From NCBI GenBank assembly GCA_000004985.1, contig GG738895.1: a DNA stretch of 64,000 nucleotides. The stretch is one strand, 5' to 3'. The notes under the pieces are model-generated. The model saw nothing but the letters and a program-made list of their open reading frames with translations, was not told where the DNA came from and did not search any database. Source of the stretch: Naegleria gruberi (taxonomy: Eukaryota). Every line of letters begins with the position of its first letter. Within the stretch, counting starts at the first letter, position 1. This document shows positions 1 to 64,000 of this stretch, piece by piece. A program made the translations under genes and the position numbers.

Positions 1-150
1 TTGATGATAGGAATGAAAAGCAACTATTGGCTCAATCTTCCAGTGCATAAATTATGAATACAGTAGATAAAGTAGCACTGTTAGGTAATTAAATCCAACG
101 ATATTGAATCAAATTCTATAAGACGATAATTATGAAAATTGCAAAATTCT

Positions 151-1704
151 TTAATTTTGTAATAATCCTTCCAAAATGGCAATGTAATGAACAATAGAAT
201 CCAAATACACATTTTCATCCAAATATTCGTTGTGGTCATGAAGCAAAACCTTGGTATTTGGCATGTAACTGTATCCGATCATGTTGACACCGGCAGCTCT
301 TGGGAACTAATAAAGAATTAATAAATATAATGCAAAATAACTTACTCTGGCATCAGTGGCAGCTGGGAAAATTCTCAATTCTGTCTTCATTCTTGAAGAG
401 ACAATATCTAAGAATTTCTTAACAGTTTCATCATTAAGATCAGCAACTGGATTGATCTTTGGTTGTTCAATAAACTTGATGGTACCATTAACAAAATCAG
501 CCCATGAACGAAGCATAATTTCAATTTCCTTCAAGTCAATATGTGGTGGAATTCTCATATCAAACAAGGCAGTAGCTGTTCTTGGAATAACATTAGGACT
601 AGAGAATTCTCCAGTTTCCTTGTTGGTATGTCCTGCTCTGAGACCTGTCAAATTGATAGTAATAACAGTACTACATTGTGTCTTTTCTCTTGGATTGTTG
701 GTTTGCAATCTCATTTGAACTTGTTGTTGTTCTCTGAATGGGAAAACCTTTTCATTGAGCAATTTGTAAATCTTTTCAGTGGCTGTTTGAGGAATGAATT
801 GAGAGCCGTGTCCAACATTACCTGTGGCAGTAATTTCAAACCAGTGAGCAACATTTTCACCATAATAAATTGGGATTATATCTTCATCCAATCCACTTGC
901 CAAACCTTCATCAATACCAAAACTAACATTCAATTCCTTCCACAATTCGTTTTGAATCAAACATTCCCATCCATCATCACCTCCAATTTCTTCATCAGCA
1001 ATAAAAACAACTTGAAGATTTCTCTCTGGTTTGAATCCAGATTCCACAAGAGCAACAAGAGCTTCCATGTAACCAGTTCCGATATTCTTCATATCTTGAG
1101 ATCCTCTCGAGTAAACTCTTCTGCCCTTTCCTGTATTTTCATCAACCATTGTTGCATCAAATGGTGGATACTTCCATTGATCCTTATCAACAGGAACTAC
1201 ATCAGTATGACTATTAATCATGATACTTCCCTTCGAAGCATCTCTTCCTTTCCATGTAAATATAAAACTTGGTTTAGCAGGATTGCAATGGAAAATATAA
1301 TACTTGAGAATGGAATTTTCTCCAGTCTTTAAATTAGCATTCACTTGCACTTCCTTGATCGGATCAGTACTATCATCAATATGGAAAACACTTCTTGTCC
1401 ATTTCAACAGAAAATCAATAGCAGTGGCATAATCAGGCTTTGGATGTTGAGTAGGTAATCTCAAATAGTCTTGGAATCGTTTCATGATATCATCACGAAG
1501 GCTTTGATCCGAGTAGATTTTACTCTTGTATTGATCGGCTAAAGTTGTTGTTGTTGTTGTTGGAATGTGGATATCTACAATGGGATCTGCATTAATTTGT
1601 TGTTGTTGTTGATCCGATCCAAATACAACATTGATGAACAATACACAACACAATACAATTATTAAAATTGATGGTGATGAATTGTAAAAATTAAATCTTT
1701 TCAT
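151..1704 (-). CDS. M20 family metallopeptidase (aminoacylase-1-like); 2 exons (346..1704, 151..306), 39-nt intron 307..345
   Basis: Has the HTDVVPV and GSQDMK M20 motifs. The N-terminal signal-like segment is MKRF..VVFG. The C-terminal exon (FPRAAGVNMIGYSYMPNTKVLLHDHNEYLDENVYLDSIVHYIAILEGLLQN) is recovered only after removing a GTAAGT..TTAG intron, and then matches the aminoacylase-1 C-terminus (VLLHDHDERL..). ATG verified at 1704. Confidence 0.8.
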
Positions 1705-2047
1705 TTTTTGTGGTTATATTATTTTTATTGATATAAATATTACAATCAATTGGGAAATGGAATATTCGATCATGTTTGAATAAAGAGGTATTGTATTTTA
1801 CATTAACATCGTAATAACCAAAAATTACTTAACCTGCTTGAAAGGATATGGATCTTTATTGGCAGGTCATTAGAATTCCAACAAAGTCTCAAATTGTAAA
1901 GCTTGTGGAAGAGATGATTTAAAGTAATTGAAATTTGTTTTGATGAAGACGGAATAACGAAATTTTTGCTTTAATGAACAAGAAATCAACAAGAAACGAA
2001 AAAGTTTGTCCTCTAGGTTGGGAATTCGGAAGTTTCGAATTAAAATA

Positions 2048-4021
2048 ATGGAATTACCAACCGAAAAAATGTCTCAACCAGATCTATCAACATTACCACC
2101 AAGACCTCACCATATCAAGATTCTAGGACCACCCTGTGATTGCAAACCAGTGAAACTAACCGTACTAAAACAAGTGGAAGAAAGTACAACAAATTTTGGA
2201 GCTTTCTACTACAAGTGCGCAACATGTCGATACTTTAAATGGGCAACAGATTCTGGTAATTCCATTGATTATGGTGACTTGTGGGCTCCATGTTGTCTTC
2301 TTCATCCCAACCGAAAGTGTAAATTATTGCAAATTGCAAGAAACAGCATTAATAGAGGAAAATTATTTTGGATTTGTGGAGTTTTGGATACTCCTTGTAC
2401 CCATTTTCAATTATTCGAAGGAAATATTGATGATTACAAAGAGTTTGTACCGAATTTTGATGAATCGTTATTGGAAAGTCAAGAACTAGAGAGTTCTCAA
2501 TCAAGTCAAATTGTAATGTCTCAGGCAAATTCAAGAAACATGATCGTTAGTCAATTACCAGAGGAAATCATGGCAGAAATTTTGAAATACTTGGACATGA
2601 TTCCTAATTGGGTGAAAATTATTGGAGTCTGTAAAGAATGGAAGAGAATGATTGATAATGTGATCGACCAGAAAGTGAATGATGGCTTAATTGAGCTTAA
2701 TCTTGGTTTTTTACATTCAAAAAGTCCATTTTGGTATTTTTGTGAAATTTTCAAAAGATTTTACAAAGTAAGAAAGATTACAATTTGTAACTTTGAATTG
2801 TATAGCGAATTAATGAGATTATTGGAATGGGTTGGTGTCGAAACTCTGGTATTATATAATTGCACAACCAAAATGTCCTGTAATCAGAAAGATCAAGTTG
2901 ATGACTCAGATAAGGTCTTAAATGAATGTTTTTCATTTAGGTCTAAATGCACTGAAATGTCATTCTTTCACATTCATGGAGAAACTCTATTATACAATTT
3001 CAATCATAATCATGTGGTACCTCATTTGAATGCTATTAATTCGGACATTTACTTTGAGTTTGTTAAAGAAATGGAAAGAAAAGTTGACATTACCCATAGA
3101 AGGCAGTTTCAAGAGTTGTCTCAGATTATTGCAATTAATTGCCCAGAGGATCTGAATTTTGTTTGGCTTAATGGTCCAGATGCTAGATCCTACCACAAAC
3201 ATGAGCAAGTAGACGCAAACTATGGAGATTTACTCGATTTACCTTTCGAACAAGAAGAATTGGAAAATATTGGAAAGTGTCATGTTAATGTGTATTCTCT
3301 GCCTACAGATATTGACGTTGGTTTTCTAAACCTATCTCTATTGGGACATCATAGAACACCAAAGATTTATGTGAAAAATGGAAAAAAGTACAGCTTTCCT
3401 ACCGTTGTTGATAATCAAGTAATTTCACATCCAGAAATTCAAAAGCAATTCATTCTAAACTGTGGAATTTCCAAGTATTTCAATGTTAACATGCTTGAGA
3501 TTGTCAACAAGGAACATTTCGATATTGCAGTAGAGAGTGGAATTGTACATTTTGAAAATGTTCACAAGCATGCATCCTTCAAAATATGTTTGGAAATATT
3601 GGCAAAGAATTTACTTGAAGATATACTTAAGGTTAATGGGAATGAAAGACTATTTTCCTTATGGAAAGGAACGTGTGTTTATAGACTTGTGTACTGGATA
3701 TACACTTTGCATTCGAAAGGTTTAGTCAAACCAATTCCTTCTTCAATTATTCAAATAGCCAAATCTATTGATTCAGAATGGAAGCAACGAAAACTTCTCT
3801 ACTCTCCTGTTTCAAAATTTTACGTAGATTATTCGAGAAATATTGGTGCTATTAGAGTTCCATTCTCATGGGAAGCTTTTGTTAATTATGGCGAATTGAG
3901 ATATCTTTTTGATGAATCATCTGAAAATTCAAATACAGAAATGGTGGAAAAGAATGCAAATAGAAGAACTTCCAATCAATTCGATTCTCTTAACCAACCA
4001 AAGAAGAGGAAACTAGAATAA
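2048..4021 (+). CDS. Protein with two GRF-type zinc fingers followed by an F-box-like motif
   Basis: Two C..C..N.G..F(Y/W).C....C.FF.W modules (CDCKP..NFGAFYYKCATCRYFKW; CCLLHP..NRGKLFWICGVLDTPCTHFQLF). F-box-like LPEEIMAEILKYLDMIPNWVKIIGVCKEWKRMI. The ORF-track start at 2006 is TTG; the first ATG is at 2048. Confidence 0.6.
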   Translation: MELPTEKMSQPDLSTLPPRPHHIKILGPPCDCKPVKLTVLKQVEESTTNFGAFYYKCATCRYFKWATDSGNSIDYGDLWAPCCLLHPNRKCKLLQIARNSINRGKLFWICGVLDTPCTHFQLFEGNIDDYKEFVPNFDESLLESQELESSQSSQIVMSQANSRNMIVSQLPEEIMAEILKYLDMIPNWVKIIGVCKEWKRMIDNVIDQKVNDGLIELNLGFLHSKSPFWYFCEIFKRFYKVRKITICNFELYSELMRLLEWVGVETLVLYNCTTKMSCNQKDQVDDSDKVLNECFSFRSKCTEMSFFHIHGETLLYNFNHNHVVPHLNAINSDIYFEFVKEMERKVDITHRRQFQELSQIIAINCPEDLNFVWLNGPDARSYHKHEQVDANYGDLLDLPFEQEELENIGKCHVNVYSLPTDIDVGFLNLSLLGHHRTPKIYVKNGKKYSFPTVVDNQVISHPEIQKQFILNCGISKYFNVNMLEIVNKEHFDIAVESGIVHFENVHKHASFKICLEILAKNLLEDILKVNGNERLFSLWKGTCVYRLVYWIYTLHSKGLVKPIPSSIIQIAKSIDSEWKQRKLLYSPVSKFYVDYSRNIGAIRVPFSWEAFVNYGELRYLFDESSENSNTEMVEKNANRRTSNQFDSLNQPKKRKLE

Positions 4022-4223
4022 ACCGTAGACAAGTATTGTAAAATTGATAAAATCTATTCGTTAATCCAATACTGACAAGTAAATCCAAACTTGGACAAAT
4101 TGTTTGTATCATCATTACCATCCATCAAATGTCTTTACAGCTTCCAATTTGCCTTCCTTTTTCTACAGTTTTTTCCACACATTCAGTCAACCAGATCAGA
4201 ACCGTTCATCTCACTCAAAAAAA

Positions 4224-4799
4224 ATGAAACCATTCTTCGCCCTTCTCATTCTCCTCCTCATCCAACAACTTGTTTCCTGCCAATCCATCACCAAACAAAC
4301 CTATTACACTGAAGTCAATTGTGTTGGTGATATTTACACGACCATGTTCCTCGATAGTGGTTCAGCTTGCACATCGAAAGGATCAACTACTTGTAATGTG
4401 ATTACAATTTCTGGTCGTCAAGTTTACTTTACACAGGAATGTACCTCTGAAGTTCCACCTACACCAACCACTTTCACTGATGTCATTGCTTACACATACA
4501 AGAATGGTTCTTCTTGTAATGGGCAACTGAGATCTGCACAGGTCATTCCAATGGGAAAATGCATTATCGAATATGGTACCACTTATTATGCTTATTATGA
4601 TGCAACTGGATTCAAGACTTATTATTATGATAATGCTTGCAAAAGCAAAATGTTCACCACATCATTGTTTTTGAATACTTGTTTGAATGGTAATGTAAAG
4701 TACTCTTCTTTGGGAGGAAGAAATGCAGCCTCTTTGGAAACAAGTGCATCTTTGGGTGTGATTGTGCTAAGTGTATTGTTTAGTTTGGTTTCTTTCTAG
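4224..4799 (+). CDS. Secreted Cys-rich protein with C-terminal hydrophobic tail (GPI-anchor-like)
   Basis: The first ATG (4224) begins a signal peptide, MKPFFALLILLLIQQLVSC. The mature region is Cys-, Thr- and Tyr-rich. The C-terminus (SASLGVIVLSVLFSLVSF) fits a GPI-attachment signal. The ORF-track start 4104 is TTG. Confidence 0.5.
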   Translation: MKPFFALLILLLIQQLVSCQSITKQTYYTEVNCVGDIYTTMFLDSGSACTSKGSTTCNVITISGRQVYFTQECTSEVPPTPTTFTDVIAYTYKNGSSCNGQLRSAQVIPMGKCIIEYGTTYYAYYDATGFKTYYYDNACKSKMFTTSLFLNTCLNGNVKYSSLGGRNAASLETSASLGVIVLSVLFSLVSF

Positions 4800-4866
4800 T
4801 TAGTTTAATAAAACTAAATATTTCCAAATATGAGCTCTTTGAAATTCATAAAAACAACAAAAAAAA

Positions 4867-5444
4867 ATGTCTCAACAATCACAACAAGATTCATCATGGT
4901 TGGACTCTATGTTTATGGATCCTTTTTTAGGTGAGTATCAAAGGCTACCATTATTTACTGATTATCATCATCATTCCATAATTTTCGGAATTTGTTTAAA
5001 TTTCTATGATCACAACTTGTATTCGGAATTCATGATTTGAAAAACAAAATATGATTGATATTATTTGTAGGCTGTGCATATGAACCTGAAACTTCAATTG
5101 AAAACAAACCACCTCCAAGAAAATTACCACCTCTCAATGAACCAAATCAAAAGCCTCATCTTTCCATCTCTCACACCAATGAAGTGGTGAATATTTACTT
5201 TGATTTTAATGATACTGAGTGGACTAAACATGATGTTCATATTGATATTGATGATTTACATCACATCTTGTCCATTTCAAATATTAACAAGGCTAAACCA
5301 AGCTTTCAACGAAAACTTCATCTTCCTAAATATTTGAATACTAAAGAATCAAAGGCTAAATTTGCTGATGGATTTGTTGTCATTACATTCAAGAAGACTA
5401 TCAACTTGGAGCAGGCAACACCTAGAAAGGTTCCTTTGGAATAA
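4867..5444 (+). CDS. Small heat-shock protein (HSP20/alpha-crystallin family); 2 exons (4867..4930, 5071..5444)
   Basis: Exon 1 is MSQQSQQDSSWLDSMFMDPFL with a GTGAGT donor. A 140-nt intron ends at the TTTGTAG acceptor, and exon 2 is in frame. The alpha-crystallin domain pattern is present (EVVNIYFDFNDTEWTKHDVHIDIDDLHHILSIS; FQRKLHLPKYLNTKESKAKFADGFVVITFKK resembles F.R.F.LP..V....VKA...NGVLTVTVPK). The N-terminal DPF motif is typical of sHSPs. Confidence 0.65.
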
Positions 5445-5566
5445 TTGTAAATCTTTCTTTTTGTAAATATTAAATTATAATTTATACAATAATTGTAACA
5501 CAACATATTAGACTGACAAGAGTAATTGAGAGTAGCTCATTAACATGATAAAACAAGCAAAAAAAA

Positions 5567-6871
5567 ATGTCTCTAAAAGAACTTTATCCTGACCTTCTGA
5601 TAGATCAAGTTCTTCCCTTTCTCCCTGCGAGGTTCATACTAGATTATAAAATGGCTCCGATCTGGTTTAAAATTCTACCAGATGATTATCAACGCATCCT
5701 AACACAACGATCAAATGATTGGCTATTTACTAAAAGGTATGAAAAGCAGAAATCAAGTGTAGTGGATATTCTGTTGAAAATCATTATCAAATACAAGTCT
5801 GAATGCTATGGAAAATTTGAAAATATTGTCCCAACTGAATTTGGTTATCTTGTTGATAAATTGGAGGAAGGGAAGAGTAAGAATTACAAATCGATCAGGG
5901 AAGAACTAACATTCAGAGATGTGCAATTTATATTCGAGTTTGTGAGTCGATATAATTTCATATATTTGGGGTCCAAGTTTAATAGTATTATGAATAAGAG
6001 TACAGAACCTTTCGAGTTTAGCTGGGTTTATGCTCTTGATCCCTATTACCAAACTAATCAACAATTATTATTGAGAAGATTCAGAAAAAGTTACGATCCT
6101 TTAAGATATATCCACACAGATCTGAACTCGATTGAAGGATGTAAACGAATTCGAGGTCAATTCTATTTCAAGAATGGACACTATTGTTGCGAGCTTTACC
6201 ATGAATTATTCGTTAACATTGAAAAATTGGACAAGATTGAAGTTGACGCCACTTGGTCACTAATAATTTTGCATTCCTTGTCGTTTGATGACCTACATCC
6301 TGTCACTGACGAATACTTTTTGCAGAGATTCTTTTTACCTGTCATTGAATCTCGTCTGGTTTTCCAAAGTGAACGAGATCCCACGCCAACTTGTACCTTC
6401 GGTTCTGATAATGCTATATATTCACGTTTCAATGTTTCACTAATTCCCTCTCAAAACAAAATGGAAGTAGATGCCAAGATCAATAGACAGACTCTATCAA
6501 CCTTATTTTACATTGCTGTATGGTCTTTATTAATCTATTTTAAGCTGCTTTGGCCATTCAGTGATTATTTTGTTTTTCAACCTTACTTTGGAGAAAACCC
6601 ATTCCATTGGAAATCAATACTATTTATTATTTCAGATTTTTTTATACCAATCTATCCGGATTTTTTTATTCTAATCTATCTTATGAGAAGTATTCTTGTT
6701 TATTATTGGGGATTTTGGACAATTCATCATATTACCATATTGGAAACTCTGGTATTCATGTTCTTGTTCTCTGAACTCTGCAATTACATTACAATGTACT
6801 ATTTGCAACACGGAGCTGAGACACATCATGTTAGAACAATACCATGGATAAGGAAGAAAAAGAAGAATTAA
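5567..6871 (+). CDS. Hypothetical protein with F-box-like N-terminus and C-terminal multi-TM region
   Basis: ATG at 5567. The N-terminus LYPDLLIDQVLPFLPARFILDYKMAPIWFKIL is F-box-like. The C-terminal 130 aa are strongly hydrophobic (several predicted TM helices). Confidence 0.5.
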   Translation: MSLKELYPDLLIDQVLPFLPARFILDYKMAPIWFKILPDDYQRILTQRSNDWLFTKRYEKQKSSVVDILLKIIIKYKSECYGKFENIVPTEFGYLVDKLEEGKSKNYKSIREELTFRDVQFIFEFVSRYNFIYLGSKFNSIMNKSTEPFEFSWVYALDPYYQTNQQLLLRRFRKSYDPLRYIHTDLNSIEGCKRIRGQFYFKNGHYCCELYHELFVNIEKLDKIEVDATWSLIILHSLSFDDLHPVTDEYFLQRFFLPVIESRLVFQSERDPTPTCTFGSDNAIYSRFNVSLIPSQNKMEVDAKINRQTLSTLFYIAVWSLLIYFKLLWPFSDYFVFQPYFGENPFHWKSILFIISDFFIPIYPDFFILIYLMRSILVYYWGFWTIHHITILETLVFMFLFSELCNYITMYYLQHGAETHHVRTIPWIRKKKKN

Positions 6872-7021
6872 ACTCAAAGAAGATTCCACTCCCCTCACAT
6901 CAAAGATTGAACCCTTAATCCAGCTTCCTAAACACTTGATACAAAGATGGATGCCCAAATTCTTGCTCTATTATTAGGACAAATAAAAAAGGCGCGAAAC
7001 TTAATTTAACAGCAAAAAAAA

Positions 7022-8320
7022 ATGCCTCCCCATTCTTCCCTCTTTCAAACAATCCAGTCACATTCCGATGAAACTCTTCGGAACAGAAGTACCACCAGAA
7101 AAACAACAACATCTCGGGAAAGGGAAAGTAGGAAGTGTCCACTTTGTATGAGATCACGTCTAGGGAGTTCATCTGAAGGTTGTGTTCATGCAAAGGCTTT
7201 GATTCAGAAAACTAATCTAAAGGCTCCATTCATAGGTTTACATAATAGTAGGCTATTAGATAGATGCCCTACCTCTAGTGTTAAATTTCCAGAGTTTAAG
7301 GCTTTAATTGAAAAGACAATCGAAGAGTTTACAGACTTGGTTCCAGCCAATGATTTTACAATCGATAAGAAGCCTTATAGAGAAATGCTTAATAGGCACT
7401 TTTATCAAAAGATTAATGATTTGGCTATTATCAGAGGAATATTTCCAAGAGATTCAAATGATAAGCAATCATGGAGTGATGATGCAATTGAATATGATGA
7501 CGAAAATGATGAAATTACTATTGTAAATAAGAACAATACCAGAATTGACCAACCATCAATCCCTCCTGCTAGACCTTTAAATCAACAATCACCATCCAAC
7601 ACACAAGCAATCATTCCAACCAAACAACCAAAGATCAAACCTGCCAGCAAACCGAAAACACCTAAGCAAACCACTGTAACACCACCCCTTACAACACCTG
7701 TTTCATTCACCAATACGCAACCAAAATCCCAACCATCCATAACAACCCCAAGCAATTGTACAAAGCAATTAATCCTAGATGTAGATAGTCCAATCATAAC
7801 AACACCAAAGATAACATATCCAACAATCAAGCCAGAGAAAGTCCTAACAACAACTCAATCCACTCCAAATCTAAAGAAATCTGATGATTCATTCCTCAAA
7901 CCATCCCCCATTAGTCCCGTTTCTGTAAGAAAGACTCCCACCATAACAACACCTGCCAGAAGGTCTTCTATCCCTTCCACTAAACAACCAACGTATCTTC
8001 CAAGTACTCCTCAAAAGATTCAAAAGCAAAAGATAATGCTCAAGAACAATAGAACTAAAAAGAGAGAATTAATGATGCTCTCCCAATCTGATTTTAATTC
8101 TCTACAATCTCTGGGTGAAGCACTTGTCCAAAACTGGGAAGAAAAACCACCAATCAACCAAATCAAATTTAAATACCCAGAGAATGGTAAGAAAATTCAT
8201 GTCAATACTACCGGGCTTGAAGTTATAAAGGACATGTTTGGAAAGTATGACTTGTTAGAATTTTCAATTGGTAAGAAACAAAGATACCTCACAACTCCCA
8301 ATAAAGTTCACAATATGTAA
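7022..8320 (+). CDS. Hypothetical Pro/Thr/Ser-rich protein with an N-terminal Cys/His cluster
   Basis: Long ATG-initiated ORF. Contains CPLCMRSRLGSSSEGCVH, then an extended P/T/S/K-rich low-complexity stretch and a conserved-looking C-terminus. I do not recognise a family. Confidence 0.45.
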   Translation: MPPHSSLFQTIQSHSDETLRNRSTTRKTTTSRERESRKCPLCMRSRLGSSSEGCVHAKALIQKTNLKAPFIGLHNSRLLDRCPTSSVKFPEFKALIEKTIEEFTDLVPANDFTIDKKPYREMLNRHFYQKINDLAIIRGIFPRDSNDKQSWSDDAIEYDDENDEITIVNKNNTRIDQPSIPPARPLNQQSPSNTQAIIPTKQPKIKPASKPKTPKQTTVTPPLTTPVSFTNTQPKSQPSITTPSNCTKQLILDVDSPIITTPKITYPTIKPEKVLTTTQSTPNLKKSDDSFLKPSPISPVSVRKTPTITTPARRSSIPSTKQPTYLPSTPQKIQKQKIMLKNNRTKKRELMMLSQSDFNSLQSLGEALVQNWEEKPPINQIKFKYPENGKKIHVNTTGLEVIKDMFGKYDLLEFSIGKKQRYLTTPNKVHNM

Positions 8321-9030
8321 AACTGTCAACAACACTCTTGAAAATCGAGCTCAGACGAGACCAAGCAAACAAAAGAATTGGGCAAGCAAACAGAAGAAAC
8401 GTAATCATACACCCACCTCCCTTTTATGTGCACATAAAAGTAAGTCTGTATTACCAAATAAGAACAATAAATGCATGCTTAGTATACATAGGGACATCCA
8501 TTTGTGCAGCCTTATTCCCTGTATAGTCTTTGAGTATATTATATTCGTATCTAGTTTGTTGTTGACAGTAAACAAAATTTGCATCGTCTTTCGCTTGCAA
8601 AGAAAACTCGGTAAAACATACAACAAAAAAACAAACATTCCACTACAACATGTCGTGCTCTCACTAATTACTACTCCTCTACTAATAATATCGGTACCAA
8701 CACATCCATAGCGAAACATTGTGTTTTTCTGATTCAACAATAGCACACACAATAAATATTGCGCAGCAGCATCATTGGCCATTAATCTCCTTACTACTTT
8801 TTACTACTTTTTTGAAGCGAACTTTTTTAAAGCAGTATTATTAATAGGTTTTTTCTAGGAACAATGCCTGGGAAATTTCAGCAATGCCCAACAACAATAA
8901 GAAATGGAATATTGTAGGTGAGGTGAAATGGGATAATCTACCAACAAACAAGTAAAAAAAGAGAAAGCTCAACAGCAAGAAGAAAACTAAAGCCAACAAG
9001 AAATCAAAATCAAAAGTTTAGCAAACAAGA

Positions 9031-9702
9031 ATGCATGTCGTTGGTGACCATCAACAAACAGCACAAACACATGCCATGGAAGGAAACAACATGTTAGTAA
9101 TGCAACAACATGCACCAATGTTGCAACATGCAAGTGACATGTCTTTGATGCATCATCCTGACATGCATGAATGTGATTCGAACAGTAATGCATCACATGC
9201 AACTAGTATTTCTTCTCAACATGGACTCAATAGAAAACAGCAGCATGGAAAAACACCAATGAAATTTGTAGATGAAACAGTGAATGTAAGGAAGAAAATC
9301 AAAAAGAAACAAGACGAAAGCTGTTTTAAACGATCAAAATTGAGAAAATCACTCAGTAACGAAACATTCTTGGAAAATTACTTTGAATATGATAATATCA
9401 ATGGAACTAATCAATTGAAAAAATTCAAATTAATTGAATGTTCCCAGAGCAAAATTGTTACATCTGAAATAATCCCAAATTCTAATGTACATTCAATGCA
9501 TGTCAAGACATCTGAAAGCAAAACACTTGATGATGGTTCTACTTCTCACCATGTTGGATGTTCTCAAGCTCATGCACCTGTTAGCAACTCAAATGTATTG
9601 GAAAGTGAGCAAAATAACGAGTCAAATGATAACACTAATCTTCTCTTAGCACTGCTTTATGTACTGACCGCAGATTCTCAAACTCAAAATGTCTCAATTT
9701 GA
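9031..9702 (+). CDS. Hypothetical Met/His-rich protein
   Basis: ATG ORF. The N-terminal 60 aa are rich in Met and His (HQQTAQTHAMEGNNMLVMQQHAPMLQHASDMSLMHHPDMHE), reminiscent of Met-motif metal-binding tails. No family recognised. Confidence 0.35.
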   Translation: MHVVGDHQQTAQTHAMEGNNMLVMQQHAPMLQHASDMSLMHHPDMHECDSNSNASHATSISSQHGLNRKQQHGKTPMKFVDETVNVRKKIKKKQDESCFKRSKLRKSLSNETFLENYFEYDNINGTNQLKKFKLIECSQSKIVTSEIIPNSNVHSMHVKTSESKTLDDGSTSHHVGCSQAHAPVSNSNVLESEQNNESNDNTNLLLALLYVLTADSQTQNVSI

Positions 9703-10080
9703 GTTTTACAATTATTCGAAAGAAGCGAATTAATTTTTTTGGACAAAATCATATTTAGAATTTTTGTCAACTGTTACTCAATAGTTCTAACTTGTTGTAA
9801 AATTACAATAGTAGCCATTAACTGTTCAATTTTTTCATAACATGATAACAGCCTTTTTCAGTAAAGGAATCGATTCTATCAATATTTTTACATTATGCTT
9901 CATTGGTTGGAATTTATCTGACTCGCTCTTTGCTACTAGATATTTCATTGTTTTTGGACCAATATGTATCAAAGTCTATCTAATGAATAATTGAAAGTCT
10001 CGGTAATCCATTTGGTAGTTTTGCATGAATGGAACAACTATTGTTAACACAAATATATTCCACGGAAAAAAAGATAAAAA

Positions 10081-10198
10081 GACTACAGCACCACAGGTTC
10101 CCAAGTTGTCTCCAACCTCAGTACTGATGTGGCTCGACGATGCTTAACTTCTCAAATCGGACGGGATGAGGTGCATTCATCGTGATATGGCCGTAGCC
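10081..10198 (-). rRNA. 5S ribosomal RNA gene (solitary)
   Basis: The minus strand reads GGCTACGGCCATATCACGATGAATGCACCTCATCCCGTCCGATTTGAGAAGTTAAGCATCGTCGAGCCACATCAGTACTGAGGTTGGAGACAACTTGGGAACCTGTGGTGCTGTAGTC. It aligns along its length with canonical eukaryotic 5S (GCCTACGGCCATACCACC..CCCGATCTCG..GAAGCTAAGCAGG..GTACT..GGGAGACC..GGGAA..GGTGCTGTAGGC). A T-rich Pol III terminator (TTTTTATCTTTTTTT) follows immediately. Confidence 0.85.
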
Positions 10199-10824
10199 AT
10201 CAATAATATAAATTCTTAGTATTTAATCAGCTTCACAAATTGTGATGATGATATAGAGTAACAGTGGATTACTAAGTATCAACTAGAACAAGACCTCTAA
10301 GATATAGAACTCATAAACTACTATCAAAAAAGAATAAAAGAAGATTGGAAATTTGAAATCACATTATACAAAAATCCACACCTAAGGATGATTGTCCTCG
10401 TAACGTTTCAATTATTATTTTGGACGGGAAGCCTGCCAGGAATATGGCGACAATCCCGCTACAGTCTTTGACTGTATGAACAGTGAAGGCAACGAAGACA
10501 GAATCTTGTTGGTTCAGTAAGGTTTGTTAAAGAAATTGACAGAGTTGGATCACCTTCTATTTATTGCACATTATCGAAGCTAAATTGATGGATGCAAATT
10601 TTGGTACCATATTTTCTTTATCAATTCAAAATTGAAACTTCATCTATATATTTACTTACTGATAAATCTCTTTTAAATTGAATTTTTCAAAGATTCTGAG
10701 TAATGGCAGGTTATGAATCTACTAATATCCAAACTCCTTCGAGTTCTAGCGTTTACTGGAACAGTAACATATCGAAGAAAATTCTTCCTCACAAAATAGA
10801 TTCCAAATTAAATCATAAAAAATA

Positions 10825-11256
10825 ATGAGACAAAAACTGAACCTCATCACACTTGGTGTGGAAAATCTGCAAAAATCAATCAAGTTTTATTGTGATGGTT
10901 TAGGATGGAAACCATCAGAGAAGAGCAATGATAATTTAATTCTATTTCCTTTAGGTGTTGGAATGACTTTGGCTCTATATGACAGGAAACGCTTGGCTGA
11001 GGATACAACACTTCAAGATTGTGGACATGTTGGACATTTTCATGGGTTGACACTTGCTTTTAATGCTAAATCTGAAGAAGAGGTTGATCAAGTATTGAAA
11101 CAAGTTGAAAATAGTGGTGGCAAGATTGTGAAAACTGCTCAGAAGGTGTTTTGGGGAGGTTACTCTGGTTATTTTACTGATTTAGATGGTCATGTGTTTG
11201 AAGTTGCCTTCAATCCTTTCTGGAATATGGATGAGAATGATAATCTCGTTCTTTAA
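10825..11256 (+). CDS. VOC (glyoxalase/bleomycin-resistance/dioxygenase) family protein
   Basis: 143 aa, ATG verified. Has the two-lobed VOC pattern (ITLGVENLQKSIKFYCDGLGWK...; HVGHFHG...DLDGHVFEV) and a bacterial-like compact architecture. Confidence 0.7.
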   Translation: MRQKLNLITLGVENLQKSIKFYCDGLGWKPSEKSNDNLILFPLGVGMTLALYDRKRLAEDTTLQDCGHVGHFHGLTLAFNAKSEEEVDQVLKQVENSGGKIVKTAQKVFWGGYSGYFTDLDGHVFEVAFNPFWNMDENDNLVL

Positions 11257-11302
11257 AATGATAAGTAAACAAATACGGTGTGTATATCATATATCAAAAA
11301 AT

Positions 11303-11338
11303 TGGAGTCATAGGGAATCGAACCCTAGACCTTCTGCA

Positions 11339-11369
<31 letters not shown>

Positions 11370-11375
11370 AACCCC
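11303..11375 (-). tRNA. tRNA-Ala (anticodon UGC)
   Basis: Cloverleaf hand-folded. Acceptor GGGGTTA/TGACTCC includes the G3:U70 Ala identity pair. D arm GCTC/GAGC, anticodon loop TTTGCAT, T arm TAGGG-TTCGATT-CCCTA. No encoded CCA. A TTTTTT terminator lies downstream on the minus strand. Confidence 0.9.
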
Positions 11376-11606
11376 TTCTCGTTAATTTCTTGAAAATCAT
11401 CTATTTATTGATAATCTGAGGTGTTGTTTTAATAAGAGGAAAAATTACCTGAATCAATAATCTGCCACTCCATGTTCAGACACAATTTTGATTGTGCAAA
11501 TTGCCATGCAAGAAAGAAACAGTTAAACTTTCCTTAATACTTTCTTTGCGATTATTAATCCGCGTGCATTTTTCCAATTGTAAAAAAAATTCCAAAATCA
11601 CACCAA

Positions 11607-12445
11607 ATGTCCTCCTCTCAGTCTCCACCACCATCAGATAACACCAAGAAGGGATCCACCATTTCCCGAATCTTTTCAGTCTCTGATCAATTTGCAAATT
11701 ATTACTTTTATCACCAAAGTAAAACCAATCAGATTATTCACTTTATATTTGTACCTGTGATTGCATTTTCACTGATCATGTTGATTTTCCGAGTTGATTT
11801 GCAACATGTAGGAATTATTAAGAATATTTTGGTTGATGTTTTAGGCTTGGGAGCTGAATGGTGCAATTTGGCAACTGTTGCTTTTTGTTTTCTTGCTGTA
11901 TATTATTTGATTTTGGATTTGATTGCAGGAGTAGGTTTTTATTTTTTGATCAACCTTGCTGACCTTTTGTGTTTGATTTCACTTTAATTTTCATTTAATT
12001 TCGAATTTTGAAAATGACAGGCCTTGTTGAATGCCGAATTGTTTGCCATGCTTGTTATTTCTCGTCATCTCTTCTTAAAGTATAGTGAAGATCCAACACT
12101 TTATTTTGTTATTGCTGCTGTTTGTCAAGTTGTTGGTTGGGGTACTCAATTCTATGGCCATTATTTAGGTAAGTTTTCAAGAAGAAATTCTAAACTGAAC
12201 TATTCGAATCTAATAACCAATCGGATTAATAATTACATGAAATTTATTAATCAACTCGGTTTACAGAGGGTAAAAGACCTGCACTCATTGACAATGTTTT
12301 CCAAATCTTTATTGCTCCTCTCTTTGTCTTGTTCGAATTATTATTCATGTTGGGTCTTCGTTTGGATTTGAAGGAAATTGCTGAAAAGAAGTTGAAGGAA
12401 AAGAACCTTGCTGCTACCTATTCTAAACGTAACAAACAACAATAA
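11607..12445 (+). CDS. DUF962 / Mpo1-like membrane protein (2-hydroxy fatty-acid dioxygenase family); 3 exons (11607..11930, 12021..12168, 12267..12445)
   Basis: Exon 1 (..FANYYFYHQSKTNQIIHFIFVPVIAFSLIML..) matches the yeast YGL010W/Mpo1 N-terminus (FYKFYHHNPKNVLIHSIFVP). The joined exons 2-3 give GWGTQFYGHYLEGKRPALIDNVFQIFIAPLFVLFELLFMLG, matching [26 protein letters not shown]. Introns of 90 and 98 nt (GTAGGT..ACAG; GTAAGT..TTACAG) keep the frame. Confidence 0.75.
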
Positions 12446-12687
12446 ACCACACTCTCGATTGTACTTTAATAAATTCTTTCATCAATTTTTTCATCATCCA
12501 ACAAGAGAAAGTCAATAATCAAAAAATATCAAAACAATCGGATTAAGATAGAACACTCCAATCATCTAAACTCTCCCCAGATAAGACAAACAAAAAGAAG
12601 AGCTGCTACTTTCACTTTCTATTCTTCCCCTCTCTATCAAAATAAACCACATCACTAGTAACGGTTATAAATTCTAGAAATCAAAAA

Positions 12688-15636
12688 ATGCCAAGGAAAA
12701 GGAGTGTCTCTAGGAAGAAGAAAGCTCCAACAACAATAACGGACAATGATATTGATGACAATCCAGAAGAAGAAGAACAACAACAAAGGGATACAGCCTC
12801 ATCATCATCATCTTCGGAGGAGAATAATAAGGAATCAAGTGCGGAAGAGACTGACAAGGAAAAATCAACAAGTAATATCTTGAAGCAACAAGTGGACGAT
12901 AATACAATGCTGACTGATGAAGACGGAGCAAGCACAGCTAATAACACTTCTGTTGTCTTAGATCCAAATGATCACGATTTATCGAGTAGTGATGAAGGGA
13001 AGGAAGATGAGATTAATCATCCCACAACAACCTCTCCTCTTTTCAGAAGAAGAACCTCAACGGCCAATAAGAACAATAATCATCGACAATCATCATCATC
13101 TTCACCACCAGAGGAAACAGATCCAACCTCTCCGTCTAGTCCCTCCACTCTACAGATAGCAAACCATTCCCCCTCTAAAACCAACACGACTACATTAGCC
13201 TCCAATACAATAACAGCAGCAACTTCTGAAGGTAATAACCACAATTCACAAGATGTTCTCATTAAAAAGACAAGAACAACACGAAGAAAACCTCTACAAT
13301 CGCCCATCACTAAGAAACAAGACGACAACAATACTTCAGACAATGATGAAGACAAAACAACAACAATAGAACAACCATCAGAGTCCTCCAACGAATCGAG
13401 TAGTACATCCACAGCTGCTGCTGATACAACAACATCACTTGCTGAGGAGGATAATACAAACAACAATCAGATGGAAGACGATGATGCCTTCCTCACTCAT
13501 AAATCAGACTATGATAGTGATGAAGTTATTATTGAAACTCCAAAGAAGACCAGAGCCAACAAAAGAGGAAGAACACCACTTCCAAAATCCACTACAAAGG
13601 ACACAGACGAGCCAAAGAGTACAGAAGAGGCAACAATCACAACATCAACAACATCGGAACCTTCAGCTGATGAAAAGGAACAAAAAGAGATGGACACTAC
13701 AGAGGAAGATACAACAACAACATCAGTTGTAAAAAGAACACCAACGAGAACGAGAATTACCAAGAGTACGAAAAGAAAAGCAGCAGCTGCTGCCTCTTCA
13801 TCGGAAAGTGACAGTGATAATGAGTCAACCAAAGGTAAATCCAAACAAAGGAAACTTGATTCTAGACCACAAAGAAAGAGAGGAATGGAGACACCAGTTT
13901 CACAAAGATGCAATCCAACGACACCACAACCATCTCCAGGTCTTGCAAGACCAAGAAAGTTGGATGTTTCAAAAAAGTTGCTCATCTTACGAGGATCTGA
14001 TTTGAAAAACTTGGCAAGTTTGAAAAAGAAAGTAACTGCTGCAATCAATGAAGCAAAAAAGGCTGCCAATAAGGCAAGCCCAAAACGACCTGATTCAGAT
14101 GTGAGCAGATTGTCAGGAAATTTGACTGATTTGGATTTGAAACTTCTCACAGATGAGAGTATTTCTACTGGTACAGTCACTCTCATTGATAGTACAAGCC
14201 AATCTAATAAGAGGTATTTCAGAGACGCTGACGAATACGATGAATTTAAAGAGTTTAGAGATGGGACAATGATACACATTGATATTCCAAACGTTAGAAT
14301 CATTGAGGAAGAGCCAGCAGGACCACCTTTTAAGAGAACTTCGGAATTTATCAAATATGAAGATCCTGATAGATATGATCGTTCTACATTAACTCTTAAT
14401 CCTATCCCAGCTCAAGCTGATTTTGACATGTACAGTCATAGAAAGATTGACATTTCTGTAGAGTATAATATTGAGAGCGAAGATGAAGAGTGGCTCAATA
14501 ACTATAATAAGGATAGTAGGTATCCTCTCTCAGAGAAGGATTTTGAATCAATAATAGCATTAATGAATCGAGCCAGTAAGAATGGAAAGTCGTGTTGGTT
14601 TTCTGTTGCTTCAGTGATAGAGTTGAGCCGATTTTTTGATGTCAGGCTGGAGGAGCGTCACATTGTACAAGTTAAAAAATTATGGGAATCCAAATACAAC
14701 CCACAACACAAGTTGTTCAAGAGTGAAGAGCTTCAGAAACGAATTGAAAATGAAAATTTACTCTATGAATACATGTGTGTAAAACAACAATTGAATACAT
14801 ACAAGGAAAGAGTAGAGCAAATCATGGGAATTTCTGAACAAAAGAAGGAGCTTTTGGACAAACACTCAAAACTAATGAAGAGAAAGAACTATAGTGTCAC
14901 AAAGGACTTTCCAAAATTTGTAACCAAATATTCTAAATTAACTTATGATGAAGAAACGGAAACCAATTCAGATGACGATGAATCCGGTGACATTTCAAAC
15001 AAATTAGAGGAAGAGCAAATCCTCAAAGACTCATTTCCTGCCGATCAAGTAGAAATTGAACTTTTCATTGCTGAAGAAAAAAAAGAGGAAGAAGAGAGAA
15101 AAAAATCCAACCAAAAAGTAACAAAATCGTGGAAGAACAAGGGGTGTGATAATCTGGAAGAGCAACACGATGAATCAACTCTCGAAAGTACAGAATTCAA
15201 CAGTAGTTCTAATGAACCTTATTCTCCACTGAGTTCAGTTCCCTCCTCTCTAGCTTCCCTAATTATTCCACCACTTCCTCCCATTTTAACTAAGAATTTA
15301 TCCAATATTCAAACACCTGAAAGTACCTCAACAAATATCGACACACCTACCTCTGCAATTTCCAACTCGGATGATCTTCATTCAACAAAGAGAAGGACCA
15401 GAAAAAAGAGAATGGATTCTGGGACTCCTACATCTAATGTTTCTCGCACTCCAACCTCTGCCTCGAATATGGATTTTCAACAATCATTTGACGAATCTTC
15501 CTCGCTGATCTCATCCCCAACTCCTTCTGATATTGTACCACCACTTCTAGAAGCTTCTTCTCCATTACCATCTCCCAATAATAATGGTAACATGATGAGG
15601 CGAAGAAAAAAACGTTCTAAAATTGTAATCAATTAA
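12688..15636 (+). CDS. Enhancer-of-polycomb-like protein (EPC N-terminal domain) with long S/T/N/D/E-rich low-complexity N-terminal half
   Basis: 982-aa ATG ORF. The segment IHIDIPNVRIIEEEPAGPPFKRTSEFIKYEDPDRYDRSTLTLNPIPAQADFDMYSHRKIDISVEYNIESEDEEWLNNYN..LSEKDFESIIALMN matches the EPcA/Epc-N signature (Y.MD.eDeeWL...N....LSe.dFE.i.d.lE). The rest is compositionally biased. Confidence 0.55.
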   Translation: MPRKRSVSRKKKAPTTITDNDIDDNPEEEEQQQRDTASSSSSSEENNKESSAEETDKEKSTSNILKQQVDDNTMLTDEDGASTANNTSVVLDPNDHDLSSSDEGKEDEINHPTTTSPLFRRRTSTANKNNNHRQSSSSSPPEETDPTSPSSPSTLQIANHSPSKTNTTTLASNTITAATSEGNNHNSQDVLIKKTRTTRRKPLQSPITKKQDDNNTSDNDEDKTTTIEQPSESSNESSSTSTAAADTTTSLAEEDNTNNNQMEDDDAFLTHKSDYDSDEVIIETPKKTRANKRGRTPLPKSTTKDTDEPKSTEEATITTSTTSEPSADEKEQKEMDTTEEDTTTTSVVKRTPTRTRITKSTKRKAAAAASSSESDSDNESTKGKSKQRKLDSRPQRKRGMETPVSQRCNPTTPQPSPGLARPRKLDVSKKLLILRGSDLKNLASLKKKVTAAINEAKKAANKASPKRPDSDVSRLSGNLTDLDLKLLTDESISTGTVTLIDSTSQSNKRYFRDADEYDEFKEFRDGTMIHIDIPNVRIIEEEPAGPPFKRTSEFIKYEDPDRYDRSTLTLNPIPAQADFDMYSHRKIDISVEYNIESEDEEWLNNYNKDSRYPLSEKDFESIIALMNRASKNGKSCWFSVASVIELSRFFDVRLEERHIVQVKKLWESKYNPQHKLFKSEELQKRIENENLLYEYMCVKQQLNTYKERVEQIMGISEQKKELLDKHSKLMKRKNYSVTKDFPKFVTKYSKLTYDEETETNSDDDESGDISNKLEEEQILKDSFPADQVEIELFIAEEKKEEEERKKSNQKVTKSWKNKGCDNLEEQHDESTLESTEFNSSSNEPYSPLSSVPSSLASLIIPPLPPILTKNLSNIQTPESTSTNIDTPTSAISNSDDLHSTKRRTRKKRMDSGTPTSNVSRTPTSASNMDFQQSFDESSSLISSPTPSDIVPPLLEASSPLPSPNNNGNMMRRRKKRSKIVIN

Positions 15637-15719
15637 TCAATTTATTAAGCACACATCTAGGTATGCAAATAATGTGTTTTTAATACAGTTTCACATAATA
15701 AAACACATTACTTGTTTTT

Positions 15720-16088
15720 TTAAATACCTGTTTTAGTGACGTGTGGCATTGGATGATTATCGACGTGATGTCTATGACCACCTTCAGCTTGATGCAATTC
15801 CAATTCTTCAAATGGAATGGACAAGTAATAATCAACTTTTTCCTTATCCTTCATAACGAAAGGTTCATTGAAAATTCGAGTTCTCTTATTATTATCTGAA
15901 ATGTCAAGACGAGACAACCTCAACTTGGCACTACCTTTGGTTTTTGGTCCAAAAGTGTGAGATTTGTATCGAGGAATGATATGAGTAACTTCCTCCTCAT
16001 AATGATCGTCTTCACTCTTGTAAATGGCAGTTACAATAGTATCAGTGTTAGTGTTATTGGTAATGTTTGAAGCAAATAATCTACCCAT
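15720..16088 (-). CDS. Hypothetical 122-aa protein
   Basis: ATG-initiated intact ORF (MGRLFASNITNN..HPMPHVTKTGI). Sits in a compact gene context. No family recognised. Confidence 0.4.
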   Translation of the reverse strand: MGRLFASNITNNTNTDTIVTAIYKSEDDHYEEEVTHIIPRYKSHTFGPKTKGSAKLRLSRLDISDNNKRTRIFNEPFVMKDKEKVDYYLSIPFEELELHQAEGGHRHHVDNHPMPHVTKTGI

Positions 16089-16570
16089 TTTTTCTCTTGA
16101 ATTGAATTGTTACAATGCAACTCCATTGCGGCAACAATTTATTTCAATCCTTTATACAATTTTGGAAATTCTATCAATAAGGAAACTCTATTGAATTGAA
16201 ACTATTCTCTGATTTGAAAATAATAATACTCTTCTTTCACCACCAATTTTTTCATCTCTCCAATCATCATCATCAGTTTACTTTTTACCTAACTGCACTT
16301 AACTCTCATCAACTACAGTTGAGGTTGCACAATCCTTGGAATTTTTCCACTCTTGCGACAAAAGTGCATCCAAAATTTTTACTCCCTCACAGCATGTCCT
16401 GTAAGACAAATGAAAAGTTGTTTATTGAACATCATCGCAGATTCTTACTGGCATTTCGCACATTAGAACATATTTAAGCCAATCATCATGCATGCAACAT
16501 TCTTCAATTTAAACACAAAAAAACAACAAGATAGCGACAATTTTATATCCACATCATATTATCATCAAAC

Positions 16571-17789
16571 AATGAGCGAAGATACAACATTTAATCCAAT
16601 TAGTGTTACTGCTTATGCAGTTGGTGAGAAGAAGGACTCTCAAAAATTGGTTTCCTTTGATAAGGTTGAAAAGCAAGTTAAGAGCATTGGTCCAAATCAT
16701 GTATTTGTTGAATTGATTTGTAGTAGTATTTGTCATACGGACTGGTTTACTTTTGGATCGAAAGGTGCTGTTCCTGGACACGAAATGGTATGTAACTTTT
16801 TAATCAATTGGTTGAAATTAACATGGTAAATTGTGTGAATGAAACAACATTTACTTAATTCAGGTTGGTATTGTTAAGCATATTGGAGAAAATGTCGCCC
16901 ATGAAGGTAAAATCAAAGTTGGCATGCGTGTTGGTATGGGATATCAATTTACTTCATGTCGTCATTGTGAAACTTGCACTAATAATTTGGAAAATTTGTG
17001 TGATAGCTCCAAACCATTTTACACAGCTCCAATTGGTGGAGGATACCAAACAGGAGTTGTTTGGGATGCTCACTTTGTCTTCCCAATTCCAGATAACTTG
17101 AAATCCATCCATGCTGCTCCATTGCTCTGTGCTGGTGCCACTGTCTTTACTGCATTGCACAGATATACAAAGAATCCTCAATATAAGGTTCCAGGTAAAC
17201 CACTCAGTTGTGCAGTGTTGGGATTGGGAGGTCTTGGACATTTGGCCATTCAATACGCTAAAAAGATGGGTTTGCATGTTACTGCATTGAGTACTACTGC
17301 TAGTAAGGAGGAAGAATGCAGATCGTTTGGAGCTGATGAATTTTATGTTCACACCACTGAAGAAGCAAAGACAACTTTAGCATCAAAGTTTGATATTATT
17401 TTGAATACTGTTAGTGGAGATATTGAACTTGATAAGTTTATTGTCATGTTGAGACCTTATGGTCAATTGTGCATGTTGGGTCTTCGTAAGTATTTAACAA
17501 GATTATCAAATTGTGAAATTAACGTAATTTAGCATCAAATCCAAGATATGACTTGTCAGCATTTTCTCTCATTCTGAAGGCTCGTTCCTTGGTCTCTTCT
17601 GTCATTGGTTCTCCAGAAGAATTGAATTTAATGTTGAAGTTCAGTGCTGATCACGATATTAAACCACAAGTTGAGTTGACCACTTTGGATAAAGTTGGTG
17701 AAGCAATTGAAAAGGTTAATTCCAATAAGGTTAGATATAGAATGGTTATGATTGTCAATCAAGAACAAGTTGATAAGGAAAATCAATAA
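16571..17789 (+). CDS. Zinc-dependent alcohol dehydrogenase (MDR family, cinnamyl/mannitol-DH-like); 3 exons (16571..16787, 16864..17485, 17533..17789)
   Basis: Exon 1 ends ..CHTDWFTFGSKGAVPGHEM|GTATGT, and exon 2 starts VGIVKHIG.., reconstituting the classic GHE-VG-V motif. Also present are the structural-Zn cysteines CRHCETCTNNLENLC, a Rossmann GLGGLGHLA, and a C-terminal exon after a 47-nt GTAAGT..TTTAG intron. Introns are 76 and 47 nt. Confidence 0.8.
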
Positions 17790-18337
17790 ATTATTTCAAT
17801 TATTTTTTAGCAATTTATTCAATCATTATCACAAACGACAATAAAATTGGTATTAAATTAAATGTTCTAAAACACAGAATGCTTACATATTGTTTAAGGT
17901 CTTTGTTCGTGAATCAGCTGGTCGTTCCAGATGCTAGTATTTTGCTTGTGGTTTCTTTGATTATGATGTTGTGACATGAAGTCTAATTGATTTCAATCTT
18001 TCATATCTTTACAATAAAAATTCAATAAAATTGTAAAAACAAATTCAATGTTGAGGAAGTGGACAAACCTCAGGACCACCTCGCACATTTTTCACAAAAC
18101 CCAATAATGATCGTAGTCAATCAGCTCAAAGTTCTCAATGTTGTGCGTACTCCTCTTATAAAATTGCACGCGCCATTATTTTGCACCTTAAAAATGCGCA
18201 AGATTTCATCACAAACTTTTAAAAACACAAAAAAATAGCAACAAGTCCTCACACCTATTGCCTCTCGCTGTTGTATTTTCCTGAATCAAATTGATCACAC
18301 ACAAAACTTGAAATCATTATAAGAAAAACAAATCATC

Positions 18338-19366
18338 ATGGAATTGCTTCTCTCATCTGTACAAAATTGTTCAACTACACAATTATCTGCTGTAGCAGCT
18401 GCTGGTCTCGGAGTGTTGTATTTGGGAAAGAAACACTTTAATGGAGGAGTTGTTCCTTCTGAATTACTCAAGGCAACATCTTTGCAGGGAAAGACAATTA
18501 TTGTAACTGGTGCTAGTCCGAATGGAATTGGATATGAAACTTGTAAGATTTTGCACTCATTGGGAGCTACTGTTATTTTGGGAGTTCGTAGTGAAAGAAA
18601 TGGAGCCGAATCTAAAAAGTTGATCATTCAAGAGAATGGAGGTGGTGCTGAACGTTTGGTTGTCATGTTAATGGATCTGACTGATTTGGAATCCGTTAAG
18701 AAATTCACAGAAGAATTCAAGTCAAAATTTACCACTTTAGATATTTTGATTAATAATGCTGGCATCATGATGTGTCCATATGCTACAACAAAGCAAAATA
18801 TAGAGATTCAATTTGGTACTAATCACTTAGGTCACTTCTTACTCACTCTTTTACTTTTAGATATGATTAAGAAATCTAATGGAAGAGTTGTTAACTTGTC
18901 ATCATTGGCTGCTTCATATATCAAGAAGGAAAGTGATGTTAAGGGATTCTGTTCATTCAAAGAAGAAACTGTCACTGGAAATTCAAGCAAATTAGCTAGT
19001 GAATATCAATTGTACTATAGATCCAAAATGGCCAATATTTTATTCACAAAGAGACTTGCTCGTGAATTAGCTAAGGACAGTTCAGCAACTTCCTATGCAT
19101 GCCATCCCGGCTTAGTCCGCACACAATTATCGAGACACCTTAGTATTGCTATAATCTTTGCTCCAATTAGCTGGTACTTTACAAAGTCACCTGAACAAGG
19201 AGCTCAAACAAGTATCTACACAGCCATTGAAGATAAGAAGAAACTTAAATCTGGTAATTATTATGCTGATTGTATTGAAAAGATTGGAAATAACTTTGAG
19301 GATGATATTAAATTGCAAGATCAATTGTGGCAAACAAGTTTGGACCTTTGTAAGAATTATTTGTAA
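18338..19366 (+). CDS. Short-chain dehydrogenase/reductase (retinol-dehydrogenase-like)
   Basis: TGASPNGIGYET (TGxxxGIG cofactor motif), NNAG, and the catalytic YxxxK (YYRSK). 342 aa, ATG verified. Confidence 0.8.
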   Translation: MELLLSSVQNCSTTQLSAVAAAGLGVLYLGKKHFNGGVVPSELLKATSLQGKTIIVTGASPNGIGYETCKILHSLGATVILGVRSERNGAESKKLIIQENGGGAERLVVMLMDLTDLESVKKFTEEFKSKFTTLDILINNAGIMMCPYATTKQNIEIQFGTNHLGHFLLTLLLLDMIKKSNGRVVNLSSLAASYIKKESDVKGFCSFKEETVTGNSSKLASEYQLYYRSKMANILFTKRLARELAKDSSATSYACHPGLVRTQLSRHLSIAIIFAPISWYFTKSPEQGAQTSIYTAIEDKKKLKSGNYYADCIEKIGNNFEDDIKLQDQLWQTSLDLCKNYL

Positions 19367-19656
19367 GTGTTGGCAAGAAATGAAAATAATAAATTGTAAA
19401 TTTATTAATGTAGAGTTGTGAGGAACGATGTAACATTGGTATTTCGAAAAAATTGTTAACAATACTCATATTTTCAAAAAAATTACAAATGTAGACAATG
19501 ACCAAAATTCCACTTCATTTCCTGATTAATCTTATTTACAGAATCCAAAAAGTTCCAGCAAGCAAAACTCCCTTAAAATATTTCTCATCAAAAAAAAAAG
19601 AATCAACAACTCCTTGTTTTTAAATATCTTTGAAATCACACAACCAAAAGAGAATC

Positions 19657-21903
19657 ATGTCTTCTGATCATCAACAGACTCGTCATCGGGTGGGTCAACA
19701 CGTAGACGATGGTGATGATGATGAATTAATGAGTACAGATAATGGGCTATCCAATAATCATCAGCATCATCATCATCTTCAGGAAGGAGATCATCATAAT
19801 ATAATTATTAAACATAATCATCACGAACATGGCTCTGATGATGATTTGGAGTTGAAAAATCAACAGAGAAATCGCTCCGAAGAGGATTTGGGTTTGAATT
19901 ACTCGCAATCAATGAATACCTTTGATGAAAATTCGAATATGATCAATGATGAAGAAGAATCAAACGAACAAGATTCGAGTGAAAAAAGGAAGGAATCATC
20001 AACGATACCAACCACACCAGCACCTACCAATAATCATCAAAGGCAACAGTGGGGATCTCGTCTTTCCTTCATCTTGGCTACAATTGGAGCTGCTATTGGC
20101 TTTGGAAGTTTTGTTAGATTTCCATATCTTGCTTACAAGCAAGGAGGAGGTGCTTTCCTAATTCCATATACTGTTTGTTTAATTGTTTTGGGTATTCCAC
20201 TGTTAATTCTCGAGTTGAGTATGGGACAATTATTGAGGAAGAGTAGTATCAAAGCTCTCGGATTGTTGAACAATCGTATGAGAGGTTTGGGAGTTGCTGC
20301 TGTTCTATTTGGAGGATTTGGAATTTGTACTTATTATAGTGTTTTGATTTCTTGGATTTTTGTCTATTTCTATCACATGTTTGCATGGGAACTTCCTTGG
20401 AAAGGAAAAACTGAAGAATATTTCTATGATGTGATTTTGAGACGTAGTTCTGGTGATACAGTTGTGAGTGAATTGAATATTGCCATTACTGTTTCATTGT
20501 TTTTAGTGTGGGTTTCAGTTTACTGTGGTGTTTGGAAGGGAACTAGCTCAACAGGAATAATCACGTATATTACTGTTCCACTCCCAATATTATTGCTATT
20601 AATCTTGTTGATTACTAGTTTCTTTTTGGAGGGAAGTTGGACAGGAATGTACTATTTCATCAAGCCAGATTTTACAAAGATTTTGAATGTGGAAATTTGG
20701 TTAACTGCAGCTGGTCAGGTATTCTTTTCATTGAGTTTGGCCAGTGGTACCATGATTGCTCTGTCATCCTACAATGATCCAAAGCAAAATATTGTCAAAG
20801 ATGCTTGGATTATTGGTTTGTCCACTTACATTTTCAGTATTTTTGCTGGATTTTGCATGTTTGCTATTTTGGGATATATGGCCCATTCTAAGGGTGTTGA
20901 AATTGATCATATTGTTCAAGGAGGTTTGGCATTGGCCTTTGTTGTCATTCCTGAAGCTATTACCTTAATGCCAGCTTCACATGTTTTTTGCATCTTGTTC
21001 CTTGTTGCCATGTATACTCTTGCTATTGACAGCTGTTTTGGTATGATTGAAGGTGTTAATGCAGTAATTCATGATGCTTTTCCAAATCTCAAATTGCATT
21101 GGATTTCTTTAGTGACTTGTTTTTTGGGATTCATTTTTGGTATTCCATATTGTTTAGACAAGTAAGTATATTGATTTTTTTAGTTGGGTTTACTGAACTA
21201 CTTCAGTGGATACTATTTGATGGATATTGTGGACCATTACTTGAGTGATTTCTGTTTGGTATTGTCAGCTATTGGACAATGTATTGTTGTAGGATATTTG
21301 ATTTCAGACGAATCAGTAATTGCCAGAGTTAGGAAACAATGGAGAGAATACTCTTCTTCATCTTATGCCAATGTTGAAGAAGGTAATGCTACACCAATTG
21401 ATTCATCAGAGCAGCCAGCCACCAGACCTACTCCTCAATGGAAACTCAGAGTGAAAAAGTATCTTTCTCTCACTGATACCATTCTTTTCCATAGTATTGA
21501 TGAATTCAGACTTCGTATCAAGAAGGTCTGTAATTTTGGACCTCACAAAGAGTGGAGCATTTTCATCAAGTATATTGGACCAATTATTTTATTAATCTTG
21601 TTGATTATTCAGTTGGTTAAGGAAATCACCTCACCTTACTCTACAAAAGGTTCAGATTCAAAGGAATTCGACTGGCTCTCTCTCACAATTGGATTATGTA
21701 TCATATTTGGATATTTGGGTACTTTTACTATCTTTGCCATCTTCCCTCGATTGGCCACTCAAAAATCTGAAGATCCTGGAAATTCGTGGAGAGCTGTTTT
21801 GGACAAATATGAAAAGGAAGATTCTGAAAAAGAAGAAGAATCCAAAACTAATAATCTGGAGGAAGAATTACAAAATGTCGTTCCATCCACTCCTCAAGAA
21901 TAA
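19657..21903 (+). CDS. Sodium:neurotransmitter symporter family (SLC6) transporter; 2 exons (19657..21161, 21207..21903)
   Basis: WGSRLSFILATIGAAIGFGSFVRFPYLAYKQGGGAFLIPY is the hallmark SLC6 TM1 motif, and the protein is multi-TM. The first ATG is 19657 (track start 19630 is TTG). The two track ORFs are in the same frame and are joined by a 45-nt GTAAGT..CTTCAG intron with a TACTGAAC branch-like element. Confidence 0.8.
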
Positions 21904-22077
21904 TTGTAATATATTTGCATAACTTTTATTTTTGATTCATTAACATTGTGATTACATTAAATTCAATTATAATTATAATCTTAATATCCTTGCATGCATG
22001 AAAATGTTTCATTAATAGACGTTGATTAAATATTATTAAATATTATTAAATATTAAATTATTAAATTATTAAAAAAA

Positions 22078-23048
22078 ATGCTCAAAACCTCCAATCGTCT
22101 CTCCTCTCTTGTTTCTTGTCAAGCTTTAAAGGAAGCCATCAACAAGACAAGCAATATTAAAATTATTGACGGATCATGGCATATGCCAGCCATGAAACGT
22201 AATGGCTATGAAGAATATTTAAAAGAACACATTCCGAATGCTAGATTTTTTGATATTGATGGATTGAGTGATCAAAACACTGATTTGCCACACATGTTCC
22301 CTTCTGTTGAATTGTTTGAGAAGAGCATTACAGAAATGGGTATTGAAAATACTGATCAAATTGTTGTATATGATACTGCCTTTACTTCAGCATTCAGAGT
22401 TTGGTATACGTTTAAAGTTTTTGGACATGAAGGGAAGGTTAGCTTGTTGGATGGTGGATTAACCAAGTGGAAGCTATTGGGCTATCCTATCGAAAGTGGA
22501 AAACCAAATATTACTCCATCATCTCATCCGTACAAGGCCAAATATCAATCGGATTTTGTTGCAAGAATGGACGAAATTTTGGATAATTTGAATAATCAAA
22601 AATCATACATTGTTGGTATGTAATATTATTAGTGGAATATTAGTGAGATATGATACTATTTATTATACACTGAATAGATGCTAGATCAGCTGAAAGATTT
22701 AATGGAACTCAACCAGAACCTCGTCCAAATTTAAAGAGTGGACACATTCCAAATTCTTTCAATATTCCATTCCCAACTCTTGTCAATCCAGAAGATAAAA
22801 CTTTCAAGACAGATGAAGAGATTTTGAAATTATTCCAAAACTCTGGTTTGAACATTCAATACATTAATGATAAGATTGTAATTGACAAGCCAATTATTGG
22901 AAGTTGTGGAAGTGGTGTAACTGCTTGTGCCTTGCTCTATTCCCTTAATCTTCTTGGTGTTTCTCTTGATAAACTTCGTATTTATGATGGCTCCTTCTCG
23001 GAGTACGGAAAGGAATCATTCACCAATCCAGTTTCCCAAAGAAAATAA
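22078..23048 (+). CDS. Rhodanese/3-mercaptopyruvate sulfurtransferase (two rhodanese domains); 2 exons (22078..22615, 22678..23048)
   Basis: Domain 1 is inactive. Domain 2 carries the active-site CGSGVTA (MST-type CG[ST]GVTA). Exons are joined over a 62-nt GTATGT..AATAG intron, giving ..SYIVG|DARSAERFNG.. in frame. Confidence 0.8.
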
Positions 23049-23094
23049 GTTTCAACAAGTTCCACACATCATTCACATTTCACTCAAAAAAAAA

Positions 23095-25389
23095 ATGTCA
23101 TCATATACAGAGATTATTAGTGGGTTAAGTGTTAGAGCCTCCGGTGTGCATACAAACTTGGATGAAAATGGAATGGTGACTAATAAAGATCCAAAAGAAA
23201 GACTTTTAGAAGTGTGTAAGGATATTATTTCCTACTACAATTCCTACCAAGACAAGACACAAGATTTCTGCCAGAAAATTACAGCCATATTCGAATCGTT
23301 TGTTGCAGACAAGAGGTTTAATTCAATCTTCCTTGAAAAGGATGTTGCAGCTGTTTATTCCGATTGTCTGATCAATCCGAAATATGGTATCAAATTAACA
23401 GGACACGGAGGTATTTGGAAGTTGGTCAATTTTCAACATATTGTTACGAAGGAGACGACAAAACAGTTTGTGGATATTGGTCTATTGGACATGTTCAATC
23501 AACTGAATGCCACAACTGTTGATTGTACCAATACTTCCTACACTACTTCTATCATGAATATTTATCATGTTATCGGAACTCAGAAGGAATATGCTCGATT
23601 GGTTGTTAGACCAGTGATTGCCCTGATACTCAAGCTTGAAAATAGTAGTTATGAAGCTAGAAATTATATGAATTACTTGTTTAATATTGTTGGATGTGAT
23701 AGGGAAAGAATTTTTGAAGAATATGGAAAAGATCTTGAAGAGGTCAATAAGAAATTTGAAAAGAACAAGAATCAAACAATCAAGCAACTTCTCTTTGATT
23801 TATTTGGCACAAAGAATGCAGAATTTGTTTCCCTATTGATTGACTATGCAGGAACTAAGAAGAAATACTCCTTCCCTATTGATAATGAGATTGAAACTAC
23901 TGTTGAAGATGTGACACAATTCATTTTGGAGAAGTGTGTTATGGAGGATGTAGATGTGATTGAGAGTCATGAATTACAAATTTACGATATGGATATTGAG
24001 GACTATGTGGATTTTGATTTTATTGATTCGGATATTTTTGGAAAGGATGGTAATGCTGCCAAGTTCAAGTTGAACGTTACAATTGATTATGATAAAAAGA
24101 GAAAAAAGGAAGAAAAAAGAGAATCCGAGTTGAGAGAATTATCCGAGAAGAGTATATCTAGTATCAACCTTTCAGAAAAGTCGCTGGCAGACTCTGTACC
24201 ATCTTCTCACAAATTCGATAGCAGTATTGCTAGCTCAGGAATTGAAATGTCTAGTATGGAAATGTCCGCTATGAAAGATTCAGGAAATGAAATTTCTGGT
24301 ATTCCAATGTCAGGAATCCAAATGTCTGGTATTGAAATGTCTGGAATTCAAATGTCAGGCGTTGAAATGTCAGGTATTGAAATGTCTGGATTTTCGTCAT
24401 CTCACTCAATCTCAGGTCATAATGGTCCTCTTGAAATGCCATCATTTATTTCTGCTGCTGAAAATGCTCCAAAGGTAGAGCTAACCGAGAATAGTTTATT
24501 AGGTGGCAGCTTTGAGATTCCAGATTCATTCAAAGAACCAGTTGTCACATCTCAAAAGGACAAAAAGACCAAAAAGATTGTTAATGAAACATATCAAATA
24601 TTGGATAAGATTGAATCTAATGAATCAATGATTGATAGAAAGGTTTATATTGCAAAGGATTTGGCCAACAAATCTGGTCCAAATATTGTAATCAAATATT
24701 TACCAATCAAATCAACCACCGAATTCAACAGATGTATGAAGGAAGGAGTAAATATGATTCGTATGGGAAGAACTATTCAACAAAAGAAGATTCCACTCGC
24801 AAACATATTCGATGTCTTTGAAGAAGAAGACAAGGAGAAGAATAAGGCATCCATCAGATTCCTTTGTTTTGCCATGCCTTACTATGGATCTGGAAATTTG
24901 CAAACCTATTTGGAATCAAAGAATCAACCATCCTTGGATTGGAATTTCATCTACTCTCTATTCAAGCAAATTGTTAATGGTTTGGTGTATTTGCATGAAC
25001 AAAATATTGCTCACAAGAATCTCAAACTCTCCAATGTTTTCTTTGTGGATGAGGATAAAATCGTACTGACAGATTATGGACTAAATAGTGACATTTCATC
25101 ACAAGTACCAGAACACAATTCTCTGAGCAATGTGGAAAATATTCCAATTGAGAAATTCCAAAAGGCAGATATCTATCAAGCCGGGTTAATATTTGCCTCC
25201 CTGTGTTTGCTCCTGAATGGTAACACGGTGAGTAATTTGACTACGATTTTGAAGGAAGGAGAAAGCTCATTAAGAAATTCTCTTGGTAAAATCCCAGAAA
25301 AAGCAAAGGACATGGCTGTCAAATTATTGACTCAAGATCCAAATGAAAGACCATCCATTCAGCAAGTTGTCAATTTGTTGGATATCTAG
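23095..25389 (+). CDS. Predicted pseudokinase with N-terminal unknown domain and internal MSGIE pentapeptide repeats
   Basis: The C-terminal kinase-like fold has VIKY (retains the VAIK lysine), HKNLKLSN in place of HRDLKPxN (catalytic Asp lost), DYG in place of DFG, subdomain XI DPNERPS, and no Gly-rich loop. About 8 tandem 15-nt repeats encode M-S-G-I-E/Q (about 24237-24400). The first ATG is 23095 (track start 22927 overlaps the upstream gene). Confidence 0.6.
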   Translation: MSSYTEIISGLSVRASGVHTNLDENGMVTNKDPKERLLEVCKDIISYYNSYQDKTQDFCQKITAIFESFVADKRFNSIFLEKDVAAVYSDCLINPKYGIKLTGHGGIWKLVNFQHIVTKETTKQFVDIGLLDMFNQLNATTVDCTNTSYTTSIMNIYHVIGTQKEYARLVVRPVIALILKLENSSYEARNYMNYLFNIVGCDRERIFEEYGKDLEEVNKKFEKNKNQTIKQLLFDLFGTKNAEFVSLLIDYAGTKKKYSFPIDNEIETTVEDVTQFILEKCVMEDVDVIESHELQIYDMDIEDYVDFDFIDSDIFGKDGNAAKFKLNVTIDYDKKRKKEEKRESELRELSEKSISSINLSEKSLADSVPSSHKFDSSIASSGIEMSSMEMSAMKDSGNEISGIPMSGIQMSGIEMSGIQMSGVEMSGIEMSGFSSSHSISGHNGPLEMPSFISAAENAPKVELTENSLLGGSFEIPDSFKEPVVTSQKDKKTKKIVNETYQILDKIESNESMIDRKVYIAKDLANKSGPNIVIKYLPIKSTTEFNRCMKEGVNMIRMGRTIQQKKIPLANIFDVFEEEDKEKNKASIRFLCFAMPYYGSGNLQTYLESKNQPSLDWNFIYSLFKQIVNGLVYLHEQNIAHKNLKLSNVFFVDEDKIVLTDYGLNSDISSQVPEHNSLSNVENIPIEKFQKADIYQAGLIFASLCLLLNGNTVSNLTTILKEGESSLRNSLGKIPEKAKDMAVKLLTQDPNERPSIQQVVNLLDI

Positions 25390-25445
25390 TCAAATCTCTT
25401 TCTTAAATCCATTATAAACATTGGTCAAATTTATTGAGGCAAATT

Positions 25446-26779
25446 CTAATTGTTTTTTATAGAAGAGTAACACTCGGTCGTGTAATATAGTTGATCTATA
25501 GCCTCACTAAATCCTCTTTCTTCAAAGCCTTCCCCTACAATCCAGTGAACATAAGCTCTCTTGCTATACATCTTATCAAATTGTAGAGCAAGGTTATTAA
25601 GATAACTTGTTATTGAACTGGTATTGTTGGCAATGTGCATTACATTTTTAAAATGGAAAGAGGTTGGATGAATATTTACAGGTGCCTTTCTTGATATTTG
25701 ATATTGAGCTTGTTCATTGTTGTAAGTTTTGAGTACTTTCGAAAGAGAATCAGTATGATGATGTGAAAAATCTCCTCTCATTGATGTGTTCATTGCTATG
25801 GAAACTCCATCAGCCTTATTAACACTATTCAAAGAGGATTTTTTTGAAAAGAGATCCTTAATATTGAATTCAGTACTGGATGTATCTTGCAAGTTTACAA
25901 AACTATTAGATATTATATTAGTTTCGGCTGTTACACCCAAATAATCAATGACATTATTTAAACTTCCTTCATTTGAGAATCTAATCTGAGATGTTAATGT
26001 TGAAATACTTTGTGAAATTAAATGATTCATGTCCTTGAAATTAGGATTCTCAATTCCACACTCCACACAAGCATCCAATAGTGAACAATTATCAAATGCA
26101 AATATACATTTCATTCTATCATAAATATAATTCAAGCCAATAACTGAATTGTAAGTATCCAACATTGAAGTAGAATAAGTTGCACCTGGAAAAACAGTAA
26201 AGGTTGACTCGAAACATTATCTCAATATTCAACATGAAACTCTCACAAACCTACCATTGGTAATTTAAATTCATTTGCCAAACCCCAGACAATACGAGAG
26301 GTTGATCCAGATCCAGTTCCTCCACCAAGTGCTTGAGTAATCAATATACTCTCCACTGAATCACATCGTTCCAGCATTTTCCTAACTCTCTCCTCAATAT
26401 AATTAATTTCACAAGATGACATTGAAAAATAGCCTTTACCAAAGTTTGAGGCAGCATCTTCATTACCACATATTATATTTTCCTCCTTAAATTGAACATG
26501 CAATTGATGATCATTATGCAATGAACTTTGTAGTTGTTGGGGATCGGAATCAAAGAATAAACATCGAGGATGATAGACATTCTCCACTCTAATGGATTCA
26601 TCATATAAACATGATAGATTATTAATTTGTGGATCATTGTGGATATTGCTATTTTCTAAAAGTGAATTAGTGTTGTTGTTGTTGGATTGTAATCCGTGTT
26701 CATCGGCAAATAATTGCCAGAGATCAGTGCCGATCTGAGTTCCGCAATTACCAATATGCAAAAATATCAATTCTTTCAT
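25446..26779 (-). CDS. Divergent tubulin-family protein; 2 exons (about 26252..26779, 25446..26186)
   Basis: The N-terminus MKELIFLHIGNCGTQIGTDLWQLFADEHGL parallels the tubulin MREIVHIQAGQCGNQIG..FWEVISDEHG. It has the GGGTGSG nucleotide-binding signature and the C-terminal KRAYVHWIVGEGFEERGFSEA (compare KAFVHWYVGEGMEE.EFSEA). The two ORFs are joined by a 65-nt GTTTGT..TTCCAG intron. Coordinates here are ±1; the displayed sequence and the ORF track disagree by 1 nt locally. Confidence 0.75.
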
Positions 26780-26920
26780 TTTTTTTTTAAATATTAAATA
26801 TTTTAAATACAATAATTGTAATGTCCTTAATATTTAAAGATGTATTTTGTCAAGTGTTGAAGTTCTCTTGAACTTTGATCTTTAAATAGATTTTGAAAAA
26901 AACAATTTTCAAAAAAAAAA

Positions 26921-27832
26921 ATGATTCAATTCTTGGATCCAAATGTTGTGCAATTTGAAATTTTACCTCATCTCGATGATCGATCCGTTATTTCACTCCT
27001 ATCGACATGTAAAATTGTCAATCAGGTAATTTCTATTCCGGACTATATCGAAACAAAATTGAAAATAATGGATGAAGAAATTTTGAGTCAGAAATTCAAT
27101 GAGTTGGAACAAAGTCCAATCCAAGTGAATAGAATTAATGAAATATTTAGATTAGCATATTTGAATTTTAGAGAAGGAATGTTTCAAACTGAAAAGCAAT
27201 TGTTAGGAACAGTTAAAGTGGATGAGGCACAATGTTATGGAAAATTGAAATCTCAATATACTCTTTTGCAGAGATATGTTTTCAAGAATTCCGACAAATT
27301 ATCACCACACTGTAATAGGAGTGTTTTTTCAGGTTCAACAGGATTTTGGAATTCTCATAGTGTTGATTTTAAAATCTCAAAAGAGAATACTGTATATTAT
27401 TGGTCCATTGTCCTTACAGCATTTGATCGTAAGATATCAAATAGCTGGGCAATACTTGTAGGTTTTGCTGAAGAGGATGCTGCCTCATCATTATCTAAAA
27501 GCTGGATTCCATCTGGATATTGTGTCAAATCAAATGCAATACTTGAAAATAGTTATACATCATACACAGAGAGCCTTGTGAATACGGAAGGAGATGTCAT
27601 TGGAATTGAGTGCTATGTCCAAAACAAAACAGTCTATTTCAATGTTTACTCTCCTTCGAGGAACCATCAGACCTTTCAATTCAAATCTGTGAATAGTAAT
27701 ATAGTACCAATGGTATCTATGGTACACTCTCAATCACTCCAATTACTTTCATTACTTCCGTGGGATGGGCATGTGGAAAGCTTGAAATCCTTTGGAGAAT
27801 GTGCAACAAGGATTTGTACAGCAGAAGAATGA
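26921..27832 (+). CDS. F-box / SPRY(B30.2)-domain protein (module gene A)
   Basis: The N-terminal F-box-like motif is VVQFEILPHLDDRSVISLLSTCKIVNQVI. The C-terminal SPRY-like pattern is WSIVL...WAILVGFAEED...GYCVKSN...GDVIGIECYVQNKTVYFNV. About 90% identical to the minus-strand copy at 52502..53413. Confidence 0.7.
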   Translation: MIQFLDPNVVQFEILPHLDDRSVISLLSTCKIVNQVISIPDYIETKLKIMDEEILSQKFNELEQSPIQVNRINEIFRLAYLNFREGMFQTEKQLLGTVKVDEAQCYGKLKSQYTLLQRYVFKNSDKLSPHCNRSVFSGSTGFWNSHSVDFKISKENTVYYWSIVLTAFDRKISNSWAILVGFAEEDAASSLSKSWIPSGYCVKSNAILENSYTSYTESLVNTEGDVIGIECYVQNKTVYFNVYSPSRNHQTFQFKSVNSNIVPMVSMVHSQSLQLLSLLPWDGHVESLKSFGECATRICTAEE

Positions 27833-27966
27833 TTTTATTGTTTGAAGAATTAAATTTCAAACAATAAATTACTATTCTATTATTGATGGATATCCAATGA
27901 TGATGTTCACTGAATATCAATGTTTTCCAGTATTGAAACCTTGATCTCTTTTTTACAACAAAAAAA

Positions 27967-29454
27967 ATGGGAAATAACAAGAGCAGAAATCCAACTCCCA
28001 TTCCACCACCATCTTTCGAATTAGATTTCCGAACCATCAAGGAAATTAATCAGGAAAAATTTGTGTTGCATCCAGATTTAACATTCGAAATGGCAACAAA
28101 TTATTTGGAAATTGGTGAAATTTTACAATTGGCATTGTCATGTAAATTATTGTACTCGTATTTGTGGTTTGATCAGGAAAAATTGTGGAACGCAGTGGCA
28201 AGGAGAGATGGCTTTACGATTCGACAGCACGAATGTAAACAACTTTATCGTACGTTGAGGAAGAAGGAGATTAGTTTATTGGAAAATCCAAAATTTAGTT
28301 TGGTTTCTCTCTTTTGGAAACCAGAATTTGTTGCTGAATTTGGGAATATTGAATTGAATCAATTAATTTACATATTAAGAAATCCACATTTTCACATAAT
28401 GGTTAAAGCCAATTTGATTGAATTTTCATTGAAACAATTCATCACTAGTGAGAATTACAAAAAATTGAAGAATCTTTTATATTCAATGTGTAGGATTGAA
28501 AATGGAACAAACATTATATTACCAGATGGTTATTTAGAGAGACCTCCATCTAAAATAACTCTCCTTTCATTATTATGTAAACATTTATTCGAAATACCAG
28601 GTGCTGATGATATTATTATAAGATTTGCACCTTTTGGATTGGTATCTGAGGAAGTGAACAAGTATTCCTCTGTCTTTACATTTGAAAAGAGAATCATTTT
28701 AATATTATTAGAAAAGTGCAAAAGAAAGGAACCTAATTTGGATCAATACTTTACAATATTCACTCAAATATTCGAGAAGAAATTACATTTACTGGAAAAT
28801 TTCTATCAATTCAAAGACTTATTGGACTCATTTCAAACACTGGACATTGAAAAAATTACTCCTACCTTAATCCATTTACTTTCCAGTAATGAGAAATTAT
28901 TTCCAGGAGCTACCTTGCTTGATCTACATGTTTATCATCCAAAAATTGTTGCAGAAATATCAAAGCTGTCTCATTTACCTTGCAATCACTCAATGAACTA
29001 CATTCTAAAGTATTTAGATAACAGTACATTTTCATCTCAAGAACAACTTGCTATACCTCTTGATTCTCTTTTTCAAATATGGGGAAAATATGGTAAAATG
29101 ATTTCTCAATATTATCTAAGAAGGATTTGTGAATTGGATTTTGAAAGAACTGTGAATCAAATATTGGAATGTGAGCCCGTGTCTTTCTGTTCTTTTGACT
29201 GGGATAATCAGCGTTACCAATTTCAGTATTTGTTTTTCTTGAAACAACTGGAAAACCATGTCAAGACTCTTGATTCTTCTGAATATGGATTATTCTTTCA
29301 GAAACTGAAAAAGGTATCAGAAACCATCCATCAGAACAGCAAAGGAGAGGGATACACGAAAATACTGAATTCTATTCTCTTTGAGATTGAGCGGTTTGCA
29401 TCCCAGTATCCATTCAGTAACTCTTTGAAAAAAGCAATTGAACGAGATTTTTAA
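27967..29454 (+). CDS. Hypothetical protein with N-myristoylation signal (MGNNKS) and F-box-like motif
   Basis: ATG at 27967. Gly2 with Ser6 fits the myristoylation consensus. LHPDLTFEMATNYLEIGEILQLALSCKLLYSYLW is F-box-like. 495 aa, no other recognised domain. Confidence 0.5.
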   Translation: MGNNKSRNPTPIPPPSFELDFRTIKEINQEKFVLHPDLTFEMATNYLEIGEILQLALSCKLLYSYLWFDQEKLWNAVARRDGFTIRQHECKQLYRTLRKKEISLLENPKFSLVSLFWKPEFVAEFGNIELNQLIYILRNPHFHIMVKANLIEFSLKQFITSENYKKLKNLLYSMCRIENGTNIILPDGYLERPPSKITLLSLLCKHLFEIPGADDIIIRFAPFGLVSEEVNKYSSVFTFEKRIILILLEKCKRKEPNLDQYFTIFTQIFEKKLHLLENFYQFKDLLDSFQTLDIEKITPTLIHLLSSNEKLFPGATLLDLHVYHPKIVAEISKLSHLPCNHSMNYILKYLDNSTFSSQEQLAIPLDSLFQIWGKYGKMISQYYLRRICELDFERTVNQILECEPVSFCSFDWDNQRYQFQYLFFLKQLENHVKTLDSSEYGLFFQKLKKVSETIHQNSKGEGYTKILNSILFEIERFASQYPFSNSLKKAIERDF

Positions 29455-29593
29455 AACAAATGAAAGTCAACTAGTTGCCTCATCACAACATGATGTTTAG
29501 AAGAGAATCAAAGATAGCCACCTTTTTGAATTGAGGGTTTTATTTCAAGTCGATGGATGGGAAGTGTACCAACATACCACATTTAATGAGCTA

Positions 29594-30393
29594 CTATTTA
29601 ACAGTGAACACATCTCCTTCAACGGCAGCCCCAGGCAATGTAAGAACAATTCCTTGAAAATGAATAGCAAGTATAAATTCATTGACACATTCATCAGAAT
29701 TAATCATTTCTTCAGTTAATCCCATGAATTTCATAACTTGTTGAATTGATTTCCTTGCAGAAAAATTGTCGTTTCTACGAAAATCAATAAAAATACTATT
29801 ATTAAGCAATGGTACACTATTTTGGTAAACTGATAATACCCTTGTTAATCCTCCATTTCCATTACGTCCTCCAAAAGAAGAAAATCTCAATATTAAATCC
29901 ATTTGCTTAATTGTGTTTAAAATTTCTCCATTTACAGATGTAACAATAAGGTCATTATGTAGACTAATTTGCAAATCAGATGATGAAAATGATATAAAAC
30001 TTTTAACGAATATAAAAGGAGTTATGAGAGAAATCATTTTTCCAACCAATTCATTATTCGATTCGTTTAGAATAGCTGGTTGTTTAGTCACTACATTGTT
30101 CACAATTGCTTGTAAAAAACCGAAAATCTCAAACAAGTCAACATTAGTGCTACATTCGTCCAAGAAGAATACGAAACATTTGTTTTCTCGCAGCTGAATA
30201 TTCCTCTAACTTTCATCCCTTCCAATAACTCAGTTTCCAAACGATGACGCCAGAAATCAACAGCTCCAATCAAAGTTTCATTCCAATTCCTAATTCACAC
30301 AAGTCGGAGAACAAGTACAGACATTGGTGATGGATGAAACAAGTGTGAAATTATTTCATTGATGAAAATATCTGCTGGCATGAGTGATGACAT
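29594..30393 (-). CDS. TRAPP complex Bet3-family subunit (TRAPPC6/Trs33- or TRAPPC5-like); predicted 2 exons (30319..30393, 29594..30193)
   Basis: The body ..VDLFEIFGFLQAIVNNV..VYQNSVPLLNN..NEFILAIHFQGIVLTLPGAAVEGDVFTV follows the Bet3-fold pattern (..LSVLEGMGFRVGQAL..VLQDNSFPLL..CGLLRGAL..). The track ORF starts at TTG with no upstream in-frame ATG. A short upstream exon (ATG at 30393, MSSLMPADIFINEIISHLFHPSPMS) resembles the TRAPPC6 N-terminus and can be spliced (GTACTT..ATTCAG, about 125 nt) in frame. The splice donor is uncertain. Confidence 0.5.
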
Positions 30394-30503
30394 TTTTTTT
30401 AGACGAATGTTTATTGTAATGAAAACTAATCTGTACTGGAAAGTAAATCATAAACATTCTGTTGTCTGTCACAGCTTAGCGAGAGACTTTCTTATTTACC
30501 ATT

Positions 30504-31664
30504 TTAATTAAATATCAAATAATTGTTCAAACTATTAAAAAGTTCTGTATCCGAAGGTTTTGAATTCATTTCTCTAATTAATTTCTTCCAATCTTTACAT
30601 TTAATTTCTTCTGGTTGGTTATTTTTTGTAATTGTCTTGAATTGTTGAACCATTACTTGACCTGCCTTTTCTAGTAAGTTGATTTCTACATTTGGAAGAA
30701 ATTGAACTATAAATGGATTTTTTTCAACTAATTTCTCAATCAATTGTGGATCTTTTGAAAATTTTTCATCAACTATTTTCAAACATTTTGCATCCTTCGC
30801 CACCAATTCCATTTCAAATTCATCCAAATTTGGAATTTCTGAAATAATTACTGATTTGTAAAATCTATAATTCATTCCATTCAAAGAAATTGCTTTCATT
30901 AAAAAATCTCTATTTCCTACAAATTTGGAAGGTATATCATTAATGATATAATCATCCACTTCGACTGCTTTTAATACAACTTGTTCATCATTTTCCCATG
31001 GTTCAATATCTCCAATCCAATATATTGGAAGTCCATATTCGAAACTCTTAATGAGTAAATCCTTATTTTGGAGTTTCCAATCTAGACCTTGATGGGTTGG
31101 GTCAATTTCGATTTGTTTGGAGATGAATTCTCTTGAATTAAGTAGTGATTCGTCAACTCCTGAGAGGACTATTCCAGATTTCATGGCTTGGAGAACAAAA
31201 TCCACATTCGAAAGTAAACTATTGTTTTCTCTAGCCATTTCAGCATAATCCACAACTATATCCGTTTGAAAAACTGTATTCAGCAGTCTCTCCTCAGCAA
31301 TTTCATAAACAAGCTTTCTTTCTTCTTCAGTTAATTGTACTAACTTTCCAATAGCTTCAAAAACTAAACTACCTAATCTATTTCTCATATCCAGAGTCAT
31401 TTCCTTCCAAGCATGTTTCCAAAAATCTTGTCTTTTCAACACTGAGAAGGGAAGATCAAAAAGTAAATTCAATACTAATAAATGGCCATTATTAAATAGT
31501 CTGAAAATCCAATACGAATCTTGTGTGAAAAGTTTTATTAGAAATGGAGCGAACGGAAGAAGTTTTGATAATTGGTGCAAGTGATGATTGCTTTCGTATT
31601 GGTGCGATAGCAAGGCAAGGTCTTGAGATAAATCAAATAATTGGAACGAAACTTGTTCAGACAT
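30504..31664 (-). CDS. DUF4116-repeat protein
   Basis: ATG verified. C-terminal tandem repeats of the form NDEQVVLKAVEVDDYIINDIPSKFVGNRDFLMKAISLNGMNYRF.. match the DUF4116 pattern (nD.e.vl.AV.q.g.al.ya...l.nD.efvl.Av.qnG.al.y). Confidence 0.5.
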   Translation of the reverse strand: MSEQVSFQLFDLSQDLALLSHQYESNHHLHQLSKLLPFAPFLIKLFTQDSYWIFRLFNNGHLLVLNLLFDLPFSVLKRQDFWKHAWKEMTLDMRNRLGSLVFEAIGKLVQLTEEERKLVYEIAEERLLNTVFQTDIVVDYAEMARENNSLLSNVDFVLQAMKSGIVLSGVDESLLNSREFISKQIEIDPTHQGLDWKLQNKDLLIKSFEYGLPIYWIGDIEPWENDEQVVLKAVEVDDYIINDIPSKFVGNRDFLMKAISLNGMNYRFYKSVIISEIPNLDEFEMELVAKDAKCLKIVDEKFSKDPQLIEKLVEKNPFIVQFLPNVEINLLEKAGQVMVQQFKTITKNNQPEEIKCKDWKKLIREMNSKPSDTELFNSLNNYLIFN

Positions 31665-31800
31665 TTTTTTTCATTATAATGATAGTTTCCAATAAGTGAA
31701 GCTTCATTATCTACAAGTAACCTCCATTAATCAACTATTTGAAATCTCAATCGAGGTTGCATTCTGTCTATTCAAAAAATTTAGTTAATTGCCCAAAAGA

Positions 31801-31874
31801 TGCCTCCCTTGGGAATCGAACCCAAGACCTCTGTCTTACTAGGACAGCGCTACTGCCAACTGAGCTAGGAAGGC
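31801..31874 (-). tRNA. tRNA-Thr (anticodon AGU)
   Basis: Hand fold: acceptor GCCTTCC/GGGAGGC with one G-U pair, anticodon stem CTGTC/GACAG, loop CTAGTAA, T arm TTGGG-TTCGATT-CCCAA. No CCA. Short T-run downstream. Confidence 0.85.
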
Positions 31875-32077
31875 TGACATTGAATTGAAATATTTGAGAT
31901 ATTAAGCCTATTAAAGTACAAATTTCTGTCAACACGCTTATTTTTTTGTTTATGAATAGATTTCTACTCATATGCTTATCTTTTGCACATATTAAGTTTT
32001 ACAGCTGTCCTGACCAATGGTTTAAAAAATCTCTTATTAACAAATCTTTCAGATTCCTATTGGTCATTGTAAAAAAA

Positions 32078-33580
32078 ATGTTTAAACAACTTGATCACGA
32101 TTCCTTGGTCAATATTATTGGATTTCTTAACCTTTCTGATGTATTGGAAAATTTTGCCATCATCAATTCCGAAATAAATCAACTTTTTAATGATCGGTAT
32201 GGATACTTGATCTCTTTGATCACAGATAGGATTTTATTCTCGGAAGAACATTTTCTAGCCTTGTTCAATTTTTTAGATAAGAATTTTCAAGTTGAATCAA
32301 TACTAAATGAAGAGGAGAGGGAAGTTATTAATTGTACAGCTTTGAGTAGAATATGTGGGGAGGAAAATCATGATGAGAGGAAGGTGATTGAAAGAGTCTT
32401 GTCAGAGCAGATTAATTGTGTCCAGATTGATAATTATTCCAAGATGAAAACATGTTGGAGTTGTTGTAAGAGGCTGAGCTATTTGAATATTCTGTTTATA
32501 CCTAGGGATAGCGATAGAAACATTGAAGTGTGTTATTGCCCTGGTCATGAAAAATACATTCATTACAGTTTGGATAATTACGGAAAGATTATGAAATTGG
32601 CTGACTCCTACGAATTTTCAAAGGATAGAATTTACAAATTTACTTTGCATTATAAGAATGGATTTAACGTAAAGAAAATATATTCGAAACCAAGAGAATC
32701 ACATAGAAATCAAAAAGAAATAATTCTTAAAAACAAGGAATTGTATATTGAGCTTACAGGCCCGACTCTTTACGAGTATAATACTGTAACATTAATTCAT
32801 CAAGAATCAATTAATAGTGACATTACCATTTCAATACCAAACATTCAAGATTCTGAACATTACAAGAACAGATGTTACTTGGTGAGGAGCGATTTATTTG
32901 TCAGACCACTATATGACATTAATTCTTTCTTCCATGATATTTCAGCTCCCAACAAATGTGGAGATTTGAAAGTATCAAGAAAAGGAGATTCTATTTTATG
33001 GACAATCTCAAAGAAAAATATCAAACAATTAGTATTTCGTTTCATGATTACAAATGCTATGATTCTACCACTTTCGTTGCTCCTATTTGTATATTTAACG
33101 GATTATTCTATTGATTCTATATCAACTGATAATATTCAACTCCTTATGCTTTTTCTTGATTCAGTTTCATTAAGTTGCATTTCCCTTTTTGCTTCGGATT
33201 ATTTCACTAACAGATATCGTCGTGTATCAACGGAAAGCTTTAAATTTCTGGCCAAAATTGGTATTGGAAGTTTTTTCCTAAAACTAGTCATTTCATTCAT
33301 TTTTCCATTCCTTTCTCCAGTAGATACAGCAAGTCCATTTAGATTATCATTGCAATTCACAATCCCTTACATATTTTCTTTATTTACAACCATAGTCTCT
33401 TGTTCCTGTTTAGCTCAAACATCATTTTGGTACGCACGTTCCTGTGATTGGTTTTACAATTTGAGGAAGAAGGAATCAGCACTTGGTAGAGTTTTCAATA
33501 AGTGTCTATCTTGGATAACAAACCTCTCCTCCTTGAAAGGTGTAGACAATGACACAGAAGAACGTTGTGTAGTTAACTGA
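32078..33580 (+). CDS. Hypothetical protein: F-box-like N-terminus, Cys-rich middle, C-terminal multi-TM region
   Basis: The first ATG at 32078 gives MFKQLDHDSLVNIIGFLNLSDVLENFAIINSEINQLF (F-box-like). The C-terminal 180 aa are hydrophobic. The track start 31946 (TTG) would place the start only 72 nt from the tRNA-Thr gene. Confidence 0.45.
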   Translation: MFKQLDHDSLVNIIGFLNLSDVLENFAIINSEINQLFNDRYGYLISLITDRILFSEEHFLALFNFLDKNFQVESILNEEEREVINCTALSRICGEENHDERKVIERVLSEQINCVQIDNYSKMKTCWSCCKRLSYLNILFIPRDSDRNIEVCYCPGHEKYIHYSLDNYGKIMKLADSYEFSKDRIYKFTLHYKNGFNVKKIYSKPRESHRNQKEIILKNKELYIELTGPTLYEYNTVTLIHQESINSDITISIPNIQDSEHYKNRCYLVRSDLFVRPLYDINSFFHDISAPNKCGDLKVSRKGDSILWTISKKNIKQLVFRFMITNAMILPLSLLLFVYLTDYSIDSISTDNIQLLMLFLDSVSLSCISLFASDYFTNRYRRVSTESFKFLAKIGIGSFFLKLVISFIFPFLSPVDTASPFRLSLQFTIPYIFSLFTTIVSCSCLAQTSFWYARSCDWFYNLRKKESALGRVFNKCLSWITNLSSLKGVDNDTEERCVVN

Positions 33581-33611
33581 ACGAGTCAAGCTCAAATAAT
33601 AACTTAAAAAA

Positions 33612-34388
33612 ATGCAACAAGATCAAGAAGATGCCACAATAGTTTTCCTGCATGATTTCGCTTTCTATAACCAAAATTCTTCCTCGGAATACTTGGTCAA
33701 TCTCTTGAAGAAAAACCTGTCAAGGCCAAGGACAAGATTTAACATGAAAAAAGTTGACAGTTTCCAAGATTTGGAATTGAGAGAAGATTTACTACGAGGA
33801 GTGTATGGATATGGATTAAAACAATTATCAGAAATTCAAACTAAATGTATCATGCCAATAATATCATCCGAACCACCACTAGATGTTGTTTGCATTTCAA
33901 GCTCGGGGACTGGAAAGAAAACTGCATTCTCAATTGCTCTTCTCCAAAGAATAGACTTGGATCATCAAGCGTACTCTAAAGGAGCACCTCAAGCTCTAGT
34001 TATTACACCTACGAGAGAAATGAGTCAAGTCATTTCTAATCACATCAAGAAATTGGCTCATTATTTGGATGTCAAAGTATTACCTTTCCATGGAGGAGTT
34101 TCAACCAAAGAAACAATCCAAGCTCTAAATGAAATTCAACATGTAGTTGTTGGAACAAACAAATTGATGGACTTAATCAGGTTTAAAGTTTTGAATTTGA
34201 AATATTTGAAACTGATAATAATTGACAGAACAGGTTGTGATTGGCTCGACATGTATGATCAACAGATTTTGAGAATTATCAATGCATCAAACAAATTCAA
34301 CCTTCAAATATGTGTCTTTGGCGATTCGAGAAATATAGGATCGATTGAACAATATCTGAAAGATCCAATTTATTGTGAACTGGAGTAG
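33612..34388 (+). CDS. eIF4A-like DEAD-box helicase N-terminal RecA domain only, degenerate motifs (module gene B)
   Basis: Q-motif-like FQDLELREDLLRGVYGYGLKQLSEIQ, interrupted P-loop SGTGKKTAF, motif Ia PTREM, motif II IIDR (in place of DEAD), and FGDSRN in the SAT position. The protein ends before helicase domain 2 (258 aa). About 45% identical to 45766..46560. Confidence 0.65.
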   Translation: MQQDQEDATIVFLHDFAFYNQNSSSEYLVNLLKKNLSRPRTRFNMKKVDSFQDLELREDLLRGVYGYGLKQLSEIQTKCIMPIISSEPPLDVVCISSSGTGKKTAFSIALLQRIDLDHQAYSKGAPQALVITPTREMSQVISNHIKKLAHYLDVKVLPFHGGVSTKETIQALNEIQHVVVGTNKLMDLIRFKVLNLKYLKLIIIDRTGCDWLDMYDQQILRIINASNKFNLQICVFGDSRNIGSIEQYLKDPIYCELE

Positions 34389-34683
34389 AACTCGACAATC
34401 AGAGTATGTTGATTTGTATGCATCATGTCAACTCTGCTGCATATTCATTAAGCAATATTGGACCAAGTCAAGTGATATCTTCTCCAATTTTCAATTCCCT
34501 TGGTGAGTCTCAACTCTTCATTGATATTCAATGATTTTCCTTTTAATGGAAGATTATTTGAAGAGATTAATTACTAGAAATTAATTAGTCTGTTTGGAAA
34601 GTTAAGTTACAAAAATTACAGTAAATCTAGTTATTGGTTAAAGTTCTCAATAACGTATCATAATTAAATACTTTACAAAAAAA

Positions 34684-35775
34684 ATGGGAAACAATCAACA
34701 ACCCACATCCCAACCACCAGTTTTAAAAGATGGCGCTCTTCCGAGTGTTAGTACTCCATCATCAGCATGTTATGAACGCACATTAATGCAAGAATATTTT
34801 CCTAATAATTGTAAATTAATTCGAGTTTGTGATCATGATGAAGAAAATCGAAGGAAACAAGAGGAGAATTTGAAGAATTATCGGGAGAAATACTTGTCTC
34901 GATGTAATGGAATATTGGAGAAGATGTTACCTGAGGAAATTATTGTTGAAATTTTGTATTACTTGCCAATGAAGAGTTTGATCAAATTACAAATGGTTTC
35001 AAAGAATTTTCGCTTGTATTGGACTGAACTTCCTGGATTGTGGGATAAATTTTCAGATTATCCCAAAATGATGTATATTCCAATGGTATACGAAAGTATG
35101 AGAAGTAATTTTGGATATTATAATGAATTTAGACAAAAATTAATTAATTTACATGAAAAGCCAACACGAAATTTTGATTTTACTGGATATCAATACAAAG
35201 CCATCGTTTTGGGAGATAAAAAGTGTGGGAAAACCATTTTGCATAACAGAGTCTTCAAAGGCGAACCATTTTCTCAAGAATATGTCTATACGATCGGAGT
35301 AGATTTTTCTACCACAATTTCCAAACAAAACATATACATTCAATCTTGGGATACAGGTGGAGATGAAAGATTTAGAACAATTAATATCAATTTCTTTAGG
35401 GGTATGAAAGGCCACTTTTACTGCTTTGATTTGAATAATCACGAGTCATTTGAAGTAATGAAGGACATTTTTCAAGATTGGAAGAATGTATATCTCAAAG
35501 GTGAAGACCTTAGTTCATATTTTACTAAGATTTCATTCGCATTGGTGGGATTGAAATCAGATTTGGAACGCAAAGTATCAAGAGATGAAATTCATGAATT
35601 CTTGGAAAATATTGAACCACTGAAGGATAAGACTTTGCACACCAGTAGAGTCCAATACTTTGAGTTGAGTTCTAAAGAAGATTCAATTTCAGATTTACTT
35701 TTTCCATTTGTCTATAGTTATCATAATGTAATGGAAATACCAAGGCAATATTCAACAAGTATAAGTGAAATGTAA
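34684..35775 (+). CDS. N-myristoylated F-box + Rab-like small GTPase fusion (module gene C)
   Basis: MGNNQQ.. has Gly2. F-box LPEEIIVEILYYLPMKSLIKLQMVSKNFRLYW. GTPase motifs: G1 GDKKCGKT, switch I YVYTIGVDF (Rab-type TIGxDF), G3 WDTGGDERF (Gln replaced by Asp), G4 LKSD (in place of NKxD), G5 SSKE. No C-terminal prenylation motif. Confidence 0.7.
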   Translation: MGNNQQPTSQPPVLKDGALPSVSTPSSACYERTLMQEYFPNNCKLIRVCDHDEENRRKQEENLKNYREKYLSRCNGILEKMLPEEIIVEILYYLPMKSLIKLQMVSKNFRLYWTELPGLWDKFSDYPKMMYIPMVYESMRSNFGYYNEFRQKLINLHEKPTRNFDFTGYQYKAIVLGDKKCGKTILHNRVFKGEPFSQEYVYTIGVDFSTTISKQNIYIQSWDTGGDERFRTININFFRGMKGHFYCFDLNNHESFEVMKDIFQDWKNVYLKGEDLSSYFTKISFALVGLKSDLERKVSRDEIHEFLENIEPLKDKTLHTSRVQYFELSSKEDSISDLLFPFVYSYHNVMEIPRQYSTSISEM

Positions 35776-35924
35776 ACAAGATGAGATGTCAATAGTTTCG
35801 GTATTGAAATTATTTACAAATAAGAGAACTAAACCACAATACACTGAATAAGGAATATTCAAACACTTAGGGTCAAAAATCCGAGTTTTAATTAATATCA
35901 GCTTGAAAGATCATAATTGTTTTA

Positions 35925-38900
35925 TTAAATCATTAAGAACTGAACAAAGACCACTAAGCACAATACTTCAGTAACAAAATAGCTAGCATTAGCAACAGAA
36001 ACTCTATCCGATTTTCCAGGTGAACCCCTTCTTGATGGTTCTGGAATTGGTTGGGAAGTACTACTTTTTGGTTGTGGAATAGATGGTTGTGGATTAACAG
36101 GACTCTCTCCATTACAATTCATCTCATAAGCTCCAATATCTGGTGCCTTTCCATAATAAGGCATTCCAACATTAGTTCCCTTATCAATCAATGTAATGTT
36201 GCTGTCACATCTCAATCTAAAATCATTAGCCAAATAATCTTTGAAATAATTGGTGGCATTATTGTAATTATTTTCAAAAATGGTGTTTGGTCCAATAACT
36301 GGTTTCCAAATACCTTGGAAATAGCTCCCAACAATTGCAATATAATTGTAATCAGTTTCCCAATATGGAAGAAGATCAAACTTTGCACTAGAAGTTCCAA
36401 TATTCAAGTCAACCAACTGAATAGTATTGTCCAAGAAGGCATTATTCTTCATGGAAACACTTCTTGGATAGTAACTAATCATTGCCGAATCAAAAATTGC
36501 TTGGAATACCAATTCATCAAGAATGGATCTTGTCAACCCTCTTACTTCCTCAATAATTGAAAGACCAGCATTTGAATACGAGAAAGCACCTGTACTGGAG
36601 CTTAATAACCCTCTTTTTGTAACAGCAGTCCAATATGGATAAGCAAGACCATCTTGATCCAATTGAGGAAGAACATAATCTTTGTGAACTGACATGAAAT
36701 TAGTGTCATTAATCACATTGTTAATGAAATTGATAATTTCAGCCTTATCACCACTTGTTAAATCTGAAGCTGTAGAATAAGATCTAATTCTTGATACAAG
36801 AGTTTCATTTTTGGACCAAACTAATTTGTTTCCATTTTCGGTTGGGTTTACAATACTGTTAAAAAGAGTATTCCAATTTGAAGTGGTAGTACTATCTATC
36901 AAAGCACATCTGCTATTATCTGTCTTGACAGCAAATCTCAAAAATGATTGATAGAATTGATTATTATGCAGCACAACTCTAGCAGCATGATTGACACCAA
37001 CTGGACCTCCAATAAAGACATTTCGTCTGAAGATAACTAAACCATTTTGTTCCATCCACATGTTCTGATTACCAAGTTTGTTAATCAATACGTTATCTTC
37101 GAGAACAATGTTATTGATATTGGTAAATTGAATATTATCTGGATGTTGACGATATGAAGTTTGATGCTCAACTCGATTGTTTTTGATTAGAATATTCCAA
37201 TTACTATATGCCAATTGAGTTCCAGAACCAACCCAAATACCATTATTATAATTCTTGTAAATGTACATGTTCTTAATTTGTGAATCGTTCACCATACTTG
37301 CAAAGTTTACACCATTGTTGTGATTATAACTAATCTTGCCGCCATCAACATTAATATTAGTTGCATCTCTGAAACTAAATCCATTTTCACCATTTCCATA
37401 TGAAGAGCAGTTCAATAATTGAACACTATCAGTGAATTGACCAAAAAATCCCATTGAAGCATACTTTCTAAACATCATATCTTGAACAATTAAACCATCC
37501 CCGTAAACTATTGAAATGCCATTGGTCAAGGCAGATGCTTCAAGCATGACACCACTCACCTTAGGATCCTTATCAAGTGAAACTTGAATGATATTTCCTT
37601 CTGCGGTATATTGATTAGCACGAGAGAATGATCCAATATGATTGGCAATAGCATACGAATCTTTCAAGACTATTCCCATTGGAGTAGTAAGTCCTGGCGG
37701 AATGGCATTAATTCCAATAGTATTGGTAGTGGCATTGTAATAGATAATTGTTCGAGGTTGAATGGCATTTCCAAATTGATTGTAATGGTAGAAATCAGCA
37801 CCAACCCAGAAATTATCTGAAACAGGATTTCCTGCAGCATCATATTTGAACATGTCATCAACTTCCAAATAGACTATTCCATTTAAAGTGTATGAAACAT
37901 TCTTTGGAGTGAGATAATTAGTATGATCATATTCATCATCCAAATCATATGGAAGAGGTTTCATTGCCAAACTCAATTTCTCGCCATCTGCATAAATATA
38001 CGAAGTTGAAACTTGAAGTTGACCCTTATAGATGGAAATTGGTGTGGACATGACCTTTTCCAAATTTTTAGGATCAATAATTAATGAACCATCCAAAACT
38101 GCTGAATAAGTTTTGGAATTTCCAGAGGAAGGAGTTGGTGGATTCAAAGGTTTGATAGTAATTGGATGTTTGGAATGGGTTGGGCGATCAAAATAGATTG
38201 ATTCTCTATAGATACCATTTCCAACAATTAAGGTGTCATCTGGAAGTAACATGTATTGAGCTGCATTCAAAGTTGACCAAGCAGAAGATAGACCAAGACC
38301 ATCATTAGAATCGGATCCACTCAATTGATTAACATAGTAGGTCAATCCATTTCTGTTGTGCATTTGTTTACCTTGATAAACAGTAACAGATTGAGATCTC
38401 AAAGTTGCTCCTTTGGAATTTCCTGGATTTCTGTCATAAAAACCAAATTTCAAGATTTTAAACTTTTGAATAGCACTAGAATCGGTATCTGTTACAATGA
38501 CTTGATAATCATTAGCACTGGAACCCAATTTAGCCAACTGAATTGAAATTCCATTTGAAGACCATTCAGCATAAAGTTTGTAAGTGGAATAAAGCAATGG
38601 GACATGAATTAATGCTAATTTGGAGCTAGAATATAAGCGAACAGATTGACCATTCATAATTCTGGTAATGGACATGGTTGGATACAAACTAATCTTGTAA
38701 TAATTGTTTTGGTCAACCAGGAGAACAAAACCAAGATCATAGCTGGTAGATAGAAAACCAGTTTGCAAATTGCTTGAAAATGTAACACCATCAGTAGTGT
38801 CATACGGAGTGTCATAGGTGACAATCGAATCATTTTGATAAATTTGCAACAATTGACTAGCAATACCAACATTTCCTTTTTGGGTATTCCAACCAGCCAT

Positions 38901-39326
38901 GCCATTGCTAAAATTACTCTGCATCAACACCTTCAAACTATTTGGAGTAGGCAATGCAATAGATTGAATAGTAATCATGTGAGTAATGGTTATCTTTTTC
39001 CCATTCACATCATTATACGAAACGTTTCTCATCACCACAGTTTCGCCAATCGATTGTGTACTATAAACCAGAGCTGAATTATAATTATATAAACCAGTTT
39101 TCAATGGAGAACCATCTGCCATTGAATAAGCGATCTGAACTGAAGTTGAAGAATAGGAATCATTGAAATAGGTAATTCTTGGATTTAAAATTACTGAACC
39201 GAATTGATGCATGATAACTTTCTGGATGGGAGTAACGTAGAGTACATCCTGAACAGTTTGTGCATGTGTAACGGTATGAAAAACTGTCAGGAGGAGCAAA
39301 ATGACAAGTGGCAGTTTTGCTTTCAT
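35925..39326 (-). CDS. Secreted right-handed parallel beta-helix protein (pectate-lyase-superfamily-like), Ser/Pro-rich stalk and GPI-anchor-like C-terminus
   Basis: 1133-aa continuous ORF, ATG verified. Signal peptide MKAKLPLVILLLLTVFHTVTHAQ. The central region has PbH1-like repeats (..NNGVNFASMVNDSQIKN.., ..NRVEHQTSYRQHPDNIQFTNINNIVLEDNVLIN.., ..HAARVVLHNNQF..). The C-terminus is NPQPSIPQPKSSTSQPIPEPS.. followed by a hydrophobic tail. Confidence 0.65.
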   Translation of the reverse strand: MKAKLPLVILLLLTVFHTVTHAQTVQDVLYVTPIQKVIMHQFGSVILNPRITYFNDSYSSTSVQIAYSMADGSPLKTGLYNYNSALVYSTQSIGETVVMRNVSYNDVNGKKITITHMITIQSIALPTPNSLKVLMQSNFSNGMAGWNTQKGNVGIASQLLQIYQNDSIVTYDTPYDTTDGVTFSSNLQTGFLSTSYDLGFVLLVDQNNYYKISLYPTMSITRIMNGQSVRLYSSSKLALIHVPLLYSTYKLYAEWSSNGISIQLAKLGSSANDYQVIVTDTDSSAIQKFKILKFGFYDRNPGNSKGATLRSQSVTVYQGKQMHNRNGLTYYVNQLSGSDSNDGLGLSSAWSTLNAAQYMLLPDDTLIVGNGIYRESIYFDRPTHSKHPITIKPLNPPTPSSGNSKTYSAVLDGSLIIDPKNLEKVMSTPISIYKGQLQVSTSYIYADGEKLSLAMKPLPYDLDDEYDHTNYLTPKNVSYTLNGIVYLEVDDMFKYDAAGNPVSDNFWVGADFYHYNQFGNAIQPRTIIYYNATTNTIGINAIPPGLTTPMGIVLKDSYAIANHIGSFSRANQYTAEGNIIQVSLDKDPKVSGVMLEASALTNGISIVYGDGLIVQDMMFRKYASMGFFGQFTDSVQLLNCSSYGNGENGFSFRDATNINVDGGKISYNHNNGVNFASMVNDSQIKNMYIYKNYNNGIWVGSGTQLAYSNWNILIKNNRVEHQTSYRQHPDNIQFTNINNIVLEDNVLINKLGNQNMWMEQNGLVIFRRNVFIGGPVGVNHAARVVLHNNQFYQSFLRFAVKTDNSRCALIDSTTTSNWNTLFNSIVNPTENGNKLVWSKNETLVSRIRSYSTASDLTSGDKAEIINFINNVINDTNFMSVHKDYVLPQLDQDGLAYPYWTAVTKRGLLSSSTGAFSYSNAGLSIIEEVRGLTRSILDELVFQAIFDSAMISYYPRSVSMKNNAFLDNTIQLVDLNIGTSSAKFDLLPYWETDYNYIAIVGSYFQGIWKPVIGPNTIFENNYNNATNYFKDYLANDFRLRCDSNITLIDKGTNVGMPYYGKAPDIGAYEMNCNGESPVNPQPSIPQPKSSTSQPIPEPSRRGSPGKSDRVSVANASYFVTEVLCLVVFVQFLMI

Positions 39327-39818
39327 TGTGTTTGTTTTTTTTTACTGTGGTGATTTCAATGATAGTTATCATAATTGACTATATTGATTGATTTGCGTAG
39401 TGAGTTTCGTAATTTGTGAACTAAAAGAGTCAACTCCTAGTCAACTGGCGTGTGAAAAGCTTAGAAATTTAAATCTCTCTAAAATTTTATTATTCTGCTG
39501 TCATTGCAATTGACTCTTTGATAAAGCAACAAAATTCAGATCTGGGCAATGGTTTTCCAGGAAAGGAACGGTGTGGCTGGGTTCGCAAAAATTATATCTC
39601 CATTCCATTGCGCCTCAATTACTTTTTTCCGAAAAAAGCGAAACACTGAACGCCACAATTTATACAAACAATTTCTTGAACATTCATTGGTCTCTTCATT
39701 GAATATTGTGAGAACAGTAATCTTAAAAACCTGTAAATGATTGAGGGAAGTAAGTGAATTGGCTTGAAAATGCAGAGATATGTCTATGTGAAAACTATTC
39801 TTTTAAGATAGATGTGAA

Positions 39819-39898
39819 GCAGGGGTTCCCGAGTGGTCAAAGGGGTAGACTCAAGTTCTACTGCGCAAGCTTCGTGGGTTCAAATCCCACCTTCTGCA
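39819..39898 (+). tRNA. tRNA-Leu (anticodon CAA), class II, no intron
   Basis: Hand fold: acceptor GCAGGGG/CTTCTGC (2 G-U pairs), 3-bp D stem CCC/GGG with a GAGTGGTCAAA loop, anticodon stem GTAGA/TCTAC, loop CTCAAGT, long variable arm, T arm GTGGG-TTCAAAT-CCCAC, T-run downstream. Confidence 0.85.
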
Positions 39899-40369
39899 AC
39901 TTTTGTTTCTTTTTCTTTAGTGATTATGACTTGAGCATAATATTGATATTAAATATTTGACATTGTATGTAGAATATAATATGAAAAGATGGTCGCTTTA
40001 TTTCAAGTATATAAAAAGTTAATCAGCAACGATTACAAGCACCTGAATCATCCTCCTTCCTAACAATCCTTGGAAACAGATAAGATGAGCTTAGAGATGA
40101 ACTCAATTTCCAAGTTCTTTAAATGGATGAGATTGAATCACTTATAACACAAATTTTATTAATTGTTGTTTCTTCACAAGTGTAACCTTTTGTTTGTTGA
40201 AACCTTTCTATTACAAATAGTTACTTTTGTCATTTAAGCAATGTAACATTTCAATTATTTCGAATAAATTAGTTTATTGTTATCTTTGACTTTCAACTCT
40301 TTACTTTTGAATAGCCAATCACTCGTATCTAAACATTCTCTTCTCAAAACTATATAGTACAAAACTCGT

Positions 40370-40855
40370 TTAAATCAAAAAGTCAAACTTTTGAAATACT
40401 GGATCAAAATTCGTTGAAAATGAAATACAACCATTAAAGTTTTCCTGTTTCGTACTCTTCACAACAGAGCAACACAAAATTTGGAAAGGTTTAGGTGAGC
40501 TCATATTTGAATCGTACAAGTTAGGAATGGAAGAAGTATCAATTTCAACAATTAGATTACTCGATTCTGGAATACAATGAAAACTCATCTTTTCCCACTG
40601 TGGAGTAAAGCTTGGAAATATGCTGTGTGTTCTACGTGATGAATCAATCACCATAATAATCATGTGTGTCTGTTGTGAGCTATTATTCTCAAAGAAGAGT
40701 CTCAGTTTTTCACCCCTCTTTAACAGATTACTCCTCTCACTTGATTCTCTCGACATTTTACAAGTGTGCATACATTGATAAGCTAGTGATTGTTCCATCG
40801 CCTCAGGTGAATATTGTCGGCTCAATAATTGATGTACTGTAACTTTAGTTGCCAT
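40370..40855 (-). CDS. Hypothetical 161-aa protein
   Basis: ATG-initiated intact ORF. No recognised motifs. Confidence 0.35.
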   Translation of the reverse strand: MATKVTVHQLLSRQYSPEAMEQSLAYQCMHTCKMSRESSERSNLLKRGEKLRLFFENNSSQQTHMIIMVIDSSRRTHSIFPSFTPQWEKMSFHCIPESSNLIVEIDTSSIPNLYDSNMSSPKPFQILCCSVVKSTKQENFNGCISFSTNFDPVFQKFDFLI

Positions 40856-41735
40856 TCTTGTTGATGTTTTTATTGGTTGTGTGTTTTGTTCCTACTTCCC
40901 AATGAGATGTTGTTCTTTCTTTTTTTCCTAGATGTAAGTTGCGTCTTAAATGATTACGATGTGTGGTGGTTGCCAAACAACAATTAACATCAACAGTGAT
41001 GAAACTTGTACCAAGTTCATTGCTAATGGAAGTTCCTTGACTGTGCGAGAAGGAGTTCAGCATCATTTCAATGATGGGATGAAAATAATTTGGAGTGCTA
41101 CTTGCCGAAGTGATGTGACATGGATAGATGGTTCTGCCTTTGATGATGAACAACTCAATGTCGTTTAGTGTGTTTCAATCGTATTATGAAATGTTGTTTG
41201 GTTCATCATGCACACTGCAATCGATAAGGATTCACTGAATTGAAGAAAGGGTGAACCTTGATGAATTCAATGATAATCTAGATGAACATTTTCTGATGAA
41301 TTTTAAAATGATTATGAGATATTGACCTGTGTAACTTTACAGTACTTTATGTAACTTGACAAAGTTCATTAAATTTTTCAAATAAAACCTATATAATAAG
41401 AATGACAAGATTGATTTGGAAATGAATTTCTTCATTATTCCAAGTCATCTTATTCTTCATTAGTTCTTAATTGTTGATTCAAAGAAGTGAACTTGGTGAA
41501 ATAGAAAAATATTTTCAACAAATTTGTGAAATAAATTACAATTTCAATTTATCTTAGCTCTAATCTAGTTGGATTGTTGTTTGTATACTGTTAATAATAA
41601 TTATTTGAATAAATCTAAATATTTGTACAGAGGTATGTGGTGTGTTATGAATGATCATCATTAATATGGTCCAATTTGTTGTTGTATCATCCTCGTAATC
41701 CTTTCGGAAGAAGTGATCATCCACAATTTGTCCAA

Positions 41736-42140
41736 TTATTTCTTGTCATTCTTGAATCTGTGGTTACAACCCGTACAAATCAACCACAAATTCATACCAC
41801 CTTGATTTTCTTTAGTAATACCAAAACCTGTTTGTAGATAGACAACTTCACTGTGGCCACATTTTGGACAAGCACCAATACCAACAGTACCTCTTGGAAG
41901 AGTTGGATCTTTTGTTAATTCGTTCCAATCAATATTACTCCATTGAATATCCTTGGAAGCTTTAATATCGTTTTTATAAACAGTGTATTCATCTGTTGGA
42001 ACTCTTTCACTAAAATCGCAATGTCTACATTTATATTCGAGTGTTTTGAGTCTTCGGTTTTCTCTTGGATACAACATATTGTTGCATTCTGAGCAAAACT
42101 TCATACCCAATGATCTATCGTCTTCAAGATTGTCCTCCAT
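41736..42140 (-). CDS. RNA polymerase II subunit RPB9-like (TFIIS-type zinc-ribbon)
   Basis: N-terminal ribbon FCSECNNMLYPREN..YKCRHCDF (compare RPB9 FCQECNNMLYPKED..YACRNCDY). Linker DPTLPR. C-terminal ribbon CPKCGH..CTGCNHRF. Confidence 0.75.
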   Translation of the reverse strand: MEDNLEDDRSLGMKFCSECNNMLYPRENRRLKTLEYKCRHCDFSERVPTDEYTVYKNDIKASKDIQWSNIDWNELTKDPTLPRGTVGIGACPKCGHSEVVYLQTGFGITKENQGGMNLWLICTGCNHRFKNDKK

Positions 42141-42541
42141 TTTTTTTTAATTAAAATTATTTTATTGTTGTGATAAAAATACACCTTGTTAATTAAACTG
42201 TCTTGTGAAAATAGTGAAGTAAAGGTTCAAGTTGTTGTGAAGGTGATGATCTACGAAACACAGAAGGTATTAATCATTCCGCTTGTTTGTTATTGATGGA
42301 GTCATGTTCTTATTGTTATGTGTTTGGTCCAAACATGAGATTCTTTCAGGCTGGCATTTTTTAGCTTGGGATTTGCCTGTAAAATATTCTTATTGTAAAA
42401 GAACCCTAGACTGGGTTGGCCAAAATTTGCGAAAGTTTGTCGAAAAAAAAATACAAAAAGTAAGTTAATGCCACACCTTCGTACTTATCGTTCTCCTTTC
42501 TACTTGTTTTAAAATGATAAAATTTATTGTTACACAACTAG

Positions 42542-42922
42542 ATGTCTCTTGTTTGGGAAATTACTAAGAACAACAGCTCTTTCTTGAAGAGAACCAAGCT
42601 CTATGATGGTGCTGCATTCAACACTGCTCCAACCAACCCATTGAACATTAACTCTGAAAAGTACACCAAGACTCAAGCTGTTTCCGTTGATGTTACTCCA
42701 AAGGGTAATTTGGTTATCAAGAAGTCCACTTTGGACTGTTCCGTCAGAAAGCCAAAGGAATTCGTCAAGAAGACCAAGGTCACCAAGGGACAAAAGTCAG
42801 TCACCAACTTTGCTAGAAACATTGTTGAAGCCACCGAATCTGAAGATTTCAGAGGTGACTTGAAGGCTGTTTTGGTTGCTCGTGCTGCCAAGTTGTTGAA
42901 GAACAGAAAGGCCAGAAAGTAA
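42542..42922 (+). CDS. 60S ribosomal protein L28e
   Basis: 126 aa. MSLVWEITKNNSSFLKRTKLYDG.. parallels the L28e M..L.W.VVRNCSSFL.KR. It has the basic C-terminus and is arranged divergently with the RPB9 gene. Confidence 0.75.
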   Translation: MSLVWEITKNNSSFLKRTKLYDGAAFNTAPTNPLNINSEKYTKTQAVSVDVTPKGNLVIKKSTLDCSVRKPKEFVKKTKVTKGQKSVTNFARNIVEATESEDFRGDLKAVLVARAAKLLKNRKARK

Positions 42923-43252
42923 ATTTGCTTTTTCCAATAAAAAAACATATAAATTATAACTGTCCAACATTCAACGATGATTCAGCAGAATATTTAAGCT
43001 TATCCATTCACTTTCTATTTCGGTAATCACACGTGTTAATCAAAATAAAAAATTGATTCTCCTTCCCAGGATTTTATTCAAATTGATTGTTAATAAATAA
43101 TTAATTATTTTCAAATTGATTGATTGAAATTGTTTTTCTATTTAAATCTGCAATCCATCATAGATACATTGTTCTTTTAATAAACCATTCAAAAAAAAAT
43201 AGTCCTTCTACTTTTGATCATCCTCTACATTCGTCATAATCCTAATAGTGCC

Positions 43253-45235
43253 ATGTCTGAATACATTGCTTCACTTGTTCAAAAGGGTTATGATCAAGGA
43301 AAAGCCCTCCTTGAAAATTATGGTGTAATCCAAAAACCTGTTCAACCAAATACTCATGATGCCATTCGTGACTTTATCACCAATCATCCATACATCACAA
43401 CAAGTATTGTTACCTCAACATTGTATAGCACTGCCAAGTTTGCGATCGGCCAATTAAAGAAGAGAGTTGCTGCTAATACCATCTTGGAAATTGATTTGGA
43501 AGATGTTGAATTTACTCCTCAACCTGTTGCACCATCATTGTCCCAAATTCTTTCTCCTGGTAAATTCAAGATGAATTATCTTACATTTATTCAAACTTTG
43601 AAAGCTGCCAATCAAAATCCAAAAATTTCTGGATTGATTTTATACTTACCAGGATCAAGTCATAATCCATTCGAAGGTTTAGCTTTGGCTCATATTTATG
43701 AAATGAGAAAGGCTTTATTCGAATTCAAAGGTCAAAAGATTGCTCATGCTGACATGTTCAATTCATCTATTTCTTATTATTTTGCTACTGCTTGTGATAA
43801 GATTTTCATGACTGATAATGGTCTTCTTATTTTGAATGGATTCCAATTACGTAATTTCTTCTTTAAACAATTGTTGGATAAGATTGAGGTCGAACCTTTT
43901 GTTGTAAAGAGAGCTGAATATAAATCAGCAATGAATCCATTCACCGAAGAAAAGTATACTGAACATCATCGTGAACAAGTGGAAACTCTTGCTAAGGAAT
44001 TATTCGATACCTTTGTCTCTGATATTGCTCAAACAAGAGAAAAGAATGCGGAAAGTGTTAGAGAATGGTTTGATATTGGAATTTTTGGACCTAAGGATTC
44101 CGTTGAACACAAAGTTATTGATGGTGTAAAATATAGAGATGAGTTGCTTGGTGTTATGGCACAATCCTTGTCAGTTGATTCTAAAAAGCTCAATTTGTTA
44201 TATCTTCAAAAGTATATTGAACAAAAGCTTGATGGTAGTCCTCTTGATAAAATCAATCCAAAGAAGAAGGATGACAATTTGGTTGCTGTCATTTATGCCA
44301 GTGGAGCTATTGTAAGAGGTAGACCATCCAACCCTAGAGATACCAACATGAATAGCAATGTCATTGTTGATGCAATCTATAAGGCCAGAAAGGATAAGGA
44401 AGTTAAGGTCATTCTCATCAGAGTTGACTCTCCTGGTGGTGAAGTCTCTGCTTCTGAAGTTATTAGAAGAGAAATTGAACTTGCTAGAACTGAAGATAAA
44501 AAGAAGGTAGTTATCTCTATGGGTGGTTTGGCTGCTAGTGGTGGTTATTGGATCAGTTTACCAGGTGATAAGATTGTTTGCAATCCTTTCACAATTACAG
44601 GTTCAATTGGTGTTATCATGGGTAAATTGTATTTGGGAGACTTTTTCTCAAAGAAACTTGGTGTTACCAATGATAGTGTATCAACAAGCAAGAATGCTGG
44701 TCTTTTATCACAATTTGAACGTGCTAATGATCAACAAATGGAAATATTTAATAATCTTGCTGATGATTTTTATGATTCATTCTTGGAAAAGGTTAGTGAA
44801 AGAAGAAATATTTCAAAGGATGATCTCAAGAATAATATTGCAAAGGGTAAAGTCTATCTTGGAAACTCTGCTAAGGCACTTAATTTGGTTGATAGTGTTG
44901 GCGATTTTTATGATGCCCTCCAAGTTGCTAAGGAACTTGCTGGTATGAAGAATGAACCTCACATTGTTGTCTTCCATCCAAAGAAGAAATCTGTAATAGA
45001 GTCCCTTCTCAACACTCAATCTCCATCTAATAGTAAGGAAAGAGCTCTCAAATCCAATGTTTCTATTTTCGAACCATTTACATCATTGTATCAATCAATT
45101 TGTGGATTCATGAAGCTCACTAATATTTTCATCAAGCACCAAAATATTATTGAAAAGTACGCAAAGGTTATTGAAAAGACCCAAGCAGTCAATGGACAAG
45201 TAAGATCAGAACTTGATATCAATGTGGAATTGTAA
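43253..45235 (+). CDS. Signal peptide peptidase SppA (protease IV, S49 family), two-domain 67K type
   Basis: Contains the duplicated ClpP/crotonase-like S49 domains. The second has IRVDSPGGEVSASEVIRREI and SMGGLAASGGYWISLPGDKIVCNPFTITGSIGV (catalytic Ser/Lys region). About 660 aa, as in bacterial or plastid SppA. The first ATG is 43253 (track start is TTG). Confidence 0.8.
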   Translation: MSEYIASLVQKGYDQGKALLENYGVIQKPVQPNTHDAIRDFITNHPYITTSIVTSTLYSTAKFAIGQLKKRVAANTILEIDLEDVEFTPQPVAPSLSQILSPGKFKMNYLTFIQTLKAANQNPKISGLILYLPGSSHNPFEGLALAHIYEMRKALFEFKGQKIAHADMFNSSISYYFATACDKIFMTDNGLLILNGFQLRNFFFKQLLDKIEVEPFVVKRAEYKSAMNPFTEEKYTEHHREQVETLAKELFDTFVSDIAQTREKNAESVREWFDIGIFGPKDSVEHKVIDGVKYRDELLGVMAQSLSVDSKKLNLLYLQKYIEQKLDGSPLDKINPKKKDDNLVAVIYASGAIVRGRPSNPRDTNMNSNVIVDAIYKARKDKEVKVILIRVDSPGGEVSASEVIRREIELARTEDKKKVVISMGGLAASGGYWISLPGDKIVCNPFTITGSIGVIMGKLYLGDFFSKKLGVTNDSVSTSKNAGLLSQFERANDQQMEIFNNLADDFYDSFLEKVSERRNISKDDLKNNIAKGKVYLGNSAKALNLVDSVGDFYDALQVAKELAGMKNEPHIVVFHPKKKSVIESLLNTQSPSNSKERALKSNVSIFEPFTSLYQSICGFMKLTNIFIKHQNIIEKYAKVIEKTQAVNGQVRSELDINVEL

Positions 45236-45359
45236 ATAAATTTGCCAAAGAATACATAAGAAAAAAAGATGTTGTCAACACTCATTCTTAACTTAGCTGT
45301 TCATTGGTAAAGGAGGTCAACTAGAAATATAATAAGTATTGTTTCATAATGAATATGAA

Positions 45360-45430
45360 GCGTCGATGGTTTAGTGGTAGAATACGGCGTTGCCATCGCC
45401 GTGACCCGGGTTCAATTCCCGGTCGACGCA
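45360..45430 (+). tRNA. tRNA-Gly (anticodon GCC)
   Basis: Perfect acceptor GCGTCGA/TCGACGC. Anticodon stem CGGCG/CGCCG with loop TTGCCAT. T arm CCGGG-TTCAATT-CCCGG. 71 nt. Confidence 0.9.
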
Positions 45431-45765
45431 TCAGAAGATATCAATTTTTACTTTTTTCCCTTTGGATTCAAAATTTAAATTTTTTGCCGCGTGGGCTACC
45501 CATGTCTAGATAGTATATTCTCAAATATCACAGTTTCATCTATTATATTGGTCTAGATAATGCCCACAGTTTTGACCTCATTTTTTCCCTGAGGGTCCAA
45601 TTCTACTCAGACTAAATATAATCTAATATTCAAATAGACAATAGAGTTTAAGCAAAATTAACTTAGATCAACCCACACTTTACCATAAAAAATTGTAAAC
45701 AAAATTGGTAAATTAAAATTAATATTCTCTGGTGTTTGTTTTTGACCAAGTTGAAGATAAAGTTG

Positions 45766-46560
45766 TTACAAATCTTCTAATAATATTGGATCTCTCAAAT
45801 GTTTTTGAATGAACAATTTGGTATCTCGATTTCTTGCACATCCAAAAATACAAATCTGAAGATTTAACTTTTTGGCAATTTTCACAATTTCCTCAACATG
45901 AGCTTGAAAACCATAATTTTGTACATGACTCATCTCCTCAACAATTAACATTTTCAAATATTTCACATTCAGAATATTGCTCTCTATCAAATCTAACAAT
46001 TTCACTGGCGTTCCCACAACTACATGTTGAATTTCTTGCAGAGCTAGCTCTGCAGACCGCATTTGACCTCCATATATCCCAAATACTTTGACACTCATAA
46101 ATTTCGCAAAGGATGCTATAATATGAGAGAGACTTATCGCCATTTCCCTGGTCGGTACAATCACCAATGCTTGAGGGGCACCTTTCGAATATAAATCATG
46201 ATTCAGATCAATTCTTTCAAGAAGGGCAAGTGAAAACCCAACTGTTTTACCAGTTCCAATTTTAGATGTGGACACAACATCAACTGGTGGATAGGATGAA
46301 ATAATTGGCATGATCAACTTTTTTTGCAATTCTGTCATTTCTTTTTTACCATCACTATAAAAACCAGAAAGTAAATTCGCGCGTAAATTTAAATCTTCAA
46401 AAGTTTCAATCTTTTTCATGTTGAATTTTGGTCGTGGAATTGTGATTTGTTTTTTGAAAAGTTTGATCAAGTGTGAAAATTCCGAATTTATATTCGAATT
46501 GCTGTGTATGTCTGTTAGAAGGAGGCGTGTAACACTTTCGTATGTTTCTGCTTGGTTCAT
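45766..46560 (-). CDS. eIF4A-like DEAD-box N-terminal RecA domain only, degenerate (module gene B')
   Basis: FEDLNLRANLLSGFYSDG..ELQ (Q-motif-like), intact P-loop GTGKT, PTREM, motif II IVEE (in place of DEAD), FGCARN. Ends before domain 2. Paralog of 33612..34388. Confidence 0.65.
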   Translation of the reverse strand: MNQAETYESVTRLLLTDIHSNSNINSEFSHLIKLFKKQITIPRPKFNMKKIETFEDLNLRANLLSGFYSDGKKEMTELQKKLIMPIISSYPPVDVVSTSKIGTGKTVGFSLALLERIDLNHDLYSKGAPQALVIVPTREMAISLSHIIASFAKFMSVKVFGIYGGQMRSAELALQEIQHVVVGTPVKLLDLIESNILNVKYLKMLIVEEMSHVQNYGFQAHVEEIVKIAKKLNLQICIFGCARNRDTKLFIQKHLRDPILLEDL

Positions 46561-46596
46561 TTTTTTTTGAAAGATTTTGTTGAGGAAGAATCATTT

Positions 46597-47133
46597 ATGG
46601 AAATTTCTGCAGAATTAGTGCCAGGTATTTCACACAGTATCAAACTAAAGCTTGAGTATGCTAGCAATGCAGAAGATTTGAAAGATCTTTGGAGTTTCGT
46701 TAACAAGTTGATGAAACGAATTGATCAACTCGAGAAGAAACAACCACAACTTAAGAGAGTAAGAATTCCATTATTGGACAGGATTCAATTGAATAATTCA
46801 ACACCAACTTATCAAATTCCAATTCAAGTTCCCAAAAATTCTGTTTCTGTCATTTTGAGATGTAAAAGTTTTATTGGAAACTCTTCAGGACATTCGTATT
46901 TGACATTCGAAGCTCAACAACAAGCAAATTCCAATGGTATTCTCACCGTTGACAAATATCATTTCGATTGGTATTACAACAATACTGTGGAAGAATTTAT
47001 AATGCCTTGGAATGGTCAATCTGAGAATCAAACATTGGAAATTAGAGTTAAATCATCTCTCTCTGATGGGAATTACAATGGAGAAAATCAAAATTATTTT
47101 ACCATTTCCATTGAAGGTTTTATGGAATTTTAA
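46597..47133 (+). CDS. Hypothetical 178-aa protein
   Basis: The first ATG at 46597 is only about 36 bp from the divergently oriented ATG of the B' gene. No recognised family. Confidence 0.35.
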   Translation: MEISAELVPGISHSIKLKLEYASNAEDLKDLWSFVNKLMKRIDQLEKKQPQLKRVRIPLLDRIQLNNSTPTYQIPIQVPKNSVSVILRCKSFIGNSSGHSYLTFEAQQQANSNGILTVDKYHFDWYYNNTVEEFIMPWNGQSENQTLEIRVKSSLSDGNYNGENQNYFTISIEGFMEF

Positions 47134-47460
47134 ATTAATAATGAAATTGAAAAAAGAAAAAGAGTGTTTCGAATGGAGAGAAATTGTATCTTTTTTCCAA
47201 CATTTAAATGAAATAGTCTCTTTATAATAATTGTTTGTAGATGTTGAATTGATTATTGTTACTGAGATTCCATTTGTGATGAAGAAAGATGTGCAGTTAC
47301 CTGTTAAAATACAATTGGAAACTAATTGAACTAAACGTGTTGAATAAGTCTTTCTTTTAATTATTCCATCAATCATCACAATGAAGAACATCCAATGACT
47401 CGTTCCACATCACATGGAAAGTGATCTATTAGATCTCGTTATTCGAAACGACAAAAAAAA

Positions 47461-49644
47461 ATGAAATCAACATCTCTATTGATATCTTTGGTTCTTTTTA
47501 TTTCCATCTGCATTTCCACACATGTCAATTGTGCATGGAACTTGCCACCACTCGGTTCTCCAAGAATACTCTTTGCAGATTCGTCCTACTTGACGAAACT
47601 AAAGTCTGACATGGCAAAGCCAACCAATTACGCCACTTCTTTCAAAAACTTTGTTAATAGTGGAATTTCTGGTGGCGGATCCGTCTATCTATTCGAAGCA
47701 TGGCACTCAGCTCTATTATTCATGGTCACAGGACAAGTTTCCTATTGTAACTATGCAGTTCAAAATATAGATTCCATTGTAGCTCAAGAAGAATCCATCA
47801 TTGCCAGTGGGAACATTCCATCCATTGCAGGAGATAGTTATCTTGATGTTGGATATGGTTTGCATAATATAATGACTGTCTATGATTGGTGTCGAGCACA
47901 AACAAGTCAATCTCAAAGAAATCGATGGACAAATTATGCCAATCAAGCAGTTTCTAATATTTGGAATTGCTCAACAGCGACATGGGGTGGTAAAGATGCT
48001 GCATGGTCATGTTGGTCGGTGGATAATCCAGGAAACAATTATTATTACTCCTTTTTGAGAGCAACCATGATGGTTGGGTTAGCCACATACGGAGAGAATG
48101 CAAGTGCTGATATGTGGTTGAGACAATTTAGAAATGTCAAGATTGGAAATCAATTAATTCCATATTTTAATGGAGAGCTCAAGACAGGTGGCAGTTTGGA
48201 AGGAACTGGGTATGGTATTTCACATAAGGAATTGTTTAATTTGTATATTTGGTGGCAATTGTCAACTGGTGAAAATATTGCTGACCTGACTTCACACACT
48301 TACAATTCGTTACAATGGATTTTGCATCAAATGGTTCCACAATTGGATGCATTGGCAAATATTGGCGATCAAGCACGTGATTCCTCTGCATCTTTCTATG
48401 ATTATCATCGTCATTACATTATTGCTCTTTGCTATTTATATCCAAAATCCAAATTAGCAAAATCAGCTAAAATTCTATTATCCAAATCGAGTGTTCCTCA
48501 AATGACAAGCGGTTTCAATACTTATATAGATTACATTTATGATATCAGTTCTATTGAAACAGTTCCACTCAATTCAACCTATATTACAACTTCATTCAGG
48601 GGAGATTCAACTGGAACTCTTGCCTTACGTTCAAGTTGGGATTCTGATGCAGTTTATGCTAATTTAGTTTGTGGACCACTTGTAGAATCTCATGCACATC
48701 AAGATCAGGGAAGTTTTATTCTATATCACAAGGGTTGGTTGGCATATGATCAGAATTTCAATAGTCATTCTGGAATTCAACAAATGAATCACTATCATAA
48801 TTTGGTTAGAATTGTTAGTGACAATGAGATTATTCTTCAATCTGGAGGATCTCCTTGTAATATGAGTGCACTTTCTGATAATTCTGTTTATTCCTATGCA
48901 CTTTCACTTGTTACTCCTCTATATGATAGTAATAATTACAATTCGAAAGGTTTAGTTACCAAAGTCGAAAGAGAATTTGTATTTATCAAACCAAGTACAT
49001 TTGTTGTTTTTGATAGAGTGGCAACAAAGACTAATTCCAAAGCTAAAAGAATACTTTCGCTTAATTTTATGGATAAACCAAGCTATTCCAATGGAAATTT
49101 GGTTTTTAATTCAAAGAGTTCCATTACTGTTAAAACTCTTTCTCCAACCTCAAATTTAAACGTTTCCATTATTGATTGGAAAACTGAAGATTCTGATAAC
49201 AATGCTGGATATAGAGTTGACTATTTGGATACTTCATCATTAGATTCCACTAACTTTTTACAAGTAATTTCAATCAACTCTTCTGTTGCCTCATCCATTA
49301 GGGATGATGTTAGTGGAAAAATAGGAGCAACAATTAGTTTGAATGATGGACGAAAGGTAACTGTTCGATTCAATACTGCCAGTACTGGTGGATCAATCGT
49401 GGTTATTTCCAATAAGCAAACAACATTGGTGAATGAGGATCTCACAACCAGTAAGCAAGCTCTTGGTGTGGGAGAGGTAATAGTTCCACTTTCATCACCT
49501 AAACCTGTTCCAATTTCTTCTGTGCAACCAGGTCAAAAATCAAGCAAAGCATTTACATCAACAAGAGTTAATTCTAGTCGGCCATCTCAAATGAGTAGTT
49601 TGTTCTTCATTATTGTAATAATTGGTTTCATTTTAATAAATTAA
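47461..49644 (+). CDS. Secreted heparinase II/III-like / alginate-lyase-like polysaccharide lyase with GPI-anchor-like C-terminus
   Basis: Signal peptide MKSTSLLISLVLFISICISTHVNCA. The N-terminal half is Trp-rich and (alpha/alpha)-toroid-like. The C-terminal beta-domain contains ESHAHQDQGSFILYHKGWLAYDQN, matching the heparinase II/III HxHxDxxSF..G....D.G signature. The Ser-rich stalk ends in a hydrophobic tail (SSLFFIIVIIGFILIN). Confidence 0.65.
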   Translation: MKSTSLLISLVLFISICISTHVNCAWNLPPLGSPRILFADSSYLTKLKSDMAKPTNYATSFKNFVNSGISGGGSVYLFEAWHSALLFMVTGQVSYCNYAVQNIDSIVAQEESIIASGNIPSIAGDSYLDVGYGLHNIMTVYDWCRAQTSQSQRNRWTNYANQAVSNIWNCSTATWGGKDAAWSCWSVDNPGNNYYYSFLRATMMVGLATYGENASADMWLRQFRNVKIGNQLIPYFNGELKTGGSLEGTGYGISHKELFNLYIWWQLSTGENIADLTSHTYNSLQWILHQMVPQLDALANIGDQARDSSASFYDYHRHYIIALCYLYPKSKLAKSAKILLSKSSVPQMTSGFNTYIDYIYDISSIETVPLNSTYITTSFRGDSTGTLALRSSWDSDAVYANLVCGPLVESHAHQDQGSFILYHKGWLAYDQNFNSHSGIQQMNHYHNLVRIVSDNEIILQSGGSPCNMSALSDNSVYSYALSLVTPLYDSNNYNSKGLVTKVEREFVFIKPSTFVVFDRVATKTNSKAKRILSLNFMDKPSYSNGNLVFNSKSSITVKTLSPTSNLNVSIIDWKTEDSDNNAGYRVDYLDTSSLDSTNFLQVISINSSVASSIRDDVSGKIGATISLNDGRKVTVRFNTASTGGSIVVISNKQTTLVNEDLTTSKQALGVGEVIVPLSSPKPVPISSVQPGQKSSKAFTSTRVNSSRPSQMSSLFFIIVIIGFILIN

Positions 49645-49781
49645 CTATCATGATTGAATAATTTAGCTCAGTAGAGCTCACAGTTTTCAATTATTGCTTC
49701 AACAAGTAATAAAAAAATGAAAAACAAGAAAATTAGTATGTTCAAGTAGCTTTTATTGGTTTAATTAACATTAACACTTGA

Positions 49782-51883
49782 TTAATAGAGTCTGAGCTTA
49801 ATTTGAACAGATGTGCCTCCACCATTGTAATTCTTGACAACATTATGCTTGATTGAAGCATGTTGGCTCTTTGCTTTTTGACTCTTCTTTGCTTCTTCTT
49901 GTTGAACAAATTGCTTCAAATCTTGTTGAGTGACAGGTTTAACACCTTCAGCAATGTCACGTTCTTCCTCACGAGCCAATCTCTTCTTTTCACGTGCCAA
50001 TCTCAATGCTTCTCTTCTAACTTGCTTTTCAGTTGGAGCTTGAGAAGAATGGCTTTTAACTTCCTTCTGTCTTCTATTCTCTCTATCAATTCTCTTTTGA
50101 ACTCTTACGATTCTTCTTTCCTCTCTCAATAAGCTAATGTTATCTGCAGGTGTATTGTCAAGTACTTTAGCATCATCATCAATCAATGCTCTAGCACGAT
50201 GGATAGCAAGTGTTTTAGTACTGCTACCTCCACTTCCACCACTTGATCCACCACTAGATACAACACTGGATCCACCACCACTTGATCCACCACCGCTTGA
50301 TCCACCACTGGATGATTGAGATTCAGAATTTCTTCTGTTGTGTCTTTGAGCTACAATGTGTTGCTCCAAATCTCTTCTTTGATTTCTTGCAGCTGTCACT
50401 TTTTGTTGTTCACCTTGTGCAGTCATTGGTCCGGCTACTGCATTTCCATCATAAGCAACAAGCATGCCATTAGAAGAACACATCTTGAGGTTATAATCAA
50501 CTGCGTTTGGAGCTTGAGCACGGTTAATGGAACGACCAAGATTAAAGAGTGTTGGGAGAATGGTAGCGAATTGTTTCAATAACTCTGCATCACTAGAATC
50601 ATAATAAAATTGTGCCAAAGTTCTCAATTCAAAGATTACAAGTCTTTGACCACCAACAGTCAATGGGAATCTACCAAATGAATTGTCAAAAGTATCAGCA
50701 TTGACTTCAAATAAATCTCTTGGATTATTGTTGTCAAATAAATTAATCAAATAGTTAGTGGCAGAGAATGGGAATGGAGTTCCATTATCATATGTACGGG
50801 TAAAGTAAACATCTTGATCATTTTGTTTGGTACAAACTGTTGCTTGTGGTCCAATAGTTGCAGCAAGATATCTCTTATATGCGTTAATAACTAAATTGAC
50901 TGGGTTTTCAATTTTACCCAACTCAACTTGAGAAGAACCTTGTCCACCATCCTTTAAGAGTTGAACAATTTGAGTTCTCAAGAGAACTGGTCCAGTAATT
51001 GTCTTGGCAAAAGCACCCATTTCACAATTTTCTCTCTTACCAGAAATGAAATAGTTCAATAGGAAAAACATGACGAATTTGGAACGACCTGAAAGACCAC
51101 GTAATACATTATCCTGTTGATCAATAAATTTAACCAAATTATCCATTGATGCAGCAGAGTCTCTATTACCAAATTTATATCCTTGAGCTGCTTGTGATTT
51201 TGTGTTTAAGAAGGAAACAATTGCCTTAATTGAAGGCCATGCCTTATCAAGTGGGAATGAAAAGGTTGCCTGAAGATTTGGTCCAACACGAGTGAAAGCT
51301 GGTGGTGGTTGATTTGCATTTTGTGCTCCTTGTTTAACCTTTAGTTTAACTCCAAAAGCTTTGTAATATGGATGTACCATCTTATTTGGTTGATTTGTGG
51401 AAATCATATCAAGATATTCCTTGAATTTGCTTTGCATTTTACAAATTTCATTTCCATTATCGGCAAAACGAACTGGATCAGAAACAAATTCAACAATTGG
51501 AAATCTCACAAATTCATAGGTTGGATGGAGTTTTGGATTTTCCATGTCCATGCCTGGATATGGTGGTGGAACATCAAGCATGTTTCCCTATATAAAATAT
51601 ACAAGTTTAGAATAACATTAGTTTAACAATTATTAGAAAAATCATGCATGATCATCAAACATACCTTTGAAAATTCAACTCTTTGACCGTTTGCCTTTGT
51701 GTAACTAGCTTTATAATTGGCAATTGTGGCACCTTCGAATTCACAGGCACCAACTTCACTTTCAAAACCCACAGCTTGGGCGTTTACAATGGAAGTACTG
51801 GATAACATCAAACATGTCAGTGCCAGGATAGTCAATACAAGAGAGATGCTCTTGCATGTTGTAGGGAGAGCAAGTGTTGTCAT
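49782..51883 (-). CDS. Secreted hypothetical protein with PPPY motif, Gly/Ser linker and highly charged C-terminal coil; 2 exons (51665..51883, 49782..51587)
   Basis: The exon 1 start is MTTLALPTTCKSISLVLTILALTCLMLSSTSIVNAQA (signal peptide). The GTATGT donor follows ..VEFSK, and a 77-nt intron ends TTATATAG. Exon 2 is in phase (GNMLDVPPPYPG..). It has a (GGSS)n linker and then an R/K/E-rich predicted coiled coil. Confidence 0.5.
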
Positions 51884-52313
51884 TGTACTGAACGAAACAA
51901 TCAACTCTAATTTTTTTTTGATGTGAGTTTTTGCTTGTTGACATGTTTGACATTTATTGGAGCTGACCATAAAAACGGATAATGAATGCGATGTCATTGC
52001 ATGAACTACTAACATGTGCTGTCAGTGAAGAGAGTGTTTCCAATTCCCAGAACAAGGTTCATCCAATGTATTCTTTGCAATCATGTGCTTACAAACCCTC
52101 AACATCATTCATTAGATTACCTTCCTTTTACACAAAGATATATGTGTTATCAGATTGTTTATCAACAAGCTAAACTAATAGAAAAGCAAAAACCAACAAC
52201 ACACGATTGGAGATAATGCCTTAGGCTGAAATTTTCCGCGCAGATTCTTGATGAACAGACGCTAAATGAGCAAAGGATGCTGGTTCAGAAGAGAGGCAAA
52301 TTGTTCACCGTAA

Positions 52314-52386
52314 TCCCCCTTAGCTCAGTCGGTAGAGCGTCAGACTGTTAATCTGCAGGTCGGTGGTTCGAGCCCACCAGGGGGAG
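52314..52386 (+). tRNA. tRNA-Asn (anticodon GUU)
   Basis: Body TAGCTCAGTCGGTAGAGCGTCAGACTGTTAATCTGCAGGTCGGTGGTTCGAGCCCACC. The acceptor is formed by TCCCCCT/AGGGGGA, i.e. a U1:A72 first pair. TTTTTT terminator follows. Confidence 0.8.
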
Positions 52387-52501
52387 ATCCTTTTTTGAAT
52401 TATGGTACAGTTGATTAGGATTTGGAAAAGCAAATCTTAATAACCATGAAACTAGATAAGGATATTTTTAGATAAGGATCGAATACGGGGTTTAATTACT
52501 A

Positions 52502-53413
52502 TCATTCTTCTGCTGTACAAATCTTTGTTGCACATTCTCCAAAGGATTTCAGGCTTTCCACATGTCCATCCCACGGAAGTAATGAAAGTAATTGGAGTGA
52601 TTGAGAGTCTACCAGAGATACCATTGGTACTATATTACTATTAACATATTCGAATTGAAAAGTCTGATGGTTCCTCGAAGGGGAGTAAACATTGAAATAG
52701 ACTGTTTTGTTTTGGATATAACATTCAATTCCAATGACATCTCCTTCAGTATTCACACTGTGCTCTGAGTATAATTTATAACTACTTGTAACTGTTGCAT
52801 TCGATTTGATACAATAGCCATATAGAATCCATTTATCATATAGTGATGAGACAGCATCCTCTTCAGCAAAACCTACAATTATTGCCCAGCCATTTGATAT
52901 CTTCCAATCATAAGCTGTAAGTACTATGGACCAATAATATATAGTATTCTCTTTTGAGATTTTAAAATCAACACTATGAGAATTCCAAAATCCTGTTGAA
53001 CCTGAAAAAACACTCCTATTACAGTGTGGTGATAATTTGTTAGAATTCTTGAAAACATATCTCTTTAAAAGAGTATATTGAGATTTCAATTTTCCATAAC
53101 ATTGTGCCTCATCCACTTTAACTGTTCCTATCAATTGCTTTTCTGTTTGGAACATTCCTTCTCTAAAATTCAAATATGCTAATCTAAATATTTCATTAAT
53201 TCTATTCACTTGGATTGGACTTTGTTCCAACTCATTGAATTTCTGACTCAAAATTTCTTCATCCATTATTTTCAATTTTGTTTCGATATAGTCCGGAATA
53301 GAAATTACCTGATGGACAATTTTACATGTCGATAGGAGTGAAATAACGGATCGATCATCGAGATGAGGTAAAATTTCAAATTGCACAACATTCGGATCCA
53401 AGAATTGAATCAT
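52502..53413 (-). CDS. F-box / SPRY-domain protein (module gene A')
   Basis: About 90% identical to 26921..27832. The N-terminal 130 aa are nearly identical and the SPRY region is more diverged. The first ATG at 53413 gives MIQFLDPN.. (the track start is TTG). Confidence 0.7.
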   Translation of the reverse strand: MIQFLDPNVVQFEILPHLDDRSVISLLSTCKIVHQVISIPDYIETKLKIMDEEILSQKFNELEQSPIQVNRINEIFRLAYLNFREGMFQTEKQLIGTVKVDEAQCYGKLKSQYTLLKRYVFKNSNKLSPHCNRSVFSGSTGFWNSHSVDFKISKENTIYYWSIVLTAYDWKISNGWAIIVGFAEEDAVSSLYDKWILYGYCIKSNATVTSSYKLYSEHSVNTEGDVIGIECYIQNKTVYFNVYSPSRNHQTFQFEYVNSNIVPMVSLVDSQSLQLLSLLPWDGHVESLKSFGECATKICTAEE

Positions 53414-53581
53414 TTTTTTTTTGAAAATTGTTTTTTCATAGATCAAAGTTCGTTTTTTGTTTTTTACAATGAACAGTTTTTTGTTATAATTTTTAAATAG
53501 TGAATGGAAAAATTACAACAATTTAAGGAGCTAGCCCAAATGTTTACAACATAACACAATAATTTGAAAGTTTTTAAAAAA

Positions 53582-55018
53582 ATGAAAAAAGTTAAAAAAG
53601 TTAAAAAAGTTAAAAAATCGAAAACTGTCAAGTCATTGGCAGTTGAAGATCAAGTGGTCATACAGGCTGGCCTGTTAGCACCGTTATCATCATCGGATGT
53701 TTTGTTTTATCAAATATTACCATGCTTTCCATTAAAATTGTTATTCGAAACAGCAAGATTAGTTTGTAAAGAATGGAATTTATTTATTGTGGGAAATCAT
53801 AATGATGCTGGTCATGTAAAAGAATATTTTACAGGTCGGTACTCTCTGATCATTCCCCGTGAAAAAGAAGAATCTCTGATGACTTGTATTCGTGCTGGAT
53901 ATTTCCGAAATATAATTCAAAAATTACATTTCAAAGCTTTTGATTCATTTTGTAATCCTTCTATTGTTAGAAACTCAGGAGTGATTGAAATGGTTCCACA
54001 AATTAGTTCAACTTTATTGGATGATTCTTTTCCAAATGTTGAGGAAATTATTATTGGAACTGTCAATTCAGATTCTTGTATTATAAGAGAGGGATTTTGT
54101 AAAAACAAACTGGAAAAGTTGAAATTGTTGAAGATGACCATGCAAAGGGACGTGTCAATTTCTGATATATTTTCATGTGATTTTATGCAAAATTTGACAT
54201 GCTTGAATTTGGATAACTGCTTTATTGATTATACAACAGTTTTACAAATTAGTGAATGTCCACTGAAGAACTTGGAGAAATTGTGCTTAGGATATAATTC
54301 AATAACTCAATTGGGAGCTCTTACATTGTCCAAAAGCAAACATCTTTCAAAATTAACATATTTAGATTTGACTTATAATGACATTGGTGATGAAGGGCTT
54401 AGACATCTTTGTGAAAGTGAAACACTGTGTAATATTTCAAATCTATTATTGGAATTTAATGTAATTTCAGAATTGGAGCCTCTTTTACAAAGCTCCAATA
54501 TGAAAAATCTAGCACATTTGAATTTGTATAGATGTAGTTTGAATTTAAAAAGCTTTATGTCATTGATATCTTGCCCTAATTTACCAAAACTTTCAGAAAT
54601 TAGTCTATACCATGCAGGTTTAACAGGAATGCAAGAATTAGAAACTTCTCACATCATAGTATCCAACTCAATCAATCGACTTGATCTATCCTCTTGCAGT
54701 TTAGATGATTTGGGATTTAGGTGTTTGTTAAATTCCCTCAAATACGACTCCATTACTGAACTAAATCTTAGGTACAATGAAATTGGAAATGAAGGATTGT
54801 TGTGCCTAGCTGAATGTCCCTTCCTGACCAATTTGAGGATACTCGACCTATCTGGAAATCCAATAGATGATGAAGGTGCCCTCTACCTGGCACAAAACGT
54901 TCAATTTCCAAATATTAAGGAATTAATTTTAGAGTTTACCAAAATGACCAAAAATGGCAGTGAAAAATTTTCAGAAATTATTTTACAACGATTCCCAAAT
55001 GTTAATTTAACTATTTAA
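53582..55018 (+). CDS. F-box-like + RNI-type leucine-rich-repeat protein
   Basis: Lys-rich N-terminus encoded by an (AAAAAGTT)n repeat. F-box-like ..LFYQILPCFPLKLLFETARLVCKEWNLFIV. C-terminal RNI-like LRRs (..LDLTYNDIGDEGLRHL..; ..LNLRYNEIGNEGLLCL..; ..LDLSGNPIDDEGALYL..). Confidence 0.65.
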   Translation: MKKVKKVKKVKKSKTVKSLAVEDQVVIQAGLLAPLSSSDVLFYQILPCFPLKLLFETARLVCKEWNLFIVGNHNDAGHVKEYFTGRYSLIIPREKEESLMTCIRAGYFRNIIQKLHFKAFDSFCNPSIVRNSGVIEMVPQISSTLLDDSFPNVEEIIIGTVNSDSCIIREGFCKNKLEKLKLLKMTMQRDVSISDIFSCDFMQNLTCLNLDNCFIDYTTVLQISECPLKNLEKLCLGYNSITQLGALTLSKSKHLSKLTYLDLTYNDIGDEGLRHLCESETLCNISNLLLEFNVISELEPLLQSSNMKNLAHLNLYRCSLNLKSFMSLISCPNLPKLSEISLYHAGLTGMQELETSHIIVSNSINRLDLSSCSLDDLGFRCLLNSLKYDSITELNLRYNEIGNEGLLCLAECPFLTNLRILDLSGNPIDDEGALYLAQNVQFPNIKELILEFTKMTKNGSEKFSEIILQRFPNVNLTI

Positions 55019-55099
55019 AAATTTAGTGAGCTCATCTAAATGGAATTTATTTGTGCAAGCAATTCCATTCATTGGAAATCAAGTCAATTTTTCAAAGTT

Positions 55100-56123
55100 T
55101 CATTTTATTCTTGGTAATATTGTTAAAATTATATTTAAAAAGCCTTCAGTTTCAATATTGTTTGCATTGATATTGAGATCTGTTAACTGAGATAAGTGAC
55201 TCAATGATTTGGCACCTTCAGCACCAATATTATTTGTACTGATATTCAAAGTGGTCAATTTGCCTAGTTGACTGATATACATTGCTCCAGTGTTTCCAAT
55301 TTTAGAATAACTAATATTCAAGTCTGTTAATTGTGACATTTCGGATATAATTTTTGCCCCTTCATCTCCAATATAATTACAACTAATATTCAAATTATTT
55401 AAATTTTCCATTTGACTAATGAACTTGACTCCAACTACAGACAAATTTGGACAATTCGAAACATCAAGCTTTGTTAACTGTTTAATTTCACTAATTTTCT
55501 CTACAGATCTATCATTAAGATCAGAATATCTTACACGAAGTGATTTCAAAGTTTTTGATTGTGAAATAACATTCATCTGAAATGTTTCATCATTTTCTAA
55601 TGAAAATGCTGAATAACTCAAATCGAGTGAAATCAAATTTTTCATTCCAAATACAGAAAAAGATCCTGAATATCCAATACGATTGCTACATATATTCAAA
55701 CTAGTCAAGTTTGCCATTGTACTGATATGTTTAGCTCCTTCATCTCCAATTGAATTATAACTCAGATCAAGATTGGTCAATTGAGTCAAATTTTGAGAAA
55801 TTAATTGAGCTCCTTTCGTCCTAATTCTACAAACACTATTCCCAACAAGTTTCAATTCAACAATATTCCCAATAATTCCAGATTTAACAATATTTTCCAC
55901 AATTTTATCCTCAACCTCCAAATCAACAGAAAGTTTTGCCCTATTTTTGATTACTTCATGCCAATTACGAGAAATTAATAAACAACTTTGTATAATCATT
56001 GAAGAATCCAAAAAGGTAAGAATTTCATAACAAATATCATCAGGAAATACTTGATTTCGAAATTATTATATAAAAAATTACATAATTTTAGCAATTACAC
56101 TCACAATCAGGATTGGATTTCAT
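55100..56123 (-). CDS. F-box + RNI-type LRR protein; 2 exons (about 56105..56123, 55100..56049)
   Basis: The track ORF starts at TTG inside an F-box. An upstream mini-exon ATGAAATCCAATCCTGATT, followed by a GTGAGT donor and a 55-nt intron ending ATCAAG, restores MKSNPDLFPDDICYEILTFLD..LLISRNWHEVI (a complete F-box). The body has 24-aa RNI-type LRRs (LTDLNISYSKIGNTGAMYISQLGK). Confidence 0.65.
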
Positions 56124-56411
56124 TCCGATAGGTGCATCAATGGATTGTTTCATCTTTTTCCTATTAGAAAAATTATCATCATTTTCCCTTCTTTTTGTTT
56201 TTGACATTTTTTTAAATTTCAAATTAATTTGAAAATTGGAAAATCAAAACATTGTAAACGATTTAATTGGCGGACCATCTCACTTAATAATCAACTCAAA
56301 ACATCCACCTCCCCGACTGCTAATAAGCAGGGATGTTTAAGCGGACTATTGGTCCACCATTCGAATAGACATCAACAAGAATCGAATTTATGTAAACTCA
56401 TCAAAAAAAAA

Positions 56412-57143
56412 ATGCACGACTGTTGTAAGCAAGGACACATTCACACAGGTACTCCAACAGGTACACTCACTCAAATTTCCGGAAGAGAAACCTATGTGAA
56501 AAAACATTCGAATAGTAATGGAAAGGCCATTTTATTTATTCATGATGCTTTCGGATTGCCATTCATTAATAATCAACTCTTGGTTGATACCTTCTCTGAA
56601 GAAGCACAAGCTGATGTTTATTTACCTGATTTTTTCAATGGTGATGGTGTTCCAATTCAAGTCCTGTCAAACATGTCAAGTTTTGATTTTAATCCTTGGA
56701 GAGCTAGAAATGGACGTGATAAATTCCCAATTATTGAAAGTTATACAAGAGCACTGAAAGAACAGGAAGGAATTAAAAAACTTGTAGTAATTGGATTTTG
56801 TTGGGGTGGTTGGGGTTCCATTCAATTAGGTCAATTGGATGATTTGGTGGATGGAGTTGTTTTGGCTCATCCATCAATGCTTGAAATTCCATCTGATATT
56901 GAGGCATTGAAAAAGCCAAGTTTATTCATTTGTGCTGAGGTTGACCATGCATTCTCAGAGGAAGCACGTTTATTATCTCAATCAATTTTGGAAAATAAGG
57001 AAATGGATGCAACATTTAAATTGTGGAATGGAGTGAGACATGGATTTGCAGTTCGTTTTGATACGGAGGATAAGATTGCTGCTCAAGCTGCTGAACAAGC
57101 AAAGGATGAGGCAGTTAAATTCTTTAAGAGAATACTTCAATAA
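56412..57143 (+). CDS. Dienelactone hydrolase family protein (AIM2-like)
   Basis: MHDCCKQGHIHTGTPTG.. (the Cys-Cys N-terminus is typical of this family). Also GFCWGGW around the nucleophile region, AHPSML, and HGFAVR. The first ATG is 56412. Confidence 0.75.
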   Translation: MHDCCKQGHIHTGTPTGTLTQISGRETYVKKHSNSNGKAILFIHDAFGLPFINNQLLVDTFSEEAQADVYLPDFFNGDGVPIQVLSNMSSFDFNPWRARNGRDKFPIIESYTRALKEQEGIKKLVVIGFCWGGWGSIQLGQLDDLVDGVVLAHPSMLEIPSDIEALKKPSLFICAEVDHAFSEEARLLSQSILENKEMDATFKLWNGVRHGFAVRFDTEDKIAAQAAEQAKDEAVKFFKRILQ

Positions 57144-57322
57144 TTATTTAATACTTATTAGAAATTTATTATATGTAAAGTAACCATTGATATTTAAGTA
57201 TTTACGGAAATGCTTAATATTTGGACCCTTAACTACGGCATTGACAATAAATCAAAAACAAGATGAAATCATCATTGGTTGTGAAACACTTTATTAAGGG
57301 TAATTAAGCAAACGTTAACGTA

Positions 57323-57395
57323 GCCCGTCTAGCTCAGTCGGTAGAGCGCAAGGCTCTTAACCTTGTGGTCGTGGGTTCGACCCCCACGGTGGGCG
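57323..57395 (+). tRNA. tRNA-Lys (anticodon CUU)
   Basis: Acceptor GCCCGTC/GGTGGGC. D arm GCTC-AGTCGGTAG-AGCG. Anticodon stem CAAGG/CCTTG, loop CTCTTAA. T arm GTGGG-TTCGACC-CCCAC. T-run follows. Confidence 0.9.
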
Positions 57396-57695
57396 TTTCC
57401 TTTTAATTTTATTATCTTTGATTTTAGCCAATCAACTGAGGAAAAATCAACTCTTCATAAGGCCATCCTAATTCGAATCAGGTACATAGTTTGCACAAGA
57501 GAAAAAAGTATTATTTTAGAACATGACGGAACATCAAGAATTGTTGTAACACAACATATTAATTGTTTCCTGTTGGTATGGCTTGTCTGGTATCGTTTCT
57601 TGTGTCATATTAATCAGAAAAAACTACCAATATTTTCAGCATCAAATAATCAATTATCATCATCATGATGGAGGTAAAACAAGAAGAAGGTTGGT

Positions 57696-59141
57696 ATGTT
57701 CTCGAGAACAAGGGTTATTTTCAAAATAATAATAATAATAATAATTAATGAATTGCTAATAGAGAATATTATATTTTCGGATGATGTTTGTTTTGAAATT
57801 ATTTCCATGATTGATGATTCGTGGTTTATTTTGAATAATTGTTCTTTAATTTCAAAACAATGGTTTAATGTGATCAAGGATCGTTCAAAACTTGTTATTC
57901 AATTTAAAAAAAAATTAACAGAAAAAAGAGTTGAATTATTAATGAAAAGTCAATTCATGAACAGTATTGTAAATGTTAAGTTTTCTTTTGGGTTGCTTAA
58001 CTCTTCAGATAAACTTAAATTCATAAGTGAAATGAAACATTTAACATCACTTGATATTGCTGACAATCAAATTGGTGATGAGGGATCTAAATTCATAAGT
58101 GGAATGAAACATTTAACATCACTTAATATAGATCGCAATCAAATTGGTGTAGAAGGAGCCAAACTCATAAGTGGAATGAAATCATTAATATCACTTAGTA
58201 TTGGTGATAATCAAATTGGTGTAGAAGGAGCCAAACTCATAAGTGGAATGAAACATTTAACATCACTTGATATAAATCGCAATCAAATTGGTGTAGAAGG
58301 AGCCAAATCAATAAGTAGAATGAAACAATTAACATCACTTAATATATATTACAATCAAATTGGTGCTGAGGGAGCCAAATCAATAAGTGGAATGAAACAA
58401 TTAACATCACTTGATATTGGTGGAAATCAAATTGGTGTAGAAGAATCCAAATACATAAGTGAAATGAAACAATTAACATCACTTGATATATATAACAATC
58501 AAATTGGTGTAGAAGGAGCCAAATCAATAAGTGGAATGAAACAATTAACATCACTTAATATTGGTTTCAATCGAATTGGTGTAGAAGGATCCAAACTCAT
58601 AAGTGAAATGAAACAATTAACATCACTTAATATTGGTTCCAATGAAATTGGTGTAGAAGGGTCCAAATTCATACCTGAAATGAAACATTTAACATCACTT
58701 AATATATATTACAATGAAATTGGTGATGAAGGATCCAAATACATAAGTGAAATGAAACAATTAACATCACTTGATATATATTACAATGAAATTGGTGTGG
58801 AAGGAGCCAAATACATAAGTGAAATGAAACAATTAACATCACTTGGTATTAGTGATAATCAAATTGGTGTAGAAGGAGCCAAATTCATAAGTGAAATGAA
58901 ATTATTAACATCACTTGATATTGCTGACAATCAAATTGGTGATGAGGGATCTAAATTCATAAGTGAAATGAAATCATTAACATCGCTTAATGTTAATTCC
59001 AATCAAATTGGTGATGAGGGAGCCAAACTTATAAGTGGAATGAAACAATTAACATCACTTAAAATATATTACAATCAAATTGGTGAAACTTTATTAATGT
59101 CTGTTATATCAATAACAGCTGAGACCAAATCTTTAGACTAA
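57696..59141 (+). CDS. F-box-like + RNI-type LRR protein built from about 15 near-identical 24-aa repeats
   Basis: The N-terminal F-box-like motif is IFSDDVCFEIISMIDDSWFILNNCSLISKQWFNVI. It is preceded by a poly-Ile stretch encoded by an (ATA)6 microsatellite. The body is MKHLTSLDIADNQIGDEGSKFISG repeated with few changes. Confidence 0.7.
   Translation: MFSRTRVIFKIIIIIIINELLIENIIFSDDVCFEIISMIDDSWFILNNCSLISKQWFNVIKDRSKLVIQFKKKLTEKRVELLMKSQFMNSIVNVKFSFGLLNSSDKLKFISEMKHLTSLDIADNQIGDEGSKFISGMKHLTSLNIDRNQIGVEGAKLISGMKSLISLSIGDNQIGVEGAKLISGMKHLTSLDINRNQIGVEGAKSISRMKQLTSLNIYYNQIGAEGAKSISGMKQLTSLDIGGNQIGVEESKYISEMKQLTSLDIYNNQIGVEGAKSISGMKQLTSLNIGFNRIGVEGSKLISEMKQLTSLNIGSNEIGVEGSKFIPEMKHLTSLNIYYNEIGDEGSKYISEMKQLTSLDIYYNEIGVEGAKYISEMKQLTSLGISDNQIGVEGAKFISEMKLLTSLDIADNQIGDEGSKFISEMKSLTSLNVNSNQIGDEGAKLISGMKQLTSLKIYYNQIGETLLMSVISITAETKSLD
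58020..59090 (+). repeat. 72-bp tandem repeat array (about 15 copies) encoding the LRR units of the 57696..59141 gene
   Basis: Direct reading shows a reiterated unit AAACAATTAACATCACTTGATAT..AATCAAATTGGTGTAGAAGGAGCCAAA..ATAAGTGGAATG with greater than 85% nucleotide identity between neighbours. Confidence 0.8.
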
Positions 59142-59287
59142 CTAAGATTCTTTGTAGGGATTTGGGTTTGTTGATATTAGGCACCGTACATTGTGTAAAG
59201 CTTCATTTATTTAACTACCTCAATATCTTAAAGTGTGGAGTATTGTGATTGAAACGTTGAAAGATGAGTTTACATAATTCAAACAAT

Positions 59288-60240
59288 TCACTTACAGATA
59301 TCTTCAAGATGGGATCTTGGAGAGAAGATCAGTGGATGCTTTTGCATGTCAATGTAGAGTAAGGAACGATTGGTGCTCATTTCTGGGAATTCCTTTTCCT
59401 CTAAGGAAAGTTTGAAATGTCTGACAGTGTTGACAATTGACATGCAAAGTTCTAAGGTTGCAATTCTACTACCTGGGCATTTTCTTGCCTTAATTCGCAA
59501 GTTATTTGAAGTAATTGATAGAAAACTTACACCAACACCAAATGGACTGTTTACAAATGAACTCTTCATTGCCAATGGTGAATTTCTTTCATGTCTTTCT
59601 GGAATGAATTCTTGAGCTCGTGGCACAAACTCTTCACTCAAACAAGCACGTCTTTGGAGTGCAATAACTGTTGTACCCTTTGGAATATTTTATCCTCCCA
59701 GTTCTGTATCGTTATTGAGTATTCTTGCCAAAATCCAAAGGGATTGAGGCGTAAAACTTCTTCCACAAAGTTTTTAGTGAGCTTTAGTTTCTTGAATTGC
59801 TCTGCATTTACTAATAGACCGTTCTCTGAAGTAACCTCGTCTAAATTTGGCTCTCCAAATACCTCTAATAGTAGTAAAGTTTTTTTTGGTAATCTGGATG
59901 ATGAGCTAATCTGTACATGACATGACTCATCATTGTCATTGTAATGTCCATTGCAGCTTGAAGGAATGAATTCATAACTGTTCATTCTTTGAACGTTCCA
60001 TTAGCAGTTCATACAATCTTGGCTTTTCGCTTGGGTTGACCTTAAACCTGTTCATTACATAATTTGTACATATTCGAATGATTTTTCACAGGTAAATTCC
60101 ATTCTCTTGTATTCTTTTGTTTTAAAATATTGATACATGGATGGTTTTGTCAATAATCTGGATCTTGTGTTGGTTCTAAGTATTTAATTAATCTTCTTAC
60201 ATTCAATTGACTCAGGAGTTACGACTTGATCTTGGAATTC
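59288..60240 (-). pseudogene. Cytochrome P450 3'-fragment (K-helix to heme-binding loop only), likely truncated remnant
   Basis: ExxR region EEVLRLNP. Meander/PERF ..EFIPERH... A 42-nt in-frame GTAAGT..TTAAG intron must be removed to restore the heme loop: FGVG|ARKCPGSRIATLEL matches FGxGxRxCxG. A frameshift separates the ..HSKDVL and SEEFVP segments. No I-helix or N-terminal half exists, because the upstream gene (60321..) ends immediately 5' on the same strand. Confidence 0.5.
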
Positions 60241-60320
60241 TGGTTTCATGGCAATGTTAAACAATTGCCTCGTCTCTTGCCATGGTTCCTCATATAGCAT
60301 TTTGCAAAGCAAATGGATGT

Positions 60321-61418
60321 TTATAGCATGGTTTTTAGAGTGGCAACAGCATAGAGGAATGGAAAGAGAAGGTCATCATCAGAGCACTCTTCTTTGGAGC
60401 TTAATTCAAAATATTGAACTTTGGTTGTGTGAATTGTTTTTTGTTGAGGCTCTGGCTCGACCATTTTTAGAAAATTGTAAATTTCAAGTCTTGTTACTTG
60501 ATGATCGAGATCTGATTTCAATCCGAGTAAGAGGAAACATCTATCATTGATATTGTAATCTGAAATATCTTTGACTGTCATTTCGTGATAAATTTCAATC
60601 ATTTCCTCAAATGATTTATGACTATTCAAATCAAAACAATACACAAAAACATTAGCTCTCGAATAAACAGATTTGAATAGCGATAGATATGTTTGATTTC
60701 CACATGTATCCCAAATCTTGAATGCAAATTCCGTCCCACTTCCATAAAGGTAATGCTTGTCAATTACTGGGAAAGTTATTGAGGGTGTATAATTTTCCGA
60801 AAATGGTAATTGATTAAAAGCTCTATCAATCAAAGTGGATTTACCACACCCTGATGACCCAACAAATATGTATTGGGCACATTGAGGCAATTCAACATCC
60901 TCATCTATTACAAATCTCTTCAGCAAGACATTTTTAACATTTTCATAACTTTCCATATCAGAAAACATGTACAACATTGGACTTTTTCTCCTCAAATCCT
61001 TCCACAGAACTTCAAATCTGGTCCAATACATTAAAAATCTCTTTGAAACTCGTTGCATTCTCCCTATACTTTCCATATCCAAAAATTGTAAAATGTGTAA
61101 AATTATTTCATGAGGAAAATTCGTCAACCAACCATCCTTCTCCTCACCCTGATTGAAATACTCATCATTGCCTCCATATCCTCTCCTAATTCCATTAAAA
61201 ATTCCTATCGGAAGCAATTCTACATCCGAAACAATAGTAGAAAGAATAGATTTCCTCTTGAATCCTCTTGGTAATTCCAACACGGGAAAATGTAGGGATT
61301 TTCCTGTAGAATAAAGTAAATTTTCAGATTGTTCACGGGAGGGGATTTTATTTTCATCTCTTGCTTGGTGATTCAGAGATGATGATGAGGGCGTCTCTGT
61401 TGATGTTTGTTGTCCCAT
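60321..61418 (-). CDS. N-myristoylated F-box + Rab-like small GTPase fusion (module gene C')
   Basis: MGQQTS.. has Gly2. F-box FPHEIILHILQFLDMESIGRMQRVSKRFLMYW. G1 GSSGCGKST, G3 WDTCGNQTY, G4 LKSD, G5 SSKE. About 35% identical to 34684..35775 with the same domain order. Confidence 0.7.
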   Translation of the reverse strand: MGQQTSTETPSSSSLNHQARDENKIPSREQSENLLYSTGKSLHFPVLELPRGFKRKSILSTIVSDVELLPIGIFNGIRRGYGGNDEYFNQGEEKDGWLTNFPHEIILHILQFLDMESIGRMQRVSKRFLMYWTRFEVLWKDLRRKSPMLYMFSDMESYENVKNVLLKRFVIDEDVELPQCAQYIFVGSSGCGKSTLIDRAFNQLPFSENYTPSITFPVIDKHYLYGSGTEFAFKIWDTCGNQTYLSLFKSVYSRANVFVYCFDLNSHKSFEEMIEIYHEMTVKDISDYNINDRCFLLLGLKSDLDHQVTRLEIYNFLKMVEPEPQQKTIHTTKVQYFELSSKEECSDDDLLFPFLYAVATLKTML

Positions 61419-61521
61419 TTTTTTATGTTGATTGGTTTACAAAATATGAAATAGTTATGATTGTAATAGTCCAGAAAAGATTTTCAATCACAATATCGAT
61501 TATTGAATTTATTGGTACAAT

Positions 61522-62392
61522 TTATCGTTGATCTACAGTTGCTCTTTGAATCAACATGATATCATCCTCATCATCTTCCATTCCTTCATCATCCAAATCC
61601 TGATTACTAATCAATACATATTTTGATTCAACAATAGGTGTTGCACCAATATGAGCTTCATGAGATTTACCCTCAATTGATGTGGAACTTTCTTCCTTAT
61701 TTCTGAAAATGTGAATCAAATAACTACCAATAATATACATTGGAATGCAACCTAAAATACATAATCCACACGAAACACCCAAGAATGCAGCTCCCATTTG
61801 CAATAATCCACTCTTTGTTGCATCATTTTGGTCATTAACACTTGATTTAATGGTTGGATTTGAAATTTGAACAATTAATGCAAGACTCACTGAACCCAAT
61901 CCAATCAATAACAAACTACTCAATCCAATCCAAAAACACAAATGCAATGAACAATACAAATTATAAGTTCTCTGTTTTTGAAACCAGTGACGAAGTAAAA
62001 TGTGTTGATCTTCATTCATTTGTGGATTGCTCTTCAACATTTCACGTCTCTGTTTCAAAGTTCTTTCCTGTGAGAAGAGCATGAGAGAAAATACGAAACA
62101 AGCAATTCCACAAAAAGTTAGAGAACCAGCTGTAGATGTTACATCATTTTGATTCGGAGAAGAAACGGGACGAAATAGTTTGTGATTCTAATAAAAATAA
62201 TTGATCATCTACGAACCTGTTAAATGTTGAGTAACGACAAACGCAAGCGGTCCACTTCTTGTTATTGAATAATTCTCCAAAGTCATTTCCAATGCAAAGT
62301 TCGTCACTCCGATACCAAACATTAATAAACCAGCCAACAACAAGAAGATTTTGGTTGCTAAAAACAAGTATCGTCTTCTCATTTTTTCTTAT
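61522..62392 (-). CDS. Four-transmembrane-helix membrane protein; 2 exons (62227..62392, 61522..62139)
   Basis: Exon 1 is MRRRYLFLATKIFLLLAGLLMFGIGVTNFALEM..QHLT with a GTTCGT donor. An 87-nt intron ends CATCTACAG. Exon 2 continues in the track ORF frame (AGSLTFCGIACFVFSLMLFSQERTL..). Four hydrophobic helices and an acidic C-terminal tail. Confidence 0.5.
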
Positions 62393-63092
62393 GTAATTAT
62401 TGAAATTGGTTTGACAAGTGATGCCTCCACTGAAATCCCAACTCAACTGTAGTGTGTCATTATTCTTAATATTTTGAACATATTTCAAGCGCCAAAATCG
62501 AACCATTAAGCAATTAAAAAGTTCATCAACGCGCTAAGGAATCTTCGCAAACCGCAGATAAAAAATTATCCAAACACATTTTCTCTCAAATAAGGAATTT
62601 TTTCGAGTTTTTGCCAAACAAGTAGAGTTTGATTCAAGTTGGAAGTTGTGATAACCTGTAGTCTAACATTCATTTCCCGCATTTTTTCAACTCGACAGAA
62701 GAACAGTGTTGTTCCTTTCATGACTTTGTTACTCACACAATTTTCCTTCTGAAAAAGTTCAAATTATTAATGCTAGGAGTAACGACACTCAACCTAGATA
62801 ACAAATAACCTTCTCCTTTATATATTATCCAATATGCTCAATGACCTTTTTCCAAGCCAATATTGTTGTCGTTGGAAGATGAGACAAATACCAGTGCGCT
62901 TTGCGAAAAAGTCATCACACAGTGGTTTTGAAAATCGAATCTTTTTCCACTCACAAAAAAAACAACACAAACCCGAAAATACCACTTGGTTGCTTCATAC
63001 AATATTCATTGCTGCTGCTTCAGTTTTGTTGATATTTGAATCAATCACTCTTTGTTGTTTATTTTAATAACTATACTATTGTACTATAAACT

Positions 63093-64000
63093 ATGGCCCC
63101 TACAAAGGAAAATAATTGGGCAGGCGTTGATCCAAGCCTTCTCAACCAAAAAGATTACTTGTGGACCAAGACTGATGAACCTCATTGGAATAGAAAGAAG
63201 GAATTGTTGAAGAAGTATCCACAAATCAAGGAACTCTACAGTATTGATCCAATGACCAAGTGGAAGATTCTCCTCCTTGTTCTTATCCAATTTGCCACTT
63301 GTTATTATGTAGTAACTGCTAAACCTGCTTGGTACATTGTCCTTGCTTGTATGTGGGTTATTGGTGGTACTTGTAACACTAGTTTGACTGTTGGTATCCA
63401 CGAATTGACTCATGGTATGTTTGATCATTATTCTTTATTGTTAAATTTTAAAAATCATATGCATAATTATTCAATTTAATTATCTAATCTTTCAGGTGTT
63501 GGATTTGAAACTTTGGAATACAATTACATGATGGCAATTTTTGGTAACCTTCCACTTGCTGTTCCTTTTGCCATGTCCTTCAAACGTTACCATCATGAAC
63601 ACCACGTTTATCAAGGAGTTTTGGGTCTTGATACCGACATCGGAACCCCTATAGAAGCAAAATTCTTCAACACTCGTTACACTAAATTCCTCCACGTTCT
63701 CTTCATGGTCTTTTTCTATGCTTTGAGACCATTGTTCCTCCTCCCAAAAATTCCAAACAAGTGGGAATTAATTAACCAAGCTGTTATTTTCTCATTCGTC
63801 GGTGTTGTAACCTATTTCTTCGGTTGGATGTCTATCATCTATTTCTTGGGCTCTGACTTTTTCGGATTGGGTTTGCACCCATTGGCTGGTCACTTTATTT
63901 CTGAAGTAAGTTTTTCATCATGATGATAGTAATATTTACAACAATTATTAGCACTTTGTGACAAGACCAGGACAAGAAACATACAGTTATTATGGTATTG
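63093..64000 (+). CDS. Sphingolipid delta4-desaturase (dihydroceramide desaturase, DEGS1-like), 5' partial within window; exons 63093..63414, 63496..63905, 63952..>64000
   Basis: DYLWTKTDEPHWNRKKELLKKYPQIKELYSIDP.. parallels human DES1 [33 protein letters not shown]. It has His boxes HELTHG and HHEHH, the PLAGHFISE..HFVTRPGQETYSYYG segment (compare HPISGHFIAEHYMF..GHETYSYYG), and introns of 81 and 46 nt (GTATGT..TTTCAG; GTAAGT..TTATTAG). Confidence 0.8.

What the first reader, a model, noticed from the sequence alone, without database searches (positions are those of the whole stretch)
2048..61418. Window is an F-box protein hot-spot (at least 11 F-box-like genes with diverse partner domains)
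F-box-like N-termini occur in genes at 2048 (with GRF zinc fingers), 5567 and 32078 (with C-terminal multi-TM regions), 26921 and 52502 (SPRY), 27967 (myristoylated), 34684 and 60321 (Rab-like GTPase), and 53582, 55100 and 57696 (RNI-LRR). That is roughly a quarter of the genes in 64 kb. Several partner combinations are unusual: F-box + GRF zinc finger, F-box + polytopic membrane domain, and myristoyl + F-box. The locus looks like a birth-and-death cradle for substrate adaptors.
Basis: seen in the sequence. Interest (0 to 1): 0.55.

Follow-up and report, generated by a model that had tools for sequence, protein, structure and literature searches.

The report
Naegleria F-box gene cluster, partly confirmed
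This stretch of the amoeba Naegleria gruberi's genome carries eight (not eleven) genes for F-box proteins, the adaptors that pick targets for protein degradation; such clusters are a familiar kind of fast-evolving gene family, and the most exotic claimed versions did not hold up.

Summary
The window is Naegleria gruberi NEG-M nuclear DNA. Of the 11 hand-called F-box genes, 8 are supported and 3 are not.

- **Pass Pfam's curated F-box cut-offs (3):** 2048, 34684 and 60321.
- **Sub-threshold in Pfam, recovered by other tests (5):** 55100 (once its 55-nt intron is spliced), 57696, 26921, 52502 and 53582. An independent, Pfam-validated F-box profile and hhalign recover them. In a blind six-frame scan, the top 8 of 714 segments are exactly these 8 genes.
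- **At noise level in every test (3):** 5567, 32078 and 27967. All three are orphans or near-orphans.

Consequences for the claimed architectures:
- "F-box + polytopic membrane domain" and the "myristoyl + F-box" gene 27967 are unsupported.
- F-box + GRF zinc finger is real.
- F-box + LRR and F-box + SPRY are canonical architectures.
- F-box + Rab-like GTPase is already published for Naegleria (PMC8296547).

Five F-box genes of three architectures lie among seven protein genes at 52.5-61.4 kb. Local paralogy is clear: a CDS-sized SPRY duplicate (dS about 0.11), an LRR pair and a Rab-like pair. Genome-wide enrichment and gene "death" could not be tested. Overall this is an ordinary fast-evolving adaptor cluster with one possibly undescribed architecture.

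The parts
2048..4021 (+). GRF zinc fingers (aa 28-67 and about 80-124; nt about 2129-2419), then an F-box (aa 168-205; nt 2549-2662), then a roughly 450-aa C-terminal region of unknown family
   Evidence: Pfam F-box-like 25.5 bits and F-box 24.9 bits, both above cut-off. Zn_ribbon_GRF scores 24.7 bits in 2 stretches against a cut-off of 25.9. The only PDB hits of the N-terminus are the NEIL3 GRF fingers, E 0.008. hhalign against the reference F-box profile gives 96.8%.
26921..27832 (+). F-box-like N-terminus (aa 7-44; nt 26939-27052) plus a SPRY-like C-terminal domain (aa 159-275). This is NAEGRDRAFT_81123.
   Evidence: Pfam on the N-terminal segment gives F-box-like 14.9 and F-box 14.7 bits, both sub-threshold. 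The reference HMM gives 10.8 bits. The family profile of 3 sequences scores 86% (E 5e-6) against the F-box profile. UniRef names it 'F-box domain-containing protein'. SPRY scores 21.2 bits, below the 26.3 cut-off.
34684..35775 (+). MG- N-terminus, F-box (aa 82-115; nt 34927-35028), then a divergent Rab-like GTPase domain (aa 172-332)
   Evidence: Pfam F-box 29.0 bits and Ras 83.2 bits. It is 49% identical to the reannotated N. gruberi F-box Rab-like protein XP_002677491.1* of PMC8296547 Table S8.
52502..53413 (-). Recent inverted copy of the F-box/SPRY-like gene (F-box-like at nt 53282-53395)
   Evidence: It is 93.9% identical in nucleotides to 26897-27833 over 937 bp and 90% identical in amino acids. 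dS is 0.113 and dN 0.052, and the flanks do not align. The reference HMM gives 9.7 bits and hhalign 41.5%.
53582..55018 (+). Probable F-box-like N-terminus (aa about 41-75; nt about 53702-53806) plus RNI-type LRRs
   Evidence: LRR_6 scores 77.8 bits. There is no Pfam F-box hit. The reference HMM gives 9.3 bits, hhalign gives 76.5% (E 2e-5), and 0 of 100 shuffles reach its score.
55100..56207 (-). Two-exon F-box/LRR gene: exon 1 at 56207-56105, intron at 56104-56050, exon 2 at 56049-55100. The F-box lies at nt 55943-56047.
   Evidence: The sequence shows a GTGAGT..AG intron that preserves the reading frame. The spliced N-terminus scores Pfam F-box-like 19.1 bits, E 1e-3. The reference HMM gives 22.7 bits and hhalign 93%. 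LRR_6 scores 97.4 bits.
57665..59141 (+). F-box/LRR gene. The 5' end is uncertain: either the ATG at 57696, or the ATG at 57665 followed by a 73-nt intron at 57690-57762. The F-box lies at nt about 57777-57884. About 14-15 tandem 24-aa LRR units follow.
   Evidence: LRR_6 scores 234 bits. Pfam F-box-like scores 14.5 bits, E 0.03. The reference HMM gives 13.5 bits and hhalign 84.4%. The 72-bp units are 83-86% identical. The gene is 40-44% identical in amino acids to 55100.
60321..61418 (-). MG- N-terminus, F-box (aa 98-143; nt 60990-61127), then a divergent Rab-like GTPase domain
   Evidence: Pfam F-box-like 29.0 bits, F-box 27.6 bits and Ras 80.9 bits. It is 36% identical to 34684.
5567..6871 (+). 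Claimed F-box + transmembrane gene. The F-box is NOT supported. This is an orphan ORF with at least 2 C-terminal hydrophobic helices.
   Evidence: There is no Pfam F-box hit. The reference HMM gives 0.1 bits and hhalign 10.5%. It ranks 43rd of 618 segments with the extended HMM. phmmer against PDB finds no F-box protein. No homologue was found, not even the ORF itself, in 5.8 billion proteins. Hydropathy confirms the helices.
27967..29454 (+). Claimed myristoyl + F-box gene. The F-box is NOT supported. This is an orphan protein starting MGNNKS.
   Evidence: There is no Pfam hit and no PDB hit. The reference HMM gives 5.1 bits and hhalign 22%. It ranks 23rd of 618 segments. The homologue search finds only the protein itself.
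32078..33580 (+). Claimed F-box + transmembrane gene. The F-box is NOT supported. It has four C-terminal hydrophobic helices.
   Evidence: The reference HMM gives -0.3 bits and hhalign 1.8%. It ranks 65th of 618 segments. Among 1.84 billion representatives, the only hits are the protein itself (an annotated model that lacks residues 1-122) and one 34% relative that covers only residues 238-500.

Best explanation
The window is a gene-dense stretch of a 334-kb Naegleria gruberi scaffold. It contains eight genuine or probable F-box genes of four architectures:
- GRF zinc finger + F-box (one gene);
- F-box + SPRY-like (two genes);
- F-box + RNI-type LRR (three genes);
- F-box + divergent Rab-like GTPase (two genes).

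Five of the eight are packed among seven protein genes at 52.5-61.4 kb.

By inference from what is established for F-box proteins, each acts as a substrate receptor of an SCF (Skp1-Cullin1-Rbx1) ubiquitin ligase. The roughly 40-residue F-box docks on Skp1. The variable domain (LRR solenoid, SPRY sandwich, GTPase domain or ssDNA-binding GRF finger) selects the substrate or the place of action.

The cluster grew at least partly by local gene duplication followed by divergence concentrated in the substrate-binding part. In the youngest pair, the F-box half is almost unchanged while a 34-residue patch of the SPRY-like domain has changed at 17 positions.

Shown here: domain content, paralogy, and the pattern of divergence. 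Inferred, not shown: Skp1 binding, ubiquitylation, and the substrates.
For: - Organism: the 26921 product is 100% identical to NAEGRDRAFT_81123, on a contig of 333,733 bp.
- F-box evidence: the Pfam, independent-profile, blind six-frame and hhalign results listed in the observation check.
- Partner domains.
- Paralogy and internal repeat expansion.
- Splicing of 55100.
- SPRY pair: dS 0.113, dN 0.052. Residues 1-100 carry 2 changes. In the patch at residues 187-220, pN is 0.265 against pS 0.132, while pN is about 0.03 elsewhere in the domain. The flanks are only about 55% identical, so the duplicate is limited to the CDS.
- Conservation: a 59%-identical orthologue in another sample keeps the N-terminal 31 residues almost invariant and scores 15.2 bits with the F-box profile.
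- Published context: Naegleria F-box + Rab/Rho/Ran/G-alpha GTPases and their 'birth-and-death evolution' are described in PMC8296547, supplementary file 4. Gene 34684 is 49% identical to a member listed there.
- Comparable systems: birth and death of F-box superfamilies is well documented in plants (PMC3030570).
Against: - Only 3 of the 8 pass Pfam's curated thresholds.
- 53582 rests on a home-made profile and hhalign at 76%.
- The SPRY assignment is sub-threshold, and the family profile finds nothing in the PDB.
- The AlphaFold model of the SPRY protein was unusable (pLDDT 36.7), so no fold-level confirmation exists.
- The genome-wide F-box density of N. gruberi is unknown to me, so 'hot-spot' is argued only by a bound.
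- The omega of about 2 in the SPRY patch is not significant on its own (Fisher p 0.26).
- Different architectures sitting side by side is not explained by simple tandem duplication.
Confidence: 0.78

Rival explanations
1. All eleven calls are right. On this reading 5567, 32078 and 27967 are extremely divergent, lineage-specific F-box proteins that profiles cannot see, which would include membrane-anchored SCF adaptors.
For: Their N-termini can be aligned by eye to the L-P-x-E...I-L...L...V-C-K-x-W pattern. hhalign scores are reached by only 1-2 of 100 shuffles. A profile of the seven N-termini that Pfam does not detect hits only F-box proteins in the PDB.
Against: The signal is explained by the LRR and SPRY members. 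Tested individually, the three find no F-box protein in the PDB. They score 5.1, 0.1 and -0.3 bits. They rank 23rd, 43rd and 65th of 618 window segments even with a profile that includes Naegleria F-boxes. They were picked by eye for looking like the motif, so beating shuffles at the 1-2% level is expected. There are no homologues from which to build a family profile. The annotated model of 32078 omits the region altogether.
Confidence: 0.1
2. There is no hot-spot. F-box genes are simply so numerous in N. gruberi that a window like this arises by chance, together with the first reader having selected it.
For: Naegleria has large expansions of F-box-bearing families. The F-box label occurs 72 times in the GTPase table of PMC8296547 for two species. 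The closest known paralogue of 34684 lies elsewhere in the genome. The genome-wide count could not be obtained.
Against: Binomial bound, if F-box genes are 3% of all genes, a level I recall for Arabidopsis and C. elegans (my own knowledge, not checked here): the probability of 8 or more in 43 genes is 4e-5, or about 0.02 such windows per genome. The probability of 5 in 7 consecutive genes is 5e-7. Chance becomes plausible only above about 5-10% of all genes. Several members are demonstrably local paralogues, which is itself non-random.
Confidence: 0.1
3. The F-box/LRR genes were acquired horizontally from amoeba-associated bacteria or giant viruses, which carry many F-box and RNI-type LRR proteins. 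On this reading they are not native expansions.
For: Large F-box expansions are reported in amoeba symbionts of the Parachlamydiaceae (PMC4209131, seen; title and abstract only).
Against: Gene 55100 has a spliceosomal GT..AG intron. GC content is uniform at 32-36% across the window. The neighbouring genes are ordinary eukaryotic genes (RPL28e, an RNA polymerase subunit, tubulin, a kinase). No test of transfer was made.
Confidence: 0.03

Closest known systems
Naegleria-specific F-box + Rab-like GTPases (Herman et al. 2021, BMC Biol, PMC8296547, supplementary material 4 and Table S8)
   Same: Genes 34684 and 60321 have an N-terminal extension with a Pfam-significant F-box upstream of a divergent Rab-like domain. 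Gene 34684 is 49% identical over 356 residues to a listed N. gruberi member. That paper already proposes birth-and-death evolution for these clades.
   Different: The two window genes were not found by sequence string in the held supplement text; they may be listed there only by accession. They lack a C-terminal Cys/CaaX motif and start with MG, which suggests N-myristoylation (inference). Their position next to other F-box families is not discussed in that paper as far as I read it.
FBXL-class SCF receptors (F-box + leucine-rich repeats, e.g. Skp2, TIR1)
   Same: Genes 53582, 55100 and 57696 have an N-terminal F-box followed by RNI-type LRRs (Pfam LRR_6 at 78-234 bits).
   Different: The F-boxes are divergent and sub-threshold in Pfam. 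Gene 57696 carries about 14-15 near-identical 24-residue repeats, which indicates very recent internal expansion. No orthology to any characterised FBXL protein was tested.
FBXO45 / FSN-1 type F-box + SPRY proteins of animals
   Same: Domain order: a short N-terminal F-box, then a C-terminal SPRY-like beta domain of similar overall size (about 300 aa).
   Different: The SPRY match is below Pfam's cut-off, and there is no sequence hit to any solved SPRY structure. The family has only three known members: two here and one 59% relative. This is probably independent domain combination rather than orthology.
Lineage-specific, tandemly duplicated F-box superfamilies of plants and nematodes (e.g. Hua et al. 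2011, PMC3030570)
   Same: Local duplication; conserved F-box with a divergent substrate-binding part; many lineage-restricted members.
   Different: Here several unrelated architectures are interleaved in one small locus rather than forming a single tandem array. Pseudogenes, a hallmark in plants, were not demonstrated.
GRF zinc-finger proteins (APE2, NEIL3, TOP3A, ZGRF1)
   Same: The N-terminus of gene 2048 has two C-x-C ... G-[RA]-x-F ... C motifs. The only solved structures it matches are the NEIL3 GRF fingers.
   Different: In this gene the GRF fingers are fused to an F-box rather than to a DNA-processing enzyme. A literature search found no description of such a fusion. The domain-architecture databases could not be queried.

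Membership tests
F-box domain (Pfam PF00646 / PF12937) | Profile match above the curated gathering score | tested here: met
   Genes 2048, 34684 and 60321 only: 24.0-29.0 bits against cut-offs of 20.5 and 24.3.
F-box domain (Pfam PF00646 / PF12937) | Profile match, for genes 55100, 57696, 26921, 52502 and 53582 | tested here: inconclusive
   Pfam is sub-threshold (19.1, 14.5 and 14.9 bits; none for 53582). An independent validated profile ranks them 2nd and 5th-8th of 714 six-frame segments. hhalign gives 93, 84.4, 86 (family profile) and 76.5%.
F-box domain (Pfam PF00646 / PF12937) | Profile match, for genes 5567, 32078 and 27967 | tested here: not met
   There is no Pfam hit at E up to 1. 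Scores are 0.1, -0.3 and 5.1 bits. They rank 43rd, 65th and 23rd of 618 segments. hhalign gives 10.5, 1.8 and 22%.
F-box domain (Pfam PF00646 / PF12937) | Three-helix fold that binds Skp1 | tested here: inconclusive
   The AlphaFold2 model of 26921 from a 3-sequence alignment has pLDDT 36.7 and is unusable. Skp1 binding cannot be tested with these tools.
FBXL class (F-box + LRR) | Leucine-rich repeats C-terminal to the F-box | tested here: met
   LRR_6 scores 77.8, 97.4 and 234.1 bits in 53582, 55100 and 57696.
F-box/SPRY (FBXO45-like) | SPRY domain C-terminal to the F-box | tested here: inconclusive
   PF00622 scores 21.2 and 16.6 bits against a cut-off of 26.3, covering profile positions 2-116 of 121. 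The family profile finds no solved structure at E up to 1.
Naegleria F-box + Rab-like GTPases (PMC8296547) | F-box-bearing N-terminal extension upstream of a divergent Rab-like GTPase domain, with similarity to listed members | tested here: met
   Ras scores 83.2 and 80.9 bits alongside the F-box in both genes. Gene 34684 is 49% identical to the reannotated XP_002677491.1*.
GRF zinc finger (PF06839) | Profile match, and the Cys/GRxF pattern | tested here: inconclusive
   24.7 bits in two stretches against a cut-off of 25.9. The only PDB hits are the NEIL3 tandem GRF fingers, E 0.008-0.02. The second copy has NRGKLFWIC. The first has a degenerate NFGAFYYKC.
Birth-and-death tandem gene cluster | Local paralogues of graded age | tested here: met
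   The SPRY pair is 93.9% identical in nucleotides. LRR genes 55100 and 57696 are 40-44% identical in amino acids. The Rab-like pair is 36% identical.
Birth-and-death tandem gene cluster | Pseudogenised members | tested here: inconclusive
   There is one weak candidate: an F-box-like reading frame with an in-frame TGA at about 30160-30400(-). It scores 7.2 bits, or 11.6 bits if the stop is read as Cys; hhalign gives 17%.
Birth-and-death tandem gene cluster | Significant enrichment relative to the rest of the genome, and turnover relative to sister species | not testable with these tools
   The N. gruberi genome is not indexed for context look-ups. No eukaryotic genome collection is available. 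Only a binomial bound was computed.

The most novel reading that the evidence does not exclude
The locus is a place where one F-box module is repeatedly recombined with unrelated partner domains (GRF finger, SPRY, LRR, Rab-like GTPase and perhaps membrane anchors). On this reading, new substrate-adaptor architectures, including a DNA-targeted GRF-F-box receptor and membrane-embedded F-box proteins (5567, 32078), are being generated in place rather than merely duplicated.
Probability: 0.08. Interest if true: 0.6.

Novelty: new member of a known kind. Interest (0 to 1): 0.3.

Why it matters
F-box proteins decide which proteins a cell destroys. Fast-evolving F-box families are thought to track changing targets such as pathogens, prey or environmental signals.

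This cluster adds a protist example to a pattern known mainly from plants and nematodes. It also offers a clean young gene pair (26921 / 52502) in which the Skp1-docking half is frozen while a short patch of the presumed substrate-binding domain has diverged.

The GRF-finger + F-box gene would be worth a look if confirmed, because it would link SCF ubiquitylation to single-stranded DNA.

Otherwise the genome is published, the GTPase fusions are described, and the architectures are canonical. The practical value is mainly corrected gene models and a warning that three of the eye-called F-boxes are not supported.

Tried and rejected
- **Single-sequence phmmer against PDB.** The N-termini of 5567, 32078, 27967 and 26921 gave no F-box hits. 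This was uninformative for 26921, which was later supported by a family profile.
- **Homologue searches to build family profiles.**
  - 5567 found nothing, not even itself.
  - 27967 found only itself.
  - 32078 found itself plus one partial relative.
  - 26921 found only three family members.
  - No profiles could therefore be built for the three doubtful genes.
- **AlphaFold2 of 26921.** With 3 sequences the model had pLDDT 36.7 and was discarded; no fold search was run. The second structure job was not used, because the orphans have no alignments and would give equally poor models.
- **SPRY family profile against PDB.** No hit.
- **Genomic context and genome-wide distribution via the look-up of encoding contigs.** N. 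gruberi is not indexed; five look-ups failed. P0006 also failed.
- **Synteny.** The one related contig (L003, 6.5 kb) shares no gene with the window other than the SPRY orthologue.
- **Literature.** I looked for a genome-wide F-box count in Naegleria and for the N. gruberi genome paper. Neither was found or held.
- **Supplement string search.** Searching the PMC8296547 supplements for the two window Rab-like sequences found nothing.
- **Failed script.** The first hhalign script hung and was rerun.
- **Giant-virus or bacterial origin.** I considered and rejected this for the window as a whole. It has spliceosomal introns, eukaryotic housekeeping genes and an exact match to N. gruberi.

Full report
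**Identity of the window**

GC content is 32-37% throughout. ORFs are dense, and short GT..AG introns are present. The product of 26921-27832 is 100% identical to the Naegleria gruberi protein NAEGRDRAFT_81123, on a 333,733-bp contig. The products of 27967 and 32078 also match N. gruberi predicted proteins.

The neighbouring genes are ordinary eukaryotic genes:
- peptidase M20, glyoxalase, Zn-ADH, SDR and an SNF transporter;
- rhodanese, a protein kinase and a divergent tubulin;
- an Enhancer-of-polycomb-like protein, an RPB9-type polymerase subunit and RPL28e;
- peptidase S49, dienelactone hydrolase and a fatty-acid desaturase.

I count roughly 43 protein genes and six tRNA genes.

**Checking the F-box calls**

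A plain Pfam scan of the eleven models at E up to 1 finds F-box families in only three, all above the gathering scores: 2048, 34684 and 60321. The F-box is short, however, and an hmmscan E-value is corrected for 24,736 models, so I made targeted tests.

1. **Gene model of 55100(-).** The ORF is truncated. An upstream exon (ATG at 56207) and a 55-nt GTGAGT...AG intron (56104-56050) restore a complete F-box, 'LFPDDICYEILTFLDSSMIIQSCLLISRNWHEVIKNR'.
2. **Pfam on N-terminal segments alone.** Sub-threshold F-box hits appear as the best or only family for spliced 55100 (19.1 bits, E 1e-3), 57696 (14.5 bits, E 0.03) and 26921 (14.9 / 14.7 bits). There is nothing for 53582, 27967, 5567 or 32078.
3. 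**Independent reference profile.** An HMM built from them, run with all filters off, gives the following:
   - 25.5 bits for 2048, 22.8 for 34684, 22.7 for 55100 and 21.8 for 60321;
   - 13.5 for 57696, 10.8 for 26921, 9.7 for 52502 and 9.3 for 53582;
   - 5.1 for 27967, 0.1 for 5567 and -0.3 for 32078.
4. **Blind six-frame scan.** Among all 714 stop-to-stop segments, the eight best hits are exactly those eight genes. No further F-box appears. Ten-fold shuffles give 0.2 hits per window at 9 bits or more, 0.1 at 10 bits or more, and none at 13 bits or more.
5. **hhalign against the reference alignment**:
   - 96.8, 94.8, 93.6 and 93.0% for the four strongest genes;
   - 84.4% for 57696 and 76.5% for 53582;
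   - 49% and 41.5% for the two SPRY genes;
   - 22%, 10.5% and 1.8% for 27967, 5567 and 32078.
6. **SPRY family profile.** With its one outside relative (59% identical, from a Logan assembly), the three-sequence profile reaches 86%, E 5e-6. The relative alone scores 15.2 bits. The N-terminal 31 residues are nearly invariant across the family. UniRef already names the protein 'F-box domain-containing protein'.
7. **Naegleria-enriched profile.** With a profile that also includes the eight Naegleria F-boxes, the three doubtful genes rank 23rd, 43rd and 65th of 618 segments, which is noise.
8. **Pooled profile against PDB.** A profile of the seven N-termini that Pfam does not detect retrieves only F-box proteins from the PDB (best E 0.003). 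The four non-LRR members searched individually retrieve none, so that collective signal comes mainly from the LRR genes.

Conclusion: eight F-box genes are supported. Four are strong, two good and two moderate, and the two moderate ones become good with the family profile. Three are unsupported.

**The three failures**

- Gene 5567 has no detectable relative at all, and not even an annotated self-match, in 5.8 billion proteins.
- Gene 27967 matches only itself.
- Gene 32078 matches its own annotated model, which starts at residue 123 and so lacks the supposed F-box, plus one 34% relative covering only residues 238-500.

The long ORFs in an AT-rich genome argue that these are real coding sequences. 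The C-terminal hydrophobic helices are real: at least 2 in 5567 and 4 in 32078. Nothing beyond an eye-fit supports an F-box. So 'F-box + polytopic membrane domain' and the 'myristoylated F-box' gene 27967 should be dropped as observations and kept only as low-probability possibilities.

**Partner domains**

- LRR_6 is very strong in 53582, 55100 and 57696.
- Ras-family GTPase is strong in 34684 and 60321.
- SPRY is sub-threshold but spans almost the whole model, and the family profile finds no solved structure.
- GRF is 1.2 bits below threshold. The only PDB proteins matched by the N-terminus are the tandem GRF fingers of NEIL3 (E 0.008).

Reading the sequences directly, both Rab-like proteins keep the P-loop (GDKKCGKT and GSSGCGKS). 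They lack the catalytic Gln after DTxG (WDTGGDE and WDTCGNQ), have LKSD instead of NKxD, have no C-terminal cysteine, and begin with MG. Gene 60321 begins MGQQTS, which fits the G2/S6 myristoylation consensus; that is my inference and was not tested.

**Anatomy of the cluster**

The supported genes lie at 2.0, 26.9, 34.7, 52.5, 53.6, 55.1, 57.7 and 60.3 kb. The last five, of three architectures, lie among seven protein genes in 9 kb.

Self-comparison shows:
- The SPRY genes are an inverted duplicate, 93.9% identical over 937 bp. The duplicated segment is the CDS plus about 24 bp; the flanks are about 55% identical, which is unalignable.
- LRR genes 55100 and 57696 are 40-44% identical. Gene 55100 has a phase-1 intron just before the F-box; 57696 appears to have one at the same position, but that gene model is tentative.
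- Gene 53582 is a more distant LRR relative.
- The Rab-like pair is 36% identical. Gene 34684 is closer (49%) to a paralogue listed in the literature and located elsewhere in the genome.
- Gene 57696 contains about 14-15 tandem 72-bp LRR units at 83-86% identity.

For the SPRY pair, dS is 0.113 and dN 0.052. Residues 1-100 carry 2 replacements, while residues 187-220 carry 17 of the 31 replacements (pN 0.265 against pS 0.132, compared with pN of about 0.03 in the rest of the domain). This is the expected picture for an adaptor whose docking module is constrained and whose recognition surface diverges. The excess over synonymous change is not significant with so few sites.

**Is it more than chance?**

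I could not obtain the genome-wide F-box count. The context tool does not index N. gruberi, the genome paper is not held, and literature searches gave no number. A bound is possible:

| F-box share of all genes | P(8 or more of 43 genes) | P(5 or more of 7 consecutive genes) |
|---|---|---|
| 3% | 4e-5 (about 0.02 such windows per genome) | 5e-7 |
| 5% | 1e-3 (about 0.75 such windows per genome) | 6e-6 |
| 10% | 0.06 | 1.8e-4 |

The 3% row is the level I recall for Arabidopsis and C. elegans; that figure is my own knowledge and was not checked here. Chance becomes plausible only at about 5-10% of all genes. Demonstrable local paralogy is in any case non-random. I therefore accept a real local cluster, with the caveat stated.

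**Mechanism**

This rests on established knowledge of the family and was not tested here. The F-box docks on Skp1 in SCF ubiquitin ligases, and the C-terminal domain recruits substrates.
- For the LRR and SPRY-like members this is the canonical reading.
- For the Rab-like members, Herman et al. suggest GTPase-dependent ubiquitylation (PMC8296547, supplementary file 4).
- For the GRF member, an SCF receptor directed to single-stranded DNA is my speculation. It is based on my recollection, not checked here, that the GRF fingers of APE2, NEIL3 and TOP3A bind single-stranded DNA.

**Comparison with what is known**

- F-box + LRR (the FBXL class) and F-box + SPRY (FBXO45 / FSN-1) are standard architectures.
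- F-box + Rab/Rho/Ran/G-alpha fusions, and their birth-and-death dynamics in Naegleria, are published. A FYVE-F-box-GTPase protein is known in Euglenozoa (PMC3593210).
- Clustered, rapidly turning-over F-box superfamilies are well known in plants (PMC3030570).
- I found no description of a GRF + F-box fusion, but the architecture databases could not be queried.
- The interleaving of several architectures in one small locus is mildly unusual and remains unexplained.

**Verdict**

- This is a new example of a known kind of fast-evolving adaptor gene cluster in an already published genome. Interest is modest.

Noticed in passing
window 30160-30400 (-), upstream of ORF 29594-30163 (-): A reading frame 'MSSLMPADIFINEIISHLFHPSPMSVLVLRLV*IRNWNETLIGAVDFWRHRLE' looks like a full F-box interrupted by an in-frame TGA, and it is out of frame with the downstream 189-aa ORF. 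It may be a decayed ninth F-box gene or a sequencing or annotation problem. Support is weak: 7.2 bits, or 11.6 bits if the stop is read as Cys; hhalign 17%; no Pfam hit.
   Followed up: partly
window 26897-27833 (+) versus 52501-53436 (-): The duplicated segment of the F-box/SPRY-like gene is almost exactly the CDS. It is 93.9% identical while the 300-bp flanks are unalignable. Seventeen of the 31 amino-acid differences fall in residues 187-220 (pN 0.265 against pS 0.132). This suggests either a CDS-limited duplication or gene conversion, with a hypervariable patch.
   Followed up: partly
window 58016-59086 (+): Inside the 57696 LRR gene there are about 14-15 head-to-tail 72-bp (24-aa) units at 83-86% nucleotide identity. 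This indicates very recent internal repeat expansion or homogenisation.
   Followed up: no
window 33612-34388 (+) and 45766-46560 (-): Two paralogous ORFs of about 260 aa (49% identical) contain only the N-terminal DEAD-box helicase domain. The DEAD motif is degenerate (IIDRTG and IVEEMS), and there is no helicase C-terminal domain. They may be stand-alone pseudo-helicase modules.
   Followed up: no
window 5567-6871 (+) and 32078-33580 (+): The 434-codon ORF at 5567 has no match, not even to itself, in a 5.8-billion-protein collection, so it seems to be unannotated in N. gruberi. The annotated model for 32078 starts at residue 123 of the ORF.
   Followed up: partly
window 34684-35775 (+) and 60321-61418 (-): Both F-box/Rab-like proteins start with MG (MGNNQQ and MGQQTS) and have no C-terminal cysteine. 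They also lack the catalytic Gln of the DTAGQ motif and have LKSD in place of NKxD. They are possibly N-myristoylated, GTPase-deficient Rab-like domains (read; not tested).
   Followed up: no
window 25446-26812 (-): This is a divergent two-exon tubulin-like gene. The N-terminal half matches Pfam Tubulin at 110 bits, while the C-terminal half matches no family.
   Followed up: no
window 11303-11375, 31801-31874, 39819-39898, 45360-45430, 52314-52386, 57323-57395: Six dispersed tRNA genes (Ala-TGC, Thr-AGT, Leu-CAA, Gly-GCC, Asn-GTT, Lys-CTT). Two of them sit inside the tight F-box sub-cluster.
   Followed up: no
L001 / L002 (ENA ERZ929261, Logan ERR1078381) versus window about 42.2-45.9 kb: A contig labelled 'metagenome' encodes exactly the window's RPL28e, alongside peptidase S49 and DEAD-domain genes matching the window's neighbours. 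N. gruberi-like DNA therefore appears to be present in that sample.
   Followed up: no
L003 1-6529 (Logan SRR25266747): The only outside relative of the F-box/SPRY-like family (59% identical) sits on a 6.5-kb contig with 32.6% GC. Its other ORFs, including a Peptidase_C48-like gene, have no counterpart in the window, so no local synteny is visible.
   Followed up: partly

Follow-up and report, generated by a model that had tools for sequence, protein, structure and literature searches.

A predicted Naegleria-restricted pseudokinase that combines an ARM/HEAT-like solenoid with a tandem SG[IV]xM repeat array

In the 64,000-nucleotide stretch of Naegleria gruberi DNA analyzed here (the window), the locus at 23095-25389 is a real single-exon gene that is under purifying selection. 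On a modest balance of the evidence, its product is probably a pseudokinase that is functional and confined to Naegleria, most likely with the role of a non-catalytic scaffold or an allosteric partner rather than that of a phosphotransferase. As modeled, the protein consists of four parts: an ARM/HEAT-like solenoid, a beta-grasp-like module, a Ser-rich linker that is predicted to be disordered and carries the repeat array, and a kinase fold of the eIF2-alpha-kinase type (Table 1). The finding changes no concept, since pseudokinases are well known as a class and protist kinomes commonly include lineage-specific ones; its value is descriptive and lies in an undescribed Naegleria-restricted pseudokinase family of unusual architecture, whose conservation extends to the brain-eating amoeba N. 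fowleri.

Table 1. Features of the locus, in nucleotide positions of the window and residues of the 764-aa product
Feature	Residues (aa)	Position	Strand	Basis
Complete single-exon CDS, NAEGRDRAFT_72132	764 aa + stop	23095..25389	+	collinear with three orthologues
ARM/HEAT-like alpha-solenoid, about 12 helices	33-237	23191..23805	+	predicted fold
Beta-grasp-like module	242-330	23818..24084	+	AF2 secondary structure, pLDDT 50-74
Lys/Glu-rich predicted helix, KKRKKEEKRESELRELSEK	332-352	24088..24150	+	AF2 secondary structure
Ser-rich linker, predicted disordered	353-494	24151..24576	+	AF2 pLDDT about 25, composition
Tandem 15-nt / 5-aa repeat array	381-435	24235..24399	+	TRF, in-frame decomposition
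DSGNEIS (DSGxxxS motif in array)	395-401	24277..24297	+	orthologue comparison
Protein-kinase-like (predicted pseudokinase) domain	495-764	24577..25386	+	Pfam, PDB profile search, dN/dS 0.16
Degenerate 'Gly-rich' loop, IESNESMIDR	506-515	24610..24639	+	AF2 strands, orthologue alignment
Putative beta3 (VAIK-type) Lys, in VIKY	K534	24694..24696	+	Pfam offset, PDB alignment starts; invariant 4/4
Predicted alphaC helix to beta4, candidate alphaC Glu E550	541-580	24715..24834	+	orthologue alignment, AF2
HKN replacing HRD	H640-K641-N642	25012..25020	+	PKR and PKA alignments; invariant in 4 orthologues
DYG, DFG equivalent, metal-binding Asp kept	D660-Y661-G662	25072..25080	+	alignments to PKR/PKA, orthologues
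ERP, subdomain XI Arg R752 invariant	E751-R752-P753	25345..25353	+	orthologue alignment, PKA alignment

Gene model, orthologues and selection

The locus is a single uninterrupted ORF of 764 codons with no internal stop, and its product is 100% identical to the N. gruberi "predicted protein" XP_002672745 / NAEGRDRAFT_72132, the public model of which begins 26 codons downstream, at the second ATG (M27 = nt 23173). A literature search with the gene identifiers returned no paper naming the gene or its orthologues. Three orthologues were found, in N. fowleri (where an exact-match look-up placed the identical protein on three contigs), in N. lovaniensis and on one metagenome contig, and overall identity among the four species is only about 40%. 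The initial annotation had left room for a better gene model whose exons would supply HRD and Gly-loop residues. We found none: the ORF is continuous in N. gruberi, and the N. fowleri and N. lovaniensis orthologues and the called metagenome gene are each one ORF with the same HKN, DYG and Gly-free loop, which rules out a missing exon.

Comparison of N. fowleri with N. lovaniensis gave an overall dN/dS of 0.19, with 0.026 for the beta-grasp-like module, 0.10 for the repeat array, 0.16 for the kinase domain, and 0.30 for both the ARM domain and the linker adjoining the array. In a search of 1.84 billion representative proteins with a profile for aa 1-337, the Naegleria orthologues were the only genuine matches; one extra match, P0005 (E 2.5e-7), was discarded as spurious because it is a translated satellite-like repeat. 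Scanning metagenome contigs with the full alignment yielded one weak generic kinase match and no new family member. By these searches the family appears to be restricted to the genus Naegleria, with no detectable relative elsewhere.

The kinase-like domain and its catalytic residues

The C-terminal domain matched the Pfam Pkinase profile (PF00069) with 67.9 bits against a gathering cut-off of 31.7 (E 1.2e-18), the match spanning aa 527-760 and profile positions 23-259 of 263, and 804 PDB kinase chains were matched at E<0.01. PKR gave the best E-value in the PDB profile search (2.5e-22), followed by TYK2 JH2 (3e-17) and GCN2 (5e-17 to 5e-15), with PERK at 8e-13. GCN2 and PERK were both among the top 15 PDB matches, interleaved with TYK2 JH2, CDPK, STK33 and NEK1, and the domain appears closest to the eIF2-alpha-kinase (PEK) group by E-value ranking rather than by phylogeny. 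PKR, GCN2 and PERK rank among the best matches by sequence to proteins of solved structure. The catalytic loop, with the context LKxSN(V/I)FF, can be aligned with that of PKR. An insert between beta4 and beta5 is characteristic of the PEK family; ahead of beta5 the Naegleria protein has a short charged stretch of only about 10 aa, EEEDKEKNKAS, which lines up with the last part of the insert in PKR.

The Naegleria protein nevertheless differs from the PEK kinases in several respects. It has Asn in place of the catalytic Asp and no Gly-rich loop, and its N-lobe is unrecognizable alone: searched by itself against the PDB, the N-lobe matched no kinase, having diverged too far for such a match. The dsRNA-binding, RWD, HisRS-like and luminal sensor domains of the PEK kinases are missing, their place being taken by the solenoid, the beta-grasp-like module and the repeat linker. 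Lacking both the Gly loop and the catalytic Asp, the protein would not be a catalytically competent PEK eIF2-alpha Ser51 kinase.

In alignments, HKNLKLSN of the Naegleria protein corresponds to HRDLKPSN of PKR and YRDLKPEN of PKA, and the Asp-to-Asn change (N642) is found in 4/4 orthologues, while the catalytic-loop residues K644 and N647 are kept. The predicted beta1-beta2 loop, flanked by AF2 strands at 500-506 and 516-522, contains no Gly in any orthologue. Assignment of K534 as the beta3 Lys is inferred from the ungapped Pfam offset and from known kinase sequences; PDB alignments started at aa 532 for GCN2 and NEK1 and at aa 516 for CDK6. An hhalign alignment with PKA, which placed STTEFNRCM of the N-lobe on the Gly loop, was rejected because it left no room for alphaC and contradicted the Pfam, phmmer and AF2 placements. 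Given the divergent N-lobe and this discordant alignment, the beta3-Lys and alphaC-Glu calls rest on Pfam/phmmer offsets and on a low-confidence AF2 model, in which the kinase domain has a pLDDT of mostly 25-77. Every structure prediction here, that of the N-terminal half included, drew on four sequences only.

These residues bear out what the initial annotation had proposed for the domain, namely loss of the catalytic Asp (HKN for HRD) and of the Gly loop and retention of the beta3 Lys and of subdomain XI, with the mapping of K534, invariant as it is, being the inferred element. The subdomain IX Asp is also kept. Retention of the catalytic-loop Asn and of the DFG Asp had gone unmentioned. A pseudokinase lacks at least one of the beta3 Lys, the HRD Asp and the DFG Asp, and here the HRD Asp is absent. 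The term is a sequence-based prediction, and residual or atypical activity is possible.

The same Asp-to-Asn change is known from HER3/ErbB3 (HRN) and from the JH2 domains of JAK/TYK2 (HGN), which likewise keep the beta3 Lys, the catalytic Asn and the DFG Asp, and the JH2 domains of TYK2 and JAK1 rank just under PKR in the profile search. HER3 and JAK/TYK2 JH2 are allosteric regulators of an active kinase partner. They share neither architecture nor orthology with the Naegleria protein, however, being metazoan and tyrosine-kinase-like, and the Naegleria protein has lost the Gly loop as well. Because HER3 and JAK2 JH2, which are Asp-to-Asn pseudokinases, keep weak activity, "non-catalytic" remains a prediction here. 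It is conceivable but unlikely that the Naegleria protein is an atypical active kinase, in which Asn642, K644, N647, D660 and K534 support low-level or non-canonical catalysis, such as autophosphorylation of its own Ser-rich linker, as in HER3 and JAK2 JH2, or other nucleotide-dependent chemistry. In its favor, all four orthologues have the beta3 Lys, the Lys and Asn of the catalytic loop and the DFG Asp without variation, which points to retained binding of nucleotide and metal; the domain is also under purifying selection, and a Ser-rich array lies directly upstream. Against such activity, the base is Asn in all orthologues, the phosphate-anchoring loop has no Gly, and conservation peaks at the predicted alphaC-beta4 region rather than at the catalytic or activation loops. 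No other stretch of the protein is as invariant as the alphaC-beta4 region (aa 541-580), in which 75-80% of positions are identical in the four species, whereas the activation segment is mostly poorly conserved.

The N-terminal half and the repeat array

The initial annotation had described the N-terminal 330 aa as an unrecognized domain, and by sequence this still stands, as aa 1-337 matched no Pfam family. By predicted fold it does not, since the region is modeled as an ARM/HEAT-like solenoid followed by a beta-grasp-like module. The AF2 model of the N-terminal half has a pLDDT of 73 overall and of 75-93 in the solenoid, which shows the stacked helical-repeat fold of the Armadillo/HEAT alpha-solenoid superfamily; Foldseek searches of the PDB returned weak armadillo matches only (E about 0.01). 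The beta-grasp-like designation of aa 242-330 is a prediction from secondary structure, in the order strand, strand, helix, strand, strand, short helix, strand, and this region, used as a profile, had no match in Pfam or the PDB. Between N. fowleri and N. lovaniensis no other domain is as constrained (97% aa identity), and 41% of its columns are invariant across the four species.

Ser makes up 23% of the linker, for which AF2 shows no secondary structure, and conserved islands are found outside the array as well (for example G444, L446, M448, S450 and S453). TRF detected the array with a period of 15 at 24235-24390 (10.4 copies, 70% matches, score 121) and with higher scores at periods of 30 (136) and 45 (156). 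Decomposed in frame, the array comprises 11 units (SGIEM SSMEM SAMKD SGNEI SGIPM SGIQM SGIEM SGIQM SGVEM SGIEM SGFSS), seven of which fit the strict SG[IVLMF]xM pattern, and a clean core of six SGI/VxM units occupies 24295-24384. Outside the array, SG[IVLMF]xM occurs only twice more in the six frames of the 64-kb window. The array of MSGIE/MSGIQ repeats described initially, with about 8 copies at about 24237-24400, is real, and that description holds to within one unit. The aligned residues of DSGNEIS read DSGIQLS in N. fowleri and N. lovaniensis, and the metagenome orthologue has no such motif; we take DSGNEIS to resemble a phosphodegron of the beta-TrCP type.

Comparison of the core units with one another gives 24 synonymous and 16 non-synonymous codon differences; adjacent units are never identical. 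Mostly synonymous differences together with the lack of identical neighbors suggest that the array is old, and it appears to be a conserved peptide motif array and not a product of recent slippage. That the repeat is instead a neutral low-complexity slippage expansion tolerated in the linker, with the folded domains alone mattering, is rather improbable. Such an expansion would fit the predicted disorder of the region, the variable number of strict copies (7, 5, 4 and 3 in the four species) and the variable layout, which includes an 18-aa insertion in N. fowleri and N. lovaniensis. By contrast, the array lies at the same position in all orthologues despite their low overall identity, residues S416, G417, I418, M420, S421 and G422 are invariant, the unit differences are those just described, and the array has a lower dN/dS than either the ARM domain or the adjoining linker.

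A more specific reading, that the array consists of MELT-like phospho-docking motifs of the form [IVLM]-[ED]-M-S, bound, when phosphorylated, by a Bub3-type or other phospho-reader on a checkpoint- or kinetochore-type scaffold, seems very unlikely. The layout of the Naegleria protein, in which a disordered region links a solenoid to a kinase-like domain at the C terminus, recalls Mps1, Bub1 and BubR1. Five matches to [MILV][ED][MILV][ST] lie in the N. gruberi array and several more in that of each orthologue, and the protein in its full length contains 6, compared with 1.1 expected from shuffles, but shuffled sequences reach up to 7. Neither a KEN box nor a SILK motif was found, no RVxF-like match recurs at aligned positions of the orthologues, and the kinase domain matched PKR and GCN2, the 60 best PDB matches including no Bub1 or Mps1 chain. 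In KNL1, according to PMC4558858, MELT arrays also conserve the motif while copy number turns over fast between species, and the same paper reports a separate KNL1 orthologue in N. gruberi. Both arrays are made of tandem short motifs with a phosphorylatable residue in a disordered region; the KNL1 unit, however, measures tens of residues and carries Thr, whereas the Naegleria unit has just 5 aa, Ser as acceptor, a variable acidic position (Q, P, A, V) and no flanking T-omega or SHT motif. KNL1 also has RWD and coiled-coil domains, whereas Pfam finds only the kinase domain in the C-terminal part of the Naegleria protein. Membership of the KNL1 family was rejected, as there is no SILK, no conserved RVxF-like motif and no RWD, just a loose four-residue pattern. 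Finally, it is highly improbable that the units fold as a short right-handed quadrilateral beta-helix of the bacterial pentapeptide-repeat type (consensus A(D/N)LSG) and serve as a rigid spacer: the strict 5-residue period, the hydrophobics at i and i-2 followed by Ser-Gly and the likeness of IEMSG to the consensus are countered by the lack of any Pfam pentapeptide family match at E up to 10, by an AF2 model with no strands (pLDDT about 25), and by room for about 2.5 coils only, the register of which would be broken by the insertions and 7-residue units of the orthologue arrays. Without a profile match or a predicted beta-helix, membership of PF00805 and its relatives was rejected.

Proposed function and related architectures

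As a non-catalytic scaffold or allosteric partner, the protein would retain a kinase domain that still folds and may bind nucleotide and metal as the HER3 and JAK JH2 domains do, with phosphate transfer being poor or absent. Its most invariant surface, the alphaC-beta4 face, is probably a protein-protein interface, for instance for pairing with an active kinase; known pseudokinases and dimerizing PEK kinases pair with kinases in a like manner. The solenoid and the beta-grasp-like module may recruit partners, and the Ser-Gly array could act as a multivalent short-linear-motif or multi-site phosphorylation module, with selection acting on the motif and the number of copies drifting from one species to the next.

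A bolder version, which we regard as quite unlikely, holds that the protein is a PEK-derived pseudokinase that regulates stress signaling or the cell cycle and differentiation in Naegleria, the pathogen N. fowleri included, that it pairs with an active kinase through the invariant alphaC-beta4 face, and that its array is a new multivalent, phospho-dependent docking motif read by a WD40-type protein. If this version were true, the array would be a counterpart of MELT arrays or of DSGxxxS degrons and would represent a new class of short linear motif on a new pseudokinase family. Should the array prove to be a phospho-docking module, or the domain prove to partner an eIF2-alpha kinase allosterically, the family would offer a tractable entry to Naegleria-specific signaling and also a possible parasite-specific target.

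The combination of a kinase or pseudokinase fold with an ARM/HEAT-type scaffold is shared with ULK4, SCYL1-3, STK36/Fused and, in trans, STRAD with MO25. ULK4, SCYL1-3 and STK36 begin with the kinase-like domain and have the solenoid C-terminal to it, whereas in the Naegleria protein this order is reversed; their solenoids show no sequence similarity to the Naegleria solenoid, and none of these proteins carries a pentapeptide array. MO25 and an axonemal kinase-plus-solenoid chain (9fqr_Xr) were among the fold or sequence matches.

A conserved, selected, single-exon gene

The pseudokinase gene lies in N. gruberi nuclear DNA (about 33% GC) and consists of a single plus-strand ORF (23095-25389) of 764 codons without internal stops. 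Its product matches, at 100% identity, the N. gruberi 'predicted protein' XP_002672745 (NAEGRDRAFT_72132; D2VT09). The public model (738 aa) uses the second in-frame ATG as its start: M27 (nt 23173), 26 codons downstream of the first ATG (23095), which is preceded by an A-rich run and from which we number residues. We found three orthologues, which each share about 40% identity with it: N. lovaniensis C9374_006462 (827 aa), N. fowleri FDP41_004732 (834 aa) and, on a JGI metagenome contig of 39.6% GC, a protein of 774 aa. Their N-termini are longer and align weakly to the 26 extra N. gruberi residues. In N. fowleri and N. lovaniensis, too, the gene is one unbroken ORF, as is the called metagenome gene, and the four proteins align collinearly throughout; the single-ORF model of the initial annotation therefore holds, and a better model with exons supplying an HRD motif and a glycine loop finds no support. 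Searching the literature by gene identifiers, we found no papers mentioning NAEGRDRAFT_72132 or its orthologues.

The gene is conserved, under selection and single-exon. From the N-terminus, its product comprises an ARM-like solenoid, then a beta-grasp-like module, a predicted-disordered linker bearing an SG[IV]xM array, and lastly a kinase fold of PKR-like type, in which the Asp-to-Asn change is fixed and the glycine loop is missing. The N-terminal 330 aa had been described as an unrecognised domain, which is true of the sequence: the region matched no Pfam family, and a profile of aa 1-337, run against 1.84 billion representative proteins, recovered only the Naegleria orthologues and one translated satellite, which we rejected as spurious. 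A metagenome scan added nothing to the family. At the level of predicted structure, however, AlphaFold2 (AF2; mean pLDDT 73, pTM 0.58 on the N-terminal alignment) resolved it into two modules (see table), the second of which matched neither Pfam nor PDB sequences. Between N. fowleri and N. lovaniensis, no part of the gene is more constrained than this beta-grasp-like module (97% identity, dN/dS 0.026). The family is best described as a genus-restricted one with a new architecture, within a well-known kind of protein. The initial annotation was essentially right overall; to it we add the organism and orthologues, the ancestral fixation of the degenerate motifs, the apparent PEK-like affinity of the kinase domain, the ARM-like and beta-grasp-like N-terminus, and the reading of the repeat as a motif array under selection.

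Features of the pseudokinase protein and its neighbourhood
Feature	Position	Strand	Basis
Sodium:neurotransmitter symporter (SNF)	19630-21903	+	Pfam E 4e-95
Rhodanese-domain gene, directly upstream of pseudokinase	22078-23048	+	Pfam E 5e-11
All-helical region, ARM-like solenoid	aa 33-237		AF2, pLDDT 75-93
Beta-grasp-like module (strand-strand-helix-strand-strand-strand)	aa 242-330		AF2, pLDDT 50-74
Repeat array	24235-24399 (aa 381-435)	+	In-frame reading, 11 units
Divergent tubulin-family gene, directly downstream of pseudokinase	25446-26812	-	Pfam Tubulin E 2.3e-31 (N-terminal part)
ORF with F-box-like N-terminus	26921-27832	+	By eye; SPRY sub-threshold (E 3e-4, 21.2 bits vs cut-off 26.3)
Neighbouring ORF with F-box-like N-terminus	27967-29454	+	By eye; no Pfam match

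Affinity and motifs of the kinase-like domain

Pfam Pkinase matched aa 527-760 (E 1.2e-18). Among solved structures the best relative was PKR (5.6e-16 with the single sequence, 2.5e-22 with the four-orthologue profile), followed by GCN2 (5e-17 and 5e-15) and PERK (8e-13), with JH2 pseudokinase domains (TYK2, JAK1), CDPKs, STK33 and NEK1 scattered among them; the affinity of the domain appears to be PEK-like (PEK being the eIF2-alpha kinase group). The N-lobe alone matched no solved kinase in the PDB. AF2 confidence was low over the kinase domain because the alignment held only four sequences.

The losses and retentions read by eye were borne out. HKNLKLSN aligned to HRDLKPSN of PKR and YRDLKPEN of PKA, placing Asn642 at the catalytic-base position, with K644 and N647 of the catalytic loop retained, as are D660 (DYG, aligned to DFG), D692 of subdomain IX and R752 of subdomain XI. 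We assign the beta3 Lys to K534 (VIKY) because of the Pfam offset and the starts of the GCN2 and NEK1 (aa 532) and CDK6 (aa 516) alignments; comparison of KVYIAKDLANKSGPNIVIK with what we take to be the CDK6 stretch, KVFKARDLKNGGRFVALK, agrees. An alternative N-lobe placement, given by a single profile alignment with PKA, was rejected since it left no alphaC and conflicted with Pfam, phmmer and AF2. The loop between predicted beta1 (500-506) and beta2 (516-522), IESNESMIDR, is glycine-free in all orthologues, and HKN, DYG and the retained Lys, Asn, Asp and Arg are likewise invariant in all four; kinase-domain dN/dS is 0.16. These shared states prove the degenerate motifs to be ancestral and fixed in the family.

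Conservation within the protein peaks at aa 541-580, TTEFNRCMKEGVNMIRMGRTIQQKKIPLANIFDVFEEEDK, predicted by AF2 to run from the alphaC helix through beta4; all four species agree at 75-80% of these positions, and the catalytic and activation loops fall below this level. The alphaC-beta4 face often serves known kinases and pseudokinases for regulation or dimerisation. We infer that the protein is a non- or barely catalytic scaffold or allosteric pseudokinase, which may still bind nucleotide and probably binds proteins through the alphaC-beta4 face and the N-terminal modules. Alternatively, it may have atypical residual kinase activity.

The repeat array in the linker

The linker (aa 353-499) is 23% Ser and predicted by AF2 to be disordered (pLDDT about 25). 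The MSGIE/MSGIQ repeat reported within it was recovered by TRF as a period-15 array (24235-24390, 10.4 copies, 70% matches, score 121), with super-periods of 30 (score 136) and 45 (score 156). Its 5-aa units are, in order, SGIEM, SSMEM, SAMKD, SGNEI, SGIPM, SGIQM, SGIEM, SGIQM, SGVEM, SGIEM and SGFSS, seven of which fit SG[IVLMF]xM, a pattern with only two further matches in the six reading frames of the whole 64-kb window. No adjacent units are identical at the nucleotide level. The six core units differ by 24 synonymous (TCA/TCT, GGA/GGT/GGC, ATT/ATC) and 16 non-synonymous codon differences, the replacements among them mostly affecting the fourth position (E/Q/P). The motif array recurs at the corresponding position in every orthologue, with strict units numbering 7, 5, 4 and 3 across the four and a varying layout: the arrays of N. 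fowleri and N. lovaniensis contain 7-residue units and an insertion of 18 aa. Between these two species array dN/dS is 0.10, against 0.30 both for the ARM domain and for the linker that follows the array. Because unit divergence is mostly synonymous, the position is shared and dN/dS is low, we conclude that this array of peptide motifs is old and under selection and did not arise by recent slippage; it probably acts as a multi-site phosphorylation or multivalent docking element.

Enrichment of the [MILV][ED][MILV][ST] pattern makes a docking array like the MELT repeats of the kinetochore scaffold KNL1 possible, but the acidic position is not conserved and the acceptor is Ser; a search for SILK, KEN and conserved RVxF-like motifs found none, and a separate KNL1 reported in N. 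gruberi (PMC4558858) also counts against it. Neutral low-complexity expansion is contradicted by the conservation of the array and its dN/dS. A pentapeptide beta-helix was rejected, as no Pfam pentapeptide family matched at E up to 10 and AF2 gave it no support.

Neighbouring genes

Local synteny is not conserved across the genus: the gene is flanked by rhodanese and tubulin genes in N. gruberi, whereas the N. fowleri and N. lovaniensis orthologues (loci L003 7839-10165 and L005 7820-10010) are followed by an Aha1-domain gene and a mitochondrial carrier gene. A short intron appears to divide the tubulin-family gene (ORFs 26243-26812 and 25446-26165), which is an unusually divergent paralogue, since its C-terminal part matched no Pfam family at E 0.001. 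The SNF symporter apparently spans two adjacent ORFs (19630-21165 and 21184-21903), so the coding sequence may be interrupted there by a very short intron or by a break in frame. The rhodanese gene apparently contains an intron with GT..AG borders, about 62 nt long, near 22616-22677; the stop codon of this gene (23046-23048) lies only 46 nt ahead of the pseudokinase ATG.

Follow-up and report, generated by a model that had tools for sequence, protein, structure and literature searches.

A very divergent relative of alpha-tubulin in Naegleria gruberi with altered polymer-contact surfaces and a questionable annotated intron

Introduction

The multi-tubulin hypothesis goes back to Naegleria, whose tubulins of mitosis and of the flagellate stage are already characterised. 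As a first-pass annotation made from the letters alone had reported a highly divergent tubulin-superfamily member in a stretch of 64,000 nucleotides from Naegleria gruberi (contig GG738895.1; the window in the following), we were interested which kind of tubulin this gene encodes, how its transcript is spliced and what role its product may have. Roughly a dozen 'bonus' divergent tubulins are known from the N. gruberi genome paper as summarised by Fulton, and their role is listed as an open question in that review (Fulton, 2022; PMC9081340). In all, N. gruberi has 13 alpha-like and 9 beta-like tubulin genes. The window gene is one of the divergent alpha-tubulins among them and the same in kind (PMC9081340, PMC9036621). 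It is already annotated and already part of a published tubulin tree, and is thus known, not discovered here; our additions are an inventory of kept and altered residues, a structure predicted with confidence, evidence that the gene is under constraint, and a splice model that probably corrects the annotated one. For this constrained, foldable member, the statement that it probably does not assemble thereby becomes a set of specific testable predictions.

Results

The gene and its surroundings

The tubulin gene was found where the first-pass annotation had placed it, as a two-exon gene on the minus strand at 25446-26779, with the ATG at 26779-26777 and the stop codon TAG at 25448-25446. Proteins of the window are exact matches to N. 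gruberi NEG-M, and the guess that the organism might be an amoeboflagellate was right. By exact look-up, the 422-aa product obtained with a 65-nt intron is identical to RefSeq XP_002672810.1 / UniProt D2VT10, annotated as "alpha-tubulin", and the gene is probably JGI model 72133 (scaffold_51 model 68), an equation based on the numbers of scaffold and model and on the length of a sister sequence rather than on the sequence of 72133 itself. A literature search found no paper naming XP_002672810, EFC40066 or D2VT10, and among the matches listed for 'Naegleria' with '72133' apparently none is about this gene. The match to tubulin is far above chance level, with E=7.6e-35 for Pfam Tubulin PF00091 (121 bits, cut-off 33) and values up to E=3e-46 for alpha-tubulins in the PDB; the Pfam Tubulin_C model gave no sequence match in the window protein. 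All motifs quoted in the first-pass annotation were recovered (MKELIFLHIGNCGTQIG, GGGTGSG and HWIVGEGFEERGFSEA), and both signatures of the tubulin GTPase domain are present, the T1 loop at residues 10-17 (G10 to G17) and T4 GGGTGSG at residues 152-158. A suspected 1-nt ambiguity, which might have indicated a disrupted gene, was not found: the window contains no N, and both in-frame models are intact. The gene is real and intact. A second tubulin gene in the window was rejected, since tblastn finds this locus alone.

Exon 1 (26255..26779, minus strand; residues 1-175 in a model with a 47-nt intron, extending to 26251 in the annotated model) holds the elements S1 to H4, with the T1 loop GNCGTQIG (26729-26752), an N-rich H1-S2 insert (about 26630-26689), the T3 motif DAASNF and the T4 loop (26306-26326). 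Exon 2 (25446..26185, minus strand), common to both splice models, runs from T5 to H12 and the stop codon (25446-25448). It carries N260 (25953-25955) where alpha has its catalytic E254, a remodelled region of M-loop, H10 and S9, and an H11-H12 motif of alpha type, HWIVGEGFEERGFSEA (25500-25547). An A/T-rich intergenic spacer of 141 bp (26780..26920) lies between the tubulin gene and the divergently transcribed F-box gene NAEGRDRAFT_81123 (26921-27832), is shared by the two and is presumed to be the promoter region. A scan for bacterial-type promoters and terminators and a search of Rfam gave nothing relevant to the tubulin gene, the promoter scan being uninformative.

Placement within the tubulin superfamily

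When compared with human tubulins by phmmer, the window protein scored 166 bits against alpha, 148 against beta, 87 against gamma, 74 against epsilon and 59 against delta, and profile scores were 287 bits for alpha and 267 bits for beta, so that the alpha-over-beta margin is modest, about 18-20 bits. Both human gamma and human epsilon reach higher scores on the alpha profile than the window protein, 381 and 346 bits. The 27% identity to human alpha, compared with 41% between human alpha and human beta, bears out the wording 'highly divergent'. All of the best 60 PDB sequence matches are alpha-tubulin, and the best 154 matches comprise 112 alpha-type and 42 beta-type proteins and none of the gamma, delta or epsilon type. 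In a neighbour-joining tree of 82 sequences the protein fell with human alpha, apart from human beta, gamma, delta and epsilon, in 91/100 bootstraps, with the proviso that neighbour joining with Kimura distances is prone to long-branch attraction and that the alpha placement may be an artefact. A grouping inside a canonical subfamily on an ordinary branch had been named as speaking against a highly divergent member; the grouping was obtained, on the alpha side, yet the branch is extremely long. A published maximum-likelihood tree has the clade of Ngru_72133 among alpha-labelled long branches (PMC9036621). The gene is a very divergent alpha-tubulin relative on an extremely long branch.

The first-pass annotation had also considered a delta-, epsilon- or zeta-like protein, i.e. 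a basal-body or centriole tubulin. Such an identity would fit the strong divergence, the lack of an acidic tail as in delta and epsilon, and an organism that makes basal bodies de novo; it is hardly credible, as human delta and epsilon gave the lowest scores, as their types and gamma do not occur among the best 154 matches, as the tree puts the protein inside the alpha group, and as N. gruberi already has its own separate, conserved single genes for gamma-, delta- and epsilon-tubulin (PMC4819266, PMC9081340). Against a zeta-tubulin, everything that favours the alpha placement speaks indirectly. The human TUBD1 and TUBE1 references were confirmed by exact look-up; a solved epsilon-tubulin to serve as a reference was not found in the PDB copy searched.

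The idea of a lineage-specific cryptic tubulin fared better, as a search of 1.84 billion representative proteins gave close relatives from N. gruberi only, and the clade appears so far to be restricted to this species. A 58%-identical N. gruberi match had raised the thought that the window might stem from another species; this was rejected, as the match is a paralogue and the window proteins agree exactly with NEG-M. The window gene and the paralogues P0002 and P0005 were joined with 100% bootstrap by neighbour joining. In the published maximum-likelihood tree, Ngru_72133 shares its clade, in which N. fowleri and Acrasis are not represented (Velle et al., 2022; PMC9036621, Data S3/S4), with four more sequences of N. 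gruberi, namely XP_002672843.1 (P0005, from the same scaffold), XP_002678438.1, Ngru_71268 and its own sister, a sequence inferred to be the paralogue D2V7X5 (P0002) (PMC9036621).

Two competing introns

An intron is required because the unspliced reading frame runs into stops, and two in-frame solutions were found on the minus strand. Model A, given by the first-pass annotation and RefSeq, removes 65 nt (26186..26250) from GTTTGT to TTTTTCCAG, between exon ends TAG and GT, and yields an intact ORF of 422 aa. Model B, proposed here, removes 47 nt (26208..26254) from GTAGGT to TTTCGAG, between ATG and TCA; this intron is in phase 0, contains stops in the exon-1 frame and leaves an intact product of 428 aa. 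In dispute are therefore 22 nt (26186..26207, minus strand), which model B keeps as exon and model A removes. In the frame of exon 2 they encode STFTVFP(G), corresponding to strand S5 with its near-invariant proline (alpha P173), which is at least 90% conserved in 77 tubulins and absent from the product of model A. The seven consecutive in-frame codons fit the family motif (SCFSIFP, SSFSVFP, EFSIYP), tblastn HSPs of three tubulins extend into the disputed segment, and AF2 gave the residue block 171-180 a pLDDT of 98 in model B vs 65 in model A.

Judged by splice signals, the annotated acceptor, with its CAG behind a textbook pyrimidine tract, is better than the GAG of model B; all seven probable introns detected in the window by a strict scan have a YAG acceptor (7/7). 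Introns elsewhere in the window measure 45-82 nt, and both donors (GTAGGT and GTTTGT) are one position off GTA[AT]GT. If the annotated 422-aa form were the one made in the cell, with the S5-like codons as an intronic remnant, this would agree with the acceptors of the window, with a donor no worse than its competitor and with the fold that AF2 still predicts for the whole 422-aa form (pLDDT 89.6). We consider it a serious contender but rather unlikely, as it deletes a core strand with its conserved proline, turns seven S5-motif codons into intron, leaves three homologues aligned into the removed segment and costs local pLDDT. In the functional mRNA, it is most likely the 47-nt intron rather than the annotated one that is removed. 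The 65-nt intron, although it gives an intact ORF and agrees with RefSeq, is questionable, and the database model may wrongly remove S5.

Exact-product look-ups for transcript or contig support of either splice form gave nothing except the genome record. The junction peptide LPMSTFTVFPGATYSTSMLDTYNSVIGLNYIYDR, with no K or R ahead of its Arg, would tell the two forms apart. An extra segment in paralogue P0002, 'VSKYGHDIVDTMIK', encoded by 42 nt, is probably an unspliced in-frame intron, judging by the protein alignment. Together, the loss of S5 from XP_002672810.1 and the probable retained intron of the paralogue would distort alignments, trees and structures derived from database sequences.

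Predicted structure and altered residues

For the product of model B, AF2 returned a pLDDT of 91.3 and a pTM of 0.93 with the elements S1 to H12 as expected, and the three-domain tubulin fold (N-terminal, intermediate and C-terminal helical) is predicted to be complete. Foldseek TM scores vs solved tubulins were 0.86-0.90 for the best 50 PDB matches, which are apparently alpha chains (chain A or C of alpha-beta entries, the subunits being unnamed in the table). With canonical alpha (human TUBA1A, N. gruberi flagellate alpha) the protein shares this fold (TM about 0.9), T4, S178/T179, N206, N228, the length of the S9-S10 loop and the H11-H12 sequence, which is of the alpha type FDxMYxKRA(F/Y)VHW.VGEG. 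An 8-residue S9-S10 insertion is specific to alpha-tubulin and absent in beta; the loop has 13 residues in the window protein, 14 in alpha and 6 in beta.

Residue mapping to alpha revealed that the G142-G148 block, S178, T179, N206 and N228 of the nucleotide site are kept, with substitutions Q11N, N101S, S140A, E183D and Y224F. The pocket thus appears largely kept (T1, T4, T5, N206 and N228, with Tyr224 replaced by Phe) and compatible with binding. In canonical alpha, Glu254 together with Asp251 of T7/H8 activates GTP hydrolysis on the adjoining beta subunit. Alignment to the alpha profile by hmmalign (posterior codes 9 or *) placed N260 at E254 and S257 at D251, so that the catalytic pair expected of an alpha-tubulin is missing, and T7 has 2 residues fewer than in alpha; in place of E254, paralogue P0002 carries D and paralogue P0005 carries Q. 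The M-loop is shortened by 3 residues and 0% identical to alpha, H9-S8 is shorter by 4 and H10-S9 by 7 residues, and the protein ends with ...ECYSSIKNN straight after H12, lacking an acidic tail (E-hook) and a terminal Tyr. Long Ser/Asn-rich inserts had been claimed in the first-pass annotation. The composition agrees (22% S+N vs 8% in human alpha), but there is a single such insert, which is N-rich, lies in the H1-S2 loop (residues about 31-50) and makes this loop exceed that of alpha by 8 residues; outside it the protein is the shorter of the two. Position 40, within this insert, is Leu, and the Lys40 acetylation site is absent. Most of the divergence falls on the polymer-contact faces, and the nucleotide face is spared.

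Evidence for constraint

Comparison with a 99.2%-identical strain gave a dN/dS of ~0.30 (7 nonsynonymous and 6 synonymous substitutions; binomial p=0.03), a test on 13 substitutions in which exon 2 alone, with 7 nonsynonymous and 4 synonymous, is unlikely to be distinguishable from neutral. All seven nonsynonymous differences (7/7) lie in exon 2, and all seven amino-acid differences are conservative. S7, the M-loop, H9-S8, H10 and S9 are 0-19% identical to alpha and 54-73% identical to paralogue P0002, and where the protein resembles no alpha-tubulin it still shares 54-90% identity with the paralogue. As the remodelled regions are conserved between paralogues, decay is unlikely.

Discussion

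Taken as a whole, the locus is best explained by an intact, very fast-evolving alpha-derived paralogue with a 47-nt intron, whose product would be folded, GTP-binding and non-lattice, an explanation we hold with somewhat more confidence than doubt. An alpha-tubulin paralogue would have evolved very fast in a clade of N. gruberi-only 'bonus' tubulins, and the minus-end, lateral and outer-surface features of a lattice alpha (Glu254, now Asn, T7, the M-loop, the segment deleted in H10-S9, Lys40 and the acidic tail) would have been lost or remodelled. From its kept pocket the protein may be expected to bind GTP, and pairing with a beta-like partner via the conserved nucleotide face is conceivable; a normal GTPase-activating, laterally bonding role in the lattice is probably impossible. 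As lattice-contact features are lost and the protein is probably no normal lattice subunit, it would most likely be a folded, nucleotide-binding, specialised non-bulk tubulin. It could act as a minor terminal or capping subunit, or in a structural or regulatory way, but not as an ordinary microtubule builder. This functional reading is drawn from the residues kept or lost.

Two other accounts of the gene have to be weighed. A working lattice isotype, co-polymerising with beta in one particular array (for example basal-body triplets, flagellar apparatus or spindle), could be argued from the alpha affinity, the predicted complete fold and the largely kept pocket, all the more as Naegleria uses separate tubulin sets per array (PMC9036621) and as basal-body- or axoneme-specific roles are asked about in Fulton's review (PMC9081340). 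The exchanges of Glu254 and Asp251, the shortened T7, the unrelated M-loop, the loss of 7 residues from H10-S9 and the missing tail for motors, MAPs and modifications make it decidedly unlikely, and the alphas documented for mitosis and for flagellates come from different genes and share 57-85% identity with human alpha (PMC9036621), vs 27% here. A decaying or non-productive gene would arise by plain drift, or if the GTAGGT donor, one of two that overlap, were joined to the CAG acceptor, removing 69 nt with a frameshift and truncation at codon 193. Donor and acceptor (TTTTTCCAG) are each good signals, an orthologue outside N. gruberi was not found in the data searched, 7/13 strain differences are nonsynonymous and confined to exon 2, and Fulton's review doubts the assembly of such tubulins (PMC9081340). 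Even so, we regard decay as quite improbable, for exon 2 has kept 253 open codons at a genomic GC content of 33%, the transcript can be spliced in frame in two ways, the complete fold is predicted by AF2 with confidence, the strain differences in amino acids are all conservative, and the paralogue identity in non-alpha-like regions indicates long-term constraint.

Returning to the specialised non-lattice tubulin, a bolder extension, which we put forward tentatively and consider unlikely, is that the window gene, together with its relatives known from N. gruberi only, makes up a class derived from alpha with a new function, in which the canonical minus-end and lateral interfaces (T7/H8, M-loop and H10-S9) were swapped for a clade-conserved surface. 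Its members might serve as terminal or capping subunits that do not activate hydrolysis, or might join the 'bonus' beta-tubulins, which are just as divergent, in an accessory polymer or one other than microtubules.

Among known systems, the mitotic alpha-tubulins of Naegleria (JGI 58607 and 55745; Chung 2002; Velle 2022) are likewise divergent Heterolobosea-specific alpha paralogues of the same genome and are expressed in dividing amoebae (PMC9036621). They differ in being 57-58% identical to human alpha (PMC9036621) and in having orthologues in N. fowleri and Acrasis, whereas the window gene has none outside N. gruberi in the data searched. Closer in appearance are the divergent ciliate tubulins (formerly 'theta', 'iota' and 'kappa', Paramecium), which are also long-branch, lineage-restricted offshoots of alpha or beta; they were later assigned to alpha or beta instead of to classes of their own, and some lack the E-hook or polymerisation motifs (Findeisen et al., 2014; PMC4202323). 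In the published maximum-likelihood tree (PMC9036621), they and the N. gruberi clade fall into one region of long branches, a grouping of different lineages that probably reflects long-branch attraction, not orthology. Some Paramecium members have lost GGGTGSG, whereas the window protein keeps this P-loop-like motif.

Identity of the gene

As the two long open reading frames of the tubulin gene (26243-26812 and 25446-26165, both on the minus strand) are separated by a short gap with stops in the exon-1 frame, an intron is required, and the gene (25446-26779, minus strand) runs from an ATG at 26779 to a TAG stop at 25448-25446. Matches of the encoded protein to the Pfam Tubulin GTPase domain (E=7.6e-35) and to PDB alpha-tubulins (up to 3e-46) confirmed the tubulin gene that the first-pass annotation had placed here, and the motifs named by it were all found, with the T1 loop as MKELIFLHIGNCGTQIG, the T4 loop as GGGTGSG (residues 152-158) and the H11-H12 motif as HWIVGEGFEERGFSEA. 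A 1-nt disruption had also been suspected, but none was found, and the window contains no ambiguous bases. Exact-sequence look-ups, made with eight ORFs of the window and two spliced models, identified the DNA as Naegleria gruberi NEG-M and showed the 422-aa product of a 65-nt intron to be identical to EFC40066.1 / XP_002672810.1 / UniProt D2VT10, labelled 'alpha-tubulin', so that the gene is already in databases; it is annotated, placed in a published phylogeny and discussed as a class, and thus known, not discovered here. New here are a residue-level map of kept and lost features, evidence for constraint and a probable mis-splicing in the reference annotation.

An alpha-derived tubulin on a long branch

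Human references (TBA1A, TBB5, TBG1, TBD and TBE, sequences verified by exact look-up) gave phmmer scores and BLAST identities to the window protein of 166 bits and 27% for alpha, 148 bits and 25% for beta, 87 bits and 23% for gamma, 74 bits and 22% for epsilon, and 59 bits and 23% for delta; by comparison, human alpha and beta share 41% identity. Among 1.84 billion representatives searched exhaustively with HMMER, 4273 tubulin-like matches were obtained. Only two of them are close, namely this gene in a second strain and D2V7X5, an N. gruberi paralogue (63% identity), with all others at most 37% identical. The best 154 matches comprised 112 alpha-type and 42 beta-type sequences and none of gamma-, delta- or epsilon-type. 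With profiles made from the best matches, the window protein scored 287 bits on the alpha and 267 bits on the beta profile; that human gamma (381 bits) and human epsilon (346 bits) score higher on the alpha profile is a measure of how far it has diverged. In a neighbour-joining (NJ) tree (82 sequences, 423 columns, 100 bootstraps), it grouped with D2V7X5 at 100, and the two with the paralogue D2VT78 also at 100, and joined human alpha apart from beta, gamma, delta and epsilon in 91 of 100 bootstraps. Its S9-S10 loop of 13 residues has alpha length, against 14 in alpha and 6 in beta, and the block FDKMYSKRAYVHWIVGEGFEE.GFSEA, likewise of alpha type, is present. From these scores, match types, tree and alpha-specific features, and because conserved gamma-, delta- and epsilon-tubulins exist separately in N. 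gruberi (PMC4819266), the suggested delta- or epsilon-like identity was rejected; a zeta-like one is improbable as well. The other suggestion, a divergent lineage-specific tubulin, agrees with both close matches being of N. gruberi type, and the data support a lineage-specific, alpha-derived tubulin on a very long branch. Two different divergent alpha-like tubulins of 424 and 438 aa (P0041 and P0088, from ENA contigs 5758 and 4927 bp long), whose genes share one short metagenomic contig, adjoin the N. gruberi divergent group in the NJ tree.

Splice form

Two introns keep the reading frame: the annotated one of 65 nt (26250..26186, minus strand; TAG/GTTTGT...TTTTTCCAG/; 422 aa) and one of 47 nt (26254..26208, minus strand; ATG/GTAGGT...TTTCGAG/; 428 aa). 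The 22 nt kept by the latter encode STFTVFP(G), which is strand S5 (SCFSIFP and SSFSVFP in the paralogues, EFSIYP in alpha), including a Pro conserved in at least 90% of 77 tubulins, whereas the annotated intron removes the strand and this Pro. In tblastn, the alignments of three different tubulins extend into the disputed segment, and AlphaFold2 confidence for residues 171-180 was 98 with the 47-nt intron vs 65 with the annotated one. The shorter length is ordinary here, with seven probable introns of 45-82 nt in the window (16788-16863, 17486-17532, 21162-21206, 22616-22677, 42460-42541 and 63415-63495 on the plus strand, 51588-51664 on the minus strand). All seven have GTA[AT]GT donors and YAG acceptors, however, and this counts against the GAG acceptor of the 47-nt intron and for the annotated one, which ends in a pyrimidine tract followed by CAG; the two donors are each one position off consensus. 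Several of the probable introns carry a TTTACT/CTGAA-like motif shortly 5' of the acceptor, which may be a branch-site consensus.

Weighing these points, we regard the 47-nt intron as the likely true form and the annotated intron as unlikely. Pairing the donor of the former with the acceptor of the latter gives 69 nt, a shifted frame and a stop at codon 193; non-productive splicing appears quite improbable. The 65-nt intron of the first-pass annotation equals that of the RefSeq/JGI model (XP_002672810.1) but deletes S5, so that the reference proteome probably carries a wrong gene model here (26186-26254). The paralogue D2V7X5 (XP_002679827.1), flagged 'LOW QUALITY PROTEIN' in RefSeq, has 14 extra residues (VSKYGHDIVDTMIK) exactly at this intron position and found in no other aligned tubulin. 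They open with Val (GTN) and close with Lys, fitting an in-frame 42-nt intron, and probably represent an unspliced one.

Predicted fold and possible role

For the 428-aa form, AlphaFold2 (input alignment of 77 sequences) predicted a complete tubulin fold (pLDDT 91.3, pTM 0.93), with low confidence only at the N-rich H1-S2 insert (residues ~31-50) and the M-loop (~281-290). The best 50 Foldseek matches in the PDB (TM 0.86-0.90) were apparently alpha-tubulin chains, a call resting on chain A/C of alpha-beta entries, as the match table carries no subunit names. Residues were mapped by MAFFT and by hmmalign to the alpha profile, with high posterior probabilities. Judged from these alignments, the nucleotide pocket is largely kept (G142-G148 block, S178, T179, N206 and N228, with the substitutions Q11N, N101S, S140A, E183D and Y224F). 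In T7 the loop is shorter by 2 residues, S takes the place of D251 and N that of the catalytic E254 (where the paralogues have Asp and Gln), and the acidic tail and Lys40 are absent. Identity to alpha and to D2V7X5, respectively, is 14-44% and 44-78% in the N-terminal domain, 0-19% and 54-73% in S7, M-loop, H9-S8, H10 and S9, 33% and 90% in H7, and 33% and 83% in S10-H11; together with deletions in the intermediate-domain block (M-loop -3, H10-S9 -7), this places the divergence mainly on the surfaces for lateral and for minus-end longitudinal contacts, which within the clade are themselves constrained.

The window protein has a conserved GTP face, minus-end and lateral faces that are remodelled but constrained, and neither the catalytic Glu nor the tail, a combination that fits a folded, nucleotide-binding, probably non-lattice tubulin. 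Docking onto a beta-like partner via the nucleotide face could still be possible, and the protein would not serve as an ordinary alpha subunit of the lattice. Candidate roles are those of a minor terminal or capping subunit, of a structural tubulin, or of a partner to the divergent beta-tubulins. No expression or localisation data on the gene were found.

Constraint and published relatives

A metagenome contig (ENA ERZ929261, k127_75665, 2143 bp) corresponds to window positions 24542-26684 with 99.2% identity to NEG-M, indicating a close N. gruberi-like strain in that environmental sample. There are 18 differences over the tubulin gene and its neighbour, and the intron region is identical. Of the 13 in the tubulin gene, 6 are synonymous and 7 nonsynonymous, the latter all conservative, which gives a dN/dS of ~0.30 (binomial p 0.03 against neutrality); in the adjoining kinase gene, 4 differences are synonymous and 1 is nonsynonymous. 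Taken with an open frame, a confidently predicted fold and conservation between paralogues, this argues against a pseudogene, although the numbers are small.

In N. gruberi, Velle et al. (2022; PMC9036621) count 13 genes for alpha- and 9 for beta-tubulin, 'some highly divergent', and Fulton (2022; PMC9081340) describes seven alpha and five beta 'bonus' highly divergent tubulins besides the flagellar and mitotic sets. In the published ML tree (PMC9036621), Ngru_72133 is sister to a 1314-nt N. gruberi sequence (100/1/100); the pair joins XP_002672843.1 and XP_002678438.1 (99.2/1/100), and Ngru_71268 also belongs to this clade (97.9/1/99), which contains no N. fowleri or Acrasis sequence. We infer that Ngru_72133 is the window gene, not from a sequence match but because the neighbour at 47461-49644 is NAEGRDRAFT_72148, XP_002672843.1 lies on the same scaffold, and the sister's length equals that of D2V7X5 (437 aa x 3 + 3). 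XP_002672843.1 (D2VT78), the third divergent alpha-like clade member, is located outside the window on the same 333,733-bp scaffold, a hint that local duplication played a part in how the clade arose.

Neighbourhood of the gene

The gene of ORF 22927-25389 converges on the tubulin gene, with 56 bp between the stop codons. Its 820-aa product has a C-terminus resembling a protein kinase domain and, mid-way, a series of pentapeptide units of SGI(E/Q)M type (such as ...MSGIQMSGIEMSGIQMSGVEMSGIEMSG...) encoded by a tandem repeat (24235-24390, plus strand; 15/45 nt, ~10 copies). Six tRNA genes are dispersed over the 64 kb window: Ala-TGC (11303-11375) and Thr-AGT (31801-31874) on the minus strand, and Leu-CAA (39819-39898), Gly-GCC (45360-45430), Asn-GTT (52314-52386) and Lys-CTT (57323-57395) on the plus strand.

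Follow-up and report, generated by a model that had tools for sequence, protein, structure and literature searches.

Two complete open reading frames (ORFs), B and B', lie on opposite strands of the 64-kb stretch of Naegleria gruberi DNA that was analysed (the window), together with the features that delimit them:

33612..34388, plus strand: B, a complete ORF of 258 aa and a stop, encoding a stand-alone eIF4A-like RecA domain 1
33612..33743, plus strand: N-terminal extension of B (residues 1-44), left out of the public gene model
34359..34388, plus strand: C-terminus of B, KDPIYCELE and the stop, ending on the final strand of RecA domain 1
34389..34683, no strand: spacer of 295 nt from the stop of B to the next gene, without helicase domain-2 coding potential
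34684-35775: F-box and Ras GTPase gene, the next gene after B
45360..45430, plus strand: tRNA-Gly(GCC), ~340 nt downstream of the stop of B', bounding the B' gene with no domain-2 exon between
45766..46560, minus strand: B', a complete ORF of 264 aa and a stop, paralogue of B
45769..45795, minus strand: C-terminus of B', RDPILLEDL, followed by its stop codon (45766-45768) and matching B in its domain boundary

Both ORFs are intact at the coordinates where an earlier note, made from the sequence alone, had placed them, and an open frame of 258 codons has a probability of ~3e-9 per start at the base composition of the window, so that chance is excluded. The two form a paralogous pair as proposed there (E=9e-80), with an identity of 49% over 241 aa in place of the ~45% first estimated. 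Public annotations exist for shorter forms of B (NAEGRDRAFT_72139; 214 aa, start at M45) and B' (NAEGRDRAFT_72146; 217 aa), while exact-sequence look-ups of the full B ORF, the full B' ORF and P0011 returned no matching record, the public models beginning at an internal methionine. Codons 1-44 of B are probably coding, with the start of the public model set too short. This extension, preceded in B by an A-rich AAAAAAATG context, is open in three of three N. gruberi paralogues (the third is described below; probability of 44 open codons, 0.034 per copy), has a dN/dS of 0.36, shares ten conserved residues (N20, N22, S23, L28, K33, K34, P39, R40, F43 and N44) and is homologous to the N-terminal tail of eIF4A (RTRFNMKKV compared to KARYEQKEV).

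In a Pfam search both proteins match PF00270 (DEAD) only, scoring 72 and 81 bits (cutoff 26), and PF00271 (Helicase_C) falls below threshold in both. CMS1 (PF14617, a 90S pre-ribosome subunit) was considered and rejected, as its 15.6 and 17.3 bits compare with a gathering score of 35 and the match overlaps the far stronger DEAD match. The closest solved relatives are the DEAD domains of eIF4A-I (PDB 2G9N, 1QDE/1QVA; E=4e-29, 33-36% identity, the best sequence match), with eIF4A-III and DDX39B ranking behind, and an AlphaFold model (pLDDT 79.7) superposes on domain 1 of human eIF4A (2g9n) with a TM of 0.88 and an rmsd of 2.2 Å. The descent from eIF4A read from the sequence in the earlier note is borne out by both the Pfam and the PDB matches, and the assignment to DEAD/eIF4A settles the question raised there of whether a different P-loop family was involved; the structural alignment onto eIF4A that it had called for is the superposition just given. 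Likeness to eIF4A-I extends to the Q motif, the PTRE and GG motifs, the homologous N-terminal tail and a three-residue insertion, SEPP. Naegleria, Willaertia and Acrasis carry it in their full-length eIF4A, and the aligned eIF4A sequences from animals, fungi and stramenopiles lack it; judged from these alignments, the insertion is a mark of the descent of B from heterolobosean eIF4A-I. The differences from eIF4A-I, beyond the motif changes described below, include an N-terminal extension ~20 residues longer and an insertion of 3-5 residues ('YSKGAP') before motif Ia.

In addition, eIF4A-I has a RecA2 domain carrying motifs IV-VI, whereas B and B' lack the whole domain. Both stop 5 residues past the D-P-I motif closing RecA domain 1, and at the point where B ends eIF4A runs on (RDPIRILVKKEELTLEG) into domain 2. 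In tblastn, full-length eIF4A queries align at the two loci over residues ~20-235 only and match nowhere else in the 64 kb, and an HMM of eIF4A domain 2, applied with --max to every six-frame fragment of the window, gave a best E of 1.6. The claim that both proteins stop before helicase domain 2 is therefore sustained by tblastn and HMM, and the downstream exons encoding motifs IV-VI that would have overturned it are absent both within 1 kb and within the 64 kb. The parental eIF4A genes are intronless (1224 nt), so the truncation point cannot correspond to an intron/exon boundary of eIF4A and this explanation of the end point was ruled out.

On the scaffold of B and B' lies a third, likewise truncated paralogue of N. 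gruberi (NAEGRDRAFT_72190), and two truncated loci are present in Willaertia magna as un-named hypothetical proteins (KAL9649299/KAL9657223, which are alleles, and KAL9656172), with domain 2 absent at both loci by tblastn and HMM. All five truncated proteins end 3-8 residues past a D/N-P-I/V motif. The Willaertia copies resemble B and B' in consisting of domain 1 only, in ending at the same boundary, in the loss of motifs II and III (DQLD; SLQ/GLN) and in a similar dN/dS (0.36), but they do not have the long N-terminal extension, their P-loop GKT is intact, unlike that of B, and they are 31-33% identical to B and B' compared to 46-51% to the eIF4A of Willaertia itself. The truncated copies have evolved several-fold faster than their parent, with ~31-33% identity between Naegleria and Willaertia against 85% for eIF4A domain 1 in the same genera. 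A neighbour-joining tree (300 bootstraps) grouped the truncated sequences of Naegleria and Willaertia, together with the metagenome sequence P0100, with 34% support and likely long-branch attraction; because it left a single versus multiple origins unsettled, a site-by-site comparison was used, and at sites that differ between the eIF4A of the two genera the Willaertia truncated copies carry the Willaertia state 14:4. On this sequence comparison the Willaertia copies are probably of independent origin or homogenised by gene conversion and not orthologues of B and B', and truncation is probably recurrent across lineages because the Willaertia loci appear to be derived from Willaertia's own eIF4A. 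A nucleotide search for conversion tracts between the truncated copies and eIF4A and among the copies found no long tract of high identity, the best being 79% over 155 nt in Willaertia and, for B compared with the third paralogue, 91% over 32 nt. Two metagenome scans for relatives of B yielded no match in one and a single contig-end eIF4A-like fragment (31% identity) in the other. The gene neighbourhood does not travel with these copies, as the neighbours differ for B, B', the third paralogue and the Willaertia copies, contradicting the conserved A-B-C gene module proposed earlier; the F-box/Ras gene is the sole neighbour with a paralogue in the window (60321-61418), 14 kb from B'.

The state of the helicase motifs in B and B' was assigned by alignment:

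33762..33839, plus strand: Q-motif region of B, F51 ... GLKQLSEIQ76, retained
33867..33878, plus strand: SEPP segment of B
33897..33920, plus strand: motif I (P-loop) of B, SSSGTGKK, with the canonical GKT broken (GKK)
34008..34025, plus strand: motif Ia of B, PTREMS, retained
34224..34235, plus strand: motif II equivalent of B, DRTG (D205-R-T-G) for DEAD
34320..34328, plus strand: motif III equivalent of B, GDS for SAT
45835..45843, minus strand: motif III equivalent of B', GCA for SAT
45928..45939, minus strand: motif II equivalent of B', EEMS (E208-E-M-S) for DEAD
46243..46266, minus strand: motif I of B', SKIGTGKT, with GKT retained

The alignments uphold the retention of the Q motif (in B' as F54 and GKKEMTELQ) and of PTRE (motif Ia), and add the GG doublet to what is kept. 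Loss of DEAD and SAT in both proteins likewise stands, with the register corrected from IIDR/IVEE to DRTG/EEMS and from FGD/FGC to GDS/GCA, and TPGR is degenerate too (T-NK in B, TPVK in B'). The 'inserted Lys' that the earlier note described in the P-loop of B is in the gapless alignment a GKT to GKK replacement, which may have arisen by an insertion and a compensating deletion. Canonical motifs II and III are lost in five of five truncated proteins, and the residues conserved among them are mostly at fold-core and motif positions. Conserved stretches specific to the family are IMPIISSxPP, YSKGAP, LNxKYLK and NLQICxF. The description of the pair as catalytically dead holds for the degeneracy of motifs II and III, but not as a uniform state: B' still has GKT together with an acidic E-E pair at motif II, where D-E survives in the third paralogue (DEFE).

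These retained residues are what would be expected if domain 1 had a partner in trans, either a separate RecA2 or full-length eIF4A through its C-terminal domain, and formed with it a nucleotide-dependent RNA-binding or ATPase unit, a reading to which the Q motif, PTRE and GG kept in most copies and the eight motif residues invariant in the five sequences from two genera (G99, T100, K102, T134, R135, E136, G161 and G162) also lend weight. Such a split enzyme is nonetheless improbable. A stand-alone domain 2 occurs neither in the window nor beside any homologue, B has GKK and DRTG, and motif II of the Willaertia copies reads DQLD, the classic E>Q form that does not hydrolyse ATP. No copy retains motif III, the element that links ATP hydrolysis with RNA binding.

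B and B' are under moderate purifying selection and are kept as folded proteins. Identity between them by codon position follows the order 2>1>3 (74/60/47%), dN/dS is 0.33, and all indels are in frame. In a second N. gruberi strain, represented by contigs of an independent DNA metagenome assembly, the B' ORF is intact, with a dN/dS of 0.40 whose count between strains (6:4) is by itself not significantly below neutral, and coding divergence between the strains is 1.26% compared to 4.8% in the adjacent spacer (Fisher p=1.5e-4), making the gene about four times more conserved. For the two Willaertia truncated loci dS is 0.58, which is not saturated, and dN/dS is 0.36. The dN/dS of eIF4A between N. 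gruberi and W. magna has no value as a benchmark, dS being saturated. In a neutral simulation at 20% nucleotide divergence, 0.02% of copies stay open (2e-4 per copy, indels not counted). With ORFs intact in five copies and two strains, dN/dS of 0.33-0.40 and coding sequence more conserved than spacer, the earlier suggestion of function rather than decay is supported, and B and B' are very likely genuine, selected, domain-1-only derivatives of eIF4A.

The same data bear on the contrary reading that these are non-functional relics, partial eIF4A duplicates still open by chance and drifting to pseudogenes. Catalytic motifs have been lost differently in each copy, the strains differ in the RNA-binding GG doublet of B' (G165A), and dN/dS is ten-fold above that of a neighbouring housekeeping gene, the adjacent S49 peptidase (0.04 compared to 0.40 for B' between strains). 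No orthologue was seen in N. fowleri or N. lovaniensis, whose proteomes were included in the databases searched, which makes the family dispensable to close relatives. Against this, B, B', the third paralogue and both Willaertia loci are intact after 50-70% amino-acid divergence, an outcome to which the neutral simulation gives 2e-4 per copy even before indels are considered, and the in-frame indels, the codon-position order, the dN/dS below 1 and the conservation relative to spacer all count against relaxed drift, as does the AlphaFold model, in which the complete domain-1 fold is preserved with its last strand included; we regard decay as improbable. A gene-model or assembly artefact, in which domain 2 of a full-length helicase sits in an unrecognised exon or was mis-assembled away, could appeal to the average of about 0.7 introns per gene in N. 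gruberi (PMC5862402) and to public models that are already imperfect, with N-termini probably too short, but is effectively refuted by the lack of domain-2 signal in any frame of the 64 kb, the downstream space occupied by an independent F-box/Ras gene (B) and a tRNA gene (B'), the recurrence of the stops of B' and the third paralogue in the metagenome assembly of another strain, the same boundary in two Willaertia loci and the intronless parental gene.

The preferred reading, an inference from these observations, is that the proteins act as competitors or decoys that draw partners away from the N-terminal domain of eIF4A. A heterolobosean intronless eIF4A-I gene would have been duplicated, with everything beyond domain 1 lost; B, B' and the third paralogue encode free-standing N-terminal RecA domains of the translation helicase eIF4A. 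ATP hydrolysis, RNA unwinding and DEAD-box-style clamping are predicted to be lost because the proteins lack domain 2, with motifs IV-VI and their arginine fingers, and have degenerate motifs II and III, as judged from general knowledge of DEAD-box proteins. To clamp, a DEAD-box protein has to close its two RecA domains around ATP and RNA; with domain 2 missing, activity as an ATPase, a helicase or an RNA clamp is implausible, and the clamp put forward earlier for a domain-1-only protein is, on general structural knowledge of the DEAD-box family, unlikely. The proteins are instead probably non-catalytic binding modules, which would mimic the N-terminal domain of eIF4A and could compete with it for N-terminal-domain ligands, candidates being partners of the MA3/PDCD4 or MIF4G/eIF4G type and eIF4A's own C-terminal domain, the predicted outcome being a tuning of eIF4F activity. 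The main eIF4G contact of eIF4A sits on domain 2 (PDB 2VSO), and a putative eIF4G decoy would for that reason be weak. Taken whole, with the competitor mechanism included, this explanation is held tentatively, at somewhat less than an even chance.

A broader and more speculative version, which we consider unlikely, is that stand-alone, catalytically dead eIF4A N-terminal domains are a recurrently invented, fast-evolving class of regulators or decoys, arising independently in the amoebae Naegleria and Willaertia, lineage by lineage, and possibly also in other protists and flukes that have tandem truncated copies beside eIF4A. The copies would titrate away molecules directed at the N-terminal domain of eIF4A. 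Candidates for such titration are endogenous repressors at work when amoebae turn into flagellates or cysts, and effectors against eIF4A that come from pathogens, giant viruses or natural products. This version would account for the elevated dN/dS and for copy numbers that are specific to each lineage.

Among known systems, the dominant-negative eIF4A mutants of Pause and Sonenberg, such as DQAD, offer one comparison, catalytically dead variants reportedly inhibiting translation by occupying partner sites, and the Willaertia copies naturally have D-Q at motif II as these mutants do. The DQAD mutants are full-length and enter eIF4F via domain 2, however, a main interface that a domain-1-only protein cannot use. 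The Utp25/Def pseudohelicases resemble B and B' in being DEAD-box-derived, in having lost the catalytic motifs and in being thought to serve as a non-enzymatic binding component (PMC9539457). Utp25 differs in having a two-domain helicase-like core and in being an ancient, universally conserved ribosome-assembly factor, whereas B and B' are single RecA domains that are young, lineage-restricted and derived from eIF4A. A literature search on these genes (by locus tags and accessions), on pseudohelicases and on truncated eIF4A paralogues found no paper on this family.

The archetypal DEAD-box helicase, eIF4A is a major control point of translation and a drug target, and to our knowledge natural single-domain eIF4A derivatives maintained by selection have not been described. 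If unexpressed, the copies would be of interest only as an oddity of how gene families turn over in Naegleria. If expressed and binding eIF4A partners, they would constitute a simple, genetically encoded modulator of eIF4F and a natural experiment on which functions reside in RecA1 alone, and their arrival, apparently independent, in two sister genera would mark eIF4A as a gene that readily gives rise to such regulators.

The two truncated eIF4A-like paralogues, B and B', lie 11.4 kb apart in inverted orientation on a 333,733-bp N. gruberi scaffold, and the window DNA has 31–38% G+C and is gene-dense, with ORFs mostly free of interruption.

33612-34388, + strand: B, complete ORF of 258 aa (NAEGRDRAFT_72139, EFC40005)
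45766-46560, - strand: B', complete ORF of 264 aa (NAEGRDRAFT_72146, EFC40071)

The NCBI ‘predicted protein’ NAEGRDRAFT_72139 is 100% identical to B read from M45, and the two paralogues share 49% protein identity (E = 9e-80). PF00270 (DEAD) is the sole Pfam match in both (72 and 81 bits; cutoff 26). In a search of all PDB sequences the top matches were eIF4A-I DEAD domains (E = 4e-29, spanning B residues 47–253), with eIF4A-III (about 1e-24) and DDX39B (about 1e-19) ranking next. The AlphaFold2 model of B (mean pLDDT 79.7; core mostly >80; poor prediction only at residues 1–45) matches the human eIF4A DEAD domain (2g9n) with a TM-score of 0.88 and an rmsd of 2.2 Å. By HMM and fold, B and B' are eIF4A-type DEAD-box domain 1, and the different P-loop family that the earlier note had allowed for is not upheld.

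Both proteins stop 5 residues past a shared D-P-I (KDPIYCELE* in B, RDPILLEDL* in B'), and their C-termini just reach the last RecA1 beta-strand, while eIF4A runs on with RDPIRILVKKEELTLEG into domain 2. Six full-length eIF4As used as tblastn queries against the 64 kb were matched over residues ~20–235 at B and B' only, with no other match below an E of about 0.8, and a domain-2 profile HMM, built from 30 eIF4A C-terminal domains and run with all filters off, reached a best E of 1.6 among all six-frame stop-to-stop fragments. Neither search detects a domain 2 anywhere in the 64 kb. There are 295 nt 3' of B before an independent gene with an F-box and a Ras-family GTPase domain, and the 3' spacer of B' holds a tRNA-Gly gene, beyond which lies the 3' end of a gene for an S49 peptidase. 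An eIF4A exon boundary as the truncation point was ruled out, since the parental genes of N. gruberi and Willaertia magna are intronless (1224 nt). The truncation is real, and an annotation artefact is hardly credible; a split enzyme, with its domain 2 made separately, is unlikely.

Motif states of B and B' from alignments with full-length eIF4As
Q motif (canonical GFxxPSxIQ): B retained (F51, ...SEIQ76); B' retained (F54, ...TELQ79)
Motif I (AQSGTGKT): B SSSGTGKK; B' SKIGTGKT (GKT intact)
Motif Ia (PTRELA): B PTREMS; B' PTREMA
GG doublet: retained in both
Motif Ib (TPGR): B T-NK; B' TPVK
Motif II (DEAD): B DRTG; B' EEMS
Motif III (SAT): B GDS; B' GCA

The alignments confirm the loss of motifs II and III, although the tetrads first read there (IIDR or IVEE, FGD or FGC) are 1–2 residues off register. 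The lysine taken for an insertion in the P-loop of B is, in an ungapped alignment, a Thr-to-Lys replacement; an insertion with a compensating deletion is conceivable, and on both readings the canonical GK[ST] is broken, in B only. Relative to animal and fungal eIF4A there is a ‘SEPP/SYPP’ insertion before motif I, and its presence in the full-length eIF4As of N. gruberi, Willaertia magna, and Acrasis kona shows that B and B' descend from heterolobosean eIF4A-I. A ‘YSKGAP’ insertion before motif Ia is, in the same comparison, peculiar to the truncated Naegleria copies.

A B/B' profile was run exhaustively with HMMER against 1.84 billion representative proteins. Nothing rose above the single-domain eIF4A background (about 100–135 bits) apart from the cluster of B itself and P0011 (NAEGRDRAFT_72190), a third truncated paralogue encoded elsewhere on this scaffold, beyond the window. 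The motifs of P0011 read GTSKT, STRELA, TPGT, DEFE, and SQD, His replaces Gln in its Q motif, and its C-terminus is ...RNPVKIF*; the second strain, from the metagenome assembly below, has a 270-aa variant. Through P0025, the next-best single-domain match of domain-1-only length (133 bits), and a profile search of 90%-identity clusters, truncated proteins were identified in Willaertia magna, of the sister genus. Their genes occupy two loci, one of them seen as two about 99%-identical syntenic haplotigs. The 12.7-kb regions bearing P0025 and P0161 (JBEGDK010000096 and JBEGDK010000021) are about 97–99% identical and collinear with the same neighbours, and the two genes are most probably alleles or haplotigs of a single locus. 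In the Willaertia proteins motif II reads DQLD and motif III is lost, and no domain 2 was found near the loci by tblastn or the domain-2 HMM. The proteomes of both N. fowleri and N. lovaniensis are within the searched database, as their eIF4As share a cluster with N. gruberi eIF4A. No truncated orthologue of either species surfaced among annotated proteins, in searches of which one, word-indexed, also missed P0011; the family is tentatively absent from both, and the genes appear dispensable in pathogenic Naegleria.

Several lines of evidence bear on whether these genes are maintained. A 258-codon frame is open by chance with a probability of about 3e-9 (stop frequency, 7.4% per random codon), and in a neutral simulation from B (5000 replicates; 20% nucleotide divergence, half of the B–B' distance) 0.02% of replicates were still open, indels not counted. 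All four indels between B and B' are in frame, identity at codon positions 1, 2, and 3 is 60, 74, and 47%, and dN/dS is 0.33 with dS near saturation. A second N. gruberi-like strain in metagenome assembly ENA ERZ929261 (98.3% identity over 4.4 kb) has an intact B' that differs at 6 non-synonymous and 4 synonymous sites (dN/dS 0.40; 6:4 alone is not significant); one of these differences, G165A, falls on the second glycine of GG. The coding sequence has diverged by 1.26%, the spacer next to it by 4.8% with 2 indels (Fisher p = 1.5e-4), and the neighbouring S49 peptidase has a dN/dS of 0.04. The two Willaertia loci differ by a dN of 0.21 and a dS of 0.58 (dN/dS 0.36). Combined, these values show purifying selection on the protein that is real but relaxed, in keeping with the earlier note's preference for function over decay, and relic genes are improbable.

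The public gene models start at M45 (B) and M48 (B'), giving 214 and 217 aa, and probably leave out N-terminal extensions of 44–47 residues.

33612-33743, + strand: probable N-terminal extension of B
46420-46560, - strand: probable N-terminal extension of B'

We think that translation begins at the first ATG, because all three paralogues and the second strain are free of stops over the 44–47 upstream codons (chance about 0.03 per copy), the extension has conserved residues (RTRFNMKKV aligned to eIF4A KARYEQKEV) and a dN/dS of 0.36, equal to the core, an A-rich AAAAAAATG context precedes the first ATG as it does in the neighbouring gene, and genes called independently on metagenome contigs encode 264 and 270 aa.

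Truncated copies of Naegleria and Willaertia share only 31–33% identity. The Willaertia copies have 46–51% identity with Willaertia eIF4A, and the three N. gruberi copies (B, B', and the third paralogue) have 35–39% with N. gruberi eIF4A. At 38 aligned columns differing between the eIF4As of the two genera, the Willaertia truncated proteins have the Willaertia state at 14 (columns 145, 221, and 243 clearly derived when polarised with Acrasis) and the Naegleria state at 4; the N. gruberi copies have the Naegleria state at 5–10 and the Willaertia state at 2–4. On the simplest reading, the Willaertia copies would derive from Willaertia eIF4A after the genera split, and the truncated architecture with degenerate motifs II and III would therefore have evolved at least twice. 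An ancient single origin followed by gene conversion is a less simple possibility; recent conversion tracts are not visible, and an NJ tree is uninformative on origins (34% support).

DEAD-only eIF4A-like ORFs also occur on unrelated environmental eukaryote contigs (prokaryote-style gene calls), immediately 5' of a full-length eIF4A-like gene on the same strand.

L008/L009: ORFs at 5001-5681 and 6499-7677
L010: ORFs at 503-1138, 1183-2166, and 2327-3487

In the trematode Calicophoron daubneyi, gene models (P0010 and cluster mates, CAL8078821 etc.) have four tandem motif-degenerate domain-1 repeats and then one domain 2, with 7 matched stretches in P0013; they may be models that fuse tandem truncated copies. 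These putative environmental and trematode gene calls hint that 5'-partial duplication of eIF4A, in tandem on the environmental contigs, may be common across lineages.

There is no conserved gene module around the truncated copies, and the ‘A-B-C’ module proposed earlier is not recovered. B lies between a Pfam-less 500–544 aa ORF (ending 31 nt before its ATG, with hydrophobic stretches in the C-terminal third) and the F-box/Ras gene, and B' has a 193-aa ORF on one side and the genes for tRNA-Gly and the S49 peptidase on the other; an unrelated 827-aa gene precedes the third paralogue, and the Willaertia neighbours are different again. Among B's neighbours only the F-box/Ras gene has an in-window paralogue (36% identity), not adjoining B'.

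34684-35775 (+), 60321-61418 (-): F-box/Ras pair, N-terminal F-box and C-terminal Ras/Rab-type GTPase, an unusual fusion; the first starts MGNN..., a possible myristoylation signal
26921-27832 (+), 52502-53413 (-): 303-aa ORFs, 90% identity, weak SPRY-domain match, inverted, flanking the B...B' region; a duplication far younger than B/B'
53564-55018 (+), 55100-56011 (-), 57696-59141 (+): repeat-protein gene cluster, mutually related via internal repeats (multiple offset BLAST alignments, 27–44% identity)
11303-11375, 31801-31874, 39819-39898, 45360-45430, 52314-52386, 57323-57395: six dispersed intergenic tRNA genes (Ala, Thr, Leu, Gly, Asn, Lys); Gly just downstream of B', Thr about 70 nt upstream of the ORF preceding B

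The 303-aa, B/B', and F-box/Ras pairs suggest that inverted segmental duplication may have occurred repeatedly in the region.

B and B' are folded eIF4A RecA1 modules without RecA2 and without canonical motifs II and III, and very probably genuine, selected, domain-1-only eIF4A derivatives. Because DEAD-box proteins need motif V and the arginines of motif VI, all in RecA2, to hydrolyse ATP, and hold RNA only when both RecA domains close around it, neither helicase nor ATPase activity would be expected, nor the RNA clamp once proposed; with domain 2 lost, decay of motifs II and III is expected. Residual nucleotide or phosphate binding, or backbone contact, is possible for at least B', since P-loop G-T-x-K, motif Ia T-R-E, and GG are kept, with the fold core, across five proteins. 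Our tentative preference is that B and B' might mimic the eIF4A N-terminal domain non-catalytically and compete for its ligands, candidates being MA3/PDCD4-type proteins, a secondary MIF4G contact, and eIF4A's own C-terminal domain; such competition would modulate eIF4F. Dominant-negative eIF4A mutants are classical. Databases label these proteins only ‘predicted protein’ or, automatically, ‘ATP-dependent RNA helicase’, and a literature search found no mention of them or of an equivalent family. Pseudo-helicases are already known, for example Utp25 (PMC9539457). The apparent dispensability in pathogenic Naegleria lowers the interest of the truncated eIF4A genes, while the evidence for selection and recurrent origin heightens it.
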